DNA from: Verrucomicrobiota bacterium
GTDB taxonomy: Bacteria > Verrucomicrobiota > Verrucomicrobiia > Limisphaerales > Palsa-1400
Assembly (NCBI GenBank): GCA_049510745.1
Contig: JBEKYR010000017.1
Span: 27,873-91,872 of the forward strand
Length of the DNA: 64,000 nt
Direction of reading: 5' to 3'
Shown one piece after another: positions 1 through 64,000 of this stretch; positions within the stretch are counted from its first letter, which is position 1; each line of letters starts with the position of its first letter. The position numbers and the translations under genes were made by a program. The notes below the pieces were generated by a model. It had not been told where the DNA came from. It did not search any database and saw only the letters and a list, made by a program, of their open reading frames with translations.

Positions 1-1121
1 AACAGCCACAGCACCGTGATCAGCGCGCTGATGCCGACGATGGGCCAGAAATCTCCCCGCACCAGCGCCCAGCCGCGGCGCAGGCAACTGCCGATGTGCA
101 ATTCGTAATCACGCGCCAGAATTTCCCGGGCCAGCGCCTCGCCACTCGGCGACGGCGCGGAAGGCCCGGTGCTGGCGATCGTTTCCACCGCCGTTTTCAC
201 CTGGCTGGCATGCTGGTAGCGGCGTTCTGGATCCTTTTCCAGAGCACGGAGCACCACGTCGTCCAGGCGCACGTCCACCGTCACTTTGCAGGACGAGGGC
301 GGGGCGAATTTCCCCAGCGGCAACTCCCCCGTCAGCATTTCATAGAAGACCACACCCAAAGAATAAATGTCCGCGCGATGATCCACCGTCGTCGGCTTCT
401 CCAATTGCTCCGGCGCCATGTAATGCGGCGTGCCGAGGGCGCCCTTGGTTTCGGTGATGGCAGCGTCCTGCTCGCGGCCCAGGATTTTCGCGATCCCAAA
501 ATCGGCGATCTTCACCCGGCCCTTTTTGTCCACCAAAATATTTTCCGGCTTGATGTCGCGATGCACGATGCCTTCGTCATGGGCGAACTGCAGCGCCTCG
601 CAAATCTGCGGAACAATCTGGAGCGCCTCGCGCGGAGAAAGTCTGCCGGCCTGCTCCAACTCCCGCAGGTTCAGTCCGTCCACGAATTCCATGATGAAGA
701 ACGGCAGGCCGTTCGCCTGGCCGAATTCGTGGACGGCCACGATATTGGGATGAGTCAGCCTGGCCAGCGCGCGGGCTTCGCGATTGAATCGCTCGACAAA
801 GCCGGGGCCGCCCGCTGTCTGCGGCGGCAGAATCTTCAGCGCGACGACGCGGTCGAGCGCCGGCTGGCGCGCTTTATAGACCGCGCCCATGCCGCCCTTG
901 CCGATAAACGCGAGAATTTCCAGTTGCGGAAACAGTCGAGCCACCTCCTCGATGCCTGGCGGCTGAAACGGCCCGGCTTCCGGCGGCGGCGCCGTATCCG
1001 CCGCGGCCCCCTGTTTGAGCAGGCAGGCAGGGCAAAGCCCCGCCAGCACACCCGACGGCAGCGGTGCTCCGCATTGCGGACATTTGCTTTCCATATTCTG
1101 GTTCGCTTCGGCTTCACTCAT
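1..1121 (-). CDS. Hanks-type Ser/Thr protein kinase with N-terminal Zn-ribbon (CPQC..CPAC) and C-terminal membrane region; runs off the left edge
   Basis: Minus-strand translation: MSEAEANQNMESKCPQCG...IGKGGMGAVYKA...VALK...HRDIKPENIL...KIADFGIAK...GTPHYMAPEQ. AGGAGG RBS precedes the ATG at 1121. Missing from the ORF track because it is open-ended. Confidence 0.93.
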   Translation of the reverse strand, partial: MSEAEANQNMESKCPQCGAPLPSGVLAGLCPACLLKQGAAADTAPPPEAGPFQPPGIEEVARLFPQLEILAFIGKGGMGAVYKARQPALDRVVALKILPPQTAGGPGFVERFNREARALARLTHPNIVAVHEFGQANGLPFFIMEFVDGLNLRELEQAGRLSPREALQIVPQICEALQFAHDEGIVHRDIKPENILVDKKGRVKIADFGIAKILGREQDAAITETKGALGTPHYMAPEQLEKPTTVDHRADIYSLGVVFYEMLTGELPLGKFAPPSSCKVTVDVRLDDVVLRALEKDPERRYQHASQVKTAVETIASTGPSAPSPSGEALAREILARDYELHIGSCLRRGWALVRGDFWPIVGISALITVLWL

Positions 1122-1286
1122 ACACCCTCCTCCTAAGCGAATCCCGGAAAATGTTACATGAATAACGCGAAGTTTGCGCGTGGATTACGGCGGTTACAGC
1201 CCTGCGCGGATGAAAGGAATTGAATTCGAGTGCCAAGTCGAAATCAAAGTGACTGAGTGCTCCATTGCGCTGTCACCGCGCTGTAA

Positions 1287-4200
1287 CTACGGAGCACCCG
1301 CAAGCGACACTCGGCGCAGGCACCCATTATACTGCGCCCAGACGCAACCGCCCCCAATCTGAATCTGATCAACAACGTTAGCCGGGATGTAGGCGAATTT
1401 GCGAATCTGGTTTTGCTTTGCATCCACCAGAGCAATGTAACCGAGACCGCCCACCCACAGATCCTCGCCGTCCACGGCGATGGCACTGACCTGTTCGGCC
1501 GGAAGGCCCTCATCGCAATCCAGACTTGCCCATTGGCCCGTTTGAGAATCCAGAATCCGGACTCCAAGCGGGCCGGGGTCGGAATGGGGGTCTCGGGGCT
1601 CCCGCGAGGTTTGGCCGACAAACAGTTTCGCGCCGCGGATGACGAGACATCTGCCCACCATGGGAGTTGCCTCCCAGAGATTCTGCCGGCTTTGGAAACG
1701 ACGCACCGCGGTTTGCTCGTCCAGAAACCAGACCACCCCGCTGGCGCCTGCCGCAATCGCCCAGACCACACGACGCGTGGGATTTGCCGGCGATTCCTTC
1801 ACCCTGTTGCCAGATAAAACTTCTTGAGCCTCGCCGCCCTCGGCCAAGGAAGGTTGGAAAGACATAAAATGATTTGAGACGAAATCCAAATAGCCAACGC
1901 CTCCGCCGGGAGCAATCCCCATCTGACCCGGACCAAGTTGACCCTTGTGACCGTATCCGATCCACAGTTGATTCTCAGCAAGGCTCAAACAGGAAATGGC
2001 ATTCATCAACAGACCGTCCTCGACGGTAAAACGGCGGCAACGATGATTCTCTTTGTCAAATTCGATCAACCCGTCGCCGCCGGTTGCGATCCAGATGTTG
2101 GAGGAAGAGAGACAAAGTGCGTGGATGGGCGTGGAGGCGTCCTTGGGCAACGACACGGAGAAACTTGTTTTCAGATTCCAGTCCAGATGAAAAAGCCGCT
2201 GGCCCGACCCAAGCCACAATCCGTCAACGTCCGCTGCAAAAGCTGAAGAAAGGCCCATTTTAACGGCACTCCCGCCGACTTCAAATTCCCTCGGATCATG
2301 GACAGCCGGCAGGCCAAGTTTCTCACGGCACTCGTTGGCTTCTTTGCCGGTTTGCACGGGTGGGCGCATCTTCAAGGGCTTGTTCGAGAAACTTTGAAAA
2401 ATGGCCAGTGCGTCCTTCCACCGCTCTGCTCCTTTATAAGCAAACGCCAGCGTAGTCTCATCTTCGTAATTGAAAGAATTGAAAGGGTAGGTTTTGGCGT
2501 TTTTCTTGGCAATCCGGCATCCCTCCATGAATTTTACCGCGTCGGAATACAGCTTGTGTTCGCAAAGCCAGTCAAAGGCTGAAGACCTGGCCACTTCCCA
2601 AAACTGATCGATCTGGGCGATTTCCGCAGGGTGTTCAATGCACCGATCCAAGACCTTTCGGAATTCCTCCAATACCGGGGTATTGGTGTCGGTCTGACGA
2701 GCCAACACGGCCGCGACGAGGTGGGGACTCAAATTGGAAACCGCGCTCTCCATTTGTGGCAGCAGTGCCGCCAGACGTTGGGCGCCGGCGTTCGTCTTGG
2801 CGCCAAACGCTTCCATGAAATCATCCAGGCCGTTCCTCCACGTGCCATCCCAATATCCGTTCGGATCCCTCCGAAGGGCATCCATCAACCGTTTTTCCGC
2901 AAGTTCACCGACCTTTGTTCCTTCACCCTGAAGAATCGCGGCGTCCAACGCGGCCGGTTCAGCTTGCTGCCGGTAAAAAGCTCGCGCGGCGGGGTGGGTG
3001 GTCGCTTCCGCCGCCGAGGCAAACCACCGGGCTATTTCGTCCGGTCCGTGCCACCGAAAAGAAGCGACGAGCGCCCGTTGCGCAAGGCCGGTCCGCTCAT
3101 CCTGTATCGGCGCTTCGATAATCTGCCGATAAAAATCTCTTGCTTCGTCCACGCGCCCGATTTCTCGTTTGCGAAAACACGCCGCCAGATACAGCTTCGC
3201 CTCGCGATTCGTCGGATCGAGAAGCAGCACGGTTTCAAAGGCGCGAATCGCCTGTTGTTCATTGTGACGGCGTCTGCCGATTTCCTGTTCGTCGAGGTTT
3301 TCATACGATTCCGGCACGGTCAAATTGGAATCCTCAGTGATATGCTGAACCAGATGGGCCAGTTGCCTGCCCATGCCCATTTGCGCCCGCACCTCGCTCA
3401 ACCGGGTCGGCATCACCCAGGGTTTGGCTTCCTTCAAGCGGGCATCGATCGCGAGCTTAACCTGCTGAAAAAGCGCCTCGCCCGGTTCTCCCCGAAGAAC
3501 GGGTTGCGACTGGGACCAAGGTCCGAGAATCCCCGAGATGCCAAGCGCCAGTTCCACTTCAGGGGTGGAATTCCCCACCGACTGATAACTGCCCTCCACG
3601 AGCCAATAAGAAAACTGCACCGGCTGCGGCGCATTCGTGCCGCCCTCGTCTGGCAACCCGGCCAAATCGAGGCATACTTCCTGAAACAAGGTGTCCGCAG
3701 CCTCGCGTTCCAAAAGTGTCACGCCTGATTTCTGGTAAGCCGCCGTCAAGTACGACCGCAACTGGTTTGGAAAACCTGCCTGCCGATTGTTGAGGCTCAA
3801 ATCCTCAAACCCGCCAATGGCCAGAAAATTCCTGAGCTTTGGATGCGCGGCATTCTGCCGGCTTTGTCCGACAAACGCCGCAATGGCCGCCGCCAGTTGC
3901 ATGGTCGTCTCATTGGCGGGAACGACTTGCGCGTCCCTCAAAATGCCGGTGCGCGCATCCACCACCCTGACCAGGACCACGGCATTGGTGCCGTTGATCT
4001 TCGACTCCGTGCCGAGCAAAAACCAATCGGCTTTCAACAGCTTGCCGGCACGCACCGCGTCCTTTGCCCGCACCAGGCCAGACAGGCTTAAACTCAACTC
4101 CCGCAGCACGGCATCCAAAGACTGCCTTTCCACGAGGGTCAATCCCGGCGCGCCGGTCAAATCGGCCAGCACCAGATCGCCGAGCCTGCGATCCTGCTCC

Positions 4201-4436
4201 TCGTTGCTCATGCCAAGACTGCCAATGGCCAGGCGGACCGGGTGGCGCAAATCCATCACCATCGGAACCGCCGTGACCGATGCCGTGGGCGTCGCCCGCC
4301 CCAGTTTTATGGCGGCTGCGACAAGGTCCTCGTTCGTGACAGGACCGGGAAGCGAGCGGTCGCGGCCCAGCCATAAAGCGGCAAGCACTCCGGCAAGCAA
4401 TACTCCAGCCATCCAGTAAATCAGGCGCTTATTCAT
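1287..4436 (-). CDS. Large membrane-anchored or exported protein: two CsgG/FlgO-like domains, TPR region, C-terminal beta-propeller
   Basis: N-terminal hydrophobic helix; LVERQSLDAVLRELSL..AGKLLKADWFLLG and a second LLEREAADTLFQE..YWLVEGSY repeat; TPR-like AIRAFETVLLLDPTNREAKLYLA; propeller-like WIATGGDGLIEFD..FTVEDGL and LWVGG blades. Confidence 0.7.
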   Translation of the reverse strand: MNKRLIYWMAGVLLAGVLAALWLGRDRSLPGPVTNEDLVAAAIKLGRATPTASVTAVPMVMDLRHPVRLAIGSLGMSNEEQDRRLGDLVLADLTGAPGLTLVERQSLDAVLRELSLSLSGLVRAKDAVRAGKLLKADWFLLGTESKINGTNAVVLVRVVDARTGILRDAQVVPANETTMQLAAAIAAFVGQSRQNAAHPKLRNFLAIGGFEDLSLNNRQAGFPNQLRSYLTAAYQKSGVTLLEREAADTLFQEVCLDLAGLPDEGGTNAPQPVQFSYWLVEGSYQSVGNSTPEVELALGISGILGPWSQSQPVLRGEPGEALFQQVKLAIDARLKEAKPWVMPTRLSEVRAQMGMGRQLAHLVQHITEDSNLTVPESYENLDEQEIGRRRHNEQQAIRAFETVLLLDPTNREAKLYLAACFRKREIGRVDEARDFYRQIIEAPIQDERTGLAQRALVASFRWHGPDEIARWFASAAEATTHPAARAFYRQQAEPAALDAAILQGEGTKVGELAEKRLMDALRRDPNGYWDGTWRNGLDDFMEAFGAKTNAGAQRLAALLPQMESAVSNLSPHLVAAVLARQTDTNTPVLEEFRKVLDRCIEHPAEIAQIDQFWEVARSSAFDWLCEHKLYSDAVKFMEGCRIAKKNAKTYPFNSFNYEDETTLAFAYKGAERWKDALAIFQSFSNKPLKMRPPVQTGKEANECREKLGLPAVHDPREFEVGGSAVKMGLSSAFAADVDGLWLGSGQRLFHLDWNLKTSFSVSLPKDASTPIHALCLSSSNIWIATGGDGLIEFDKENHRCRRFTVEDGLLMNAISCLSLAENQLWIGYGHKGQLGPGQMGIAPGGGVGYLDFVSNHFMSFQPSLAEGGEAQEVLSGNRVKESPANPTRRVVWAIAAGASGVVWFLDEQTAVRRFQSRQNLWEATPMVGRCLVIRGAKLFVGQTSREPRDPHSDPGPLGVRILDSQTGQWASLDCDEGLPAEQVSAIAVDGEDLWVGGLGYIALVDAKQNQIRKFAYIPANVVDQIQIGGGCVWAQYNGCLRRVSLAGAP

Positions 4437-4679
4437 GGTGAAATGCGGCCCGGGCCGTGAGGATGCATCATTCGGCGACCGCCTTCCCGGCTCTTCTGAA
4501 TCCAGCCCTGTTCCTCATCCATTCCAGCCCCGCGGCATTTCTTTGACATGATAGGACAATCGCCGGCGACAAATCCTTTGAAGAAATTCGAGGCTTGAGC
4601 GCGACGCCTTGCGCGAGGGCGCCTGCCAGGCCCGCGCTTTTTGCCGTCCGAATGCGGAACTACGAACCTATCCGCAGGC

Positions 4680-5120
4680 TCATTTCTTTTTGGCGTCGTC
4701 GAGCTTGGCGATCATCGCCGACGGTCCCCCCTCCAGATAGCCCTCCTGCTGCCAGACCACCGTCCCGTCGGGTTTCATCACCACCAGCGTCGGGTAGCCG
4801 CCCACCTTGAACTTCTCCTGCAATGCTTTGTTGGCGGCCTTCAATGCGTCCGATTGGGCCTTCTTCGCCGGGAAATCCACCTCGACCAGGACCAGGTTCT
4901 TTTTGGCATAGGCCTCGAACTCCGGCTTGGAGAAAACCTCCGCGTCCAGCTTCTTGCACCAGCCGCACCAATCCGACCCGGTAAAGTCCAGCAGGACCAG
5001 TTTGCTCTCCTTTTGGGCCTGGGTTTTGGCGTCCGGCACGCTCGTCAGCCAGTTGCCCCCGGCCGCCGCCAGGTTCCCCGCCATCCAACAGGTCAAAAAA
5101 CAAAATATAATTCTTCTCAT
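4680..5120 (-). CDS. Exported thioredoxin-fold protein (thioredoxin_7/DsbD-gamma-like)
   Basis: Signal peptide, DFTGSDWCGWCKKL active site, GYPT cis-Pro loop. Confidence 0.9.
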   Translation of the reverse strand: MRRIIFCFLTCWMAGNLAAAGGNWLTSVPDAKTQAQKESKLVLLDFTGSDWCGWCKKLDAEVFSKPEFEAYAKKNLVLVEVDFPAKKAQSDALKAANKALQEKFKVGGYPTLVVMKPDGTVVWQQEGYLEGGPSAMIAKLDDAKKK

Positions 5121-5133
5121 GCAATTTCTTTAT

Positions 5134-6555
5134 TCAGACACAACGTGCCCCAGCTTCCGGCAATGCGCAACCCGAATTTTCCCCGTCCGCCGAATCCTCC
5201 CACGCGATCTCCCCGCCCACGATGGTCGCCCTGGCCTTGCCCTTCAAGCGCCAGCCGTCAAACGGGCTGTTGCGCGACTTGCTGGCCGACTCCTTCACGT
5301 CGTAAGTCCACTCCCGCTCCGTGTCGATGACCGTCACGTCGCCGTCCGCCCCGGCGCTCAAATGGCCCTTGTCGCGCAGGCGGAGCAAACGGGCCGGCGC
5401 GACCGTGAATTTGGCGATCACGTCCGAGAGCGGCATGAGCGTCGAATGATAAAGACGCATCAGCGAGAGGGGCAGTTCGGTCTCGAAACCGATGATGCCA
5501 AAGGGGGCGTAATCGAATTCGACTTCCTTTTCGTAATCGCAATGCGGGGCATGGTCGCTGCCGATGATTTCGATCGTTCCATCGGCCAGCCCCTCCAGCA
5601 GGGCTTCGCGGTCCTCCGCCGCGCGCAAGGGGGGGTTCATCTTGAAATTCGTGTCATAAGAAGGCCAGCGCGGCCGCTCCTCCGGCGCGCCCGGCAGCAG
5701 GTCCCGGCCGTCGCTTTCCCAGAATTTCTCGCTCCCGGCCAGCACCGTGTCCGTCAGCGTAAAATGGTGCGGACAGGCCTCGCCCGAAACGGGCACCCCG
5801 CGCTTTTTAGCCTCGCGCAGCAGGCGGACGCTGCCGGCCGAACTCAAATGCTGGCAATGCACCCGCGCGCCCGTCAATTCGGCCAGGAGGATGTTGCGCG
5901 CCACGATCATCTCCTCGCCGGAAGCCGGCCATCCGCGCAAGCCCAGCACCGCGCTCCAATAGCCCTCATGCACCACGCCGTCGGTCACAATCGAATAATC
6001 CTGGCAATGATCCATCACCGGCAGGTCGAACATCCGGGCGTATTCCAGCGCCCGGCGCATCAGCTCGTTGTTCTGCACGCAATGGCCGTCGTCGGTGATG
6101 GCGATCACGCCGGCGGATTTGAGCGAGCCGATGGGGGCCAGTTCCTCGCCGGCGATATTGCGCGTGATGGCGCCCGCCACAAAAACATTGATCCGGCTCT
6201 CGCGCGCCGCCCGCTCGTGGATCAGGGCCACCGTCCCGGCGTTGTCGATGGGCGGGGAAGTGTTGGGCATGCAGACGACCGAGGCAAAACCGCCGCGCGC
6301 CGCCGCCGCCGTGCCGGTGGCGATGGTTTCCTTGGCCGACTGCCCCGGCTGGCGCAGATGGGCGTGCAAATCGATCAACCCGGCGCACACCACACAGCCG
6401 GCGGCATCCAGCCGGCGGACGCCGGCGGGCGCGCGGGTGGCGAGGCCGGGGCCGACCGCGCTGATTTTTCCGTCGAGAATGAGGACATCGGCCACGGCAT
6501 CCAAGCGATTGGCAGGATCCAGCACGCGCCCCCCGGTGACGAGCAAGGAATTCAT
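5134..6555 (-). CDS. pyrC: Dihydroorotase
   Basis: GLIDLHAHLRQPG, VCMPNT, EACPHH, KMNPPLR, IGSDHAPH motifs; start placed at MNSLLVTGG. Confidence 0.93.
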   Translation of the reverse strand: MNSLLVTGGRVLDPANRLDAVADVLILDGKISAVGPGLATRAPAGVRRLDAAGCVVCAGLIDLHAHLRQPGQSAKETIATGTAAAARGGFASVVCMPNTSPPIDNAGTVALIHERAARESRINVFVAGAITRNIAGEELAPIGSLKSAGVIAITDDGHCVQNNELMRRALEYARMFDLPVMDHCQDYSIVTDGVVHEGYWSAVLGLRGWPASGEEMIVARNILLAELTGARVHCQHLSSAGSVRLLREAKKRGVPVSGEACPHHFTLTDTVLAGSEKFWESDGRDLLPGAPEERPRWPSYDTNFKMNPPLRAAEDREALLEGLADGTIEIIGSDHAPHCDYEKEVEFDYAPFGIIGFETELPLSLMRLYHSTLMPLSDVIAKFTVAPARLLRLRDKGHLSAGADGDVTVIDTEREWTYDVKESASKSRNSPFDGWRLKGKARATIVGGEIAWEDSADGENSGCALPEAGARCV

Positions 6556-6622
6556 CGGGACAGGAGCATACACAGGCGGGTTGACAACGCAAGCGCGCGC
6601 GCTACGATGTGGGGGCATGGTT

Positions 6623-6696
6623 GCGGGTGTAGTTCAATGGTAGAACGGGAGCCTTCCAAGCTCCACACGAGGGTTCGATTCCCTTCACCCGCTCCA
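6623..6696 (+). tRNA. tRNA-Gly (anticodon TCC)
   Basis: GCGGGTG acceptor pairs with CACCCGC; D arm GTTCAATGGTAGAAC; anticodon arm GGAGC-CTTCCAA-GCTCC; T arm GAGGG-TTCGATT-CCCTT; encoded CCA. Confidence 0.98.
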
Positions 6697-6786
6697 ACAG
6701 CCAAAAGCACTTACGCATATTTCATCGCTTTTGGTGTCAGTTTAATGCCAAACTTTCAATTATGGTGACGGACCAGTCCTAACACC

Positions 6787-6900
6787 GAAGTCAACGCCTA
6801 GCGCCTGCGCCTGAACAAAGAATTCGATGAGGCATTCGCCTCAACTCGATTGCCCCAAGGTCCGGATTACGCCTGGGCCAGTGAGTTTTTGCTGAAGGGC
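6787..6900 (+). pseudogene. Fragment resembling the C-terminus of a predicted nucleotidyltransferase (PF10127-like)
   Basis: Frame reads EVNA*RLRLNKEFDEAFASTRLPQGPDYAWASEFLLK, with TAG where Trp would fit; resemblance judged from memory of the family. Confidence 0.45.
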
Positions 6901-7020
6901 GGGGAAGAAAATGATCGAAAACCTTCCGACCGAGGAAAGACTTTTCTTTCCAAGCTCCAATTGTTCTGGTTAAATCGTGCCGGTACGATCAACGAACATT
7001 TTGCCTTTGTATTTTTCTGA

Positions 7021-10000
7021 ATGTCGCTGGAACTGATGCATGAAAAGCTGGGCTGGCCCTCGCCGAGCGAGGTTCGCAACCCGTCTGGCGAGGGCGCCCG
7101 CATCTTTGCGGAACTCGCTCATGCTAAAATTGGGACCGCGCTAACGGCGCGGGCTGGTACTCCGCCGCTAAAGGTGGGTGTTTTGGTGCGGAACTCATGT
7201 TCGACGGAAACGGAATCGCCGCTCGCCGTTGTCGCGGAATTTCAGGGCCACGCAAATGATCAGACACTACGAGAGCTTCATAGATTGGCGTGGAATTTTT
7301 CACATGCCCCGACTGTCGTCACTATTGAGCCAGACCAGTTGCGCGTCTGGACGTGTTGCGAACCGCCGGAATCGGATCGTTTCCTGACCGACTATATCGT
7401 TCACGAGGTTTCCGTGTCTGACTTGGGAAAAGCTCGCCAGAGCGAGGAAACAAAGCGAGCCGCACAAGTGCTGCATTGGGCAAATTTGGTTTCGGGCCAG
7501 TTTTTTCGCGACCAACCGCTGCGCTTCTGCCGGGATAAGCGTGCTGACCAGATGCTTCTCGACAACTTACGGCATGTGCGAGACGTCCTGCAAAAAGCCG
7601 GTCTGACCAACGATGACATCTGTCATGACCTCCTCGCGCGGGTCATTTTCGTGCAGTTTCTTTTCGACCGCAAAGACTCCTCTGGCAACTCCGCATTGAA
7701 CGCGAACAAATTGGCCAGTCTCCGCGAAACAAAGGTTCTTAAGGAACAGCATGAAGACTTTGCCAGCATTCTCGGCAACTACGATGATACCTATGAGTTG
7801 TTTGACTGGCTGAATGAACGATTCAACGGTGACTTGTTCCCCGGGAAAGGTGACACTAAACACGAACGCGAGCGCGCCTGGCTGGTGGAGAAAAACCACG
7901 TCAAACCGCGACATTTGGAAAAGCTTCGTGATTTTGTCAAAGGTGATTTGGACATGCCCAAGGATCAAGCGTGTCTATGGCCGATGTATTCGTTCGATAC
8001 AATTCCGTTGGAATTCATCAGCAGCATCTATGAAGCGTTCGTGACAGAACGCGCTCGAAGCGAAGGCATCTATTATACCCCTCCCCATTTGGTTGATTTC
8101 ATCCTCGACCGTGTGCTACCATGGGGTGGCGACCAGTGGGACTTGAAGGTCCTCGACCCAGCATGCGGCTCCGGGATTTTTTTGGTCAAAGCATTTCAAC
8201 GATTAATTCATCGCTGGAAAAACTCACACCCGAAAGAAAACATCCGTGCCGAAACGCTTCGCGGTCTTTTGGAAAAGAATCTATTCGGCGTTGATAAAGA
8301 CCCGCATGCTGTTCGGGTCGCGTCGTTCAGTCTCTACCTAGCTATGTGCGACGAGATTGACCCGAAACACTATTGGACGCAGGTCCAATTCCCTGCCATG
8401 CGACAACGGCGGTTGATAAACGCCGACTTCTTTGAGGAAACACACCAAGGCTTTCGCACAAAGAATGACGCTGCCACGTATGATCTCGTCATTGGAAACG
8501 CACCGTGGGGCGAGGAGTTGTTGACTGAGGCAGCGAGAGAATGGGCGAACGAGGAAACGCGAAAATGGCCGGTCGCGAATAAGGGCATCGGCACCCTATT
8601 TTTGCCAAAAGCGGCAGCGCTGACGAAACCTAGCGGATGTGTCTCAATGATTCAATCCGCGAGTTCACTCCTGTTCAATCGAAGCAGACCAGCTTGCGAG
8701 TTTCGGAAAAAGTTTTTCACGACGTTGCGGGTCGAAGAAGTCGTGAATTTGTCTGCCTTGCGATTCAAAGTGTTTAATCAGAAGACGCGCTCAACTCAGA
8801 AATCTGTCGCGCCTTCGTGTATCATCACATTTTCTCCGGAAGAAGCCTCCAAGGAGTGGAACGAATACTTTGCTTACATCAGCCCAAAGCTAGCCGAGGA
8901 TTTTGCCGAGGAGTTCGATATTCTAATCGAACCGATCGACGTCAAGCGAATGCAAATTGGGGATGCGTCCACTGATCCCGATATTTGGAGTGCCTTAATG
9001 TGGGGACAACCGCGGGATTGGCGTGTTGTGCGACGGCTGCGATTAGAATCTAATCTGGCCAAGTTGGAGGAAGATAATTGCGTTGCCTCGAAAGAAGGAA
9101 TTATTCGAGGCAAGAATCCAAAGCGACAGAAGGAATACACATGGTTGCTTCATCAACCGATAATCGAAACGGATACATTTCCTGGCGAATCGCTGGTATC
9201 AATCGAGGCAAAAGCCCTGCCCAAAAATGACAATCCAATCGCCGAACGGCCTCGCAAACCTGAAACGTTCAAAACGCCGCAATTGTTGATCAAACAGGGC
9301 TGGTCGGTCGATTCACGGCGTTTTCAAGCGCGGTTGGTTATTCCTGATGGCCTTGGTCGAGGGGTGATTTGTTCTCAGAGTTATCTTTCCATCAGAAGCC
9401 TCACTGCTGCTGAGGATGTGCTGCATGCAGCGTGTCTGAGCTGCAACAGTATATTGGCTGTCTACTTCATGCTTTTGACCAGCGGGCGATTTGCATCTTA
9501 TAGACCGGAAGCTCTTGCTGGCGAAATTCCGCGCATCCCCGTGCCGGCGCCTCAAAAGGGAATGCTCGATGGCATTCGAACTGTAGAGGAAATAGACAAT
9601 AGGATCCGTGAAGCATTCAATCTCAAAGATGCAGAATGGGTTCTCATCAAGGACCTGTTTGATGTTACGCTTGCAGATTTCAAAGGAGACGAGAATTCTC
9701 TCGGGCGTCGCCGTACACGACGCAGGGTGGGAGTGGGCGAAGAGCCTGATTTGCGTCGTTATTGCGAATACTTCATCCGTGTTCTGAAGGCTGGGTTCGG
9801 AGCAGATAAAGGAATCAGCGCAACGATTTTCCACGAAAACAGCAGATTGCCCTATCGCCTTGTCGCTTTTTATCTAAACAAAACGGCAAGCGAGCCGATT
9901 CGCATCAAGCTTCTTAATGCTCCAGAACTTTTAAGGGAACTGGCGATCTTGAACGCGACTTGGCTTGCTCAAAAGAAAACCAGAAATGGAAGCATTTACA

Positions 10001-10176
10001 GCCAGCGTGTCGCTCGAATCTACGACGAGAGCAACGGAACTCCGACGATCTACATTGTGAAACCAGACGCCTATCGTTACTGGACGCGCAGTATGGGGTT
10101 GCATGATGCGGATGAAGTTGCAGCCGAGTTGGGTCACTGGCATACGGAAGGTCAACGAGCAACAGCGCAAAAATGA
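7021..10176 (+). CDS. Large N6-adenine DNA methyltransferase with TRD (type IIG-like architecture), paralogue 1
   Basis: FNGDLF, IPLEFISSIYE, YYTPPHLVDFILD, motif I VLDPACGSGIFL, motif IV GNAPW; gamma-class order. Confidence 0.9.
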   Translation: MSLELMHEKLGWPSPSEVRNPSGEGARIFAELAHAKIGTALTARAGTPPLKVGVLVRNSCSTETESPLAVVAEFQGHANDQTLRELHRLAWNFSHAPTVVTIEPDQLRVWTCCEPPESDRFLTDYIVHEVSVSDLGKARQSEETKRAAQVLHWANLVSGQFFRDQPLRFCRDKRADQMLLDNLRHVRDVLQKAGLTNDDICHDLLARVIFVQFLFDRKDSSGNSALNANKLASLRETKVLKEQHEDFASILGNYDDTYELFDWLNERFNGDLFPGKGDTKHERERAWLVEKNHVKPRHLEKLRDFVKGDLDMPKDQACLWPMYSFDTIPLEFISSIYEAFVTERARSEGIYYTPPHLVDFILDRVLPWGGDQWDLKVLDPACGSGIFLVKAFQRLIHRWKNSHPKENIRAETLRGLLEKNLFGVDKDPHAVRVASFSLYLAMCDEIDPKHYWTQVQFPAMRQRRLINADFFEETHQGFRTKNDAATYDLVIGNAPWGEELLTEAAREWANEETRKWPVANKGIGTLFLPKAAALTKPSGCVSMIQSASSLLFNRSRPACEFRKKFFTTLRVEEVVNLSALRFKVFNQKTRSTQKSVAPSCIITFSPEEASKEWNEYFAYISPKLAEDFAEEFDILIEPIDVKRMQIGDASTDPDIWSALMWGQPRDWRVVRRLRLESNLAKLEEDNCVASKEGIIRGKNPKRQKEYTWLLHQPIIETDTFPGESLVSIEAKALPKNDNPIAERPRKPETFKTPQLLIKQGWSVDSRRFQARLVIPDGLGRGVICSQSYLSIRSLTAAEDVLHAACLSCNSILAVYFMLLTSGRFASYRPEALAGEIPRIPVPAPQKGMLDGIRTVEEIDNRIREAFNLKDAEWVLIKDLFDVTLADFKGDENSLGRRRTRRRVGVGEEPDLRRYCEYFIRVLKAGFGADKGISATIFHENSRLPYRLVAFYLNKTASEPIRIKLLNAPELLRELAILNATWLAQKKTRNGSIYSQRVARIYDESNGTPTIYIVKPDAYRYWTRSMGLHDADEVAAELGHWHTEGQRATAQK

Positions 10177-10850
10177 GTGCGAATGAAAAAAGCCCGGAGG
10201 TTTCACATACCGACGTGATTCCAGCGAGTTTTGTGAGCTTGGCTGGTAGTTGGTGTCGCGATCAGTCCGCGATACTCCTTGGTTTCGTATGGGCTGCTTA
10301 CGACCAACTGATACCGGACACATCCAGAATTGACAGCCGTGATTTGGAGCGAAGCATCACGCAATTGTTGGAAGCCCGTATCCGCAGGGCCATGTCCGGT
10401 GACGAGCCTTTTTACATTCAGCACGGGCCGTATGAACGTGAGACGATGAAACCGCCGCCCGCCCAACCACCCCAATACGATTTGGCTTTCGTGCTAAACG
10501 CAAATGAACGTGTCATGTGGCCTCTTGAGGCAAAAGTTGTCGAAAAGCCCGCCGCTGTCGTTGAGTATGCCAACGAGATCCAACAACAGTTTCTCACCTG
10601 TCGGTATGCACCATTTTGTGGCGAAGGAGCCATGCTCGGATATTTGCTTTCCGGAACATCTGCGGATACATTCAACAACATCGCAGTAAAGATATCATGC
10701 AAACTTGAAAACCATCCCAGCTTTACCACACGGTCACACAAAACCTCCCGCCATCGCCGCCAGGTTCCTGTTGGTAAGACGTATCCACCCGATTTTTTGT
10801 GCCACCATCTGATTCTTGAATTATTGGAGGTAAAAAGGCATCGAAATTGA
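10173..10850 (+). CDS. PD-(D/E)xK nuclease-like protein, paralogue 1
   Basis: ATGA overlap with the MTase; LERS...QYDLAFV...WPLEAK motif; clearly homologous to 54399-55076. Confidence 0.75.
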   Translation: MSANEKSPEVSHTDVIPASFVSLAGSWCRDQSAILLGFVWAAYDQLIPDTSRIDSRDLERSITQLLEARIRRAMSGDEPFYIQHGPYERETMKPPPAQPPQYDLAFVLNANERVMWPLEAKVVEKPAAVVEYANEIQQQFLTCRYAPFCGEGAMLGYLLSGTSADTFNNIAVKISCKLENHPSFTTRSHKTSRHRRQVPVGKTYPPDFLCHHLILELLEVKRHRN

Positions 10851-10858
10851 CTGAGATT

Positions 10859-10891
10859 CACGAGGGTTCGATTCCCTTCACCCGCTCCAAC
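10859..10891 (+). repeat. attR-like duplicate of the tRNA-Gly 3' end
   Basis: Identical to 6666-6698. Confidence 0.95.
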
Positions 10892-10961
10892 GCTGCGCCC
10901 GTATGCAACCTGAGACTTGGCCGGCGTCATCGGGACAGGTCACCAACCCACAGGGACGAGT

Positions 10962-11186
10962 ATGTATGTCATGTTTGCGACGGTGGCATGGGCCGCCTTT
11001 TGGGGCGGCGCCATCTGGCTGTGGATGCTGGATGGGGCGAAGATTTCGCTGATTTTTATCGCGCTGTGGTTGTTGGGTTGGTTCGGCTTTCCGAGGCTGC
11101 ATTGGTCCGGAGCCGCTTTCCTGGCCTTTGACTGCGTCCTGGCCGTCCTTCTTTTGCTCATCGGAAAATACAAGTCAATGGTCTGA
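10962..11186 (+). CDS. Small integral membrane protein
   Basis: 74-aa ORF MYVMFATVAW... made almost entirely of hydrophobic helices; host-like codon usage. Confidence 0.6.
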   Translation: MYVMFATVAWAAFWGGAIWLWMLDGAKISLIFIALWLLGWFGFPRLHWSGAAFLAFDCVLAVLLLLIGKYKSMV

Positions 11187-11273
11187 AATGACGCCGCGAC
11201 CCGATGGTGAACACGGCGTTGAAGTCATCTGCGGCTGGATTTCAGGGCGGGGTTCCGCTAGGCTGGCCTGGCT

Positions 11274-12029
11274 GTGGAAAGGATTCTGGCAACGGCGCTC
11301 GGGCAGGATGTGAGCCAATTGGCAGCGCAGGAGAAACAACTCCTGCTCTCGCGCTTGTTGGCGCGCTTCGCCCACGAGGTCCGCAACCCGCTCAGTTCGC
11401 TCGACATCCACGTGCAGTTGCTGGAGGAGGACCTGGCCCAGGCCGCCCCACAGACGCGGGAGAGAACCGCCAGCCGCCTGGAAATCATCCATGGCGAACT
11501 GCATCGGCTGGAGAATATCGTCAAACATTTCCTCAGCCTGGCCGGGCCGTCGTCCCTGGATTTGCACCCGGTCACAGCGGCCAAAGTGATCGGCCACGTC
11601 TGCGAGTTGCTCCGCCCGGAAGCGGCGGCGCGCGGCATCGACATCGTGATGAAGTTGCCGGACGGCTTGCCGCCGGTCAGCGCGGATTCGGTGCAGCTCA
11701 CGCAGGCGCTGGTGAATCTGGTCATTAACGCCATGCAAGCGGTCGGGCGCGATGGCCGGGTGGAGGTGAGCGCGGGAACGGACAGGCGGGCCGGGACGTT
11801 GTCCATCGAGGTGCGCGACACCGGGCCGGGGATTCCCGCGGACAAGCAATCGGCCATCTTCGAGCCGTTTTTTTCGACCAAGGACGAGGGCAGCGGTTTG
11901 GGTTTGTGGATTGTGCAGCAAATCATCACGGCGCATGGCGGCGGGGTCGAGGCCTCGAACGCGCCCGAAGGCGGGGCGGTGTTTGTCATGCATCTGCCGC
12001 TGCGGAAGGCGGAGGCTGAGAATGGTTAA
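11274..12029 (+). CDS. Histidine kinase (HisKA + HATPase only, no sensor domain)
   Basis: H-box FAHEVRNPL, N-box NLVINAMQA, DTGPGI, FFSTK, GSGLGL; an in-frame stop just upstream blocks N-terminal extension. Confidence 0.9.
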   Translation: MERILATALGQDVSQLAAQEKQLLLSRLLARFAHEVRNPLSSLDIHVQLLEEDLAQAAPQTRERTASRLEIIHGELHRLENIVKHFLSLAGPSSLDLHPVTAAKVIGHVCELLRPEAAARGIDIVMKLPDGLPPVSADSVQLTQALVNLVINAMQAVGRDGRVEVSAGTDRRAGTLSIEVRDTGPGIPADKQSAIFEPFFSTKDEGSGLGLWIVQQIITAHGGGVEASNAPEGGAVFVMHLPLRKAEAENG

Positions 12030-13416
12030 ATCGAGAGTCAACATTTTGGTGGTGGATGACGAGCGGGGCCTGTGCGCGGGCATCCAGGAGGCGCTCAAAC
12101 GCGAGGGCTACTCGGTCGATACGGCCAACGACGCCCGCTCGGCCCTCCAGTTGATGAGCGAGCGCCTCTATAACCTCGTCCTGACCGACGTGAAGATGCC
12201 CGACATGAGCGGGCTGCAATTGCTCAAGGAAGCCAAGCAAAAGAGCCGCGACACGGTGTTCCTGCTGATGACGGCTTACGGCACGGTCGAGAGCGCGGTC
12301 GAGGCGATGAAGGAGGACGCCTACGATTATTTGTCGAAACCGCTCGACATGCGGCGGTTGCGGGCCTTGGTGCAGAAGGCGCTGGAGTTTCAGGCGGTGG
12401 TGGCGGAAAACAATGAGTTGCGGCTGCGGGTGCAAAAGCGCTCGGAGCCGGGTCTGCTGGTGGGCGAGAGCGAGATGATGCGCAAAGTGACGCAACTGGC
12501 GGACGAATTGGCGCGCAGCGATGTCACGGTGTTGATCGAAGGGGAAAGCGGGACGGGCAAGGAAATTGTGGCGCGGTCCATTCACTTGAAGAGCGCGCGG
12601 GCGGACAAGCCGTTTATCTCCGTCAATTGCGCGGCGCTGGCGGAACAGTTGCTCGAAGCGGAGTTGTTCGGCCACGTGAAAGGGGCCTTCACGGGGGCGG
12701 TGGCGGACAAGCCGGGGCGCTTCCAACTGGCCGACGGGGGCACGCTGTTCCTGGACGAAATCGGGGACCTCTCGGCCAAGGGACAAGGCGACCTGCTGCG
12801 CGTGCTGGAGGACGGGACGTTCCGCATGGTGGGCGGAACGAAACTAATCCGCGTCAACGTGCGCATCGTGGCGGCGACAAACAAGAAGCTGCAGGAAGTG
12901 GTGGCGGCGGGGCGGTTCCGCGAAGACCTCTGGTATCGTTTGCAGGTTGTTCCCATTTCGATTCCGCCGCTGCGCGAACACGCCGAAGACATTCCGCTGC
13001 TGGCGGAATGTTTCCTGGAACAGTTCACCGCCAAACATAAACGGCGGCGCAAAAAACTGTCCGGGGAAGCGATGCAGCTTTGCCAGCGGTACCCCTGGCC
13101 CGGCAACGTGCGGCAAGTGCGCAACGTCATGGAGCGATTGGTGCTGACCTGCCGCGAGGGCACGATTGAGGTGAAGGATTTGCCGGATTTTCTCCGCGAG
13201 CACGACCAAAGCGCCACGACGTTCTCGCTTCGCCCCGGCATGTCGCTGGCGGAAGTGGAGAAGCTGGTCATCCGGCAAACGCTCACGCATCTGACGGCCA
13301 ATCGAGAGGAGGCGGCCAAAGTGCTGGGCATCAGCCGCCGCTCGCTGCAATACAAGCTCAAGCAATACGGGTTGGTCGAGGAACCGCGGTCCGGCGGGAC
13401 CGATGAAGCCGGGTGA
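12022..13416 (+). CDS. Sigma54-dependent response regulator (NtrC family)
   Basis: REC domain (LVVDD, DVKMP), GESGTGKE, ELFGHVKGAFTGA, FLDEIG, WPGNVR, C-terminal Fis HTH. Confidence 0.95.
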   Translation: MVKSRVNILVVDDERGLCAGIQEALKREGYSVDTANDARSALQLMSERLYNLVLTDVKMPDMSGLQLLKEAKQKSRDTVFLLMTAYGTVESAVEAMKEDAYDYLSKPLDMRRLRALVQKALEFQAVVAENNELRLRVQKRSEPGLLVGESEMMRKVTQLADELARSDVTVLIEGESGTGKEIVARSIHLKSARADKPFISVNCAALAEQLLEAELFGHVKGAFTGAVADKPGRFQLADGGTLFLDEIGDLSAKGQGDLLRVLEDGTFRMVGGTKLIRVNVRIVAATNKKLQEVVAAGRFREDLWYRLQVVPISIPPLREHAEDIPLLAECFLEQFTAKHKRRRKKLSGEAMQLCQRYPWPGNVRQVRNVMERLVLTCREGTIEVKDLPDFLREHDQSATTFSLRPGMSLAEVEKLVIRQTLTHLTANREEAAKVLGISRRSLQYKLKQYGLVEEPRSGGTDEAG

Positions 13417-13437
13417 TTGCACAGGATGGCGGGAGAC

Positions 13438-13454
13438 GGTGCAAAGAATGCACC
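13438..13454. promoter_or_regulatory. Candidate enhancer (UAS) palindrome for the NtrC-family activator
   Basis: GGTGCA-aagaa-TGCACC perfect inverted repeat about 100 bp upstream of a -24/-12 promoter. Confidence 0.55.
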
Positions 13455-13551
13455 AAAGGGGCGCTGGAGTCGGCGCTGCTCGCGCGAGGGCGGTTGCGAT
13501 AAGAAGCTAACCACAGTTCCAGCAAGGGGTTGCAGCACCGGCGTGATTCCG

Positions 13552-13567
13552 CGGCACGGCCCTTGCA
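13552..13567 (+). promoter_or_regulatory. Sigma54 (-24/-12) promoter
   Basis: cGGCAC-GGCCC-TTGCA with exact GG-N10-GC spacing, immediately upstream of the operon and downstream of a sigma54 activator gene. Confidence 0.8.
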
Positions 13568-13579
13568 TACTGGAGCGGC

Positions 13580-13975
13580 ATGAAACAGACCATGGACCGA
13601 TTGTTCGCGCTGCAAAAGCTCCAGTTGCAAACCAAAGCTCTGTCTCTCGAGGACGAAGCGGAAATCCTGAAGTTGCGTGATAAAGTGCCCGCGCCCATCC
13701 TCGCCCACTTCGATCGGCTCATCGCGCGCGGCAAGAAAGGCGTGGCCCTGGCCCGGCACGGCGTGTGTGGCGAGTGTCATTTGCGGATCAGCTCGGGGAC
13801 GCTGGCCAGCCTGGCTTACACGAACGAGATACACATCTGCGACAACTGCGGCCGCTATCTCTTTCTGGCAGAGAATGAACCACCCGGCTTGGCCGAACCG
13901 CCGCCGCCAAGCAAAGCCCCCGCGAAAGCGCGCGCCAAAGGGACCCGGAAAAAGGCGGCCTTGCATGCCGCCTAA
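13580..13975 (+). CDS. C4-type zinc-ribbon protein (DUF164/zf-RING_7-like, lacking the long coiled coil)
   Basis: GVCGECHLRI...ICDNCGRYL. Confidence 0.8.
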   Translation: MKQTMDRLFALQKLQLQTKALSLEDEAEILKLRDKVPAPILAHFDRLIARGKKGVALARHGVCGECHLRISSGTLASLAYTNEIHICDNCGRYLFLAENEPPGLAEPPPPSKAPAKARAKGTRKKAALHAA

Positions 13976-14000
13976 CGCCATCGCCAGTCCGAACACTGCC

Positions 14001-14498
14001 ATGACCTTGGCCGACTTCACCAGTCCGGGGCTGATCGTGCCGCACTTGCGCGGCCAGGATGCAGCCGGGGTGATCCAGGAACTGAGCCAGGCGATGCAGC
14101 GGGAAAAGCGCGTGCCGGACTTGCTCCCGTTTTACCACGCGGCGCTGAACCGGGAATTTCTCGTCAGCAGCGACATGGAGGCGGGCATGGCCTTTCCGCA
14201 CGCGCGCCTGCCGGGATTGAAGGAGCTTTCTTTCGCGCTGGGCCGCAGCCCGGTGCCGCTGGGTTGGACGGCCAAGGCCACCCGCTCAGTCTGGCTGGTC
14301 TTTCTGCTGGCGGTTCCCGCGACCGACTCGACCCAATATCTGCTGCTCATTTCCGGTCTGGCGCGCCTGTCACAAGACAGCCGGCTGATGGAAACGCTCC
14401 GCTCCGCGCCAGACGCCATCCAGATGTTTGAGGTGCTGCAACAAGTCCCCCTGCGGTCCGACGCGAAATCCGATTTGTTCAAGAAGGCCGTCAGTTGA
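14001..14498 (+). CDS. PTS EIIA domain protein (PtsN/fructose-mannitol type)
   Basis: LNREFLVSSDMEAGMAFPHAR with the phospho-acceptor His; alternative start at 13965. Confidence 0.85.
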   Translation: MTLADFTSPGLIVPHLRGQDAAGVIQELSQAMQREKRVPDLLPFYHAALNREFLVSSDMEAGMAFPHARLPGLKELSFALGRSPVPLGWTAKATRSVWLVFLLAVPATDSTQYLLLISGLARLSQDSRLMETLRSAPDAIQMFEVLQQVPLRSDAKSDLFKKAVS

Positions 14499-14523
14499 CC
14501 GGGGCGACGCCAGATTTGCTGAA

Positions 14524-16572
14524 ATGAACATTTCACCCGCCACGCTGCTCATGCTCTCGCTCTGCGGCTATGCCGTCGGGGCGGCGGGCGGTTTGTTGTT
14601 CATACGCCGGGAGAAATTGGCGAACGTCTTCTCCTTTGGCGCGGCGGCGCTCTCCGGTCTGAGCGGGTTGCTGGCGGCGCTGTTTTTCCTGGCCGGCGGC
14701 GCGGGCGGCGCGGCGCCGCAAATCAGGGTGCTGCCCGCGCTGGTCCCTTATATCCAGTTCACCGTCCGGCCCGACCCGCTGGGCGCGTTTTTCCTCCTCA
14801 TTGTCTCGCTGCTCGGTTTTGCGATCTCGACGTATTCGCTCGGCTACGCCAAGGGTTTCTTTGGGCGGAAAAACGTGGGCGTGCTGGGCGCGTTCTTCAA
14901 CGCCCTGCTGCTGGCCACGACCTTGACGTTCGTGGCGGACAACCTCTGGCTCTTTCTCATCGCCTGGGAAGTGATGGCGCTGACCTCTTACTGCCTGGTG
15001 AGCTTCGAGCACGAACAACCGGAGACACGCGACGCCGGCGTGCTCTACTTCATCATGTCGCACATTGACGCCGGCTGCATCATTCTCGGTTTCCTGCTGC
15101 TCTACCAGGCGTCGGGCGATTATAGCTTTGACAGTCTGCACGGCATCGGCGCGAAAATGTCGTCCGGCAAACGGGACGCGGCGTTTGTCCTGTTCCTGCT
15201 CGGTTTCGGCATCAAGGCGGGCATCGTGCCGCTGCACATCTGGCTGCCGGTGGCGCATCCGGTCGCGCCGAGCAACGTATCCGCGCTGCTCTCCGGCGTG
15301 ATCATCAAGACGGGTATTTACGGATTGATCCGGGTGTTGTTCGATTTTCTCGGCCCGCCGCCGCTCTGGTGGGGGGTGACGGTGTTGACGGCCGGGACGG
15401 TTTCGGCCGTGCTGGGCGTGCTCTACGCGCTGATGGAACACGACCTCAAACGGTTGCTGGCCTATCACAGCATCGAAAACATCGGCATCATTCTGATGGG
15501 CCTGGGAGCGGCGCTGATGTTTCTGCACTCCGGCCATCCGCTGCTGGCCGCCCTTGGTCTGCTGGCTGGACTTTACCACACGATCAACCACGCCTCGTTC
15601 AAAGGGCTGCTCTTCCTCGGCGCCGGCGCGGTGCTGCACGCCACTCACACCCGCAACATGGAGGAAATGGGCGGGCTGGCCAAACGCATGCCGGACACGG
15701 CGATTTATTTCCTGGTCGGCGCGGTGGCCATCTCGGCGCTGCCGCCGCTCAACGGGTTCGTCAGCGAGTGGCTGACGTACCAGGCGCTGCTGCAGGGTTT
15801 CGGCGCGACGGAGAGCCTGATGCGGCTGATTTTCCCATTGAGCGGCGCGATGCTGGCGCTGACGGGCACGCTGGCGGCGGCGTGTTTTGTGAAGGCCTTC
15901 GGCATCACGTTTCTGGCGCAGCCGCGCAGCGAAGAGGCGGCGCGCGCTCACGAAGTCGTTCCTTCGATGCGCCTGGGCATGGCGGCGCTGACGGCGGCGT
16001 GCGTGGCGCTGGGACTGTTCCCGACGCAGTTCATCCGGCTGCTCGATCCCCTCTTGCAGCAACTCACCGGCCAGCAATTGGGCGCGCGCGTCAGCCTCGC
16101 CAACGGCCTGGTGCTCGCCTCGCTGACGGAGAAGGCGGGCACCATCTCCACGCTCGGCATGGTGCTGATGGCCGTGTGCCTGCTGCCCATTCCTTTCGGA
16201 TTGTGGCTGGTTTTCGGGCGGAAGGCGAAAACGCGGCGCGGCCCGACTTGGGACTGCGGCCAGCGGGGGTTGACGCCGCAAATGGAGTACACCGCGACCG
16301 GGTTCTCGAAACCGATTCGGATGATTTTCAAGGCGCTGTTCCGGCCGCGCCGGGACGTGCAGCGCGAATACGATTTTTCGCCGCACTTCGCGACGAAATT
16401 GCGGTTCGAGAGCCACGTCGAGGAAGTCTTTGTGCAACGTCTTTACCGGCCGCTGCGCATTCTGATCCTGCGCGTCTCGCGGCGGATACGCGCGCTCCAG
16501 GCGGGCAGCATTCACGCCTACCTGCTTTACATCTTCGTCACCCTGCTGCTGCTGCTGATCTTCGCCTTATGA
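14524..16572 (+). CDS. hyfB: Hydrogenase-4 component B-like antiporter-type membrane subunit
   Basis: FLIAWEVMA, GIKAGIVPLHIWLP, LKRLLAYHSIENIG, LPPLNGFVSEW, WDCG...MEYTATGF. Confidence 0.9.
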   Translation: MNISPATLLMLSLCGYAVGAAGGLLFIRREKLANVFSFGAAALSGLSGLLAALFFLAGGAGGAAPQIRVLPALVPYIQFTVRPDPLGAFFLLIVSLLGFAISTYSLGYAKGFFGRKNVGVLGAFFNALLLATTLTFVADNLWLFLIAWEVMALTSYCLVSFEHEQPETRDAGVLYFIMSHIDAGCIILGFLLLYQASGDYSFDSLHGIGAKMSSGKRDAAFVLFLLGFGIKAGIVPLHIWLPVAHPVAPSNVSALLSGVIIKTGIYGLIRVLFDFLGPPPLWWGVTVLTAGTVSAVLGVLYALMEHDLKRLLAYHSIENIGIILMGLGAALMFLHSGHPLLAALGLLAGLYHTINHASFKGLLFLGAGAVLHATHTRNMEEMGGLAKRMPDTAIYFLVGAVAISALPPLNGFVSEWLTYQALLQGFGATESLMRLIFPLSGAMLALTGTLAAACFVKAFGITFLAQPRSEEAARAHEVVPSMRLGMAALTAACVALGLFPTQFIRLLDPLLQQLTGQQLGARVSLANGLVLASLTEKAGTISTLGMVLMAVCLLPIPFGLWLVFGRKAKTRRGPTWDCGQRGLTPQMEYTATGFSKPIRMIFKALFRPRRDVQREYDFSPHFATKLRFESHVEEVFVQRLYRPLRILILRVSRRIRALQAGSIHAYLLYIFVTLLLLLIFAL

Positions 16573-17513
16573 ACCTGGACCTGCCAGCCATCTTCGCGCA
16601 AACGGCGCTGTTGCTGTTGTTGTCGCCGCTTTTGAGCGGCCTCATCCGGAACTGGAAGGCCAAGCTCCAGAACCGGCGCGGCCCGCCCGTCTGGCAGCCT
16701 TACTTTGACCTGGTCAAGTACCTGCGCAAGGACATGGTCATCTCCGAGCACGCGTCGTGGGTTTTTTCCCTCGCGCCGTACGTGGTATTCCTGACAGCGC
16801 TGTGCGCCGGGCTGATGGTGCCGATGGTCACCGCCCAGGCGCCGATGAGCCTGTTCGGCGGCGCGCTGGCGCTGGTCGGTCTCCTCGCGCTGGGCCGGTT
16901 CTTCCTCGCGTTGGGGGGACTGGACCCCGCCAGCGCCTTCGGCGGCATGGGCAGCAGCCGCGAAATGACCCTCTCGGCCATCGCTGAACCGGCGATGATG
17001 CTGGCCATTTTCACGGTGGCGATCGCCGCCGGTTCGACCAACCTCAGCCAGATCGTCCTGGCCAGCCAGATGCCGGGCTGGAAGTTCCTCGATCCGTCCC
17101 ACGCGCTGGCCTTCGCCGCCATGTTCATCGTGCTGCTGGCCGAGACGGGCCGCATTCCCGTGGACAACCCGGCCACGCACCTCGAGTTGACCATGATCCA
17201 CGAGGCGATGCTGCTGGAGTATTCGGGCCGCTATCTGGCGCTGATGGAGTGGGGCGCGGCCGTCAAGCAACTCGTGCTCATGGCCCTGCTGGCCAACATC
17301 TTTTTCCCGGCCGGACTGGCGGTGGAGACGACGCCGGCGGCCTTTGTCGTGGGCCTGTTCTTCCTGGCCGTGAAACTCATCGTGCTCGCCGGCGCCGTGG
17401 TGCTGGTCGAGACCACCAACGCGAAGCTGCGTCTGTTTCGTGTGCCGGACCTGTTGAGCGCCGCGTTCATTCTCGCCACGCTGGCGTTGGTTTCCACCTT
17501 CTTGTTTCGATAG
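16569..17513 (+). CDS. hyfC: HyfC/HycD (NuoH-like) membrane subunit
   Basis: QNRRGPPVWQPYFDL, GMGSSRE, AETGRIPVDNPATHLELTMIHEAMLLEYSG; ATGA overlap with hyfB. Confidence 0.9.
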   Translation: MNLDLPAIFAQTALLLLLSPLLSGLIRNWKAKLQNRRGPPVWQPYFDLVKYLRKDMVISEHASWVFSLAPYVVFLTALCAGLMVPMVTAQAPMSLFGGALALVGLLALGRFFLALGGLDPASAFGGMGSSREMTLSAIAEPAMMLAIFTVAIAAGSTNLSQIVLASQMPGWKFLDPSHALAFAAMFIVLLAETGRIPVDNPATHLELTMIHEAMLLEYSGRYLALMEWGAAVKQLVLMALLANIFFPAGLAVETTPAAFVVGLFFLAVKLIVLAGAVVLVETTNAKLRLFRVPDLLSAAFILATLALVSTFLFR

Positions 17514-17515
17514 CC

Positions 17516-18184
17516 ATGAACCCGCCCGATTCTCAAGCCGCCTCGCACCTGATTACGCTGCTGGCCTCCCTCATGCTGGTGCTGCAACTGCTGCTGGCCG
17601 TGCAGTCGATGCTCATCACCAACATCCGGTTGTTCGCGATGCAATCGTTCCTGCTGGCCGCCATCGCCGGGGTGGTCGGTTACGCCTATGGCGCCTGGCA
17701 CGTGTTGGTGGTGGCGGCGCTGACGATCCTGGGCAAAGTGATTTTTTTGCCGTGGCGGCTCGAACGCCTGGTGCGGCAGATCAAAATCGAGCAGGAAATC
17801 CGCCCGTTCGTCAACATGCCCGCCTCGATGCTCATCTGCGGCGCGTTGACCGTGCTGGCCTATGTCGTGGCCCGGCCCATCACCTCGCTCGAACGGCTGG
17901 GCAGCAATACGCTGGCCGTGGCCATCGCGCTGCTGCTCACCGGCTTTTTCCTGATGATTAACCGCCGCAAAGCCCTCACCCAGGTGCTGGCGCTTCTGAC
18001 GATGGAAAACGGCGTGATGCTCGCCGCGATTGCTCTGACCACCTACGGCATGCCGCTGGTGGTGGAAATCGGCATCTTCTTCGACGTGGTCGTGGCGGTA
18101 ATGGTGCTGGGCATCCTTGTTTTCCGCATCCGCGAGACGTTCGCCTCGATGGACGTGAGCAAGCTCAACGAACTCAAATGGTGA
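17516..18184 (+). CDS. hyfE: HyfE-like membrane subunit
   Basis: GKVIFLPW, RRKALTQVLALLTMENG, GMPLVVEIGIFFD. Confidence 0.88.
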   Translation: MNPPDSQAASHLITLLASLMLVLQLLLAVQSMLITNIRLFAMQSFLLAAIAGVVGYAYGAWHVLVVAALTILGKVIFLPWRLERLVRQIKIEQEIRPFVNMPASMLICGALTVLAYVVARPITSLERLGSNTLAVAIALLLTGFFLMINRRKALTQVLALLTMENGVMLAAIALTTYGMPLVVEIGIFFDVVVAVMVLGILVFRIRETFASMDVSKLNELKW

Positions 18185-18188
18185 CCTC

Positions 18189-19676
18189 ATGCTGCTGACT
18201 TCCATTCTTGGCCTGCCGTTGGCCGTCGGACTGGCGTGCCTGTTCGCGCGGCCACGCAAGCTGGTGGAATGGCTCAACGTCGCGGGATTCGCCGGCGGGT
18301 TGGGCCTGGCCGTAAAGCTGTTCAAGACCGTGGTGGCGCGGCCGGGGGCGGCGCTGACCGCGTGGGGCGAGTTTTTGCGCGCCGACGCCCTGAGCGCGTG
18401 GATGGTGCTGCTCATCGCGGTCGTGTCGCTGGCGACGTCGATTTACGCGGTGGGATACTTCCGGCGCGACCTGGCCGGGGGCGTGGTGACCGAGCGGCGC
18501 TTCCGCGAGTTCTACGTGCTGACGCCGTTCTTCGCCGCGGGCATGTTGCTGGTGGTGCTGGCCAACAGCCTGGGCGTGATGTGGATCGCGGTGGAGGCCA
18601 TGGCGATTTCATCCGTGCTGCTGGTGGCGCTCTACAACCAGCGGACTTCGCTGGAAGCGGCGTGGAAATATGTGATTCTCGGCGGGTTGGGCCTGGTGCT
18701 GGCGCTCTTTGGCACGATCTTCACTTATGCGGCGGCCGTCGGCAAAACGGGCGGAGAAACGCTGCCGAGTTTCAACTGGTCGCGTCTGCTGGCCGTGGCG
18801 CCGCGGCTGGACCACCACTTGATGACGCTGGCCTTCCTCTTCGTGCTCGTGGGCTACGGCACCAAGGCCGGCCTGGCCCCCATGCACACCTGGCTGCCCG
18901 ACGCGCACAGCGAAGCGCCCTCGCCCACCAGCGCGATGCTCTCCGGCGTCTCGCTGAAAGTCGCCCTCTACGCGCTGCTCCGCTTTCACATTCTGGCCAC
19001 CGCCTGCCTCGGCTCCGGTCTGAGCTGCCACCTGCTCCTGGGCTTCGGGTTGTTTTCGATGTTGCTGGCCGGGCCGTTCATTCTCCTGCAAAAAAATCTC
19101 AAGCGGATGCTGGCTTACTCCAGCCTGGAACACGTCGGCCTGATTTGCGCGGCGGTCGGGATGAACGCGCCGCTGACGATTTTCGGGGCGTTGCTGCACA
19201 TGGGCTACCACGCGCTGGCCAAGCCGGTGCTGTTTTTCGCGGCGGGCAACATCCACCAGCAATTTCACACCCTGGATTTCCAGCGCCTCGGCGGCGGCCT
19301 GGCGCGAACCATGCCGGTGACGGCGCTGTGGCTGGGCCTGGCGGCGGTGGCCGTGAGCGGCCTGCCGCCCTTTGGCTTGTTCGTGAGCGAACTGACGGTG
19401 ATTGCGGGCGGTTTCACGTCGCATCACACCTGGGTTGGGATCGTGATGCTGGCGGCGCTCATCGTTGTGTTTTGCGGGCTGCTCAACAAAATCGCCGGAC
19501 TGCTGCTCGGTCCGGGCCGTGGCGGGCAGGCGCGCGAAACCATTTCAGCGGGCAACGTTGCGGCCCTGAGTCTGCCGCTGGGAACGTTGTTGCTCTTCAC
19601 TTTCTGGCTGCCCGGTTCCCTCCGCCAACTGATGGAACAAGCCGCCGGCATCATTCGGGGGGCGCCATGCTTCTGA
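18189..19676 (+). CDS. hyfF: HyfF-like antiporter-type subunit, copy 1
   Basis: SLEAAWKY, GYGTKAGLAPMHTWLPDAHSEAP, KRMLAYSSLEH. Confidence 0.88.
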   Translation: MLLTSILGLPLAVGLACLFARPRKLVEWLNVAGFAGGLGLAVKLFKTVVARPGAALTAWGEFLRADALSAWMVLLIAVVSLATSIYAVGYFRRDLAGGVVTERRFREFYVLTPFFAAGMLLVVLANSLGVMWIAVEAMAISSVLLVALYNQRTSLEAAWKYVILGGLGLVLALFGTIFTYAAAVGKTGGETLPSFNWSRLLAVAPRLDHHLMTLAFLFVLVGYGTKAGLAPMHTWLPDAHSEAPSPTSAMLSGVSLKVALYALLRFHILATACLGSGLSCHLLLGFGLFSMLLAGPFILLQKNLKRMLAYSSLEHVGLICAAVGMNAPLTIFGALLHMGYHALAKPVLFFAAGNIHQQFHTLDFQRLGGGLARTMPVTALWLGLAAVAVSGLPPFGLFVSELTVIAGGFTSHHTWVGIVMLAALIVVFCGLLNKIAGLLLGPGRGGQARETISAGNVAALSLPLGTLLLFTFWLPGSLRQLMEQAAGIIRGAPCF

Positions 19677-21139
19677 CGCTCCTGGTGCTGGTGCCCTTGC
19701 TCACCGGCCTCCTCTGTTGGCCACTGCGGGAGCGCGCCGTGTTGGAGCGGCTCAACCTGCTCGCCTTCGCCGTCGTCGCCGCGCTGGCGCTGTGGCTCGG
19801 CGCGGAAGTCCTCGCGCGCGGCACGGTCGAGGCCTTCGGCGGTTTCCTGCGCGCGGACGCCCTGAGCGCGTTGGTGGCCGGGCTGACCGCGTTCGTGGCG
19901 CTGGCCTGCGGCGTTTATGCCGTCGGCTACCTGCGCGAAGAGGAGCGGGCGGGCAAGATCAACGCGCGCCTGCTGCACCGTTATTACGTGCTCACGCCAA
20001 TTTTCGTCGCCACCATGATGGCCGTGCCGCTGGTCAACAATCTCGGACTGATGTGGGTGGCGATCGAGTCCACCACGCTGGCGTCGGTCCTGCTCGTGCG
20101 CTTCTACAACCAGAAAAGCTCGCTCGAAGCGGCCTGGAAATACATCATCATCGGCAGCGCCGGCATTGCGCTGGCGCTCTTCGGCACGGTGTTGACCTAC
20201 TATTCAGCGGTGTCGGTTGTGGGCGAGCACGCGGAGAACGGGTTCAATTGGTCGGTGCTCATCGCCGTGGCGGACAAATGCCAGCCCGCCGCCATGCGCC
20301 TGGCGTTTGTCATGGTGCTCGTCGGCTACGGCACCAAAGCCGGCCTGGCCCCCATGCACACCTGGAAGCCCGACGCCTACGCGGAAGCGCCCGTCCCGTC
20401 CGCCGCCCTGCTCGGCGCCGGGTTTATCAACTGCGCCCTTTACGGCATCATGCGTTTTTCCGCGCTGGCCGCCAAATGCCTCGGTCAGCCCTACACCGGC
20501 AAGCTGCTCGTGCTGTTCGGCATCGCCTCCATTCTTGTGGCCGCGCCGTTCGTGCTGGTGCAGCGAAACTTCCGGCGGCTGCTGGCTTATTCGAGCATTG
20601 ACCACGCGGGCATCATGGTCGCCGCGCTCGGCTTCGGCGGCAAACTCGGCGCGCTCGGCGCAGTGCTGCACATGGTCTTTCACGCCGTGGCCAAACCGCT
20701 CATGTTTTTTTGCGCGGGCAACGTGCAACAACGCTTCGGCACGCCCTATCTCCGCAAAGTCAGCGGCGTCATCCACACCCTGCCGTGGACGGGCGGGCTG
20801 TTCCTGATGGCCACCTTCGCCGTCACGGGCGTGCCGCCGTTCAGCCTCTTTCAAAGCGAGTTCACGGCCCTGAGCGCGGCGTTCGCCGCCGACCGCGCCT
20901 GGGCGGCGGGCTTGTTCGTCGCGGGCATTGTCACGATCTTCGCCGGATTCCTGGTTCACATGGCCAGGCTCAATCTGGGCCGGCCCGCGCCCGACGCGAT
21001 CCGCGGCGCGGAATGTCCGTGGAAACTCGGCGCGATGGTGCTGGTCGCCGTGCCGGTCGTCGCGCTCGGAGTGGCGCTGCCCGCGCCGATTTACGAACTG
21101 GCCCGGCACGCGGCCCAAATGATGGGAGGCAATCCATGA
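19667..21139 (+). CDS. hyfF: HyfF-like antiporter-type subunit, copy 2
   Basis: SLEAAWKY, GYGTKAGLAPMHTWKPDAYAEAP, RRLLAYSSIDH; start MLLTLLVL inside the longer track ORF. Confidence 0.88.
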   Translation: MLLTLLVLVPLLTGLLCWPLRERAVLERLNLLAFAVVAALALWLGAEVLARGTVEAFGGFLRADALSALVAGLTAFVALACGVYAVGYLREEERAGKINARLLHRYYVLTPIFVATMMAVPLVNNLGLMWVAIESTTLASVLLVRFYNQKSSLEAAWKYIIIGSAGIALALFGTVLTYYSAVSVVGEHAENGFNWSVLIAVADKCQPAAMRLAFVMVLVGYGTKAGLAPMHTWKPDAYAEAPVPSAALLGAGFINCALYGIMRFSALAAKCLGQPYTGKLLVLFGIASILVAAPFVLVQRNFRRLLAYSSIDHAGIMVAALGFGGKLGALGAVLHMVFHAVAKPLMFFCAGNVQQRFGTPYLRKVSGVIHTLPWTGGLFLMATFAVTGVPPFSLFQSEFTALSAAFAADRAWAAGLFVAGIVTIFAGFLVHMARLNLGRPAPDAIRGAECPWKLGAMVLVAVPVVALGVALPAPIYELARHAAQMMGGNP

Positions 21140-22731
21140 ACCTGATCCCCGAATTACAAACCGTGCTCGACGAATTGACGCAGCGTTTCGGCGCCCAAAT
21201 CGAACGGGCGCCCTCCGCTCAATCCAACGAGCTGTACCTGGACACGAAACTCGAACTGGCCGGCGCGCTCTGCTCGGCGTTCTACAAAAAATTCGACGGA
21301 CGGCTCGCCGGCGTGTTCGCCGAGGACGCCCGGGCCGGGCACAACGTCTTTTTTGTTTACTACCTTTACGCGCTGGACGCCGCGCACGGTTTCGTCCTGG
21401 TGCGCGTGCCCGTTCCGCGGGAGAACCCGGAGTTGCCCTCGGTCACCAACGCCGTTCACGCGGCGGACTGGCAGGAGCGCGAAATCCAGGACATGTTCGG
21501 CATCAAACTCCTCGGCCACCCCAACCCGCGCCGCTGCGTGCTGCACGACGACTGGCCGGAGGTTTATCCGCTGCGCAAAGACTTCGACTTGCGCGCCCAG
21601 CTCCCGCCGTTCTCCGGCCCGCGCCACAAATTCCGCGAGGTCGAGGGCGAAGGCGTGTTCCTGGTGCCGGTCGGCCCCGTTCACGCGGGCATTATCGAGC
21701 CGGGCCACTTCCTGTTCAGCGTCGCGGGCGAGCCGGTGCTTTACCTGCAACTGCGCCTCTTTTACGTCCATAAAGGCACGGAGAAACTTTTCGAGAACCT
21801 GCCCATTGCTCATGGCGTGCGGCTGGCGGAGAGCATTTCCGGCGATGCCGCCTTCGCGCACGCGACGGCCTTCTGCCACGCCGTCGAGCGCGCCGCCGGA
21901 GTCCAGGCGCCACCGCGCGCCCGCGCCCTCCGCACGCTTTGCCTCGAGCTGGAGCGCCTCTACAATCACGTGGCCGACATCGGCGCGATTTGCACGGACG
22001 TGGCGTTCGTGACCGCGAACATGCACGCCATGCGGCTCAAAGAGCGGGTGCTGCGCTTGAACGAACAACTCACCGGCAACCGCCTTTTGCGCGGCATGGC
22101 CTGCCTGGGCGGCGTGCGGTTCGATTTCGACGCGGACCAACTCCGCGCGCTGGCAAGGCTGGTGGACCAGTTCGAGAAGGAGTTTAACGAACTGGTCGAG
22201 TTGATTCGCAACAACTCCGGCACGCGCGACCGGCTGGAAACGACCGGCGTGCTCACGCCCGAAATCGCGCGCGACCTCGGCGTGGTCGGCATCGCGGGCC
22301 GCGCCTCCGGCTTCGACCACGATTTGCGCCGCGACTTCCCGCACGCCTTCTACGACCAGGTGCAATTCACCGTGCCGGTTTTCACCGAAGGCGACGTGCA
22401 ACGCCGCATGGTCGTGCGCCGCGAAGAACTCTTCCAATCCTTCGGCATCATCCGGCAAACGGTGGACAAACTGCCCGCCGGCCCCATCCGGGCGGACGTC
22501 GGCGAAGTGCCCCCCGGCCGCAGGGCGCTGGGTTACGTGGAAGGCTGGCGCGGCGAAATTTTTCACTGGATTCACACCGCGCCGGGCAACCGCCTGGCGC
22601 GATGCAAGGTCAAGGACCCGTCGCTGCAAAACTGGCCGGCCCTGACCGAGGCCATCCTGGGCAACATCATCCCGGATTTCCCGGTGGTGAACAAAAGCTT
22701 CAACCTGTCCTATTCGGGAACGGACCGCTGA
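21136..22731 (+). CDS. HycE/HyfG-like large subunit (NuoC+NuoD fusion) lacking NiFe-binding cysteines (Ehr type)
   Basis: EREIQDMFG, GPVHAGIIEPGHF, YVHKGTEK; L1 site reads ESISGD and the C-terminus reads NKSFNLSYSGTDR instead of CxxC. Confidence 0.9.
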   Translation: MNLIPELQTVLDELTQRFGAQIERAPSAQSNELYLDTKLELAGALCSAFYKKFDGRLAGVFAEDARAGHNVFFVYYLYALDAAHGFVLVRVPVPRENPELPSVTNAVHAADWQEREIQDMFGIKLLGHPNPRRCVLHDDWPEVYPLRKDFDLRAQLPPFSGPRHKFREVEGEGVFLVPVGPVHAGIIEPGHFLFSVAGEPVLYLQLRLFYVHKGTEKLFENLPIAHGVRLAESISGDAAFAHATAFCHAVERAAGVQAPPRARALRTLCLELERLYNHVADIGAICTDVAFVTANMHAMRLKERVLRLNEQLTGNRLLRGMACLGGVRFDFDADQLRALARLVDQFEKEFNELVELIRNNSGTRDRLETTGVLTPEIARDLGVVGIAGRASGFDHDLRRDFPHAFYDQVQFTVPVFTEGDVQRRMVVRREELFQSFGIIRQTVDKLPAGPIRADVGEVPPGRRALGYVEGWRGEIFHWIHTAPGNRLARCKVKDPSLQNWPALTEAILGNIIPDFPVVNKSFNLSYSGTDR

Positions 22732-22733
22732 TT

Positions 22734-23579
22734 ATGTTTGACATCCTTCGTCAAAGTTTGAAAACGGGCGTCGTCACCACCCGCTATCCGCAAACGGCCC
22801 CGGAAGTCTCCAGCCGCGCGCGCGGCCGGCCGGAAATCGATTGGGCCAACTGGCGGGACGCCCGGCCCGCCGCCGCCGCCTGCCCCACCGGCGCCCTCTC
22901 CTTTCAGGACGCCAACGGCCAGCGCGTCGCCCGGCTCGATTTGGCCAAATGCACCTTCTGCGGCCTGTGCGCCGACGCCGACCCCGCCATTCGCATGACC
23001 AACGTCTGCGAATGCGCCGCGCGCCGCCGCGATGATTTGACGGCCAGCGCCGCTTACAGCCTCAACCTCGACGGCACGCACAACCGGTTGGTTTCGCCGC
23101 CGGCGATGGCGCCGCCGCCGCGCGAATCACTCGAAGCCATCGGCCGTCAAATCCAGGAGCGCGCCGCGGCGATGTTTGGCCGTTCCCTGCACATCCGCCA
23201 AGTCGATGCCGGCTCGTGCAACGGTTGCGAGATCGAAATCGCCGGGCTGAACAGCCCGATCTACGACATCGAACGTTTCGGCGTCCACTTCGTCGCCTCC
23301 CCGCGCCACGCGGACATGCTGTTGGTGACCGGCCCCGTCACGCGCAACATGGAACTGGCCCTGCGCAAAACCCGCGACGCCATGCCCGAGCCGGGCCTGG
23401 TGGTGGCCGTCGGCGCGTGCGGTTGCAGCGGCGGCATCTTCGGCCAAAACTACGCGACCTGCGGCGGCGTGGACTCGGTCCTTCCGGTGGACGTTTACAT
23501 CCCCGGCTGCCCGCCCAACCCCCACGCCCTGCTCCAGGGGATTTTGCTGGCGATGGGGCGGATGGAGGCGAAGAGGTAG
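22734..23579 (+). CDS. Ferredoxin-like (HycF/NuoI) domain fused to the small subunit (HycG/NuoB)
   Basis: ACPTGA, CTFCGLC, then DAGSCNGCEIE, GACGCSGG, IPGCPP. Confidence 0.9.
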   Translation: MFDILRQSLKTGVVTTRYPQTAPEVSSRARGRPEIDWANWRDARPAAAACPTGALSFQDANGQRVARLDLAKCTFCGLCADADPAIRMTNVCECAARRRDDLTASAAYSLNLDGTHNRLVSPPAMAPPPRESLEAIGRQIQERAAAMFGRSLHIRQVDAGSCNGCEIEIAGLNSPIYDIERFGVHFVASPRHADMLLVTGPVTRNMELALRKTRDAMPEPGLVVAVGACGCSGGIFGQNYATCGGVDSVLPVDVYIPGCPPNPHALLQGILLAMGRMEAKR

Positions 23580-23580
23580 G

Positions 23581-24000
23581 TTACAGAAGCCTTCCGGCGG
23601 CTCGTTCACACTCCAGGAACAGGCCGGGCTTGAGCACGACCAGGCCGTAAAACGGTTTATCCATCAATCCGCCGAAATCGCCCCGGTCGAGCGTGAGGAG
23701 AATGTCAGCCCAAGCCAGCGCGCTGAAAAGAATCGGCCGGTCTTTTCCGGCGGGGAATACCACTGGCAGCCCAAGCGTGAGCACGTCGTCCATTACCAGC
23801 AGGCCGGGCCGCAATCGCACCCAATTCGCGCTTGCGGATGGCGGGAAATCAGGGAGATTCCGCAGCACCTCTTCAATGGCATAGGGTGTCGTGACCAGCG
23901 TCCAACCGTTACCCGGTGCGCGCCGAAAGATTTCGCGCGAAGCTCCGGTCATCGACCCGCAGGCGGCCAAAAGGACACTGGTGTCGAGAAAGAGCCTCAC
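23581..24000 (-). CDS. PIN-domain toxin (VapC-like)
   Basis: FLDTSVL...EE...D..IL...LLTLD PIN acidic pattern. Confidence 0.85.
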   Translation of the reverse strand: MRLFLDTSVLLAACGSMTGASREIFRRAPGNGWTLVTTPYAIEEVLRNLPDFPPSASANWVRLRPGLLVMDDVLTLGLPVVFPAGKDRPILFSALAWADILLTLDRGDFGGLMDKPFYGLVVLKPGLFLECERAAGRLL

Positions 24001-24197
24001 TTGCCTTGCTCAAAGCGGCGCATGTCGGCTTCATCTTCCGCGATCCAACCCGCCATCTGGTCGCGGGAAAATTTTCGCGGTTCAGGCATTTGGAGTCCTT
24101 GCCCGCGCATCCGGGTGGCGAGAAACAACATCAGTTCCTGTTTCTCTTCCGGGGCCAGCGCTTCCGCCGCCGCCTCAATTTCATCCAGTTTGCTCAT
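23997..24197 (-). CDS. Putative antitoxin
   Basis: 66-aa ORF overlapping the PIN start by 4 nt; EIEAAAEALAPEEKQEL is typical of small antitoxins. Confidence 0.7.
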   Translation of the reverse strand: MSKLDEIEAAAEALAPEEKQELMLFLATRMRGQGLQMPEPRKFSRDQMAGWIAEDEADMRRFEQGK

Positions 24198-24299
24198 GCC
24201 GGTAAACTATCATACCCGAAGCCACGTCACAACAATCCAATTGATTTCCTGGGGGGGTTCCCCGCTGCGCGTTTCTGTGTCGCCTGTCCCTCCGGCTTG

Positions 24300-24329
24300 T
24301 CCCGCCATAGCGCCCAGCGCGACGGCGGA
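24300..24329. repeat. REP-like imperfect palindrome (CCGCCATAGCG...CGCGACGGCGGA), nested in a related palindrome
   Basis: Near-identical to 51091-51119 and related to 55437-55471. Confidence 0.65.
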
Positions 24330-24592
24330 AGCCTTATCTTGGCGAAGGCGGATCATCCGGCTTGCTGAAAAACACTGCGCAGCGAATCGGCGCCCAGAAA
24401 AGACACGCGAGACAGGATAACAGGATACGCAGGATGAGTTTTTAGCCTTGAGCCTTCAGCCTTTTCTTCAAAAGTGCCTGATCGTGTCGTCATTGTCGCC
24501 AGGATTGCGCCCCGGCTGCCCTCGCAACGCTGGCGACAATGCCGTCACCACCAGAGAGTTGAAGCCAGCCACGGAAGACCGGATTGGGGATG

Positions 24593-24631
24593 TTAATTTT
24601 GCTTTCCGCTGTCGCGGAGCAGGCAAAATTA
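24593..24631. terminator. Hairpin at the 3' end of the orphan ORF
   Basis: TAATTTTGC...GCAAAATTA outer stem with inner TCCGC/GCGGA stem. Confidence 0.45.
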
Positions 24632-25567
24632 GACGGCGTTTTCTTGCAGCGCAGATCGAGCCTTCTCGAAGACGTCACGCATGGAGTCGTTTCCCGAAAA
24701 GGCAATGCAGATCGGAGCGAAGCGTCGGATGGTTTCGCCAATGGCAGTTGCGGTCCACTGGTGTGCGCCTGTTATCGACCACAGCGCGGCAAGTTCAGAG
24801 GCGAGAAGGTCGCAATCAAGTCGCATGCCCGACGGTGACTTGTTCTGAAGAAGCAGGTTTAGGAGAGGATAATTCGGGGCCGACTTCGCAACTGCAGAAT
24901 CGAGCGGCTTTCGGCGCACGTTGTGCCACGAGTGCAGAGTTCCGTCGCTGTGGTCTTGCCCTGCGATGACGGCGTGAAGAACGCGAACGGTTCGCCGAAG
25001 TCCGTCCTTCGCTTCGCGGCTGAACAGGATGTTGCCCTTGAAGTCAAAACTCTCCGTGTTCGCAGCAGGTGGTCCGTTTGTGATGTTCAGTCGGTTTGGC
25101 TGGTCCAGCAGCGCGTGCAACTCAAGATAGTCAGCGGCGGATCGAAGCGCCCCAGCCGTGCGAACCTCAACACGAGTGGCGCGACTCAGCGCGGTCTGTA
25201 GTGCCATGAACTCGTTGAGTCGTGGGTCGGTCGTTGCCTGACACTGCTTCACCATCCCCTCGAGGTACTCCAAAAATCGATTTAGGATCGCATCCGACGA
25301 CTCCGGAAGATACTTGCGGCATGAGGCCCGTGCCGTGATGTCCTGCGCTTCGAGTTCAACGAGCGTGATAGTGAATATCGAGGCATCGTCGAGACTCTCA
25401 ACTTCGACGATATCGGGAATCCACCCTGGTCCGACGAGCATCGCAGTGCCGGAGTACGCAACGACATCACCCAAGCAACACCGCTTGCCGAAGAACTCGT
25501 CATTCTCCTTCGAGCCGTCAAGGCGGAATACAAAGTGGTGCTTCACGGAGCTTTTGCGAGAGTCCAT
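24629..25567 (-). CDS. Hypothetical protein (orphan, lower GC)
   Basis: 312-aa ORF in an accessory interval; no motif recognised. Confidence 0.6.
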   Translation of the reverse strand: MDSRKSSVKHHFVFRLDGSKENDEFFGKRCCLGDVVAYSGTAMLVGPGWIPDIVEVESLDDASIFTITLVELEAQDITARASCRKYLPESSDAILNRFLEYLEGMVKQCQATTDPRLNEFMALQTALSRATRVEVRTAGALRSAADYLELHALLDQPNRLNITNGPPAANTESFDFKGNILFSREAKDGLRRTVRVLHAVIAGQDHSDGTLHSWHNVRRKPLDSAVAKSAPNYPLLNLLLQNKSPSGMRLDCDLLASELAALWSITGAHQWTATAIGETIRRFAPICIAFSGNDSMRDVFEKARSALQENAV

Positions 25568-25811
25568 CTAATGTTGAAAGCCGAGCCAACACCGATGCGT
25601 GATGCGACTGCGGCAGCGGCAGCGGAACACCGCGTCCAGATATGCTAACCGAGTTTACGTCGCCGCCACAGATCATCGCCATTCCTTTGCGGTAATACTC
25701 CGCGCGCTGTTCGGGAGAAAGGCCATTGGCCTTTTTCCTCACTTCGGCGGCCAGTTTGCTCCCGCGTGTCTGATCGGGGTAATCCAGGAGCTTTCGCGAC
25801 TTCGTTTTCAT
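25518..25811 (-). CDS. Small basic protein, possibly an antitoxin-like remnant; 3' end uncertain
   Basis: MKTKSRKLLDYPDQTRGSKLAAEVRKKANGLSPEQRAEYYRKGMAMI preceded by GAGG; the C-terminal tail looks like read-through. Confidence 0.4.
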   Translation of the reverse strand: MKTKSRKLLDYPDQTRGSKLAAEVRKKANGLSPEQRAEYYRKGMAMICGGDVNSVSISGRGVPLPLPQSHHASVLARLSTLDGLSQKLREAPLCIPP

Positions 25812-26146
25812 AACCTCAAACATGATATGAGGCCGCGAATGGCAAAGTCAAACGGTGTTGCAAGCAATCACAAGGAGGCAATTGCATGGCTACGGGCCGG
25901 CCGGCAAGTGATTCTACTGTCGCCGTAAAAGGCTCGGTTGATGGCATCGTCCTGTTTGTTTGTCCTTTTCTGACGAGCGCTGCAGCGGGCAAACCGGGTC
26001 CTCTCATGGATTGTCAAAGTTGCATGCTGCCGTGAGCATGGCCAATTCCGTGAACAGGCTTCAATCCTCAATTGCTCCCCCGGTACGCAGGTTTTGAACA
26101 TTTCCTCGGGCGCAAATCCACTTTTGTCACGGGTCGCATGACGCTT

Positions 26147-26216
26147 TGTGACGGCTTTTGTGACGGGTTGAACTTTTGTAAGTCATTCTCCATCAGCGAG
26201 TGTGACGGTGTGACGG
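26147..26216 (+). repeat. Four TGTGACGG direct repeats
   Basis: Copies at 26147, 26159, 26201 and 26209. Confidence 0.8.
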
Positions 26217-26267
26217 CTCAAAAGGGGGGAAAGGCATGGGATGGGTGCCAATATGGAAAACCGGGTC

Positions 26268-26333
26268 AACCGCGAAATACTCGAAATATGCGAAAGGTCC
26301 ATTCCGTTCGTGTATTTCGCGTATTTCGTGGTT
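26268..26333. repeat. Inverted pair of 9-bp-period tandem repeats (CGAAATA.. / ..TATTTCG)
   Basis: AACCGCGAAATACTCGAAATATGCGAAA...TTCGTGTATTTCGCGTATTTCGTGGTT. Confidence 0.8.
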
Positions 26334-26432
26334 TAAAAAAAATCCTTGGGCGAGGATTTGAAGGCGCATTGTTGCCTTGTCATTTCCCCTTCCGTTCCTC
26401 ATTTTTATCCCGCACGACACCGAGCACTGAAA

Positions 26433-27812
26433 ATGAATCGACCTAAAAGAATCTTCGGCACCGACGGCGTCCGCGGCACGGCCAATATCGAGCCGGTCAC
26501 GGCCGAAACCGCCCTCAAGCTCGGCCAGGCCGCCGCGCACGTTTTTAAAAACCTCGAATCCGAATCCCGCGGCCACGGCAAACACAAGATCGTCATCGGC
26601 AAAGACACCCGCCTCTCCGGTTACATGCTCGAAAACGCCCTCTCTTCCGGCGTCTTGTCCATGGGCGTCGATGTCCTCTTTATCGGGCCGTTGCCGACGC
26701 CGGGCGTGGCCTACGTCACCCGGAGTTTGCGGGCCGACGCCGGCATTGTCATCACCGCGTCGCACAATCCGTATGACGACAACGGCATCAAATTCTTCCA
26801 CGCCGACGGCTACAAGCTCGATGACGTCATCGAAGCGCGCATCGAGCGGTTGGTCTTCAGCGGCGAGATCGAGAAGATTCGCCCGACGGCCAGCCAGATC
26901 GGCAAGGCGGTGCGCATTGACGATGCCTTGGGCCGTTACATCGAGTTTGTCAAAAGCTCCTTCCCGCGCCATCTGACGCTCGACGGGCTGCGGGTGGTGG
27001 TCGATTGCGCGCATGGCGCCGCCTACAAATCCACTCCCTGCGTCTTGCGCGAATTGGGCGCGCAAGTCACCGTCTTTGGCAACCAACCCGACGGCTGCAA
27101 CATCAACCTGGACTGCGGCTCGATGCACCCCGAACACCTCTGCCGCCTGGTGCGCGAGCACAACGCCCACGTCGGCCTGGCCCACGACGGCGACGCCGAC
27201 CGCGTTTTGCTCTGCGACGAAAAGGGCGTCCTGATCGACGGCGACGACATCATGGTGATCGTCGGCCTGGAAAAACTGGCCGAAGGCACTCTGGCCAAAA
27301 AAACCCTTGCCGCAACCGTGATGAGCAACGCCGGGTTGGACGTCGCCATCGAAGCCGCCGGCGGCAAAACCGTCCGCACCGCCGTCGGCGACCAAAATGT
27401 CCTGGCCGCCATGTTGAAGATGGGCCTCAATTTCGGCGGCGAACAAAGCGGGCACATTATCGTCCGCGATTTCAGCACGACGGGCGACGGCTTGATCGCC
27501 GCCCTGCAAATTCTGCGCGTGATGAAAACGCGCGACAAGCCATTGTCCGAGCTGGCCCGATGCTGGACACGATTTCCGCAACTGCTGACCAACATCGTCG
27601 TGCGCGAAAAGAAGCCGCTGGAAAAGCTGGAGACCGCCGGACGCCTCGTGTCGCAGGCCGAAGCGGCGCTCAAGCCCGCCGGCGGCCGCGTTTTGCTGCG
27701 TTACTCCGGGACCGAACCCAAGGTGCGGCTGCTGCTGGAAGGCCCCGATGCGGGCACCCTCAAAGAGTGGAGCCAAAAAATATCCCGCGCCCTGAAAGAG
27801 GAGTTGGGATAA
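26433..27812 (+). CDS. glmM: Phosphoglucosamine mutase
   Basis: FGTDGVRG, GKDTRLSG, ITASHNP, HDGDADR, GGEQSGH, RYSGTEP. Confidence 0.96.
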   Translation: MNRPKRIFGTDGVRGTANIEPVTAETALKLGQAAAHVFKNLESESRGHGKHKIVIGKDTRLSGYMLENALSSGVLSMGVDVLFIGPLPTPGVAYVTRSLRADAGIVITASHNPYDDNGIKFFHADGYKLDDVIEARIERLVFSGEIEKIRPTASQIGKAVRIDDALGRYIEFVKSSFPRHLTLDGLRVVVDCAHGAAYKSTPCVLRELGAQVTVFGNQPDGCNINLDCGSMHPEHLCRLVREHNAHVGLAHDGDADRVLLCDEKGVLIDGDDIMVIVGLEKLAEGTLAKKTLAATVMSNAGLDVAIEAAGGKTVRTAVGDQNVLAAMLKMGLNFGGEQSGHIIVRDFSTTGDGLIAALQILRVMKTRDKPLSELARCWTRFPQLLTNIVVREKKPLEKLETAGRLVSQAEAALKPAGGRVLLRYSGTEPKVRLLLEGPDAGTLKEWSQKISRALKEELG

Positions 27813-28269
27813 TTTGGAGCTGGCTTGCCCTGCCTTTCCGAGCCAAGTTGGGCGCGGCTTTTGCCGAGCCAGCCTGTTTTCTGTAAGACACCAGCTCCTC
27901 AGAAACAGCCTCCTGCCGTAAAGCGTCGGATTCGTTTACATTTTGGCTGTTTGTAAGGTTTTCCCTCGTAAAACGCCCACTTTCCCGCCTAAACCGTGTC
28001 GGATTAACTTACAGATCAAGGCTTACGGACAAAGTGATGGTTATTATGCAAAGCATTTAGTATCAAAGGCTTGTAACATGCGCCGCCCATCGCCGCAATA
28101 TGGCCCGCGTGATGCTCTGAAATGCGGTAACTACGGTCCTTTGAAAGGCAACTTGAGCAGTTTCGTCTGGCTTTGGGATCGCACCGCTTCCCCCAGCGGC
28201 GCGAGCTTCGCGGTGTTTGTGAACACGCTGCGCGCACCTTGGCATTTATAGCAAGTTTCGTCGCGTCTG

Positions 28270-28308
28270 GTGGCTATGCGCTTTCCCCGCGCATAGCCAC
28301 TCTTCTTT
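28270..28308 (+). terminator. Perfect 12-bp hairpin followed by a pyrimidine run
   Basis: GTGGCTATGCGC-tttcccc-GCGCATAGCCAC-tcttcttt. Confidence 0.5.
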
Positions 28309-28388
28309 CCGGCCCCCGCCACTTTCGGTGACACCCGTTTCCATTCGCGCTTCTCAACGGCGGCGGCGGGGCGTAACCTCTCCTTCCT

Positions 28389-30947
28389 GTGGCTTTGACG
28401 CTGTATGACTTGATTCCGCGGGAAGAGCGCCCCGGCAACGACGTTCTGCTGGGGCGCTTCCTTGAGTACGCCCAGGGACGGGGGCTTGAGCTTTATCCGG
28501 CGCAGGAAAATGCCGTGCTCGAGCTGTTTGAGGAGAAAAACGTCATTTTGAACACGCCCACAGGCTCGGGCAAATCGCTGGTCGCGGCGGCCGTGCAATT
28601 CAAGGCTTTGGCCCAAGGCAAGCGCTCCGTTTACACCTGCCCGATCAAGGCTCTGGTCAACGAAAAATGGATGGCCCTGTGCCGCGAGTTTGGAGCGGAC
28701 AACGTCGGCCTGAGCACCGGCGACGCTTCCGTGAACCGCGACGCGCCCATTCTTTGCTGCACCGCTGAAATCCTGGCGAATATCGCCCTTCGTGAAGGAG
28801 CGAAGGCTGCCTTCCAGGAAGTCATCATGGACGAATTTCACTACTACGCCGACCGGGAGAGGGGCGTCGCCTGGCAGGTGCCAATCCTGACCCTGCCGCA
28901 GGCGAGATTCCTGTTGATGTCGGCGACTCTCGGCGAGACGGCCTTTTTCGAGGATGAACTCACAAAACGGAATGGGCGGCCCACCGTTACGATTCAGTCC
29001 AGTGACCGGCCTGTCCCACTCGAATTCGCGTATTCGGAGATTACACTCGCCCAAACGCTGGAACGGCTCGCCGGCGAAGGCAAAAGCCCCGTCTATGTCG
29101 TTCACTTCACGCAACTGGAAGCCGCGCAAAGCGCGCAGGATTTTACGAGCATCAATGTTTGCACGCGGGAGGAAAAAAATGCCATCAGCGCCGTGCTCGA
29201 GGGGTTCAAATTCAGCAGTCCGTATGGCCCTGATATCCGCCGGTGGCTCAAGCACGGGATCGGGTTGCACCACGCGGGCCTTTTGCCGAAATACCGTGTC
29301 TTGGTGGAGCAACTGACTCAAAAAGGCCTCCTCAAAGTTGTTTGCGGCACGGACACACTGGGGGCCGGGATTAACATGCCCATCCGCACCGCGCTTTTCA
29401 CCCGGCTCTGCAAATTCGACGGCCAGAAGACCGTGATTTTGAGCGCGCGCGATTTTCACCAGATCTCCGGCCGCGCCGGCCGGAAGGGATTCGATGATCG
29501 CGGATGGGTCGTGGCGCAGGCGCCCGAGCACGTGATCGAGAACATCAAGCTGGACGAAAAGACGGCCAAAGCCGGCAAGAAGTCGGTCAAGCGCAAGCCC
29601 CCGGAGAGGAACTTCGTCAATTGGGACAAGCAAACTTTCCTTCGCCTCATTCACGCGCAGCCGGAGAGGTTGACCTCCCGGTTCCAGGTGACCCACGGGA
29701 TGCTGCTTAACGTCCTGAGCCGGAAAGGCGACGGCTGCCGGGCGATGCAAAGGTTGATTCGCGACTGCCACGAAACGCCCAAGGCCAAGAAGGAGCACGC
29801 CAAGCGGGCCTGGCAACTGTTCCACTCGCTCGTGGAGCGGAAGATTATCGAGTTCATCCCAAGGACCGAGGAGGGGGCCTACCTGCGCGTGAACGTGGAT
29901 TTGCAGGATGATTTTTCGATGGACCAGGCGCTTTCGCTCTATTTGCTTGACACGATTCCGCTGCTGGACCCCCAGGCGCCCGATTTCCCCCTCGTCCTGC
30001 TCACCCTGGTGGAATCCATTCTCGAAGACCCGGACCTCATCTTGCGCAAGCAGCTCGACAAGCTCAAAAACCAGAAAGTGGCCGAGATGAAGATGGCCGG
30101 CGTCGAATACGATGAGCGGATGGAGGAGCTTGAAAAACTCGAGTACCCGAAGCCCAACCGCGAGTTCATCTACTCCACGTTCAACGCGTTCGCCGACAAG
30201 CATCCCTGGGTCGGCCAGGAAAACATCCGCCCCAAATCCATCGCCCGGGAGATGTTCGAGAACTTCCGCTCCTTTTCCGATTACATACGGGACTACGAAT
30301 TGCAGCGCGCCGAGGGAGTCCTGCTTCGGCATCTGAACAGCGTTTACAAGGTTCTCTCCCAAACCGTCCCCGATGCGGTGAAAAACGATGCGGTTCAGGA
30401 GCTGGAGCTATACCTCCGCGCCATGATCAGTCAGGTGGACTCCAGCCTGCTGGACGAATGGGAGAAAATGCGCGACCCGAATTACCAACGCGCCGAAACC
30501 AAAGAAGTGCGGCCGCCCGGCGCCGAGAAAGCGGAAAAGGACATCACGCAGGACGCCAAGGCGTTCACGGCGGCCATCCGCAACCGCATCTTCAGTTTCC
30601 TGCGCGGGCTGGTGAACCAGGATTTCGAGCAGGCCCTCACGCACCTCGATTCCCCGCAAGACCCCGACGGGCAGCCTTGGACGGCCGACCGGCTGGCGCA
30701 GGTCCTCGATTCCTATTACGCCGAGCATGAGCGCATTTGCCTGGACCCGAACGCCCGCAACGCGCGCCACACCTACGTGCTGCCGGCCGAAGACAAACGG
30801 ACTTGGCGGATCCAGCAGATGTTGGTGGACCCGGCGGAGCACAACGACTGGGTGGCGGAGTTCGAGGTGGACTCGGCGCAGTCGCGAGCGGCGAACGCGC
30901 CCGTACTGCGCCTGCGAAAAATCGGCAGTCTGCAACGCCTGACATGA
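28389..30947 (+). CDS. Ski2-like DEAD/DEAH-box helicase with DUF3516-type C-terminus
   Basis: [50 protein letters not shown]. Confidence 0.93.
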
Positions 30948-31095
30948 AAGGCAAAACAATTCTTGACAGTATTAACGGGATGAGGAGATTTGCTTCCATG
31001 TGCTATGATTGACTGCGAAAATGGCAAACAGCAACAAATGGCACCATCAAATCTCCGCGACTATGTGGTGGAGACTTGGCATGGCGAAGTGGTCT

Positions 31096-31332
31096 CTAAA
31101 GTTCGTCACCTGGCATTGGCGGGACATTCGGGACCTTGGCCATTGCCGCCTGGAAATTCTGGCGGCTGCCGCGCTGCGCGTGCCGCTCAAGTTCCCTGAA
31201 ATCCTCGAAGGCGCGGGCAAATTCTTCGAGCTTCCGCAACGCGAACGCATTGACCGATTGATGGTCGTGTGACGCCAGGTTTTCCAGTTTCGCGTAAACG
31301 TCATCCGGCATGTTCAGTTCAATTGCTTTCAT
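31096..31332 (-). CDS. Ribbon-helix-helix-type antitoxin
   Basis: IELNMPDDVYAKLENLA..QSVNAF...KVPNVPPMPGDEL; overlaps the PIN stop. Confidence 0.75.
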   Translation of the reverse strand: MKAIELNMPDDVYAKLENLASHDHQSVNAFALRKLEEFARAFEDFRELERHAQRGSRQNFQAAMAKVPNVPPMPGDEL

Positions 31333-31757
31333 TTGCTTTCGCCTATCAGTTTGAGCAGGTCCGCAGGCTTGAGGACTTCGATGCCAAATTCTCTGGCCAC
31401 ACGGAGGTGCCGTTCATTGAAAGATACCACAAAGTCACACCCTCCGGCAATAGCGGCTTCCAAAATCGCGTCATCGTCTGGATCGGATGACAAAGGACGC
31501 CACGAAAACCAGACCAACTGCCGGTGTGACTGCTGATAAATCAGGTCCAGGATATTGCTGATGTCCTGCGGCAATAATCCGGGCGCGTTGCCGGGCCTCC
31601 GAGCCACGGCTTCGTACTCGTACATCAGCGCCGGCGTGACCACGCTCTCCCATCGAGAATGCCCAATGGTGAGCAACAGCCGGTGCGATGCTCCGGTTTG
31701 CGAGCGCATGGCGGCCAAAATCACATTGGTGTCCAAAATGACCCGGTAGCGTTTCAC
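31329..31757 (-). CDS. PIN-domain toxin (toxin-first TA pair)
   Basis: VILDTNVI...EYE...DPDDDAILEAAIAG...VSFNERHL. Confidence 0.9.
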   Translation of the reverse strand: MKRYRVILDTNVILAAMRSQTGASHRLLLTIGHSRWESVVTPALMYEYEAVARRPGNAPGLLPQDISNILDLIYQQSHRQLVWFSWRPLSSDPDDDAILEAAIAGGCDFVVSFNERHLRVAREFGIEVLKPADLLKLIGESK

Positions 31758-31904
31758 GGGCAGTCAATACAGAGCTTGAAATCAGATTCTTTCTTTCCCG
31801 TATCCCGCCGTCAACCCATCTTTTCCGCACGCAAAGACCTTCTCGGCAGAACTCGGGTGAACTCTGCTTCCAAGACCAAACTCCATTGCGTGGAGGCGGA
31901 TTTG

Positions 31905-32849
31905 ATGGTTGAGTTTCCGGTGGTGCAAACGAAAGCAAATAACGGCGCGATTGCGGCGGGGTTGGTGTTCGCGGTGTTTCTTTGGGGCGCCAATAACACC
32001 GCAGTCAAATACTTGGTGAGGTTCTGGCCGCCGATTGCCATCGGGAGCACGCGGTTTCTGGCCGCGGGGCTGGTTCTGCTGGCGCTGTTGCGCTGGACCA
32101 AACTCTTTGGCGGGCGGAGCGCGCTCTCGGCGGAGTTGAAAAAAATGCTCTGGTGGCGGGGCGGATTGAGCCTGGCGGTCTATATCGTGGTGTTCAATTG
32201 GGCGCTCAAATTGACCTCGCTCTCGCACGTAGCCCTTTACCTGGGCGCGGCGCCGGTTTGGGCGCTGCTCTGGGAGGGGCCGCCGGAACGAAACTGGCGC
32301 TCGGCGCAACGTTACGGGGCGGCGGCGCTGGCTTTGGGCGGCGTCCTGGTGCTGTTTTTGCCCACCTTGCGGCAGGCCGGCGGCTCGTTGCCGGGCGAAA
32401 TCCTCGGCCTGGCCTGCGGCGTCCTGTGGACCAATTTCGGCGTGCAATGCCGTTCCTTGGGGCGCGATCTTTCCGGCGCCGAGATTTCCGCGCACACCTT
32501 TTGGCGGGCGGGCCTGCTGCTCGCCCCGCTGGCCCTGATCGAGGTCTCCACCGCCGCCAGCATCCCGTGGCGCCTGGACCTGGTTGGGGCGCAGCTTTTT
32601 TGCGTGCTGGGCGGCGGCGTGGTGGCCTTCGCCTTGTGGAACGGCGCGTTGCGCCACTGGAAAACGAGTCAAGTCTATCTTTTCAACAACCTCATCCCGC
32701 TCAGCAACATGGCCTGGGCCAACGTCTGCCTGGGGGAGCCGGTGACGAGCACCTTCTGGGTGGCGATGGCCTTGATCGCGGCGGGCGTGGCGCTCGGCCA
32801 GGCAAACTGGCAAAAGATCTTTGGCGCGCTCTGGCCGCCCTATGATTAA
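31905..32849 (+). CDS. EamA/DMT family transporter
   Basis: LWGAN...RFLAAG..., about ten TM helices, LGEP; GGAGG RBS. Confidence 0.88.
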   Translation: MVEFPVVQTKANNGAIAAGLVFAVFLWGANNTAVKYLVRFWPPIAIGSTRFLAAGLVLLALLRWTKLFGGRSALSAELKKMLWWRGGLSLAVYIVVFNWALKLTSLSHVALYLGAAPVWALLWEGPPERNWRSAQRYGAAALALGGVLVLFLPTLRQAGGSLPGEILGLACGVLWTNFGVQCRSLGRDLSGAEISAHTFWRAGLLLAPLALIEVSTAASIPWRLDLVGAQLFCVLGGGVVAFALWNGALRHWKTSQVYLFNNLIPLSNMAWANVCLGEPVTSTFWVAMALIAAGVALGQANWQKIFGALWPPYD

Positions 32850-32858
32850 ATTCCGAGT

Positions 32859-35800
32859 ATGAGCACTGGCAATGACGTTCGCGTCTGGACCGGGGAACTC
32901 CTCCTCCCCACCTACCGGCCCGAGGCGCCGGACCGGAACCCGATGTTTCTGGAGAAGCGCGTCTATCAGGGCAGCAGCGGCAAGGTCTATCCGCTCCCCT
33001 TCACCGACCGCATCGCCGGGGAGAAATCCGACCGCGCCTGGAAAGCCGTCTGGTTGGAAAACCAATATCTGCGCGTGCTGATCCTGCCCGAAATCGGCGG
33101 ACGCATTTATTCGATCCAGGACAAACTCAGCGGCGCCGATCTCATTTACAACCAGCCGGTCATTAAACCGGCCCTGGTCGGGCTGGCCGGTCCGTGGGCC
33201 TCCGGCGGCATCGAGTTCAACTGGCCGCAACACCATCGCCCCGCCACCTTTCTGCCCGTCGATGTGCGCATCGAGGAAAGCCCCGACGGCTCGAAGACCG
33301 TCTGGTGCGGCGACCACGATCCGATGGCGCGGATGAAAGGCATGCACGGCGTTTGCCTGCATCCGGGCCGGGCGCTGCTGGAATTGCGCGTCCGCGCCTA
33401 CAACCGCACGCCGTTGGCGCAAACCTTTCTCTGGTGGGCCAACGCCGCCATTCGCGTCCATGAAGCCTATCAAAGTTTTTTCCCGCCGGATGTCTTTTAC
33501 GTGGCCGACCACGCCCGGCGCGCGATCAGCCAATACCCGCTGTGCCGGGGCCGTTATTACGGGGTGGATTACGCGGCGCGCGGGCGCCAGGGCGTGCCCG
33601 CGGAGGAGCGGCCCTGGCAATTCATCCCGCCGCATTGCCTGGACGGCGCGTCCGCCCGCCCCGCCCGCTCGCGCGTGACCGCGTCCCTGCCGCGTTACGC
33701 GCCCAATGACTTGTCCTTTTACGCCAACATCCCCACGCCCTGCTCCTATATGTGCATGGGGTCGAAGGAGGATTTCTGCGGCGGCTACGATTATTTCAGC
33801 GAAGTCGGCCTGATCCACCTGGCCAACCACCACATCGCGCCCGGCAAGAAGCAATGGACGTGGGGCAATCACCCGTTCGGCTACAGTTGGGACCGCAACT
33901 TGACCGACCCTGACGCGCAGGGCGAATACGGCCCCTACATCGAATTGATGGCCGGCGTCTATACCGACAACCAGCCTGATTTCAGTTTCCTGCAACCCGG
34001 CGAAACCAAAGCCTGGAGCCAGTTCTGGTATCCAATCCGCAAAATCGGTCCCGCCCAACACGCCAACCTCGAAGCCGCCGTCAGCCTGGCGTTGGAACCG
34101 CGCCGCTTTCGCCTCGGCATCAGCGTGACCCGCGAATTCCCCGGCGCCGCCATTCGGTTGGAACGTACGGGAAACCGCCAAACCGCAGCCGAGTGGAAGG
34201 CCGACCTTGCGCCCGGAAAACCGTTTCTCCTCGATTCCCCGCAAGCGCGCAAGCCCTGGCGCATCGGTCAAACGACCTTGCGCGTGTTGGACGGCGCCGG
34301 CCATGAAATCATTTCCTATTCGCCCCAACCGCGCCGCCAGGGCGCGATTCCGCCGCCGGCGGACCAACCGCCGCCGCCGCGCGAAGTTCCCAGCGCCGAC
34401 GAATTGTTCGTGACCGGCCTGCACCTGGAACAATACCGCCACGCCACCCGCGACCCGGCTGCCTACTGGCGCGAAGCCTTGCGGCGCGATCCGCTGGATT
34501 GCCGCTGCAACAACGCCCTGGGCCTCTGGCATCTCCGCCGCGGCGAATTCGAGCAGGCATGGCTGTGCTTCCAGCGTGCCATCGAACGGTTGACGCGGCG
34601 CAATCCCAACCCCTATGACGGCGAGCCGTATTACAATTTAGGATTGACTCTGGTTTGGCTGGACCGCGCCGACGAGGCGTACGCCGCCTTTTACAAGGCC
34701 GCCTGGAGCCAGGCCTGGACCGGCCCCGCGTATCATGCGCTGGCTGAACTGGACGGACGCCGCGGCGATTGGGCCGCCGCCCTGGATCATCTGGGCCGTT
34801 CGTTGCGCGCCGGGCCCGAGAACCTGCGCGCGCGCGATTTGCAAGCGGTGGCGCTGCGCCGACTCGGCCGCGCCGACGAGGCGGACCGCCTCTTGCGCGA
34901 AACCCTGGTCATCGACCCGCTGGATTGGCAGGCCCGGTGGCTCCTGGGCGAACCGCTCTCCTGCGACGCCCAAACGCGGCTCGATCTGGCGCACGATTTG
35001 GCCCGCGCCGGCCTTTACACCGAAGCCATCTCGCTGCTCAAGGGGTTCCATTTCGCCGCGCGCGATCTGCCCGATCAATCCCTCGGCGCCGCTCCTCTGC
35101 TCGCGTACACCGTGGGCTGGTTGCACGGCAAAACTGGCAACGATGCCGAGGCCCTCGCCTGCTATAAACGGGCCGCCGCCGCCCCGCCCGCCTATTGCTT
35201 CCCGGCGCGCCTGGAAGAAATCGCGGTCCTGACCGCAGCCATGGCGGCCAACCCGCGCGACGCGCGCGCCCCGTATTACCTGGGCAACCTTTTCTACGAC
35301 CGCCGCCGTCATAAAGAGGCGATTCGACTTTGGGAAAAGAGCGCGAGACTTGACCCCTCGTTTTCCGTCGTCTGGCGCAATCTCGGCATCGCGTACTTCA
35401 ACGTGTCCAAAAATCCGGGCCGCTCGCGCCGGGCTTATGACAAGGCGCTTGCCGCCAATCCAGACGACGCCCGGCTCCTCTTTGAGCGGGACCAATTGTG
35501 CAAGCGCCTGGGGGACCCGCCCGCAAAACGGCTGGCCGAGTTGGAAAAATATCCACGCCTGGTGCGGCGGCGCGACGATCTCTGCCTCGAACTATGCGCG
35601 CTTTACAATCAAACCGGCCGGCACGAAAAAGCTTGCGAAATCCTGGCGGCGCGAAAATTCCAGCCGTGGGAAGGCGGCGAGGGATTGGCTCTCGGCCAGC
35701 ATGTCCGCACCCGTCTGGCCCTCGGACGGACGGCCCTGGCCGCCGGCGACGCCGCCCGCGCCGCCAGCCACTTCCACCTCGCGCTGCAATCGCCCGAGAA

Positions 35801-36314
35801 CCTCGGCGAAGCCCGCCATTTGCTGGCCAACCAGAGCGATGCTCATTACTGGCTCGGCTCGGCCCTCGCCGCCGCCGGCGAGAAGGCGCGCGCGCGCGAA
35901 CACTGGCGCGCCGCCGCCGATTTTCGCGGCGATTTCCAGGAAATGAGCTGCCGCTCCTTCTCCGAGATGACCTATTACTCCGCCCTGGCCTGGCGGCGTT
36001 TGGGCCGGAAAGCCAGGGCCGCAAAGCTTTTCCGCGATCTGCTCGCTTACGCCCGCCGGCTCCGGCGCGCCCCCGCCGCCATCGACTATTTCGCCACCTC
36101 GCTGCCGGCGATGCTGCTCTTCGAGGACGATCTCCCCTTCCGCCAGGAGACGGCGGCCTTGTTCCTCCAGGCGCAGGCGCAGCTTGGCCTGGGGGCGGTC
36201 CGCGCATCCGAAAAGTTATTGACAGAAGTTCTCCGGCGGGACCCCAACCACGCGCCCGCCGCCGATTTGCGCGCCGAGCTGGCGCTTCCCCGTTTTTGTC
36301 AACCCTCTGGTTAA
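32859..36314 (+). CDS. DUF5107-domain TPR protein
   Basis: PMFLEKRVYQGSSGKVYP, KPALVGLAGPWASGGIEFNWPQHHRP, PGKKQWTWG, ELMAGVYTDNQPDF, then many TPRs. Confidence 0.85.
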   Translation: MSTGNDVRVWTGELLLPTYRPEAPDRNPMFLEKRVYQGSSGKVYPLPFTDRIAGEKSDRAWKAVWLENQYLRVLILPEIGGRIYSIQDKLSGADLIYNQPVIKPALVGLAGPWASGGIEFNWPQHHRPATFLPVDVRIEESPDGSKTVWCGDHDPMARMKGMHGVCLHPGRALLELRVRAYNRTPLAQTFLWWANAAIRVHEAYQSFFPPDVFYVADHARRAISQYPLCRGRYYGVDYAARGRQGVPAEERPWQFIPPHCLDGASARPARSRVTASLPRYAPNDLSFYANIPTPCSYMCMGSKEDFCGGYDYFSEVGLIHLANHHIAPGKKQWTWGNHPFGYSWDRNLTDPDAQGEYGPYIELMAGVYTDNQPDFSFLQPGETKAWSQFWYPIRKIGPAQHANLEAAVSLALEPRRFRLGISVTREFPGAAIRLERTGNRQTAAEWKADLAPGKPFLLDSPQARKPWRIGQTTLRVLDGAGHEIISYSPQPRRQGAIPPPADQPPPPREVPSADELFVTGLHLEQYRHATRDPAAYWREALRRDPLDCRCNNALGLWHLRRGEFEQAWLCFQRAIERLTRRNPNPYDGEPYYNLGLTLVWLDRADEAYAAFYKAAWSQAWTGPAYHALAELDGRRGDWAAALDHLGRSLRAGPENLRARDLQAVALRRLGRADEADRLLRETLVIDPLDWQARWLLGEPLSCDAQTRLDLAHDLARAGLYTEAISLLKGFHFAARDLPDQSLGAAPLLAYTVGWLHGKTGNDAEALACYKRAAAAPPAYCFPARLEEIAVLTAAMAANPRDARAPYYLGNLFYDRRRHKEAIRLWEKSARLDPSFSVVWRNLGIAYFNVSKNPGRSRRAYDKALAANPDDARLLFERDQLCKRLGDPPAKRLAELEKYPRLVRRRDDLCLELCALYNQTGRHEKACEILAARKFQPWEGGEGLALGQHVRTRLALGRTALAAGDAARAASHFHLALQSPENLGEARHLLANQSDAHYWLGSALAAAGEKARAREHWRAAADFRGDFQEMSCRSFSEMTYYSALAWRRLGRKARAAKLFRDLLAYARRLRRAPAAIDYFATSLPAMLLFEDDLPFRQETAALFLQAQAQLGLGAVRASEKLLTEVLRRDPNHAPAADLRAELALPRFCQPSG

Positions 36315-36377
36315 TGAGGGACACTCGCTGGCCGCACTCAGGCGCAAAAGAATGACGAAATTCATGCGGGTGCAGTT

Positions 36378-36405
36378 TTCATCCTTCATCCTTCTTCCTT
36401 CTACC
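36378..36405 (+). repeat. Heptamer tandem repeat TTCATCC
   Basis: TTCATCC TTCATCC TTCTTCC TTCTACC; same unit as 57862-57936. Confidence 0.8.
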
Positions 36406-36441
36406 TTGTCTTGCCCCGGTCAAGGCTGGTAGAAAATAAAA

Positions 36442-36903
36442 ATGAACCAGAAATCGCCCCGGACAAGGCGCGCCAATTCCGCCGAGGCCTCCCCCTCCAA
36501 CCGCCAGAGATTGTTCCGCCTGGCCCGCGCCGCCATGAAACACGCCTACGCGCCCTATTCGGGTTTCCGCGTCGGCGCCGCCATCCTCCTGCGCGATGGC
36601 CGGGTCTTTGCCGGCTGCAACGTCGAAAACGCCTCCTACGGCCTGACCCTCTGCGCCGAGCGCAACGCCATTGTTGCCGCCGTCGCCGCCAGCGCGAAGA
36701 AGCCGGAGATCGTGGCGGTGGCGGTGGCCAATCATCGCGGCGCGCCATGTTCGCCGTGCGGGGCGTGCCGCCAGGTCATCGCCGAGTTTGGGCCGCGGGC
36801 GGTGGTTTGGTATTTGGGCGCCGACGGCATCGTGCGGCGGACGATGCAGGAATTGCTGGTGGATGGCTTCCGTTTGTGTCCAAATAAGCCCGCCCACCGG
36901 TGA
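36442..36903 (+). CDS. cdd: Cytidine deaminase
   Basis: YAPYSGFRVGAA, GCNVENASYG, CAER, PCGACRQ. Confidence 0.95.
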   Translation: MNQKSPRTRRANSAEASPSNRQRLFRLARAAMKHAYAPYSGFRVGAAILLRDGRVFAGCNVENASYGLTLCAERNAIVAAVAASAKKPEIVAVAVANHRGAPCSPCGACRQVIAEFGPRAVVWYLGADGIVRRTMQELLVDGFRLCPNKPAHR

Positions 36904-36927
36904 ACGCCGGAGTGTGCCTTTAACCAG

Positions 36928-38286
36928 ATGCGACCGGTTGACCTGATCCGCAAAAAACGCGACGGCGGCGAGCATTCGCCCCAGGAAATCTCGTCCCTGG
37001 TCGAAGCCTTCACCCGCGGCGCGGTGCCCGATTACCAAATGTCGGCCTGGCTGATGGCCGTGTTCCTGCGCGGCATGTCCGAGGCCGAATCCGCCGCCCT
37101 GACCGACGCCATGATGCGCTCCGGCCAGGTCCTCGACCTGGGCGACTTGCCCGGCGTCAAGGTGGACAAGCATTCGACCGGCGGCGTGGGCGACAAGACA
37201 TCGCTGATCCTGGCGCCGATTGTCGCGGCGGGCGGGTTGACGGTGCCGATGATCAGCGGGCGCGGCCTGGGCCACACCGGCGGCACGTTGGACAAACTTG
37301 AATCCATCCCCGGTTTCAACGTCAACCTCTCCCCGCGCCAGTTCTTCCAGGTGCTCCGTCAAGCCGGTTGCTCGCTCATCGGCCAGACGGCGGAGATCGT
37401 GCCCGCCGACAAAAAGATGTACGCCTTGCGCGACGTCACCGGGACGGTCGAAAGCCCGGCGCTGATCTGCGCCAGCATCATGAGCAAGAAACTGGCCGAA
37501 GGCATCGACGCGCTGGTGTTGGATGTCAAGACCGGCTCGGGCGCTTTCATGAAACGCCAGGAAGACGCCGAGCACCTGGCCGCCATGATGGTCCAGACGG
37601 GCCGCCGCATGGGCAAGAAAATGGCCGCGCTCATCACGGACATGGACCAGCCTCTGGGCCGCGCGGTCGGAAACAGCCTGGAAGTCCTCGAATGCCTGGA
37701 GATTCTCCGCGGCGAACGGAACCCGATGAGCGAAGACCTTCGCCATCTTTCCCTGGAACTTTCCGCCTGGATGTTCCACTTGGGCGGCGCCGCCGCGAAT
37801 GTCCAAAGTGGCCGGGAACTCGCCGCGAAACTGCTCGCCGGCGGCCAGGCCCTCGCCAAATTTCGCGAACTCTGCCGCCTGCAAGGGGCCGATCCGCGCG
37901 TCGTCGATGAGCCGTCGCGTTTGCCCGCCGCCAAATCCACCGCCCAGTTCACGGCGTCGGCGGACGGCTATATCGAGCGCATTGACTGTGAACAAGCCGG
38001 CCTGGCCAGCCTCGTTCTGGGCGGGGGCCGAAACAAACAGGACGACCTCATCGACCATGCCGTCGGCCTGGAGCTATGGAAGAAGCTGGGCGACCCCGTC
38101 AAGGCCGGCGAACCGATCGCCACCGTCCATTACAACGACCCGGAAAAGCTGCCGGAAGCGATGCGATGCCTGAAGACGGCGTACCGCATCGGCCCCAAAC
38201 CGCCGGCCGCGCCGCGCGTCATTGTCAAGACTATCATTGAAGGAGTTGAACCGGCCGAACCCGCCAAATCCCCATGCAACCATTAA
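36928..38286 (+). CDS. pdp: Pyrimidine-nucleoside/thymidine phosphorylase
   Basis: DKHSTGGVGDK, SGRGLGHTGGTLDKLE, RDVTGTV, SIMSKK, DVKTGSGAFM. Confidence 0.95.
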   Translation: MRPVDLIRKKRDGGEHSPQEISSLVEAFTRGAVPDYQMSAWLMAVFLRGMSEAESAALTDAMMRSGQVLDLGDLPGVKVDKHSTGGVGDKTSLILAPIVAAGGLTVPMISGRGLGHTGGTLDKLESIPGFNVNLSPRQFFQVLRQAGCSLIGQTAEIVPADKKMYALRDVTGTVESPALICASIMSKKLAEGIDALVLDVKTGSGAFMKRQEDAEHLAAMMVQTGRRMGKKMAALITDMDQPLGRAVGNSLEVLECLEILRGERNPMSEDLRHLSLELSAWMFHLGGAAANVQSGRELAAKLLAGGQALAKFRELCRLQGADPRVVDEPSRLPAAKSTAQFTASADGYIERIDCEQAGLASLVLGGGRNKQDDLIDHAVGLELWKKLGDPVKAGEPIATVHYNDPEKLPEAMRCLKTAYRIGPKPPAAPRVIVKTIIEGVEPAEPAKSPCNH

Positions 38287-39497
38287 CAGGCATCCTGGGC
38301 ATTGTTGCCATCCTCGCCGCCTGCTGGGCGTTTTCCACCAACCGCGCGGTCATTAAATGGAAAATCATCGCCTGGGGCCTTGGCCTGCAATTGCTCTTCG
38401 CCTTCATCGTCTTGAAATTCGATTGGGGGCAGAAGGCGATGGGCGCGGCGGGCGCCGCCGTCAACAAACTCCTCCATTACGCCTTCGACGGCGCATCCTT
38501 CGTCTTCGGCCCGCTGGCGGACCCCGTCGGCAAGGATGGATTCGTCTTCGCGTTCGCCATACTGCCGACGATCATCTTCATGGCCTCGTTCTTCGCCGTG
38601 CTCTATCACCTGGGCGTCATGCAAGTCATCATCCGGGGCGCGGCCTGGGTGATGACGCGGTTGATGGGGGTGAGCGGCGCGGAATCGCTCAACGTGGCTG
38701 CGAGCGTTTTCATGGGGCAAACAGAAGCGCCGCTGACCATCCGCCCCTTGCTGGCCAGGCTCACCCGGTCGGAAATGATGACCGTGATGACCGCCGGCAT
38801 GGCCCACGTCAGCGGCGGCATCATGGCGGCCTACATCGCCTACGGCGTCGAGGCCAAGCATCTTTTGGGCGCGGTCATCATGACCGCCCCCGGCACGCTG
38901 CTGGTGGCCAAGACTCTCGTGCCGGAAACCGAAATACCGGTCAGCGGCAGTAAAGTCGATATTGCCGAAATGGAGGAAGGCAAGAGCGGCAACCTGCTCG
39001 GCGCGATTTCCCGCGGCACGGGCGACGGCCTCAATCTGGCCATCAACGTGGCGGCCATGCTGATCGCGTTCCTGGCGCTGATCGCGCTCTTGAACGGGAT
39101 CATGGCCTGGGTGCATGGTTACGTGAGCTTCTTTCCCGGCAGTCTGCAAACCGTCCTGGGATGGCTTTGCGCGCCCGTTGCCTGGCTGATCGGCATCCCG
39201 TGGAAGGACGCCACGCACATTGGATCGCTGCTGGGCATTCGCATGGTGGGCAATGAATTGATCGCCTACGGCCAGCTCCATGATCTGAAAGAGCAATTGG
39301 ACCCGCGCTCGTTTACGATTGCGACCTATGCGCTGTGCGGGTTTGCCAATCTCAGTTCGATTGGCATTCAAATCGGCGGCATTGGCGCGTTGGCGCCCTC
39401 GCGCAAGGAGGATTTGGCCCGGCTCGGTTTCCGCGCCATGCTGGCCGGGACGATGGCCAACCTCCTCTCCGCCGCCATTGTGGGCCTCATGCTGTGA
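38274..39497 (+). CDS. nupC: CNT/NupC nucleoside transporter
   Basis: LPTIIF, FMGQTEAPL, NELIAY, ALCGFANLSSIGIQIGG. Confidence 0.94.
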   Translation: MQPLTGILGIVAILAACWAFSTNRAVIKWKIIAWGLGLQLLFAFIVLKFDWGQKAMGAAGAAVNKLLHYAFDGASFVFGPLADPVGKDGFVFAFAILPTIIFMASFFAVLYHLGVMQVIIRGAAWVMTRLMGVSGAESLNVAASVFMGQTEAPLTIRPLLARLTRSEMMTVMTAGMAHVSGGIMAAYIAYGVEAKHLLGAVIMTAPGTLLVAKTLVPETEIPVSGSKVDIAEMEEGKSGNLLGAISRGTGDGLNLAINVAAMLIAFLALIALLNGIMAWVHGYVSFFPGSLQTVLGWLCAPVAWLIGIPWKDATHIGSLLGIRMVGNELIAYGQLHDLKEQLDPRSFTIATYALCGFANLSSIGIQIGGIGALAPSRKEDLARLGFRAMLAGTMANLLSAAIVGLML

Positions 39498-39552
39498 CAC
39501 CCGCCTCGCCGAAGTTGACACCCGCCCCGGGTCAACTTAAGTTAAACCCGAC

Positions 39553-39801
39553 ATGAATACCATAATCAATGCCAAGAAACTCCGGGCTTCCCTTCCCGAA
39601 GTGGTGGAGAAGGTGCGGCGCGGCGGGCGTTTCACAGTGCTGTATCGCAGCCGGCCCGCGTTTCAGGTCGTGCCCGTGGACGCCACGCCCGACACAGTGG
39701 GCGAGCTTGCCAGCGAGCCGCTCTATCGCGCCAAGGCCGTCGGACGCTCGACCGACGGCCGTGCCGCCGCGGATCACGACTCCCTCCTTTACGGCGAGTG
39801 A
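39553..39801 (+). CDS. Phd/YefM-type antitoxin
   Basis: INAKKLRASLPEVVEKVRRGGRFTVLYRSRPAFQVVP; overlaps the PIN gene. Confidence 0.8.
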   Translation: MNTIINAKKLRASLPEVVEKVRRGGRFTVLYRSRPAFQVVPVDATPDTVGELASEPLYRAKAVGRSTDGRAAADHDSLLYGE

Positions 39802-40208
39802 AGGCGCTCTTCGTGGACACAGCCGGTTGGGTCGCCTGTGCCGATTCCGTCGATGCGGCGCACCGGCCAGCCGCCGCCGCGCGGGATCGCTGGCTCGAAG
39901 AAGGCGGCGTGCTTGTTACCACCGATTATGTCGTCGATGAAACGTTGACACTCCTCCGGCGTCGGCTCGGTCTGGACGCGGCCGAAGCCTGGTGGCGGCA
40001 GGTGAACGGCAGTGCGCGTTTGCGCTGGGAATTTGTCAACCTTGCGCGGGCCGACCAGGCGCGAGAGTTGTTCTTTCGCTATCGCGACAAGGAATATTCC
40101 TTCACGGACTGCACGAGTTTTGTCGTCATGCGCGAATTGAAATTGCGGGAAGCATTGACCACCGACCGCCATTTTGCGCAAGCCGGGTTTACCCTTTTGC
40201 CCAGATGA
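39798..40208 (+). CDS. VapC PIN toxin
   Basis: FVDTAGW, VVDETL, SFTDCTSF, ALTTDRHF. Confidence 0.92.
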   Translation: MKALFVDTAGWVACADSVDAAHRPAAAARDRWLEEGGVLVTTDYVVDETLTLLRRRLGLDAAEAWWRQVNGSARLRWEFVNLARADQARELFFRYRDKEYSFTDCTSFVVMRELKLREALTTDRHFAQAGFTLLPR

Positions 40209-41492
40209 TCACGCTGTTGCGTCCGCCTCGCCGTAGCCGTGGACTTTGGCCGGCCAGGCGGCGGCGAAGACCGCCACCCCGATCCCGGCCACGACCAGCA
40301 ATCCTTCAAACCCCGCGTCCCAGCCGGCGCGATCCACCAGCGCGCCCAATCCCCATCCCGAAAGCACCGTGCTGGCGTAGCCAAAGATGCTGGTCAATCC
40401 GATGGCCGTCGCGGCCGCCCGCTTGGTGGCCAGGTTCGCCACCGCGATGGCGACCAGGCATTGCGGACAATAAATAAAAAAGCCGGTGGCACAGAGCAGG
40501 AGCGTGCTTTCCCATTCCGTCTGCCGCGGCACCTTCCAAAACAGGCCCAACGAAACGCCCGCCAGCGTCATCGCCACGACCGCCACCCGCATGGCGCGCC
40601 CGCCGAAGAAGCGGTCGGTCATCCAGCCCGCGAGCAACGCGCCCACGGCCCCGGCGCATTCGAAGCCCGCCATCATCCATCCCGCGTGCGTGATGCGGTA
40701 GTGTTTGGTTTCCGTCAGCAGCGTCGGCCCCCAGTCAAACACCGCGTAACGGATCGTATAGACAAAGAAGTTCGAGACGGAAATGAGCCAGACATACTTG
40801 TTGCCGAACACCCGCTTCAGGAGCAACGCCCGGAACTGGGCGCTGGTTTGTTCGCCCGACTCGCCCTGCGTCCCCTCCACCTCCGGCAACCCGACCGACG
40901 GCGGCGTATCGGGAAGCGCGCGCGAAAGATAATAAGCGCAGAGCAACGCGATGGCCGCCGGAACAAAGAAACAAAAACGCCACGACGCCGTCACCAGATA
41001 GCCGCACAGAATGACAATCAATCCCCCGCCGATGCAATGCGAGGTGTTCCAGATGGACATCTTCGAGGCCAATTCCCTGGGCGAAAACCAATGGGTCGTC
41101 AGGCGCGCGCAGGGCGGGAAACCCATCCCCTGAAAATAGCCGTTGAGCATCCAAATTACGCCGAAGGCCACCGCCGTCGAACTCATTCCGAAAAACAGAT
41201 TGAGCACCGCCGACCCGACAATGCCCGTGACCATGAGCGCGCGGGCGTTGGCGCGGTCGCCGACGAAGCCGTGGCCGAATTTCGAGACGCCATAAACCAG
41301 CCCGTGCAGCGTCAGGAACGTGCCCAGGACACTCTTGTTCAGGTGCAGCGTCTGCGCCATCACGGGCATGGCGACGCTGAGATTCTTGCGGACGAAGTAG
41401 AAGATGGCGTAGCCGATAATGGTGGAGAACAGGACGCGGGTTTGCCAATGCTTGAACCGCGCGCGGATTTCGCCGGGGTCCGTCAGCGTCAC
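40209..41492 (-). CDS. MFS organophosphate transporter (GlpT/UhpC/PgtP family)
   Basis: GYAIFYFVRKN, YGVSKF, FQGMGFPPC, WNTSHCIGG, RYAVFDWGP; true start may be upstream. Confidence 0.9.
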   Translation of the reverse strand: MTLTDPGEIRARFKHWQTRVLFSTIIGYAIFYFVRKNLSVAMPVMAQTLHLNKSVLGTFLTLHGLVYGVSKFGHGFVGDRANARALMVTGIVGSAVLNLFFGMSSTAVAFGVIWMLNGYFQGMGFPPCARLTTHWFSPRELASKMSIWNTSHCIGGGLIVILCGYLVTASWRFCFFVPAAIALLCAYYLSRALPDTPPSVGLPEVEGTQGESGEQTSAQFRALLLKRVFGNKYVWLISVSNFFVYTIRYAVFDWGPTLLTETKHYRITHAGWMMAGFECAGAVGALLAGWMTDRFFGGRAMRVAVVAMTLAGVSLGLFWKVPRQTEWESTLLLCATGFFIYCPQCLVAIAVANLATKRAAATAIGLTSIFGYASTVLSGWGLGALVDRAGWDAGFEGLLVVAGIGVAVFAAAWPAKVHGYGEADATA

Positions 41493-41702
41493 GGGACGAG
41501 GCGAATCGGGCTTGAAAATGGCAAATAAGGCGTTGCTGGTAATCGGCGCAGCTTAGAAACGCGCCCCCGTCCGGTCAAGCGCGGCGGCGGGGCTGCGATG
41601 AAGAACCGCGAACACCGGGCGGGACGCCCGGCGAACCCGCAGACGAGGACGCCTCCGCCACGCAGCTTGTGCGCCAGTGATAATCGCCCCGCTCTTGCAG
41701 GC

Positions 41703-41840
41703 CATTGAAAATTGGTCATTGAAAATCGAAAATTGGTCATTGAACAGCAGAGCGTCTGGCCCCCCGCGAAGCCCGTTGTCAATCAGGGAGCGATGAACCC
41801 CAATTACCAATGACAAATTTTCAATCTTCAATTTTCAATG
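41703..41840. repeat. Inverted pair of heptamer tandem arrays (CATTGAA/AATTGGT ... ACCAATG/TTCAATT)
   Basis: Six units at 41703-41744 and five complementary units at 41806-41840. Confidence 0.8.
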
Positions 41841-41940
41841 TTCCTCGAATCGAGAACGGCAAGTCAACAAAGCCGAGAGAGTCGGCAATTCGGTCCAGGG
41901 CAGGCTTGTAAACGGGGCCGGAGCACGGTAATGTTGAAGA

Positions 41941-42531
41941 ATGATCGGTTGGAAGCTCACGTGGATCGCGGCGCTGGCGGCAACGGCCGCCGGATGCGGC
42001 GGCCAGCCAACGGCCACGACGGCTCCGGCCAAGACTCCCTCCACCAACCAAATCACTATGCTGCAAGTACGCTTTCTGGACGACAAAGGACTGCCCGGCC
42101 CGCTGGTGGCAACGCCCAAAGTGGTCAAAACCGACGCGCAATGGCGCCAGCAGTTGACGGCCGACCAGTATCAGATCGCGCGCGGCAAAGGGACCGAGCC
42201 GGCGTTTTGCGGCGCGTTTTACGATCAACATAAGCCGGGCATTTATTATTGTGTTTGTTGCGGGCTGCCCTTGTTTACGTCGGAGGCGAAGTTTGATTCC
42301 GGCACCGGGTGGCCGAGCTTCTTCCAGCCGGTGGCGGCGGAGAACGTGGTCAGGAAGGAGGACCGCAGTTACGGAATGAACCGGGTGGAAATCCTCTGCG
42401 CGCGCTGCGACGCGCACCTGGGGCACGTGTTCGAGGACGGCCCGAAACCGACCGGGCTGCGCTATTGCCTGAATTCCGCCTCGCTCACCTTCACGGAGAA
42501 TAAAAACCTCAAGGACGCGACCCATCGCTGA
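41941..42531 (+). CDS. msrB: Peptide-methionine (R)-S-oxide reductase with lipoprotein signal
   Basis: [34 protein letters not shown]-terminal AAGC lipobox. Confidence 0.95.
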
Positions 42532-42581
42532 GAATTTTCCCGATTGCCTGCCCGGCTGGGAGAACTTAGACTGGCGGCCGC

Positions 42582-43646
42582 ATGAAACATCAGCTCGATT
42601 TTGAAAAGCCGCTTTTGGAGCTGCAACGCAAGCTGGACGACTTCAAGAAACATCCCGAAACCCACTCCCCGGGCCTGAGTTTCGAGGAGGAAGTCTCGCT
42701 CATGGAAAAGAAGATCGAGGAGACCCGACGGCAGATTTTCGCCCGTCTCAGCGCCTGGGACCGGGTCAAACTCGCGCGCCACCCCAAACGGCCCTTCGCC
42801 CTGGACTATATCAGCGCCATGTTTACCGACTTTTCCGAGCTGCATGGGGACCGGTTGTTTGCCGACGATCACGCGGTGGTGGGGGGCCTGGCCAAATTGG
42901 ACGACCAAAAGGTGATGGTCATCGGCACGCAAAAGGGCCGGGACACCAAGGAAAACATCAAGCGCAATTTCGGCTCGGCCCATCCCGAAGGCTACCGCAA
43001 AGCCCTGCGCTTGATGAAGATGGCGGACAAATTCGGCCTGCCCATTGTCTCGCTCATTGACACCGCCGGCGCGTACCCCGGCATCGGCGCCGAGGAGCGG
43101 CACGTGGCCGAAGCGATCGCGGTCAACTTGCGCGAGATGATGTTGCTGGAGGTGCCGATTATCGCCATCGTCATTGGCGAAGGCGGCTCGGGCGGCGCCC
43201 TGGGCATCGGCGTGGCCGACCGCGTTTTGATCCTGGAGAATGCCTACTATTCGGTCATCAGCCCGGAGGGTTGCGCGGCCATTCTTTGGAAAGACCGCTC
43301 CGCCGCCCCCAAAGCCGCTGAAGCTCTCCGCATCACGGCCAGGGATTTGTTTGAACTGGGATTGGTGGATGAAATCGTGGCCGAACCGCTCGGCGGCGCG
43401 CACACCGACTGGCCGGGCATGGCCCAAACCCTTAAAACGTCCCTGCAAACAACCCTGGCCGGCCTCAAGAAATGCTCCGGCGGTGATCGCCTGAAATCGC
43501 GCTACCAAAAATACCGGGCCTACGGCCAGTTCATCGAGAATAAAGCGAAAATCGCCCTCAGCGAGAGCGCCGTCCAGAACGGCGAAACGTCCCCCAACGG
43601 CGCGGGCGCTCTGCCGCCGGCCCAGCCGGCGCGCCCCTCCATGTGA
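42582..43646 (+). CDS. accA: Acetyl-CoA carboxylase carboxyltransferase alpha
   Basis: LARHPKRP, ELHGDR, PEGYRKALR, GAYPGIGAEER, GEGGSGGA, ISPEGCAAILW. Confidence 0.97.
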   Translation: MKHQLDFEKPLLELQRKLDDFKKHPETHSPGLSFEEEVSLMEKKIEETRRQIFARLSAWDRVKLARHPKRPFALDYISAMFTDFSELHGDRLFADDHAVVGGLAKLDDQKVMVIGTQKGRDTKENIKRNFGSAHPEGYRKALRLMKMADKFGLPIVSLIDTAGAYPGIGAEERHVAEAIAVNLREMMLLEVPIIAIVIGEGGSGGALGIGVADRVLILENAYYSVISPEGCAAILWKDRSAAPKAAEALRITARDLFELGLVDEIVAEPLGGAHTDWPGMAQTLKTSLQTTLAGLKKCSGGDRLKSRYQKYRAYGQFIENKAKIALSESAVQNGETSPNGAGALPPAQPARPSM

Positions 43647-44641
43647 AGCTCTATCCGCTGACCTTCCAACCCATTTTCAAGGAGCGCATCTGGGGCGGGC
43701 GCAATCTGGAAACTCTTTACGGCAAGCGCCTGCCGCCGGGCCTGCCGGTGGGCGAGTCCTGGGAAATCAGCGACCGGCCAGGCGATGAGAGCGTGATTGC
43801 GCGCGGGCCGCTGCAAGGCAAAACTCTTCATTGGCTGATGGAACAATGTCCCGTCGAATTGCTCGGCCCGCGCCAGCCGATGCCGCCCCGCTTTCCTCTC
43901 CTGATCAAGATCATCGACGCCCAGGCGACGCTCTCGTTGCAGGTTCATCCTCCCGCCTCGGTGGCCGCGTCGTTGGGCGGCGAACCGAAGACGGAGATGT
44001 GGTACGTCGCCCACGCCGGACCGGCCGCCGAACTGTTCGTCGGTTTGAAAAAGGGCGTCAGCCGCGCGGAGTTTGAACGCAAACTGGCCAGCCAGTCCGT
44101 CGCCGAGTGCATCCATCGCATCCCGGTCAAGCGCGGCGACGCCATGTTTTTGCCCAGCGGACGCGTCCACGCCCTGGGAGCGGAGACGGTGATTTTTGAG
44201 ATTCAGCAGAATTCCGACACGACCTACCGCGTCTTCGACTGGAACCGGGTGGATCGCGCCGGAAAACCGCGCCAACTCCACGTGCCGCAGTCGCTGGCCA
44301 GCATCGACTTTGGCGATTTCGAGCCGCCGCTGTTGCCGGACGCTTTTGCCCCCGCCCATCCGGGTCTGATCCGTCCGCTGGTCAAGAATAAATTATTTGA
44401 AGTCAACCTCAGACAGTTAAGCGGCGGCGATCAACTGCGCGTGGCCGACGGCCGCATGCAAATCATCGGGGTGCTGGAAGGCGCCGTGCGGATGGAGGGC
44501 GCCGGCGAATGCCTTGAGCTGGCCGCCGGCCAATTCTGCCTCATCCCCGCGCAATGCGCGCGGGGCGCGTTCAAAATGGCGGATGCGGGCGGTGCGGCGT
44601 CATTCCTGCAGATTTATTGCTGCGCGCTGGTTTTGTCGTAG
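43643..44641 (+). CDS. manA: Type I mannose-6-phosphate isomerase (cupin)
   Basis: IWGG, GESWEIS, FPLLIK, LSLQVHP, KTEMWY, VHALG, EIQQNSDTTYR. Confidence 0.9.
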   Translation: MKLYPLTFQPIFKERIWGGRNLETLYGKRLPPGLPVGESWEISDRPGDESVIARGPLQGKTLHWLMEQCPVELLGPRQPMPPRFPLLIKIIDAQATLSLQVHPPASVAASLGGEPKTEMWYVAHAGPAAELFVGLKKGVSRAEFERKLASQSVAECIHRIPVKRGDAMFLPSGRVHALGAETVIFEIQQNSDTTYRVFDWNRVDRAGKPRQLHVPQSLASIDFGDFEPPLLPDAFAPAHPGLIRPLVKNKLFEVNLRQLSGGDQLRVADGRMQIIGVLEGAVRMEGAGECLELAAGQFCLIPAQCARGAFKMADAGGAASFLQIYCCALVLS

Positions 44642-45504
44642 AGCACCTGCTCGCGCAATCCCAGCCGCCGGCCAATCCGCTTGACGACATCGGTCGGAAA
44701 GGCGCGCCAGGGCACCAGATTGAAGACCTTGCAGGTCGAACTGCTGACGGAGCCGTTGTATTCGTAGCCCGCCATCGCCCTCAACTGATCGTCAATCTTC
44801 GCGCTATCGCCCTCCGGCACGACGATCGCGATGACGCCGGGGAATTCCGAGTCGTCAATCACCATTCGCTTGAGTGTGATGCCGGCCTTGCTGGCGGCCA
44901 GTTGGACGGCGTTGCTGAGGCCGTCGGTGGTGTATCTGGCGTCGAGCCTGGACGGTGGCGGCACCGGATCGCCCAGATACTCGAAGAGGGCTTTATTGGC
45001 TCCCGCCAAGGACGAAACCGCGGAGTTGCTGGCGCCCCCCATGTCCGATGCGTTGCTGAGGTAGCTCCAGCCCTTCTTTTTGAGAACCCATTGGCCCTGC
45101 CCAAAATAAACGCCCCCAAATCCGCTGCCTCGGACAACCGGGTAAAACGTGACGTGCAGATAGCCCTCCGCGGTCATAGTCTTGACGAGATGAAACGTCC
45201 CGGTGCCGTTGGTGATCCGAACCGTTTGTTGCGGGTCGGTGGGCGTGGCAACGTTTTGCAGCGTGGTGGCGAAAAGGCACAAATTGGCCTGGTCGCGGGA
45301 AGCGAGTGTGTAAGTGCCATCGACGCAATAAGTTTGGTTGGTCGTGATCGCGGCCGAAGTGCCCCGCACCTGGGTGATGGTGATGTTGTCACCGGGCGCG
45401 AATTCCGCCTCGCCCAGTTCAAACTGGACAGGGTAGGGGAAGTCGGCGGGGGTATCGGCCATCGCGCACGTCGCGGCCAGCAGCACGGGAAGCAGATTTT
45501 TCAT
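44614..45504 (-). CDS. Exported hypothetical protein
   Basis: Signal peptide MKNLLPVLLAATCAMA; translationally coupled to the anti-sigma gene. Confidence 0.75.
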   Translation of the reverse strand: MKNLLPVLLAATCAMADTPADFPYPVQFELGEAEFAPGDNITITQVRGTSAAITTNQTYCVDGTYTLASRDQANLCLFATTLQNVATPTDPQQTVRITNGTGTFHLVKTMTAEGYLHVTFYPVVRGSGFGGVYFGQGQWVLKKKGWSYLSNASDMGGASNSAVSSLAGANKALFEYLGDPVPPPSRLDARYTTDGLSNAVQLAASKAGITLKRMVIDDSEFPGVIAIVVPEGDSAKIDDQLRAMAGYEYNGSVSSSTCKVFNLVPWRAFPTDVVKRIGRRLGLREQVLYDKTSAQQ

Positions 45505-46082
45505 AGCGGTGTTTTCCTTTCTTGCAGTTGCGGAACGGGGTTTTGGTTCAGGGACAGGCGGAGATTTTCTTCCACGACCTGCGGGGTGCAGGTCAGAACA
45601 TCAATCACCAGATTGTTTTCCCGGTGAAACACGTAGGTCGGGTCGCAGTACGACATACGAATGGAAATGGCCACCGGGGCGGCGTTGTGCTCCGGCTGCC
45701 GCGCTGTCTCTGTGTTTTGGACGTGCGCGCGGAACGGCCCGTAAAGACTCAAACCGACGGCGACAAACAGCGCGGTCGCAATCGCCGCCGGCCAGGCAAA
45801 CTGGCGCAAAAACCCAAGGAGCGGATGCTCCGCTGCCGGCGCGGTGGCGGCCTCCGCAAAAGCGGCTTCGATGCGCCGCTTCACTTCAGGGCGCAGCGCA
45901 AGGGATTCCGTTTCCCGGCGGAGGCGCGCGGGAAGCGATTGCGCAAGTTGCTGATGCCGGCGCAGAGCCTCGCGGCAGACGCCGCACTGCGCCAGGTGCC
46001 GCTCGGCGCGGGCGCGTTTGCCGGGGGAAAGCGTCCCATCGAGGAACTCGAACACTTCATCCTGGAAATCGCGGCAGTTCAT
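45501..46082 (-). CDS. Zinc-finger (ZAS) anti-sigma factor
   Basis: MNC...FLDG.L...HLAQCGVC (HxxxCxxC) followed by one TM helix. Confidence 0.88.
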   Translation of the reverse strand: MNCRDFQDEVFEFLDGTLSPGKRARAERHLAQCGVCREALRRHQQLAQSLPARLRRETESLALRPEVKRRIEAAFAEAATAPAAEHPLLGFLRQFAWPAAIATALFVAVGLSLYGPFRAHVQNTETARQPEHNAAPVAISIRMSYCDPTYVFHRENNLVIDVLTCTPQVVEENLRLSLNQNPVPQLQERKTPL

Positions 46083-46654
46083 CTATTCTCTGTCTCCTTT
46101 GTGCCGGGAACGCCAAAAAGGTTCAGTTCGCCCGGCAGAAGGTCCCGCAACTGGGCGATGGCATAGTGGAGCCTGGATTTGACCGTGCCTTTGGAGATTC
46201 CAAGGTGCGCGGCGATCTGGCAGATTTTCATATCCTCGTAGAAACGGAGGACGACGACCTCGCGGTGCGGGGCGGTCAGGCGGCCAAGGGCGTCGGTTAG
46301 CGCGGTCGAAGCGGCGTCCGTATCCAGGCGGCTCGGCCCCTCTTCGGGCGCTGGAATTTCCTCTTCGGTCAGGTTGGGGTCGCTGACCAGCCGTTTGCGG
46401 TCACGGTGGTAGTGGCGGGTGAGGTTGAGCAGGATGGCGTGGAGCCAGGTGTAGAGGGCCGCTCCGCCCCGGAACCGGTGGGCTGATTTCCAGGCTTGAA
46501 GGAAAGTTTCCTGGACGAGGTCCTGGGCTTCGGTTTCGTTGCCGCAGAGCAGGAAGGCCGAGCGCAGCAACCGCTGCCCGTAGGAATCGACCAGTTCGCG
46601 CGCGGCGGCGGGGTCCTGGCCGCGCAGCGCGGAGATGACCTGCTCTTCGTCCAT
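46079..46654 (-). CDS. ECF RNA polymerase sigma factor
   Basis: AQDLVQETF, YTWLHAI, REVVVLR, IAAHLGISKGTVKSRLHYA. Confidence 0.94.
   Translation of the reverse strand: MDEEQVISALRGQDPAAARELVDSYGQRLLRSAFLLCGNETEAQDLVQETFLQAWKSAHRFRGGAALYTWLHAILLNLTRHYHRDRKRLVSDPNLTEEEIPAPEEGPSRLDTDAASTALTDALGRLTAPHREVVVLRFYEDMKICQIAAHLGISKGTVKSRLHYAIAQLRDLLPGELNLFGVPGTKETENR
46095..46125 (-). promoter_or_regulatory. Candidate ECF promoter, internal copy ahead of the anti-sigma gene
   Basis: TGAACCTTT-N11-GGCACAAAGGA on the minus strand. Confidence 0.65.
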
Positions 46655-46657
46655 TTA

Positions 46658-46688
46658 TCCTTTGTGCCACTGCCGGGAGAAAGGTTCA
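46658..46688 (-). promoter_or_regulatory. Candidate ECF autoregulatory promoter
   Basis: TGAACCTTT-N11-GGCACAAAGGA, with both boxes and spacing identical to 46095-46125. Confidence 0.65.
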
Positions 46689-46748
46689 AGGGCCGCCCCG
46701 AAAATGAGCGTTTGACGGGCCGAAGTTAGGTGTTATGTTTCTACACGT

Positions 46749-47051
46749 ATGAGCGCTAGAAAAATTGAAAATAGTCCGCTCGGACTATCTCCCCGCCCCA
46801 CCCAATGTCTGACGCTTCCCGCCAATTCCGTCCGTATTCGGAAAAATGGCATTGAATTTCACAACGACGTCCCCCTTTCCCCCTGGACCGAGATGACGGT
46901 CACGCTGCAAGGTCCAGGCGACGCCAAGAAGGTCAATTTCACGGGCGTCATCGTCGAGTGCGCCGGCAACCGGGCGGAGGGGTACGCCATCTCGATGCTC
47001 TTCACCCACGTTTCGCGGCAGTCACAAGCGCGCTTGCTGGCCTATTCCTGA
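46749..47051 (+). CDS. Small PilZ-like beta-barrel protein
   Basis: NGIEF...MTVTL...FTGVIVEC...YAISMLF pattern; upstream of pilT. Confidence 0.55.
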   Translation: MSARKIENSPLGLSPRPTQCLTLPANSVRIRKNGIEFHNDVPLSPWTEMTVTLQGPGDAKKVNFTGVIVECAGNRAEGYAISMLFTHVSRQSQARLLAYS

Positions 47052-47089
47052 CTGGATTCCTTCCGGGCTGAGGCTGTAGAGTGCGGGCG

Positions 47090-48178
47090 ATGGAAACGTT
47101 TCGCCGCATTTTGACCGCCGCCATTGAGGGAGGGGCGTCCGATGTTCATTTGAAGATCGGCGCACCCATCGCCTTTCGCATCAACCGCAAGCTCGTCAAC
47201 GTCGAAGGGCCGATGCCCTCCGAGCAATGGATGAACCTGGTGATCGACAACATCGTGCCGCGCCACATCAAACAAGTCCTGGAGACCCGCCACGAATGCG
47301 ATTTTTCCTATTTCATGCCGGAGGTGGGCCGGTTCCGCACCAATTGTTTCTATCAGCGCGGCCAGCCGTGTCTGGCCCTGCGCTACGTCAAGACGCAGGT
47401 GCCCAGCTTCGAGGAGTTGGGGCTGCTTCCGGTCTTGCGGTCCATCGCCGAATCGCCCCGCGGCATCGTGCTGCTGGCCGGCTCGACCGGTTGCGGCAAA
47501 TCGACCACCCTGGCCGCCATGATCGAGCACATCAACGCCACCAGCCGCAAGCACATTATCACCTTGGAAGACCCCATTGAATATGTCTTTGAAGACAACC
47601 AATCGATCATCGAGCAGCGCGAGATCGGCTTGGACACTCCTTCCTTTGACGAGGGGCTGCGCCATGTCCTGCGCCAGGACCCGAACGTGATCATGATCGG
47701 GGAAATGCGCGACGCCACCAGTTTTTCGGCCGCGATGAGCGCCGCCGACACCGGGCACCTGGTGCTCTCGACCCTGCACACGACCAACGCCTCGCAATCG
47801 GTCGGGCGCATTTTGGACTTTTTCAAGCCGGACGAACGGGAGCAAATCCGCCGGCAATTGGCCGCCACCTTGCAGGCCGTTATCTGTCAGCGGATGGTTC
47901 CGACCATCGCCGGCGGCATGACCCCCGCCATGGAACTCATGATCAACTCCCCCACCGTGCGCAAACTCATCGAGGAGAACCGCCTGGAGAAACTTCCCGC
48001 CGCCATTGAAACGGGGGGCGAAGAGGGGATGCTCAATTTCAATCAGTCTCTTCTCCAACTGGTCAAGGACGCCAAAGTTTCGCAGAAGGACGCGCTGGCC
48101 AAAGCGACCAACGCCCAGGCGCTGGAAATGAATTTCCAGGGAATCTTTCTCACCGAGGGCAAGCGCATCCTTGGGTGA
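47090..48178 (+). CDS. pilT: Type IV pilus retraction ATPase PilT/PilU
   Basis: ASDVHL, GSTGCGKSTT, ITLEDPIEY, LRQDPNVIMIGEMRD, TGHLVLSTLH. Confidence 0.93.
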   Translation: METFRRILTAAIEGGASDVHLKIGAPIAFRINRKLVNVEGPMPSEQWMNLVIDNIVPRHIKQVLETRHECDFSYFMPEVGRFRTNCFYQRGQPCLALRYVKTQVPSFEELGLLPVLRSIAESPRGIVLLAGSTGCGKSTTLAAMIEHINATSRKHIITLEDPIEYVFEDNQSIIEQREIGLDTPSFDEGLRHVLRQDPNVIMIGEMRDATSFSAAMSAADTGHLVLSTLHTTNASQSVGRILDFFKPDEREQIRRQLAATLQAVICQRMVPTIAGGMTPAMELMINSPTVRKLIEENRLEKLPAAIETGGEEGMLNFNQSLLQLVKDAKVSQKDALAKATNAQALEMNFQGIFLTEGKRILG

Positions 48179-48238
48179 TTTGTCCAAAGATTTGCCTTGT
48201 CGCCGGGCGCTTTCTTTGCCACAAGTCAGGTCGAACAC

Positions 48239-49453
48239 ATGTTGAACCCTGAACTTGTCCGCATGAAACTGAGCCGCAAACTCCCCTTCGCTGCCGGCCT
48301 TGCCGCTGCGCTCTTGTCCGCCATGGTCTGGCCGCCCCAGTCGCTTTTTGGCCTGGGCGTCGCGGTGCCTGACCAGGATGCCTTCGCCACCGCCCGCGGC
48401 AACGCCTTTGTCGCCACGGCCGATGACCCGGCCGCCGTGTACTACAACCCGGCGGGCATTTCGCAACTGACCGGCATGAACCTGTCGCTGGGCGCTTATG
48501 GCATTGTCTATGGGTCCACCTACAAAAGCGGCGGCGCCGACATTGACAGCAAAACGCAGTGGGCAGCCCTGCCCCAGGTCTTCACCACCTACAGTCTTCC
48601 GCAATATCACCTCACACTCGGCTTGGGCACCTATTCCCCTTATGGCTTGAGGATGGAATGGCCGATGAACTCGCCCTTCCTCGCCGCCGGTGAGACGGGC
48701 GAGATTCATTATTACACCGTCAACCCGGTTGTGGCCTGGCAGGTCTGTCCCTCCGTCTCCATCGCCGCCGGGCCAACGCTCAATTACTCCCAGGCCGATC
48801 TGAAAGAGTACCCCGGCTTTGTCAATCACTTTCGCGGGCGCGACACGGACGTGGGCTACAACATCGGCCTGCTCTGGCGCCCGGCCGAACAGCACTCCGT
48901 CGGCGTCACCTACCGCAGCGCCACGGACATGAATTATTCCGGCCATGCCACCCTGCCCGTGCCGCCCTTCACCGCCAACATCAGCGACACGGCCAATTAT
49001 CATTTCCCCCAAACCCTCGCTTTCGGCTACTCCTTCCGCCCCAACGCAAAATGGAACTTTGAGGCCGATGCCGACTGGACCGACTGGACCACTCTCAAAG
49101 TCTTGACGATCAGCCCGCTCAATGAGACGCTGCCGTTCAACTGGGACCAGAGTTGGATGCTCGACTTCGGGGCGACTCGCTATTTGGGCGACGGCTGGCG
49201 CATCAGCGGCGGTTACATGTACAGCATGAACTCGGTCCCTTCCTCGACTTTTAATCCGCTGATTCCCGATTCGGACCGCCATCTTTTCAGCGTCGGCGTC
49301 GGAAAAAAGTACAAGCATTTCAGTTGGGACGCGGCGTATCAACTGTCGTGGGGCCCGTCGCGCTCGGTCAGCGGCGACGCCTTCCCACCAGCCAACGGCA
49401 GCTATGAGTTCCTCAGCCATGCAATCAGCCTCAACTTCGGCTACCACTTCTAG
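48239..49453 (+). CDS. FadL/OmpP1 outer-membrane transport protein
   Basis: ARGNAFVATADDPAAVYYNPAG, SPYGL, C-terminal YHF. Confidence 0.9.
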   Translation: MLNPELVRMKLSRKLPFAAGLAAALLSAMVWPPQSLFGLGVAVPDQDAFATARGNAFVATADDPAAVYYNPAGISQLTGMNLSLGAYGIVYGSTYKSGGADIDSKTQWAALPQVFTTYSLPQYHLTLGLGTYSPYGLRMEWPMNSPFLAAGETGEIHYYTVNPVVAWQVCPSVSIAAGPTLNYSQADLKEYPGFVNHFRGRDTDVGYNIGLLWRPAEQHSVGVTYRSATDMNYSGHATLPVPPFTANISDTANYHFPQTLAFGYSFRPNAKWNFEADADWTDWTTLKVLTISPLNETLPFNWDQSWMLDFGATRYLGDGWRISGGYMYSMNSVPSSTFNPLIPDSDRHLFSVGVGKKYKHFSWDAAYQLSWGPSRSVSGDAFPPANGSYEFLSHAISLNFGYHF

Positions 49454-50693
49454 CGCCGGAAACGCTCCGGCGGAGAAACCGCGCGGGACCTTGCTCATTG
49501 TGGATGATGAGGAAGGACCGAGGCAATCGCTGCGCGTTGTTTTCAAAGAGGATTACAACCTGCTCCTGGCCTCCAACGGCCACGATGCCGTCGAGTTGGC
49601 CAAAAATCATAAAATCAACGCCGCCGTCCTGGACATCCGCATGACCGGCATGAGCGGGACCGAGGTCCTCGAGAAGCTCAAAAGCATCCAGCCTTCCATT
49701 GAAGTCATCATGCTCACCGCTTACGAGACGGTCGATACGGTCCGCCAGGCCTTGCGCCTGGGCGCCTGCGATTACCTCAACAAACCCTTTGATGTCCCCA
49801 CCATCCGCAAAGCCGTCGCCACCGCCATGGAACGGCATTCCTTCGCCGACGAAATCCGGTCCAACAACGAGAAACTCACCGCTCTCCAGGCCGAATTGCA
49901 CGACCAGCGCCTGCAAGAGGAGATCACCCGCACCCGCGGCGAGATTTATGCCAGCATCATCCACGACATCAACGGCCCCTTGACCATCATTTCCGGTTTC
50001 ATTCAAATCATCAACCAGCGCATGGGCGATTCCAAGCGGCTGGAAGGGGAGGACATGGAGATGGTCAAGGACCGGCTCAGGCGCATTACCCGCCAGGTCA
50101 GCAACTGCATCGAAATTTCCCACCGCTACCTCAGCTTCATGCGCCAGCAGCCCGCCGGCCCGGCCCGCACCAACGTCAACCAAATCCTGGACGATTTGCG
50201 CGAACTCCTCAACGTGCATCCCAGCAAGGGCGCCAACACCCTCAAAATTCACACCCTGGCCCAGGAAGTTGAACTCCAGATGAACGGGACCGATCTCATC
50301 CAAATCCTGCTCAATCTGGCCATCAACGCCCTCCAATGCTCCCCCGAACCGCACCTAGTCGATATCGCCGGCCAGATGCTCAACACCGGGGCGGATTTCT
50401 CCCATCTCTACGAGGGGCCGGCGGACCGCATTCTCTACGGGCAAGGCTTCTCCAACACGCCCCCGCTGTTGCTGCTCTCCGTGCGGGACGACGGCCCTGG
50501 AATCCCGCCTGATGTCCTGCCGAAGATTTTTCAGCCTTACTTCACCACCAAGGCGCCCGGCAAAGGCACCGGTTTGGGATTGGCCATCGTCCACCGCCTG
50601 CTCAAAGAGGCCCGCGGCTGTATGCACGTCCATTCCAAGCCCGGCGAAGGCACCTCCTTCAACATCTACCTGCCCGCGACAGTCAAACGCTGA
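49404..50693 (+). CDS. Hybrid response regulator-histidine kinase
   Basis: LIVDDE, DIRM; IIHDINGPL, NLAINA, DDGPGI, FTTK, GTGLGL. Confidence 0.92.
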   Translation: MSSSAMQSASTSATTSSAGNAPAEKPRGTLLIVDDEEGPRQSLRVVFKEDYNLLLASNGHDAVELAKNHKINAAVLDIRMTGMSGTEVLEKLKSIQPSIEVIMLTAYETVDTVRQALRLGACDYLNKPFDVPTIRKAVATAMERHSFADEIRSNNEKLTALQAELHDQRLQEEITRTRGEIYASIIHDINGPLTIISGFIQIINQRMGDSKRLEGEDMEMVKDRLRRITRQVSNCIEISHRYLSFMRQQPAGPARTNVNQILDDLRELLNVHPSKGANTLKIHTLAQEVELQMNGTDLIQILLNLAINALQCSPEPHLVDIAGQMLNTGADFSHLYEGPADRILYGQGFSNTPPLLLLSVRDDGPGIPPDVLPKIFQPYFTTKAPGKGTGLGLAIVHRLLKEARGCMHVHSKPGEGTSFNIYLPATVKR

Positions 50694-51050
50694 ACGCCGC
50701 GCTCCCGGCCCCCGAATCCGTCGCGATTAGGAAAGATTTTCCGCTGGCGTCTTATTCATGGGCTGGTCTTGTCTCAAGGCTCCGTGGCGACCAGCGGGCT
50801 GTCCCCGTGCGGCATTTCGGCTCAGACGGAACATGCGCGGATTCTATGCCGGCCCGGCCCGCGCCGCCAACGCCCAATTTGTGCAAAGCGCCTTGGAATA
50901 ACTGCACTTGGGCGCCGGCGGAACCCATATTCGGTAGGGACGCCGGTGCCCCGCGTCCACTGACCTCTCAGCCGCCGGCGGGCTTCGTTCCGCGGCAAGT
51001 TTCACCGCACGGTGAAGACAGATGCAGACTCATCGGGACAATGGGAGAGA

Positions 51051-51132
51051 CGGGTTTCCCAAGCCTGAGACGAGGCTTCGATTCCCCAGGTCCCCCATAG
51101 CGCGAAGCGCGACGGCGGATTCACCCGCTTCA
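51051..51132 (+). pseudogene. Degenerate tRNA-Gly(CCC) 3' half interrupted by a 33-bp insert (att-like remnant)
   Basis: Anticodon arm CGGGT-TTCCCAA-GCCTG, then AGAC. Removing 51087-51119 gives GAGGCTTCGATTCCCTTCACCCGCTTCA versus GAGGGTTCGATTCCCTTCACCCGCTCCA in the intact tRNA (2 mismatches in 28). Confidence 0.8.
51091..51119. repeat. REP-like palindrome inserted in the tRNA remnant
   Basis: TCCCCCATAGCGCGAAGCGCGACGGCGGA, near-identical to 24300-24329. Confidence 0.7.
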
Positions 51133-51137
51133 TTGAT

Positions 51138-51180
51138 TATCAACGACTTACGAGCCATTGCGGTAAAACCGCAGTAAAAC
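51138..51180 (+). promoter_or_regulatory. IHF consensus plus candidate integrase arm-type direct repeats
   Basis: TATCAACGACTTA matches WATCAANNNNTTR; followed by GCGGTAAAAC-c-GCAGTAAAAC. Confidence 0.55.
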
Positions 51181-51287
51181 GGACCGAAACCACCTTCGCT
51201 CTTTGACGGTTGTCGAATTCAAATCTCGTCGTAACCTGACGCCGCACTTGCGCTATCGCTATCGAATCGGTTAGTTTTCGCTCGCCC

Positions 51288-54200
51288 ATGCTGCTGGACC
51301 AAGCATCTCTTCAATTAGGCTGGCCTGATCGCCGGCAGGTACTCAAGCCTGCTGGCGGGGGCAATCGCGTATTGGCCAATTTGGCGCAGGAAAAAATTGG
51401 GCTTCCGCTAAAGCGTCAAGGTGCGGTACTTGAAGTCGGCGTTTTGTCTCCATCACCTGAATCAGCTAACACCGAAGCGCCACTCGCAATTATTTGTGAA
51501 TTCAGCCAGCGCCCGCCGCCACAGCTTCTTGAATTGGCTCACAAACTGGCTTGGAACTTTTGCCGGACGCGCTTGCTGATCACTGCTGAACGCGACCGGC
51601 TACGCGCTTGGACCTGTTGCAAACCGCCAACAGCAGATTTTAGATCAAAGCTTGTTTTCGACGACTCCGGTTCGGTCAACGGACAGGCGGATTTTCCATC
51701 TCTGTCGCAGACCGCTGCCAGCGCACTTCATTGGGTAAACCTTGTTTCAGGCGAGTTTTTCCGCCGGCGGACAAATCAATTCCGCCCAGACGAACGCGCC
51801 GACGCCTTGCTTTTGGCGAACCTTCGTTTTATCCGAACGGCCTTACTGGAAGCCAACTTGCCGAAGGATGTGTGTCATGATCTCTTGGCGCGGCTGATCT
51901 TCGTCCAGTTCCTCTTTCACCGGAAAGATAAAAGCGGGAAACCATTTCTTGATGAGGCCCTTATGCAAGGTCGTTTGCAGGGACGGTTGTCGCGCTCCCA
52001 CACCGGCCTTGAATCTATTTTAACCGATCGTGACGACACCTATGCTCTCTTTAGGTGGTTAAACGGAAAGTTCAATGGCGATCTGTTTCCCGGAAAAGGA
52101 GGCTCTGCCGCTGCCAAAGAGCGCGAATGGCAAGAAGAGAAGAATCAGGTCGGCAAGAAACATCTGCAGTTGTTGGCCGATTTCGTGTCGGGCCGGATGC
52201 AAATGGAGAGGCACCAGCCAACCCTTTGGCGGGAGTATTCATTTGACACGATTCCGCTCGAATTCATTAGCAGTGTCTATGAGCAATTCGTCAGCGAGGA
52301 CGCTGACCGGCAAAAAGCATACTATACGCCTGCACATTTAGTGGATTTCGTTCTGGACAAGGTAATCCCATGGGACGAAGACGACTGGAACTTGAGAATA
52401 TTAGACCCGGCATGCGGATCGGGAATTTTTTTGGTGAAGGCTTTTCAGCGACTTGTCCATCGTTGGAAACGTGCAAATCGCGGTAAATCACCAAGGGTGT
52501 CGGACCTAAAGCCGATACTTGAGAACAATTTGTTTGGTGTGGATACGAACCATGACGCAGTCCGCGTTGCTTCCTTTAGCCTTTTCCTGGCGATCTGTGA
52601 CGCAATTGATCCTCGGTACTACTGGAAACAGGTTGTGTTTCCTAGGCTGCGTGGGGTTACGATGCTGAAAGCCGACTTCTTCGACGAAGCGGCCGAAGGC
52701 ATCCGGACTCGGGTTGATAGGAGTTCGTTCGATATCGTTATTGGAAATCCACCTTGGGGCGATAATACGACCACGAAAAACAGCACGTTCGCCGAGAAAT
52801 GGGCAAAGAAGAACGCATGGCCCGTTGCAAATGGCGACATTGGTCCATTGTTTCTTGCCAAGGCGGCGGTACTCGCGAAGGAAGCAGGGCAAATTTCTTT
52901 GTTGCAGCCAGCGACGGTTCTGCTCTTCAACAAGTCGCCCCGAGCTCTGAAGTTGCGGACCAAGCTGTTTTTATCTTTGGATGTCGAGGAGATTGCAAAT
53001 CTTTCGGCGCTTCGTTTTGGACTGTTTTCCAAAGCCGTTGGTCCGACATGCATTATCACGGCGCGCAATCGATTACCGCGACCCGAAACAATGATCGAAT
53101 ACGTTGTGCCGAAAGCTTCCAAATCGAATGATGACGAATACCGTGTTGTGATCGAACCACAAGACATCAACCTGGTCCGACTGGACGAAGCTCGGTCTGA
53201 CCCCCTTATATGGTCAGCTTTTTCTTGGGGCGGACCGCGGGATCTAGCTCTTTTGCACCGCCTAGGGCGGTTTGAAACTTTGGAAAGATTGAAATCCCAT
53301 AAAAGGATTGAAACGCGGGAGGGTATTATCCGGGGTGACCGGCAGAAGCGCCAACAGAAAATCCTGGAAAAGCGGATGTTGGAGCAGCCGGATTTCCCTG
53401 AAGAAACGTTTCTCTATTTGGATCCAGAGCGGCTTGGACGGAATGGAGATTCGCAGACTCATTCGGCAGACTCAACTGACTTCACGGCTTTCCATCCACC
53501 CCAGCTTATTTTGAAACAGAGCTGGCGGGTGTCAAAAAAGCGATTCCAAGCAGCGGTCAATGTTGGCAATGAAGGAATTTTTTGTACGCAGAGCTACCTG
53601 ACGATCCATGCGAATCCCGAGTATGAGCACGTTTTGGATGCTGCGTGTCTTAGCTACAACAGCAAACTTGCAGTGTATTTCATGCTGCTGTCCAGCGGAC
53701 GCTTTGCGGCTTACAGGCAAGAGTCACTTGCTGAGGATTTGCTACGCGTTCCGCTGCCGGAGGCGACGAAAGGTTTACTCGAAGGACTCAACAATCTGGA
53801 TGATGTGGATAACCGCGTCCGAACGCTCTTCCGTTTCAAACCATCTGAGTGGGCTTTGGTTGAGGACCTGTTTGGCATCACCTTGCCGGATTTCAAGGGC
53901 GGACCGAATTCGCCTGGTCGGCAACAATCCATTCGCAAGCCGACGACCGCGAGAATATCGACTGACCCCGACCTACACCGTTATGCTGAGCAATTCATCC
54001 GTGTCTTGAATGCGGGCTTTGGCGATGAAAAAACGATTTGTGCTACCATCTTTCAAGAACCGCTGTCCGAACGGTTGCCAGTCCGGTTGATTGCGATTCA
54101 TCTAGATTGGCCGGGAAGAAGGTCCGTGGGAATTGAACCAATGAAGTTGGAGATGTTGCTGCAAAGGCTTGCCAAACTTTACGCTGATTGCATGAAAGCG

Positions 54201-54389
54201 CCCGAAAAGAGACCTGGGTTTTACTTTGAACGGAGTGCTCGCATCTATGCCCCACATCAGACTTCTAGTGGCAACGTTCCCACGGTATTCATAATCAAAC
54301 CTGATCAGCGCCGCCAGTGGACCCGTTCAATGGCTATGCGCGATGCTGACGAAGTCGCCGCCGAAATCATGCGTGCGAAATGGAAATAA
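51288..54389 (+). CDS. Large N6-adenine DNA methyltransferase with TRD (type IIG-like architecture), paralogue 2
   Basis: FNGDLFPGKG, YYTPAHLVDFVLD, ILDPACGSGIFL, GNPPW; collinear with 7021-10176. Confidence 0.92.
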   Translation: MLLDQASLQLGWPDRRQVLKPAGGGNRVLANLAQEKIGLPLKRQGAVLEVGVLSPSPESANTEAPLAIICEFSQRPPPQLLELAHKLAWNFCRTRLLITAERDRLRAWTCCKPPTADFRSKLVFDDSGSVNGQADFPSLSQTAASALHWVNLVSGEFFRRRTNQFRPDERADALLLANLRFIRTALLEANLPKDVCHDLLARLIFVQFLFHRKDKSGKPFLDEALMQGRLQGRLSRSHTGLESILTDRDDTYALFRWLNGKFNGDLFPGKGGSAAAKEREWQEEKNQVGKKHLQLLADFVSGRMQMERHQPTLWREYSFDTIPLEFISSVYEQFVSEDADRQKAYYTPAHLVDFVLDKVIPWDEDDWNLRILDPACGSGIFLVKAFQRLVHRWKRANRGKSPRVSDLKPILENNLFGVDTNHDAVRVASFSLFLAICDAIDPRYYWKQVVFPRLRGVTMLKADFFDEAAEGIRTRVDRSSFDIVIGNPPWGDNTTTKNSTFAEKWAKKNAWPVANGDIGPLFLAKAAVLAKEAGQISLLQPATVLLFNKSPRALKLRTKLFLSLDVEEIANLSALRFGLFSKAVGPTCIITARNRLPRPETMIEYVVPKASKSNDDEYRVVIEPQDINLVRLDEARSDPLIWSAFSWGGPRDLALLHRLGRFETLERLKSHKRIETREGIIRGDRQKRQQKILEKRMLEQPDFPEETFLYLDPERLGRNGDSQTHSADSTDFTAFHPPQLILKQSWRVSKKRFQAAVNVGNEGIFCTQSYLTIHANPEYEHVLDAACLSYNSKLAVYFMLLSSGRFAAYRQESLAEDLLRVPLPEATKGLLEGLNNLDDVDNRVRTLFRFKPSEWALVEDLFGITLPDFKGGPNSPGRQQSIRKPTTARISTDPDLHRYAEQFIRVLNAGFGDEKTICATIFQEPLSERLPVRLIAIHLDWPGRRSVGIEPMKLEMLLQRLAKLYADCMKAPEKRPGFYFERSARIYAPHQTSSGNVPTVFIIKPDQRRQWTRSMAMRDADEVAAEIMRAKWK

Positions 54390-54398
54390 ACATCGCGC

Positions 54399-55076
54399 AT
54401 GAGGCGACGCCAAACAGTTAGCGAGCAACTTTGGCCGAAGGACGCATGCTTCAATTCGCTCAAAGCGTGGCCTGCCGATGCTGGCATTACGATCTTACGG
54501 CGCGTTTGGAGCGCTTATGACGATCTCGGCCGGGAGATATTGGCCAAAGTGGATTGGTCCGCGACGGAAGACGAAGTCGAAAGGAGTTTGACTGCCTATC
54601 ACAGCATTAAAATCCAAGAGTGGCAAACAGGCGACGAACCTTTCATCTTGCATCCGGAAATGCCCGAGTTCGAAACTCGCAAGCCCGCTCCCGCGCGGTC
54701 CAAGGCTTACGATTTCGGCTTCGTCATGCGCGGCGGTGATTACTCGATGGTCTGGCCTATCGAAGCCAAGGTTCTCAAGACGGATCGGAAATTGTCTGGT
54801 TATCTGCGCGATTTGGACGAAAAACTTCTGACGTGCAAGGCCGCGCCATTCTCGCACGAGGGTGCATTGATTGGATACCTGCTCTCAGGAAGCCCCAGCG
54901 TTGTGTTTGAGGGGATCGCTGCTCACATCGGTCAATTGTTATTCTCGCATCCCGTCTTTTCTGGGCGGAATCACCGCACTTCGACTCACAAACGCGATGT
55001 CCCGAGGGACAAGCCTTACCCGAAGGACTTTCTTTGCCATCATCTAGTGATGGAAACTAAACCCGTTATCAACTAA
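54399..55076 (+). CDS. PD-(D/E)xK nuclease-like protein, paralogue 2
   Basis: VERS...AYDFGFV...WPIEAK; same length (225 aa) and motifs as 10173-10850. Confidence 0.75.
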   Translation: MRRRQTVSEQLWPKDACFNSLKAWPADAGITILRRVWSAYDDLGREILAKVDWSATEDEVERSLTAYHSIKIQEWQTGDEPFILHPEMPEFETRKPAPARSKAYDFGFVMRGGDYSMVWPIEAKVLKTDRKLSGYLRDLDEKLLTCKAAPFSHEGALIGYLLSGSPSVVFEGIAAHIGQLLFSHPVFSGRNHRTSTHKRDVPRDKPYPKDFLCHHLVMETKPVIN

Positions 55077-55346
55077 CCGACCATAAAGGGGTTCCTAACA
55101 TGTTCGCATTTTGTCTGTCCGCGTTCACAAAGCCTCCGACTGACGGATTTCCAGGACCCCATCTCCAGCCGGTCGCAGATCCATTTGAGCGGCATCGTCG
55201 TTTCCCGTCGCAACCGCCGCGCCAGGGCGATCTTCACCGGGCCGCCCTTGCGTTGCAACTCCAGAAAAGACCGCTTCCCGGCGGTCGCCGCGGCTCCTCA
55301 AACGATAAATCGCGCCCCGATATTGCAGACGAACCTTTCGCGCCAT
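55073..55346 (-). pseudogene. Internally deleted REP-associated tyrosine (Y1/RAYT-like) transposase
   Basis: N-terminus MARKVRLQYRGAIYRLRSRGDRREAVF joined out of frame to a C-terminal HTH-like KGGPVKIALARRLRRETTMPLKWICDRLEMGSW; the HUH core is missing. Confidence 0.7.
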
Positions 55347-55436
55347 GCTCGAAGGCTCCCCCCTTCCGCCCGCCCTGTCAACCAACAATGCGGCAAGCCA
55401 AAACCTCCTCTTCATCCTGCCTGCCCTGCCATCCCG

Positions 55437-55471
55437 TCCGCCGCAGCTCCGTCCCCCGGAGCGACGGCGGA
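55437..55471. repeat. REP-like palindrome next to the transposase remnant
   Basis: TCCGCCGCAGCTCCG...CGGAGCGACGGCGGA. Confidence 0.6.
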
Positions 55472-55672
55472 TTCATCTGTCCGTCTTTTTCTGGTTGCGG
55501 CTGGCCGCGCTGGGTTCTGCGTCATTCAGCGCGTTCTGCGGGCCTCAGAATCATACTCTTTTCACTGGCTCCCCTTTTTGGGTCGGCTAAAACATCCATA
55601 AGTGCTTATCTCTGCGCTCCTTGCGCTCTCTCGTGGCGATTCCGCACCCGCCATTCTGCACCCTCATAAACT

Positions 55673-55696
55673 CACTGATTCACTGATTCACTGATT
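55673..55696 (+). repeat. CACTGATT x3
   Basis: Direct reading. Confidence 0.85.
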
Positions 55697-55915
55697 CTTT
55701 TCCGGTTCCGACTTCATAATTTTCCAAGAAAAAGTTCTTCCATATTCCAAAAAATAGTGGTAATACCTTAGTCGATGAACCAAGAATCATCACATGGGGG
55801 AGGACGGGGCTTCGGCTCCAGGCGAGCCGCTGGCAACCCGTCGGCCTGCATCCGGGCCGGCGTTCCACCGGCAGATTTTGCCGGTCCGGCTCCTCCGGCA
55901 GATTTCGGTCAAGGC

Positions 55916-55991
55916 AAATCAAACGAAAATCAAACCAAATCAAACTAAATCAGACTAAATCAAACCCCAAACAACAGGGGGGGAGGGGGGG
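55916..55991 (+). repeat. AAATCAAAC x5 at about 10-bp period, followed by G7-A-G7
   Basis: Direct reading. Confidence 0.85.
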
Positions 55992-56150
55992 TATCCATTA
56001 CTCGCCGATGGTCAAATCTGACCAAAAACAAAAATATCGCCAGCGCCGCCAGCCGTCAGGAAATTCAACGCGAGCCTGTTCGGCCGCCGCTTGCCTTGTC
56101 GGCCCGGCCCGGCGTAGTCTGAGCCGGCTTTTGGAATCCATGAAACGCCC

Positions 56151-57488
56151 ATGAATGTTCGTGTTCGCTTTGCGCCCAGTCCGACCGGCTTTTTGCACAT
56201 TGGCGGGGCGCGCACCGCCTTGTTTAACTGGCTCTTTGCCCGCCACACCGGCGGCGCGTTTGTCCTGCGCATCGAGGACACCGACGCCGCCCGCAATACG
56301 CAGCAGGCCACGGAGGTCATCCTCAGCGGTTTGCGCTGGCTCGGCTTGGATTGGGACGAAGGGCCGGCCACGCCAGACCCGGCGGGTCCGAGCAAGGGAG
56401 ATTTTGGCCCCTATTTTCAATCGCAACGCGGCGCCGTTTACCAACGCCGCGTGCGCGAATTGCAGGACAAGGGCTTCGCCTACGAGTCCGGTGGCGCGGT
56501 CAAATTCAAAATGGAACGCCAGCCCATCGTCATTCCCGACCTGGTCGTCGGCAACGTCACGCGCGAATTGACCGACCGCGAGCAGTTGGACCCCGATTTC
56601 GTCATCATCCGCTCCGATGGCCAGCCGGTTTTTCATTTCGTCAACGTGGTCGATGATTTGGAGATGCGGATCACCCACGTCATCCGCGGCGAGGATCATC
56701 TTTCCAACACCGCCAAGCACATCGCGCTCTTCCGCGCCTTTGGCGTCGAGCCGCCGCGGTACGCGCACATTCCGTTGATCCTCAACCCCGACGGCGCCAA
56801 AATGAGCAAGCGCGACCGCGGCGCGTCGCTGCAAAGTTACATCGACGACGGCTGCGCGCCCGAGGCGGTGGCCAATTACCTTTGTCTCCTGGGCTGGTCG
56901 CCGAAGGAAAACCGGGAGAAGATGCCGATGGAGGAAACGATTAAACTATTCGACCTGCCGCAAATCCTCCGCCACAACGCGCGTTTTGATATTGACAAGC
57001 TGCATTGGCTGGACGGCGAATACGTCCGCGAGATGAGCGAGGAACGGTTCCGCGACCTGGGCGCCGCCGCGCTGCAACGCGCCGGCTACAGTGTCGGGAG
57101 TTACCCGCCGCAATACGTGAAAGCCGCCCTGGCCACCTGCAAAGGCAAAATCAAACGCTTCGCCGATCTGGGCGCTTACGGCGGCTTCTACTTCATCGAC
57201 GCGGTGAAAATCGATCCCGCCGTCGCCGCCAAGGATTTTACCGCCGAAAGTCTGGCGCGCCTGAAGAAGTTGCGCGACGCCCTCGCATCATTGGCCGCCT
57301 TCACCGCTCCCGAAATCGAGAAGACGCTCAAGGCCGTCGCCGGCGAATTGGGCGTCAAAGTGGGTGCGCTGGTGCATCCGATGAGGATGGCCTGCACCGG
57401 CAGCGTCGCCGGGCCGAGCTTGTATCATCTGATGGAAGTCCTCGGCCGCGAATCGGTCTTGAAACGAATCAATGCCGTCCTGGGGTAA
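56151..57488 (+). CDS. gltX: Glutamate--tRNA ligase
   Basis: RFAPSPTGFLHIGG, LRIEDTD, HVIRGEDH, KMSKR, anticodon-binding domain. Confidence 0.96.
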   Translation: MNVRVRFAPSPTGFLHIGGARTALFNWLFARHTGGAFVLRIEDTDAARNTQQATEVILSGLRWLGLDWDEGPATPDPAGPSKGDFGPYFQSQRGAVYQRRVRELQDKGFAYESGGAVKFKMERQPIVIPDLVVGNVTRELTDREQLDPDFVIIRSDGQPVFHFVNVVDDLEMRITHVIRGEDHLSNTAKHIALFRAFGVEPPRYAHIPLILNPDGAKMSKRDRGASLQSYIDDGCAPEAVANYLCLLGWSPKENREKMPMEETIKLFDLPQILRHNARFDIDKLHWLDGEYVREMSEERFRDLGAAALQRAGYSVGSYPPQYVKAALATCKGKIKRFADLGAYGGFYFIDAVKIDPAVAAKDFTAESLARLKKLRDALASLAAFTAPEIEKTLKAVAGELGVKVGALVHPMRMACTGSVAGPSLYHLMEVLGRESVLKRINAVLG

Positions 57489-57489
57489 A

Positions 57490-57517
57490 GGAAGAAGGAT
57501 GAAGGATGAAGGAAGAA
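57490..57517 (+). repeat. Heptamer array GGATGAA/GGAAGAA (left arm)
   Basis: Four units; reverse complement of the right arm. Confidence 0.85.
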
Positions 57518-57859
57518 GTGGATTTACGAAGGCGAACGACGACCTTCGCGTTGCGCGTAGTTCGGATGTTCTCCGCTTTGCCGAAAACGACCGAGGCCCG
57601 CGTGCTGGGTCAACAGGTGTTGCGCTCCGGCACTTCGGTGGGCGCCAACTATCGGGAAGCGCACCGTGGGCGGAGCAAGGCCGAATTTGTCGCCAAATGT
57701 GGCGATGCTCTGCGTGAACTGGAGGAAACCGCCTACTGGTTCGAACTTCTCGTGGACGGAAAGATCGTGCCCGCCGCCAAATTATCCGCACTCCGGGCGG
57801 AGTGCGACGAACTAATCGCCATCTTCGTAACGATCATCAAGAAGGCGAAGGCCCAGTAA
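57506..57859 (+). CDS. Four-helix-bundle protein (23S rRNA IVP/bAvd-like family)
   Basis: RTTTFALRV...QVLRSGTSVGANYREA...F..K...RELEETAYW. Confidence 0.9.
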   Translation: MKEEVDLRRRTTTFALRVVRMFSALPKTTEARVLGQQVLRSGTSVGANYREAHRGRSKAEFVAKCGDALRELEETAYWFELLVDGKIVPAAKLSALRAECDELIAIFVTIIKKAKAQ

Positions 57860-57861
57860 GC

Positions 57862-57936
57862 TTCATCCTTCATACTTGGCCCACTTCTTCCTTCATCCTT
57901 CATACTTCTTCCTTCATCCTTCATCCTTCTTCCTTC
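57862..57936 (+). repeat. Heptamer array TTCATCC/TTCATAC/TTCTTCC (right arm)
   Basis: About nine units; overlaps the acnA stop codon. Confidence 0.85.
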
Positions 57937-60626
57937 CCGGCCAATTGCCGCAGCACGTATGGCAAAATCCCCCCGTGCCGGTAGTAATCAATCTCCACCG
58001 GCGTGTCGATGCGGCAGGCGACCGCGACGTTCGCGACCTGTCCGTTGGCCCGCGTGATGCGCAAGGCCAGGTCTTGTTGCGGCTTGAGCTGGTCAGTCAA
58101 TCCTAAAACGTCGTAGGTTTCCGTGCCGTCGAGTTGCAGTGTCCGGGCGGAGGCGCCGTCCTTGAATTGCAGCGGCAGCACGCCCATGCCGACGAGGTTG
58201 GAGCGGTGAATGCGCTCGAAACTCTGCGCCACCACCGCCTTGACGCCGAGCAAACTCGTGCCCTTGGCCGCCCAATCGCGCGAACTGCCCGTGCCGTATT
58301 CCTGCCCCGCCAAAACAATGAGCGGCGTTTTGCTCTGCGCGTATTTCATGGCGGCGTCGAAGATGCTCATCTGCTCGCCACCGGGCTGGAATCTGGTCAC
58401 GCCGCCTTCCACTCCCGGCGCCATCAGGTTCTTGATGCGCACGTTGGCGAACGTCCCGCGCGTCATCACGCGGTCGTTGCCGCGGCGCGAGCCGTAGCTG
58501 TTGAAATCGACGAAGTTGACGCCGTGCTCGATCAGGTATTGCCCCGCCGGCGAAGTTTTTTTGATGCTGCCGGCGGGCGAGATGTGGTCGGTCGTCACGC
58601 TGTCGCCAAAAATTCCGAGCGGGCGCGCGCCTCTGATCTCCGCGATATGGCCGGGCTGCAAACTGAAGTTCTCGAAGAACGGCGGTTGTTGGATGTAGGT
58701 GCTCCTGGCGTCCCATTCATAGACCTGGCCGGTGCTGGCGGGGATTTCATTCCACTTCGGGTTCTGCGCGGCGAAATCGCAGTACAATCGCCGGAACACC
58801 TCCGGTTTGAGCGCGGCCCGCATGGCGTTTTGCACTTCCTGCGGGCTGGGCCAGATGTCTTTCAAATAAACGTCGCGGTTTCCGGCCCGGCCGATCGGCT
58901 CGGATGTCAAATCAATTGTCACGCGGCCCGCCAGCGCGAACGCCACCACCAGCGGCGGCGACATGAGGAAGTTGGCCTTGATGCTCTGATGGACGCGCGC
59001 CTCGAAATTCCGGTTGCCCGAGAGCACCGCCGCCGCGATGAGGTCGTTTTTCGTCACCGCCTCCTCGACGGGCGCGGCCAGCGGGCCGGAGTTGCCGATG
59101 CAGGTCGTGCAGCCGTAGCCCACCAAATTGAAGCCGAGCTGATCCAGATACGGCTGCAATCCGGTCTTGTTCAAATAATCGCTCACCACGCGCGAGCCTG
59201 GCGCCAACGACGATTTGACCAGCGGATGCGGCTTGAGTCCGGCCTCGACCGCTTTTTTCGCCAGCAACCCCGCCGCCAGCATGACCGACGGATTGCTCGT
59301 GTTGGTGCAACTGGTGATCGCGGCGATGAGCACGTCGCCGTGGTGAAGCTGCCCGTTGTCCCCGACAGCAAACGCCCGGTTCAAATCCGCCGCCGCCTTG
59401 CCGAATCCATTTTCCGTCACCGCCTTGGAGAAAGCCTGGCTGAATTCGTCTTTGAGCCTGCCCAGTTCGATTCTGTCCTGCGGCCGCTTCGGGCCGGCGA
59501 CGCTTGGCCCCACGGTGGCCAAATCCAACTCCACATCCGTCGAATACGCGATGTCGCCCTTTTGGGGCATCCCGAAAAGCCCCTGGGCGCGGAAATAATT
59601 CTCGTAAAGCCGGCAATGTTCCGCGCTCCGGCCCGTCTGGCGCAGATACTCGACGCATTCGCCATCGATCGGGAAAAAGCCCATGGTCGCGCCGTATTCC
59701 GGCGCCATGTTGGCAATCGTGGCCCGATCCACCACCGCCAGCGCGGACGCGCCCGGCCCGTAGAACTCGACAAATTTTCCCACCACCTTCGACGCGCGCA
59801 GCATTTGCGTCACCGTCAACGCCAGGTCGGTCGCGGTCACGCCCGCCTTCAACGACCCCGTCAAATACACGCCCACCACGTCCGGCGTCAGAAAATAAAC
59901 CGGCTGGCCCAGCATGCCCGCTTCCGCCTCGATGCCGCCCACGCCCCAGCCGACAATCCCCAGTCCGTTGATCATGGTGGTGTGGGAATCGGTCCCGACC
60001 AGGGTGTCCGGATAATAGACCGGCGGCTGGCCGCCGCCGAGAACGCCCTTGGCCAAATACTCCAAGTTGACTTGATGCACGATGCCGATGCCGGGCGGGA
60101 CGACCTTGAACGTCTCGAAGGCCTGCATGCCCCATTTGAGGAATTGGTAACGCTCGCGATTGCGCTGGAATTCCATCTCCAGGTTGCGCTCCAGCGCGTC
60201 CGCCGTTCCCGCGAAATCGACCTGCACCGAATGGTCCACCACCAAATCCACCGGCACCAGCGGCTCGATGATCCTGGGGTTCCGGCCCAGTTTCACCGCC
60301 GCCGAGCGCATCGCCGCCAGATCGACCAAAAGCGGAACGCCGGTAAAATCCTGCAAAACAATGCGGGCGACCAGGAAAGGAATCTCCGCGGTGCGCGCGG
60401 CCTTGGGCTGCCATTGCGCCAGTTGCCGGACGTTGGTTTCGGAAACCCTTTTCCCGTCGTAATTCCGCAGGACCGATTCGAGGACGATGCGGATGGAAAC
60501 GGGCAGTTTTGAAATCGCGCCCACGCCGGCCTTTTCCAAAGCGGGCAAGGAATAGAAGGCGCCTTTTGTCCCCTGCCCAAGGTCAAAATCCTTCAGACTG
60601 TCGAATAAATTATGTGTGTTGCTCAT
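57921..60626 (-). CDS. acnA: Aconitate hydratase A
   Basis: [68 protein letters not shown]. Confidence 0.97.
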
Positions 60627-60888
60627 AAGAAGGCCCGGCCGGTCGCGCCTGGCACCTCAGAAAAATGCGGTTTGCCCCCGCGGGAGTCAAGACGCTCTCA
60701 CAGCCCGCGGCGGATGACAACGCGCGCGCCTGCCCGGCCCCGAAGCGTCTTTTTCATGCGGCCAGAATTCGCCCACCCGGTCGCCCGCCTTTGAAGGCAC
60801 ATCGGCCTTCAAGAGCTGAAGAAATCTCAAGTCGGTTGTGGCTCGCAAAGGGGTGAGGAAGCTGACAGAATCGGCTTCTGGAATTGCC

Positions 60889-61575
60889 ATGCGCCTGCTC
60901 ATTGTCGAGGACGACGAGAAGACCGCCCGCGCGCTCGCCTCAGGATTGGAGCGCGGCGGGTACTCCACGGCCACGGCGCATACGGGCGAGGAGGGGTTTT
61001 TCCTCCTGAACGCCGAGACGTTCGATCTGGTGGTGCTCGATTGGATGTTGCCGGGGCGATCGGGCATTGAGATTCTCAAAACCCTCCGTTCGCGAGGCAA
61101 CAAAACTCCCGTGCTGCTGCTGACAGCGCGCGATGCCGTGGACGACCGGGTGCTGGGGCTGGAAAGCGGGGCGGACGATTATCTGGTCAAACCGTTCGCC
61201 TTCGCGGAGTTGTTGGCGCGGATCCGAACGCTGCTGCGCAGGTCCGGCCCCAACGAGCCGTTGAGGAAGACCATTGCCGATTTGGTGGTGGATTTGGAGT
61301 CGCGCCGGGTGTGGCGGACGGATAAGCCGATCGAGCTTACTCCGCGCGAGTTTGATCTGCTGGCCTTTTTGCTTCGGCAGCAGGGCCAGGTCGTCACACG
61401 CGAGATGCTGGCCAAAGAGGTCTGGCGCGAAGCCAATCGCATCACGCCGCTGGACAACGCGATTGACGTTCACGTGGCGCATTTGAGGCGCAAAGTGGAT
61501 GAAGGCCATGGCCTCAAGCTCATTCACACCATTCGCGGGGTGGGTTTCGTGCTCCGTGAGGAGGCGAACGCGTGA
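60889..61575 (+). CDS. OmpR/CusR-family response regulator
   Basis: LIVEDD, DWMLP, LTARD, DDYLVKPF, LTPREF, TIRGVGF. Confidence 0.95.
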   Translation: MRLLIVEDDEKTARALASGLERGGYSTATAHTGEEGFFLLNAETFDLVVLDWMLPGRSGIEILKTLRSRGNKTPVLLLTARDAVDDRVLGLESGADDYLVKPFAFAELLARIRTLLRRSGPNEPLRKTIADLVVDLESRRVWRTDKPIELTPREFDLLAFLLRQQGQVVTREMLAKEVWREANRITPLDNAIDVHVAHLRRKVDEGHGLKLIHTIRGVGFVLREEANA

Positions 61576-62618
61576 AGGCTTGGTGGCGACGGCGCCCATT
61601 GAGAGTGCGATTGGCCGTTTGGAACGCGGTTGCGGCGGCAACGGCGGGTTCGATGGGCGTCGCGCTGGCGGCCGCGCTGGGGATTTGGAAACCGGCAACG
61701 TTTTTTGAACTGGTTGTGAACCTGGCCTTGATCTGGGCTGGTCTGACGCTGGTTTTCAGCGTGGAAGCCTATTTAATCGCCCGCCGGATGCTTGCGCCGC
61801 TGGAGGAGTTGCTCACGCAGACCCGGCGTTTGTCGGCCGAGGGCTTGAGCCAGCGCCTGCCCGTGACGAATCCTGATGACGAACTCGGGCAATTGGCTGC
61901 AGGGCTGAATGATGTGCTGGAACAACTCGAAAGCTCTTTTGCGGAACTTGACCGGCTCACGGCTGATGTTTCGCATGAGCTGCGCACGCCGCTCACAGCG
62001 ATGCGCGCGGTCGGCGAAGTTGCTCTGCGCGACCGGAATCCCGCGATTCTTCATGACGCCGTGGGCAGCATGCTGGAAGAGATCGTCCGCATGAACCAGC
62101 TCATCGAGCGGTTGCTGCTGCTGACCCGGTCCGATAACAACGAGATGCCGTTGGAAATGGAGGCTGGGCTGGTGCGCAAGGTGCTGGTGGAAGTGAACGA
62201 CGCGTTGAGCCTGGTGGCGGAGGAGAAACAGCAACAGCTTCAAACGGAGTGCCCGGATCACTTGCTGGCGGTCTTCGATCCCGCGCTGCTTCGACTGGCC
62301 CTGTTGAACCTGACGCAGAACGCCATTCGTTACAGCCCGGCCGGAAAACCCATCAAGCTGCGCGCCTTCGCTGAACAGGATGACGCCGTAGTCGAGGTCG
62401 CCGACGAGGGCCCTGGCATTGCGCCGGAGCATCAACAGAAAATCTTCGAGCGGTTCTACCGGGTGGACAAAGCCCGCTCGCGCGCGGAGGGGGGCGTGGG
62501 TTTGGGCTTGGCGATCGTCAAGTGGTCGGTCGAACGGATGGGCGGCACGGTGGAACTGGACAGCGAAGTGGGACGCGGCAGCGTGTTTCGCATCCGATTG
62601 CGCAGGATACGCAGTTGA
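61572..62618 (+). CDS. Sensor histidine kinase (two TM, HAMP; CusS-like with minimal periplasmic loop)
   Basis: DELGQLA, SHELRTPL, NAIRY, DEGPGI, FERFYRVD, GLGLAI. Confidence 0.93.
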   Translation: MKAWWRRRPLRVRLAVWNAVAAATAGSMGVALAAALGIWKPATFFELVVNLALIWAGLTLVFSVEAYLIARRMLAPLEELLTQTRRLSAEGLSQRLPVTNPDDELGQLAAGLNDVLEQLESSFAELDRLTADVSHELRTPLTAMRAVGEVALRDRNPAILHDAVGSMLEEIVRMNQLIERLLLLTRSDNNEMPLEMEAGLVRKVLVEVNDALSLVAEEKQQQLQTECPDHLLAVFDPALLRLALLNLTQNAIRYSPAGKPIKLRAFAEQDDAVVEVADEGPGIAPEHQQKIFERFYRVDKARSRAEGGVGLGLAIVKWSVERMGGTVELDSEVGRGSVFRIRLRRIRS

Positions 62619-62652
62619 ACCGGGTTCCGGACCGTTTTCCCGGATCGGAATC

Positions 62653-62679
62653 CTTAAGAATTCTTCAGAGAATCTTCAG
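62653..62679 (+). promoter_or_regulatory. Candidate OmpR-family tandem binding boxes
   Basis: CTTAAG-N4-CTTCAG-N5-CTTCAG (10-11-bp period); similar pair on the minus strand at 60816-60831. Confidence 0.5.
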
Positions 62680-62729
62680 TAACGCGCCGCGCCTTCCCTC
62701 GCGTATATCTGAGGCGGCACATTCAAGGC

Positions 62730-64000
62730 ATGTATTGGCTCAGCAAATGTCTGCACCAGGTCCGCCGTTTAAACCGCCGGACATTGATCTTCCTTGCCGC
62801 TCTTGGCCCCGGCATTATCACCATGATCGCCGACAATGACGCCGGCGGCATCTCCACCTACGCGCAGACCGGAGCCAAGACGGGGTTTAACTTGCTTTGG
62901 GCCATGGTCATCCTGGTGCCCATGGCGTATTATGTGCAGGAGATGACGGTGCGCTTGGGGGCCGTCACCAAGCGCGGCCACGCCGAAGCCATCTTCGATG
63001 GTTTCGGAAAGTTCTGGGGATGGTTTTCCATTTTCGATTTGGCGGTCATCAACTGGCTCACGCTCGTCACCGAATACATCGGCATGACGCAGGCCATGAG
63101 CCTGTTCAACATCCCGCCGTGGGTCACGTTCTTCAGTGTCACCTTCCTGCTCACCGGCATCGTCATCACCGGGCGTTACTGGACGTTCGAGAAAATCACG
63201 CTCTTTTTCTGCCTCTTCAACCTGGTCTATATCCCCGCCGCAATCTGGGCGATGCACACCGGCAACGTCCGGGAAGGCTGGAGTGCTGTGGGGCAGGGTT
63301 TCTACAATCCCAGTTTCAAGCTCGGCATGTCAGGCGTGGCCTTGCTGACCCTGATCATGGCCAACATCGGCACGACCATTACGCCGTGGCAAATCTTCTT
63401 TCAACAATCCGCCGTGGTGGACAAGGGCATGGATGTGAAGCAGATCAAATTCGGACAATTCGACACCTTCTTCGGTTCCTTCATGACCTGCGTGGTGGCG
63501 GCGTTCATCATCATTGCAACGGCCGGCGTCTTCTACTACAACCCGTCCAATCCCAACTCCGCCACCCTGGCGGCGGACACCGCGGCCAATCATGCCACCA
63601 CCGGTCCTTGGTCGAAGATTGATCCCTCGTTCCACAGTTGGCAGGACATGGATTCGGCCGCCAAAACCGCCGCCGCCATGCCGGCGGTCATGCCCGGCGG
63701 TTCCCACTTGGGCCAGTGGGCCAGGCTGCTCTTCGCCATCGGCTTGTTCGACGCCGGGTTGCTCGGCGCGCTGTGCATTTCCCTGGCGACAAGCTGGGCG
63801 CTGGGTGAAGTCTTCGGCTGGGCGCATTCCCTGAACCGCGGCGTTCGGGAAGCGCCGTGGTTCTATGTCGCCTACGTGCTGATGCTGATGTCGGCCGGCG
63901 TCGTCTCGCTCGTCGCCAGCATCGACATGCAGAACATCATCACCATCTTTGTGCAGGTCGTGGCGGTGACGCTGCTGCCGGCGGCGCTGATGTTTTTGAT
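62730..64000 (+). CDS. NRAMP-related divalent cation (probably Mg2+) transporter; runs off the right edge
   Basis: LGPGIITMIADNDAGGISTYAQTG, YYVQEMTVRLG, ANIGTTITPWQIFFQQ. Confidence 0.88.
   Translation, partial: MYWLSKCLHQVRRLNRRTLIFLAALGPGIITMIADNDAGGISTYAQTGAKTGFNLLWAMVILVPMAYYVQEMTVRLGAVTKRGHAEAIFDGFGKFWGWFSIFDLAVINWLTLVTEYIGMTQAMSLFNIPPWVTFFSVTFLLTGIVITGRYWTFEKITLFFCLFNLVYIPAAIWAMHTGNVREGWSAVGQGFYNPSFKLGMSGVALLTLIMANIGTTITPWQIFFQQSAVVDKGMDVKQIKFGQFDTFFGSFMTCVVAAFIIIATAGVFYYNPSNPNSATLAADTAANHATTGPWSKIDPSFHSWQDMDSAAKTAAAMPAVMPGGSHLGQWARLLFAIGLFDAGLLGALCISLATSWALGEVFGWAHSLNRGVREAPWFYVAYVLMLMSAGVVSLVASIDMQNIITIFVQVVAVTLLPAALMFL

Follow-up and report, generated by a model that had tools for sequence, protein, structure and literature searches.

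A candidate ATP-independent restriction-modification system with two subunits and a probable type IIG/IIL ancestry, encoded twice in a Verrucomicrobiota genome

Type III restriction-modification (R-M) systems (Mod/Res) combine a beta-class MTase with an ATP-dependent helicase-nuclease. According to one study, the restriction subunit of these systems, a separate protein, is recruited by the MTase, which alone specifies the site (PMC4752239). The same study describes split 'Type IIG-like' systems, including AchA6III, OspHL35III and MexAMORF1192P, whose families comprise a PLD nuclease-translocase fusion, a translocase with a GIY-YIG protein, or two translocases with an HNH protein (Blow et al. 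2016; PMC4752239). A large MTase with an integral TRD is likewise found in BREX as PglX/BrxX, which is reported not to cleave alone (PMC12707154). The pglX gene of BREX is accompanied by pglZ and brxC/pglY. In enzymes of types IIG and IIL (MmeI, DrdV, BpuSI, Eco57I family), a gamma-class m6A MTase and a single TRD are united in one chain with an N-terminal catalytic PD-(D/E)xK motif, and this one polypeptide cuts at a set distance from its site. Here we describe a pair of genes which we interpret, with moderate confidence, as a two-subunit, ATP-independent R-M system derived from such a type IIG/IIL enzyme, with a separate small protein as its cutting part. As in the split systems described by Blow et al. 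2016, an MTase/TRD chain without PD-ExK is combined with a nuclease on a separate peptide; unlike them, the pair has no translocase and its nuclease is of the PD-(D/E)xK type. It also differs from type III systems in joining a gamma-class MTase to a motor-free nuclease of 225 aa.

The window, by which we mean the whole 64,000-nt stretch that was analysed, comes from a Verrucomicrobiota bacterium (Palsa-1400; GCA_049510745.1, contig JBEKYR010000017.1, 27,873-91,872, forward strand). An earlier note on this DNA had claimed two intact collinear gene pairs, and both are present as complete ORFs (Table 1), with 47% identity between the large proteins over 1051 aligned columns and 41% between the small proteins over 205 columns; all motifs that it had quoted as shared by the large proteins recur in the pairwise alignments. 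The large and small ORFs overlap by ATGA in copy 1 and are separated by a 9-nt gap in copy 2. The lower GC content ascribed to the pairs is likewise found, the four genes having 50-53% G+C against 60% for the genome, and at third codon positions 51-61% against 78-82% in four neighbouring genes. The genes that flank both pairs in the window are housekeeping genes.

Table 1. Positions of the two gene pairs, the domains of the large subunit and the putative insertion sites within the window.
Feature	Position	Strand	Evidence
tRNA-Gly(TCC), copy 1 insertion site	6623..6696	+	ARAGORN; cargo differs downstream in 5/5 inspected relatives
att-like direct repeat, left, 33 nt, tRNA 3' end	6666..6698	+	100% identical to 10859-10891
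Large subunit copy 1, IIG/IIL-like m6A MTase-TRD, 1051 aa	7021..10176	+	Pfam Eco57I + N6_Mtase, PADLOC IIG models
N-terminal nuclease-like domain, residues 1-172, without catalytic Asp/Lys	7021..7536	+	Residue counts, 119 homologues
Gamma-class MTase core, DPACGSG 379-385, NAPW 493-496	8056..8850	+	N493, P495 in 119/119
Variable TRD, residues 611-845	8851..9555	+	Lowest identity of any domain; varies independently
Additional alpha/beta domain at the C-terminus, residues 890-1051, with KP..WTRS...DAD at its end	9688..10176	+	Outside MmeI/DrdV/BpuSI-aligned ranges
Small subunit copy 1, stand-alone PD-(D/E)xK-fold nuclease, 225 aa	10173..10850	+	Model, structural matches, invariant residues
att-like repeat, right copy	10859..10891	+	Exact 33-nt repeat of tRNA-Gly(TCC) 3' end
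Decayed tRNA-Gly(CCC)-like relic before copy 2	51027..51098	+	Alignment to genome's tRNA-Gly(CCC)
Large subunit copy 2, NPPW, 1033 aa	51288..54389	+	ORF, Pfam, PADLOC, alignment to copy 1
Small subunit copy 2, 225 aa	54399..55076	+	ORF, alignment to copy 1

The large protein shares the domain order of type IIG/IIL enzymes, in which an N-terminal domain is followed by a helical domain, the gamma MTase and the TRD, and its model aligns to MmeI (Z 21.4, 175-880), DrdV (18.4, 30-866) and BpuSI (16.7, 55-889). The PADLOC IIG models PDLC03603/03623 also match it, and do so over almost the full length in distant members of the family, and MTase motif IV is intact in 119/119 homologues. It departs from the known enzymes of this type by the lack of a catalytic N-terminal PD-ExK, by an extra C-terminal domain of ~160 aa, also present in distant homologues that have the small gene, and by an obligate separate nuclease gene. 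A further structural match is to PglX/BrxX of BREX (Z 17.6), but the NCBIfam BREX scores are far under the cut-offs (65 vs 400), and neither pglZ nor brxC nor any other gene of BREX is conserved near the pair. No match to the large protein was found among 50,697 phage records.

With the catalytic register of the N-terminal domain assigned from secondary structure and motif pattern, the position of the PD Asp (53) is G in 118/119 homologues, G or S in 119/119 and Asp in 0/119, and the position of the ExK Lys (K75) holds a Lys in 4/119. The earlier description of this domain as having 'no ExK' thus holds for the lost Lys and PD Asp but not for the acidic residue, as E/D73 is kept in 110/119; K36 (118/119) and E65 (101/119) are conserved as well. 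Judged from the sequences, these polar residues may form a non-canonical site, and their retention weighs against the preferred reading of a separate cutting subunit. They are also the basis of a different proposal, in which the two proteins form a heterodimer of nickases like BtsI or BspD6I, the large protein cutting one strand via K36/E65/E73 and the small protein the other; the conservation within the close family and the presence of the BspD6I small subunit among the structures that match the small protein (Z 5.8) speak for it. However, four distant homologues, in which PD-ExK is absent, likewise do not keep K36/E65/E73, and 9/119 sequences carry A, N or Q at position 73, so that we regard this arrangement as very unlikely. 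The nearest named Atlas clusters of the N-terminal domain are MmeI_N (0.91, a lead only), and a comparison of the N- and C-terminal domain profiles, which are shallow, gave a probability of 79% over 48 columns.

The small protein is modelled as a single-domain restriction-endonuclease fold (225 aa, pLDDT 94), whose predicted alpha-beta-beta-beta-alpha-beta core with E...D...ExK would place it among the PD-(D/E)xK nucleases, a superfamily that cuts DNA with the help of metal ions. E59, D103, E119 and K121 are invariant in 119/119 homologues, and together with the modelled fold they bear out the complete ERS...YD.xF...EAK motif and nuclease fold that had been claimed for it. Among the best structural matches are OkrAI (Z 8.4), BglII (7.9), BstYI (7.0) and McrC (6.8), with an rmsd of ~4 A; BamHI, Card1, Can2 and NucC are further neighbours, and the best Foldseek E value is 0.029. 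While the fold is thus that of BamHI-family type IIP enzymes and McrC, identity to these is 5-10%, and the small protein gives no sign of a specificity of its own. Its top matches are nevertheless type IIP enzymes that work without a partner, and their Z values are moderate (<=8.4), which is a point against its role as a dependent cutting subunit. The family has 1229 matches at the 90% level and two matching plasmid records. Only scattered one- or two-member matches to Pfam, PADLOC and NCBIfam were obtained with 109 members each, and no family match was found in PHROGs, nor any match of PDB sequences to the family profile. Comparison of its profile with those of the large protein's N- and C-terminal domains was negative, so that it does not simply represent a nuclease split off from a type IIG enzyme.

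Across genomes, the two families are strictly linked in both directions, in agreement with their proposed co-occurrence. This was assessed in 160 loci, namely the best 80 of 115 and the best 80 of at least 565, in which related genomes are not independent. The large gene lies directly upstream in 79/80 best-scoring small-gene loci, the remaining one being at a contig end, and the 80 best-scoring large-gene loci comprise 72 with the small gene, seven at a contig edge and one in which a transposase interrupts the small gene. Start and stop of the two genes are <=30 nt apart in 148/151 cases, linkage is kept in 4/4 full-length plasmid homologues at ~25% identity, and in the host family a small-protein profile search found the linked pair at 9/11 loci. 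Apart from the small nuclease, the one conserved neighbour is an HTH gene, which is optional; the neighbours of 80 loci include no conserved helicase cluster, HsdS or second MTase, which agrees with the claim that the system has neither helicase nor HsdS and distinguishes it from Type I and IIB systems with their separate two-TRD HsdS. ORFs with Walker A and DExH-like motifs were seen in a motif screen at 10/160 loci, at varying places.

Strict linkage and translational coupling would also be expected of a guard or addiction module, in which the small protein would act as a nuclease toxin without specificity, kept in check by the large methylase and killing the cell once the methylase is lost or is blocked by, for instance, a DNA mimic. 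PrrC-type guards offer an analogy, and both the signal-activated nucleases Card1, Can2 and NucC among the structural neighbours and the variation of the nuclease independently of the TRD would suit such a role. We nevertheless consider it unlikely, as the nuclease of the large protein is dead in all homologues examined, which leaves no restriction activity to guard, and as the small protein is a single domain of 225 aa without a sensor domain.

The variation of the TRD relative to the nuclease bears on where specificity is located. Identity of the small protein follows that of the MTase (Spearman 0.66, partial 0.24) and not that of the TRD (0.29, partial 0.06). In the locus pair L083/L084, MTase and nuclease are 95% and 96% identical and the TRD 44%, and in L006/L010 the values are 89%, 88% and 35%, although low TRD identity alone is no proof of changed specificity. 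The tree of the small protein has 51 supported splits, of which 26 conflict with the TRD tree and 9-14 with the trees of the N-terminal, helical, MTase or C-terminal domains. Since variation in the TRD is uncoupled from that in the nuclease, specificity probably resides in the large protein. These near-identical nucleases beside very different TRDs, and the twofold excess of conflicts with the TRD tree, argue against an ordinary type II pair, in which the small protein would be a type IIP-like enzyme acting independently and with its own sequence specificity, and the large protein no more than the matching methylase, albeit an oversized one; AhdI-type systems are an example. Such a pair would account for the BamHI-family enzymes among the best folds (OkrAI, BglII, BstYI, BamHI), the size of the small protein suits it, and strict linkage is typical there too, but we judge it highly improbable.

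Under the preferred two-subunit reading, the large protein would bind a short asymmetric site via its TRD and methylate one adenine, as expected from its family membership and because no second MTase is conserved. Its own nuclease domain would be catalytically dead, and the small PD-(D/E)xK protein, with no specificity of its own that needs to match the TRD, would be recruited by the large protein to unmethylated sites and cleave nearby, presumably in a defence role. Docking or oligomerisation may involve the C-terminal extension or the dead N-terminal domain, which are the candidate surfaces. When the small protein was modelled in complex with large-protein residues 1-345 and 846-1051, the score was 0.74, against 0.65 in a control with the N-terminal part replaced and 0.00 in two controls with the partner replaced; these values carry no weight in our reading. 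The 'split IIG' system proposed in the earlier note is supported in part, by the dead N-terminal domain, the nuclease fold, the linkage and the decoupled TRD, but as an idea it is already in print (Blow et al. 2016). PADLOC scored the large gene as plain IIG and left the small gene unmatched, and a search of mainly openly accessible literature found no description of the gene pair. The chances seem to us evenly balanced that the pair represents an undescribed motor-free R-M architecture of many phyla, in which a IIG methylase with a dead nuclease offers a generic 25-kDa nuclease a docking site on a C-terminal domain specific to the family, and exchange of the TRD is enough to retarget this nuclease.

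If true, this would add a minimal R-M layout, with a shared TRD, a separate nuclease and no ATP motor, that stands logically between type IIG and type III. Annotation tools would then be mistaking the large gene for a full type IIG enzyme while overlooking the real cutting subunit; genes scored as single-chain IIG by PADLOC models would be corrected, and a large unnamed nuclease family would gain a function. The supply of the subunit would offer a natural route to uncouple modification from restriction, a nuclease retargeted by TRD exchange would be useful for enzyme engineering, and the presence of both paralogous pairs in a single cell would tell whether their subunits are orthogonal.

Both pairs had been placed directly behind tRNA-Gly sequences. 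This is the case for copy 1, which follows an intact TCC gene, whereas copy 2 is preceded only by a decayed CCC-like relic, of which the segment 51051-51086 matches the genome's tRNA-Gly(CCC) at 34/36 positions; ARAGORN and Rfam gave no call for this relic, and a search for its closing repeat found none. The repeats of copy 1 bound a 4.2-kb islet without an integrase. In a read check, no joint skipping this islet was seen in four runs of contigs, and an RNA run yielded only pieces with many differences from the locus. In relatives, the flanks of the insertion sites are on different contigs. By sequence comparison, the two copies in the genome are independent acquisitions, because an orthologue of copy 2 that is 69%/78% identical exists elsewhere. 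Local duplication was considered and ruled out, the copies being as distant from each other as typical family members and L129 being closely orthologous to copy 2 but not to copy 1. Since their TRD cores are 34% identical, copy 1 and copy 2 probably differ in specificity.

The two-gene module is real, widespread and tightly conserved, and it is a variant of the split IIG-like kind. In the window, the four open reading frames lie where the earlier note had placed them (see the table), and the two copies are 47% identical end to end in their large proteins and 41% identical in their small proteins. The lower G+C content claimed for both pairs also holds, with 50-53% in the four genes against 60% in the genome. 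A search of all 85 contigs of the assembly (5.6 Mb) gave no copy of the small gene beyond these two. Residue numbers below refer to the proteins of copy 1.

Gene pairs of the module and copies of the tRNA-Gly end in the host genome
Feature	Position	Length
Copy 1 large gene	7021-10176	1051 aa
Copy 1 small gene	10173-10850	225 aa
Copy 2 large gene	51288-54389	1033 aa
Copy 2 small gene	54399-55076	225 aa
tRNA-Gly end copies	window 6666-6698, 10859-10891; contigs C6, C10, C15, C20, C49, C50, C69, C79	

The large protein matches the Pfam families Eco57I and N6_Mtase, and in PADLOC it scores best against REase_MTase_IIG (E 5e-61, residues 87-815), while BREX and MADS models score far under their cut-offs. 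Residues 30-889 of its predicted structure (pLDDT 84) can be aligned with MmeI, DrdV and BpuSI, so the layout is, as modeled, that of IIG/IIL enzymes, to which residues 890-1051 are an addition. For residues 1-175, the closest named Atlas clusters are MmeI_N (0.91, 131/256 features), which serves as a lead. A profile comparison of the N- and C-terminal domains (window 7021-7536 vs 9688-10173; probability 79%, 48 columns) hints that the two may be alike. Residue conservation was followed across the window and 160 fetched loci, which together gave 119 complete, non-identical pairs once broken or edge-cut reading frames, identical large proteins and the metagenomic locus L099 (99.99% identity to the window) had been left out. 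In this set, the MTase motifs DPxCGSG and N-x-P-W/F show almost no variation. The N-terminal domain had been claimed to lack an ExK motif; what is lost is the PD Asp and, in nearly all proteins, the Lys, while most keep an acidic residue in place of the Glu. With the register of the nuclease positions taken from strand order and motif pattern, the PD Asp of IIG enzymes is Gly in 118/119 proteins and Ser in the other one, the Glu of ExK is E/D in 110/119, and the Lys is kept in 4/119. Two intact IIG enzymes used for comparison show the canonical PD..LEAK/VESK pattern. A heterodimer of two nickases, as another account of the pair, appears quite unlikely.

For the small protein, 1229 similarly long relatives were found at the 90% level (searched at 123-394 aa) and 223 at the 50% level, where no length limit was set and the best 150 matches are all shorter than 300 aa. 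None of the families in Pfam, NCBIfam, PADLOC and PHROGs matched it. The restriction-endonuclease fold proposed for it is borne out by its model (pLDDT 94), whose structural matches include OkrAI (Z 8.4, rmsd 4.0, 146 aligned), BglII (7.9), BstYI (7.0), McrC (6.8) and BamHI (6.5); this superfamily makes up most of the top 50 matches, and Foldseek returned nothing below E 0.001. E59, E88, D103, E119, K121, H194, R196 and H212 are invariant in 119/119 proteins, and the E...D...ExK motif recognized in the earlier note is also kept in nine aligned distant members. That the small protein is a guard or toxin nuclease seems unlikely.

The co-occurrence of the two families is borne out in both directions. 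GTDB genomes gave 115 small-gene loci, by record title from Verrucomicrobiota, Pseudomonadota, cyanobacteria, Planctomycetota, Acidobacteriota, Nitrospirota, Desulfobacterota and others; of the best 80, the large gene lies directly upstream in 79, and the remaining one is at a contig end. Metagenomes gave at least 565 large-gene loci; of the 80 best (41-100% identity), 72 carry the small gene, including L099, which is not independent of the window; seven of the others end too early and one has a transposase-interrupted small gene. In 148/151 cases, stop and start of the paired genes are no more than 30 nt apart. In the host family, a large-protein homologue abuts upstream in 9/11 further loci matched by the small-protein profile, with one upstream reading frame missed by the profile and one broken. 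On plasmids, the N-terminal third of the large protein matched 30 records, of which seven were opened: the small gene is present in one close member and in each of four distant members of full length (~25% identity), and two records are truncated fragments without it. Since two of the distant members cover the PADLOC IIG model PDLC03623 nearly whole, the superfamily of the large protein is already filed as plain IIG. The absence of a conserved helicase likewise holds, as just 10/160 loci have a reading frame with Walker A and DExH-like motifs, at varying places.

The only other recurrent neighbor is an upstream HTH gene (24/80 and 14/80 loci), for example L011:4571-4867 and 37 other loci; it overlaps the start of the large gene, and its ~96-aa product has a conserved tail, KKPRG...GxFGGDxQ..L, and only weak HTH_31/HTH_3 matches. 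The distant plasmid members L161-L163 have a different protein of ~155 aa upstream. In locus L087 (7282-8981), a transposase pair breaks the small gene after ~35 codons and leaves the large gene intact, the sole natural nuclease-minus case seen. A canonical single-chain IIG-like gene with an intact PD..ExK motif directly follows the pair in L078 (8736-12818), L109, L110 and L162 (9904 onward), and type III Mod-like genes follow in L009, L049 and L082.

Within the 119 pairs, which are not independent, so that the correlation and split figures are descriptive, small-protein identity correlates more strongly with that of three domains, MTase, helical and N-terminal (Spearman 0.62-0.66), than with that of the TRD core (0.29, partial 0.06). 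The small-protein tree has 51 supported splits, of which 26 conflict with the TRD tree, 9 with the N- or C-terminal tree and 12-14 with that of the helical domain or the MTase; the MTase and TRD trees conflict at 23/50 splits, equal to the small-protein level. The data fit an exchange of TRDs beneath a constant nuclease, and they speak against the small protein being an independent sequence-specific enzyme. An independent type II pair is accordingly improbable, as nucleases that are 82-96% identical go with TRD cores of only 30-44% in several locus pairs. MmeI-type enzymes recognize an asymmetric site and methylate one strand. The large protein would probably act likewise, recognizing an asymmetric site, methylating it on one strand and bringing the small nuclease to unmethylated sites.

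MTase/TRD proteins without PD-ExK and with a separate nuclease are described in an earlier study (Blow et al., 2016; PMC4752239), in three families that each include translocases and have PLD, GIY-YIG or HNH nucleases; the full diversity is said there to extend beyond these families. The window pairs resemble these families in their split arrangement but differ in having no motor and a PD-(D/E)xK nuclease. The module is set apart by its motor-free form, the unnamed PD-(D/E)xK nuclease and the extra C-terminal domain. No such gene pair appears in the accessible portions of a 2025 review (PMC12707154), of PMC6158711 or of PMC13092281 and its supplement, and no description was found in the literature searched, although REBASE may hold one.

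Both copies had been placed behind tRNA-Gly sequences. This stands for copy 1, a 4.2-kb islet without integrase that has tRNA-Gly(TCC) on one side and an exact repeat (33 nt) of the tRNA 3' end on the other, whereas copy 2 has only a decayed tRNA-Gly(CCC)-like relic upstream. The repeat is not peculiar to the copy 1 cassette, as the same tRNA end is found at 12 genome places, 3 of them whole tRNA genes. The other nine are fragments (last 26-33 nt) apart from a whole tRNA, several with downstream sequence in common, and are probably scars of many elements targeting tRNA-Gly. The metagenomic locus L129 holds an orthologue of copy 2 (69% large, 78% small identity; only 47% and 41% to copy 1) in its own islet with an intact tRNA-Gly(CCC) and closing repeat, which makes two separate acquisitions the best reading of the copies in the window. 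The small-protein profile matches 12/31 host-family genomes, with a close match in only two, one being the source genome, and neither same-genus genome has a match.

The L129 islet has a further gene (7819-8520), placed after the nuclease gene and before the closing repeat, which carries a YTDGGCDPNPG motif and which we take to be RNase H-like. Next to copy 2, window 55084-55990 is a ~900-bp intergenic stretch of modules repeated across many contigs, including the short repeats TTCACTGA and AAATCAAAC/AAATCAGAC, and was unmatched in 12 relatives searched at E 1e-30. Between gltX and aconitase, a 117-aa reading frame (window 57506-57859) presumably encodes, by its appearance, a four-helix-bundle protein (23S rRNA intervening-sequence/Avd-like).
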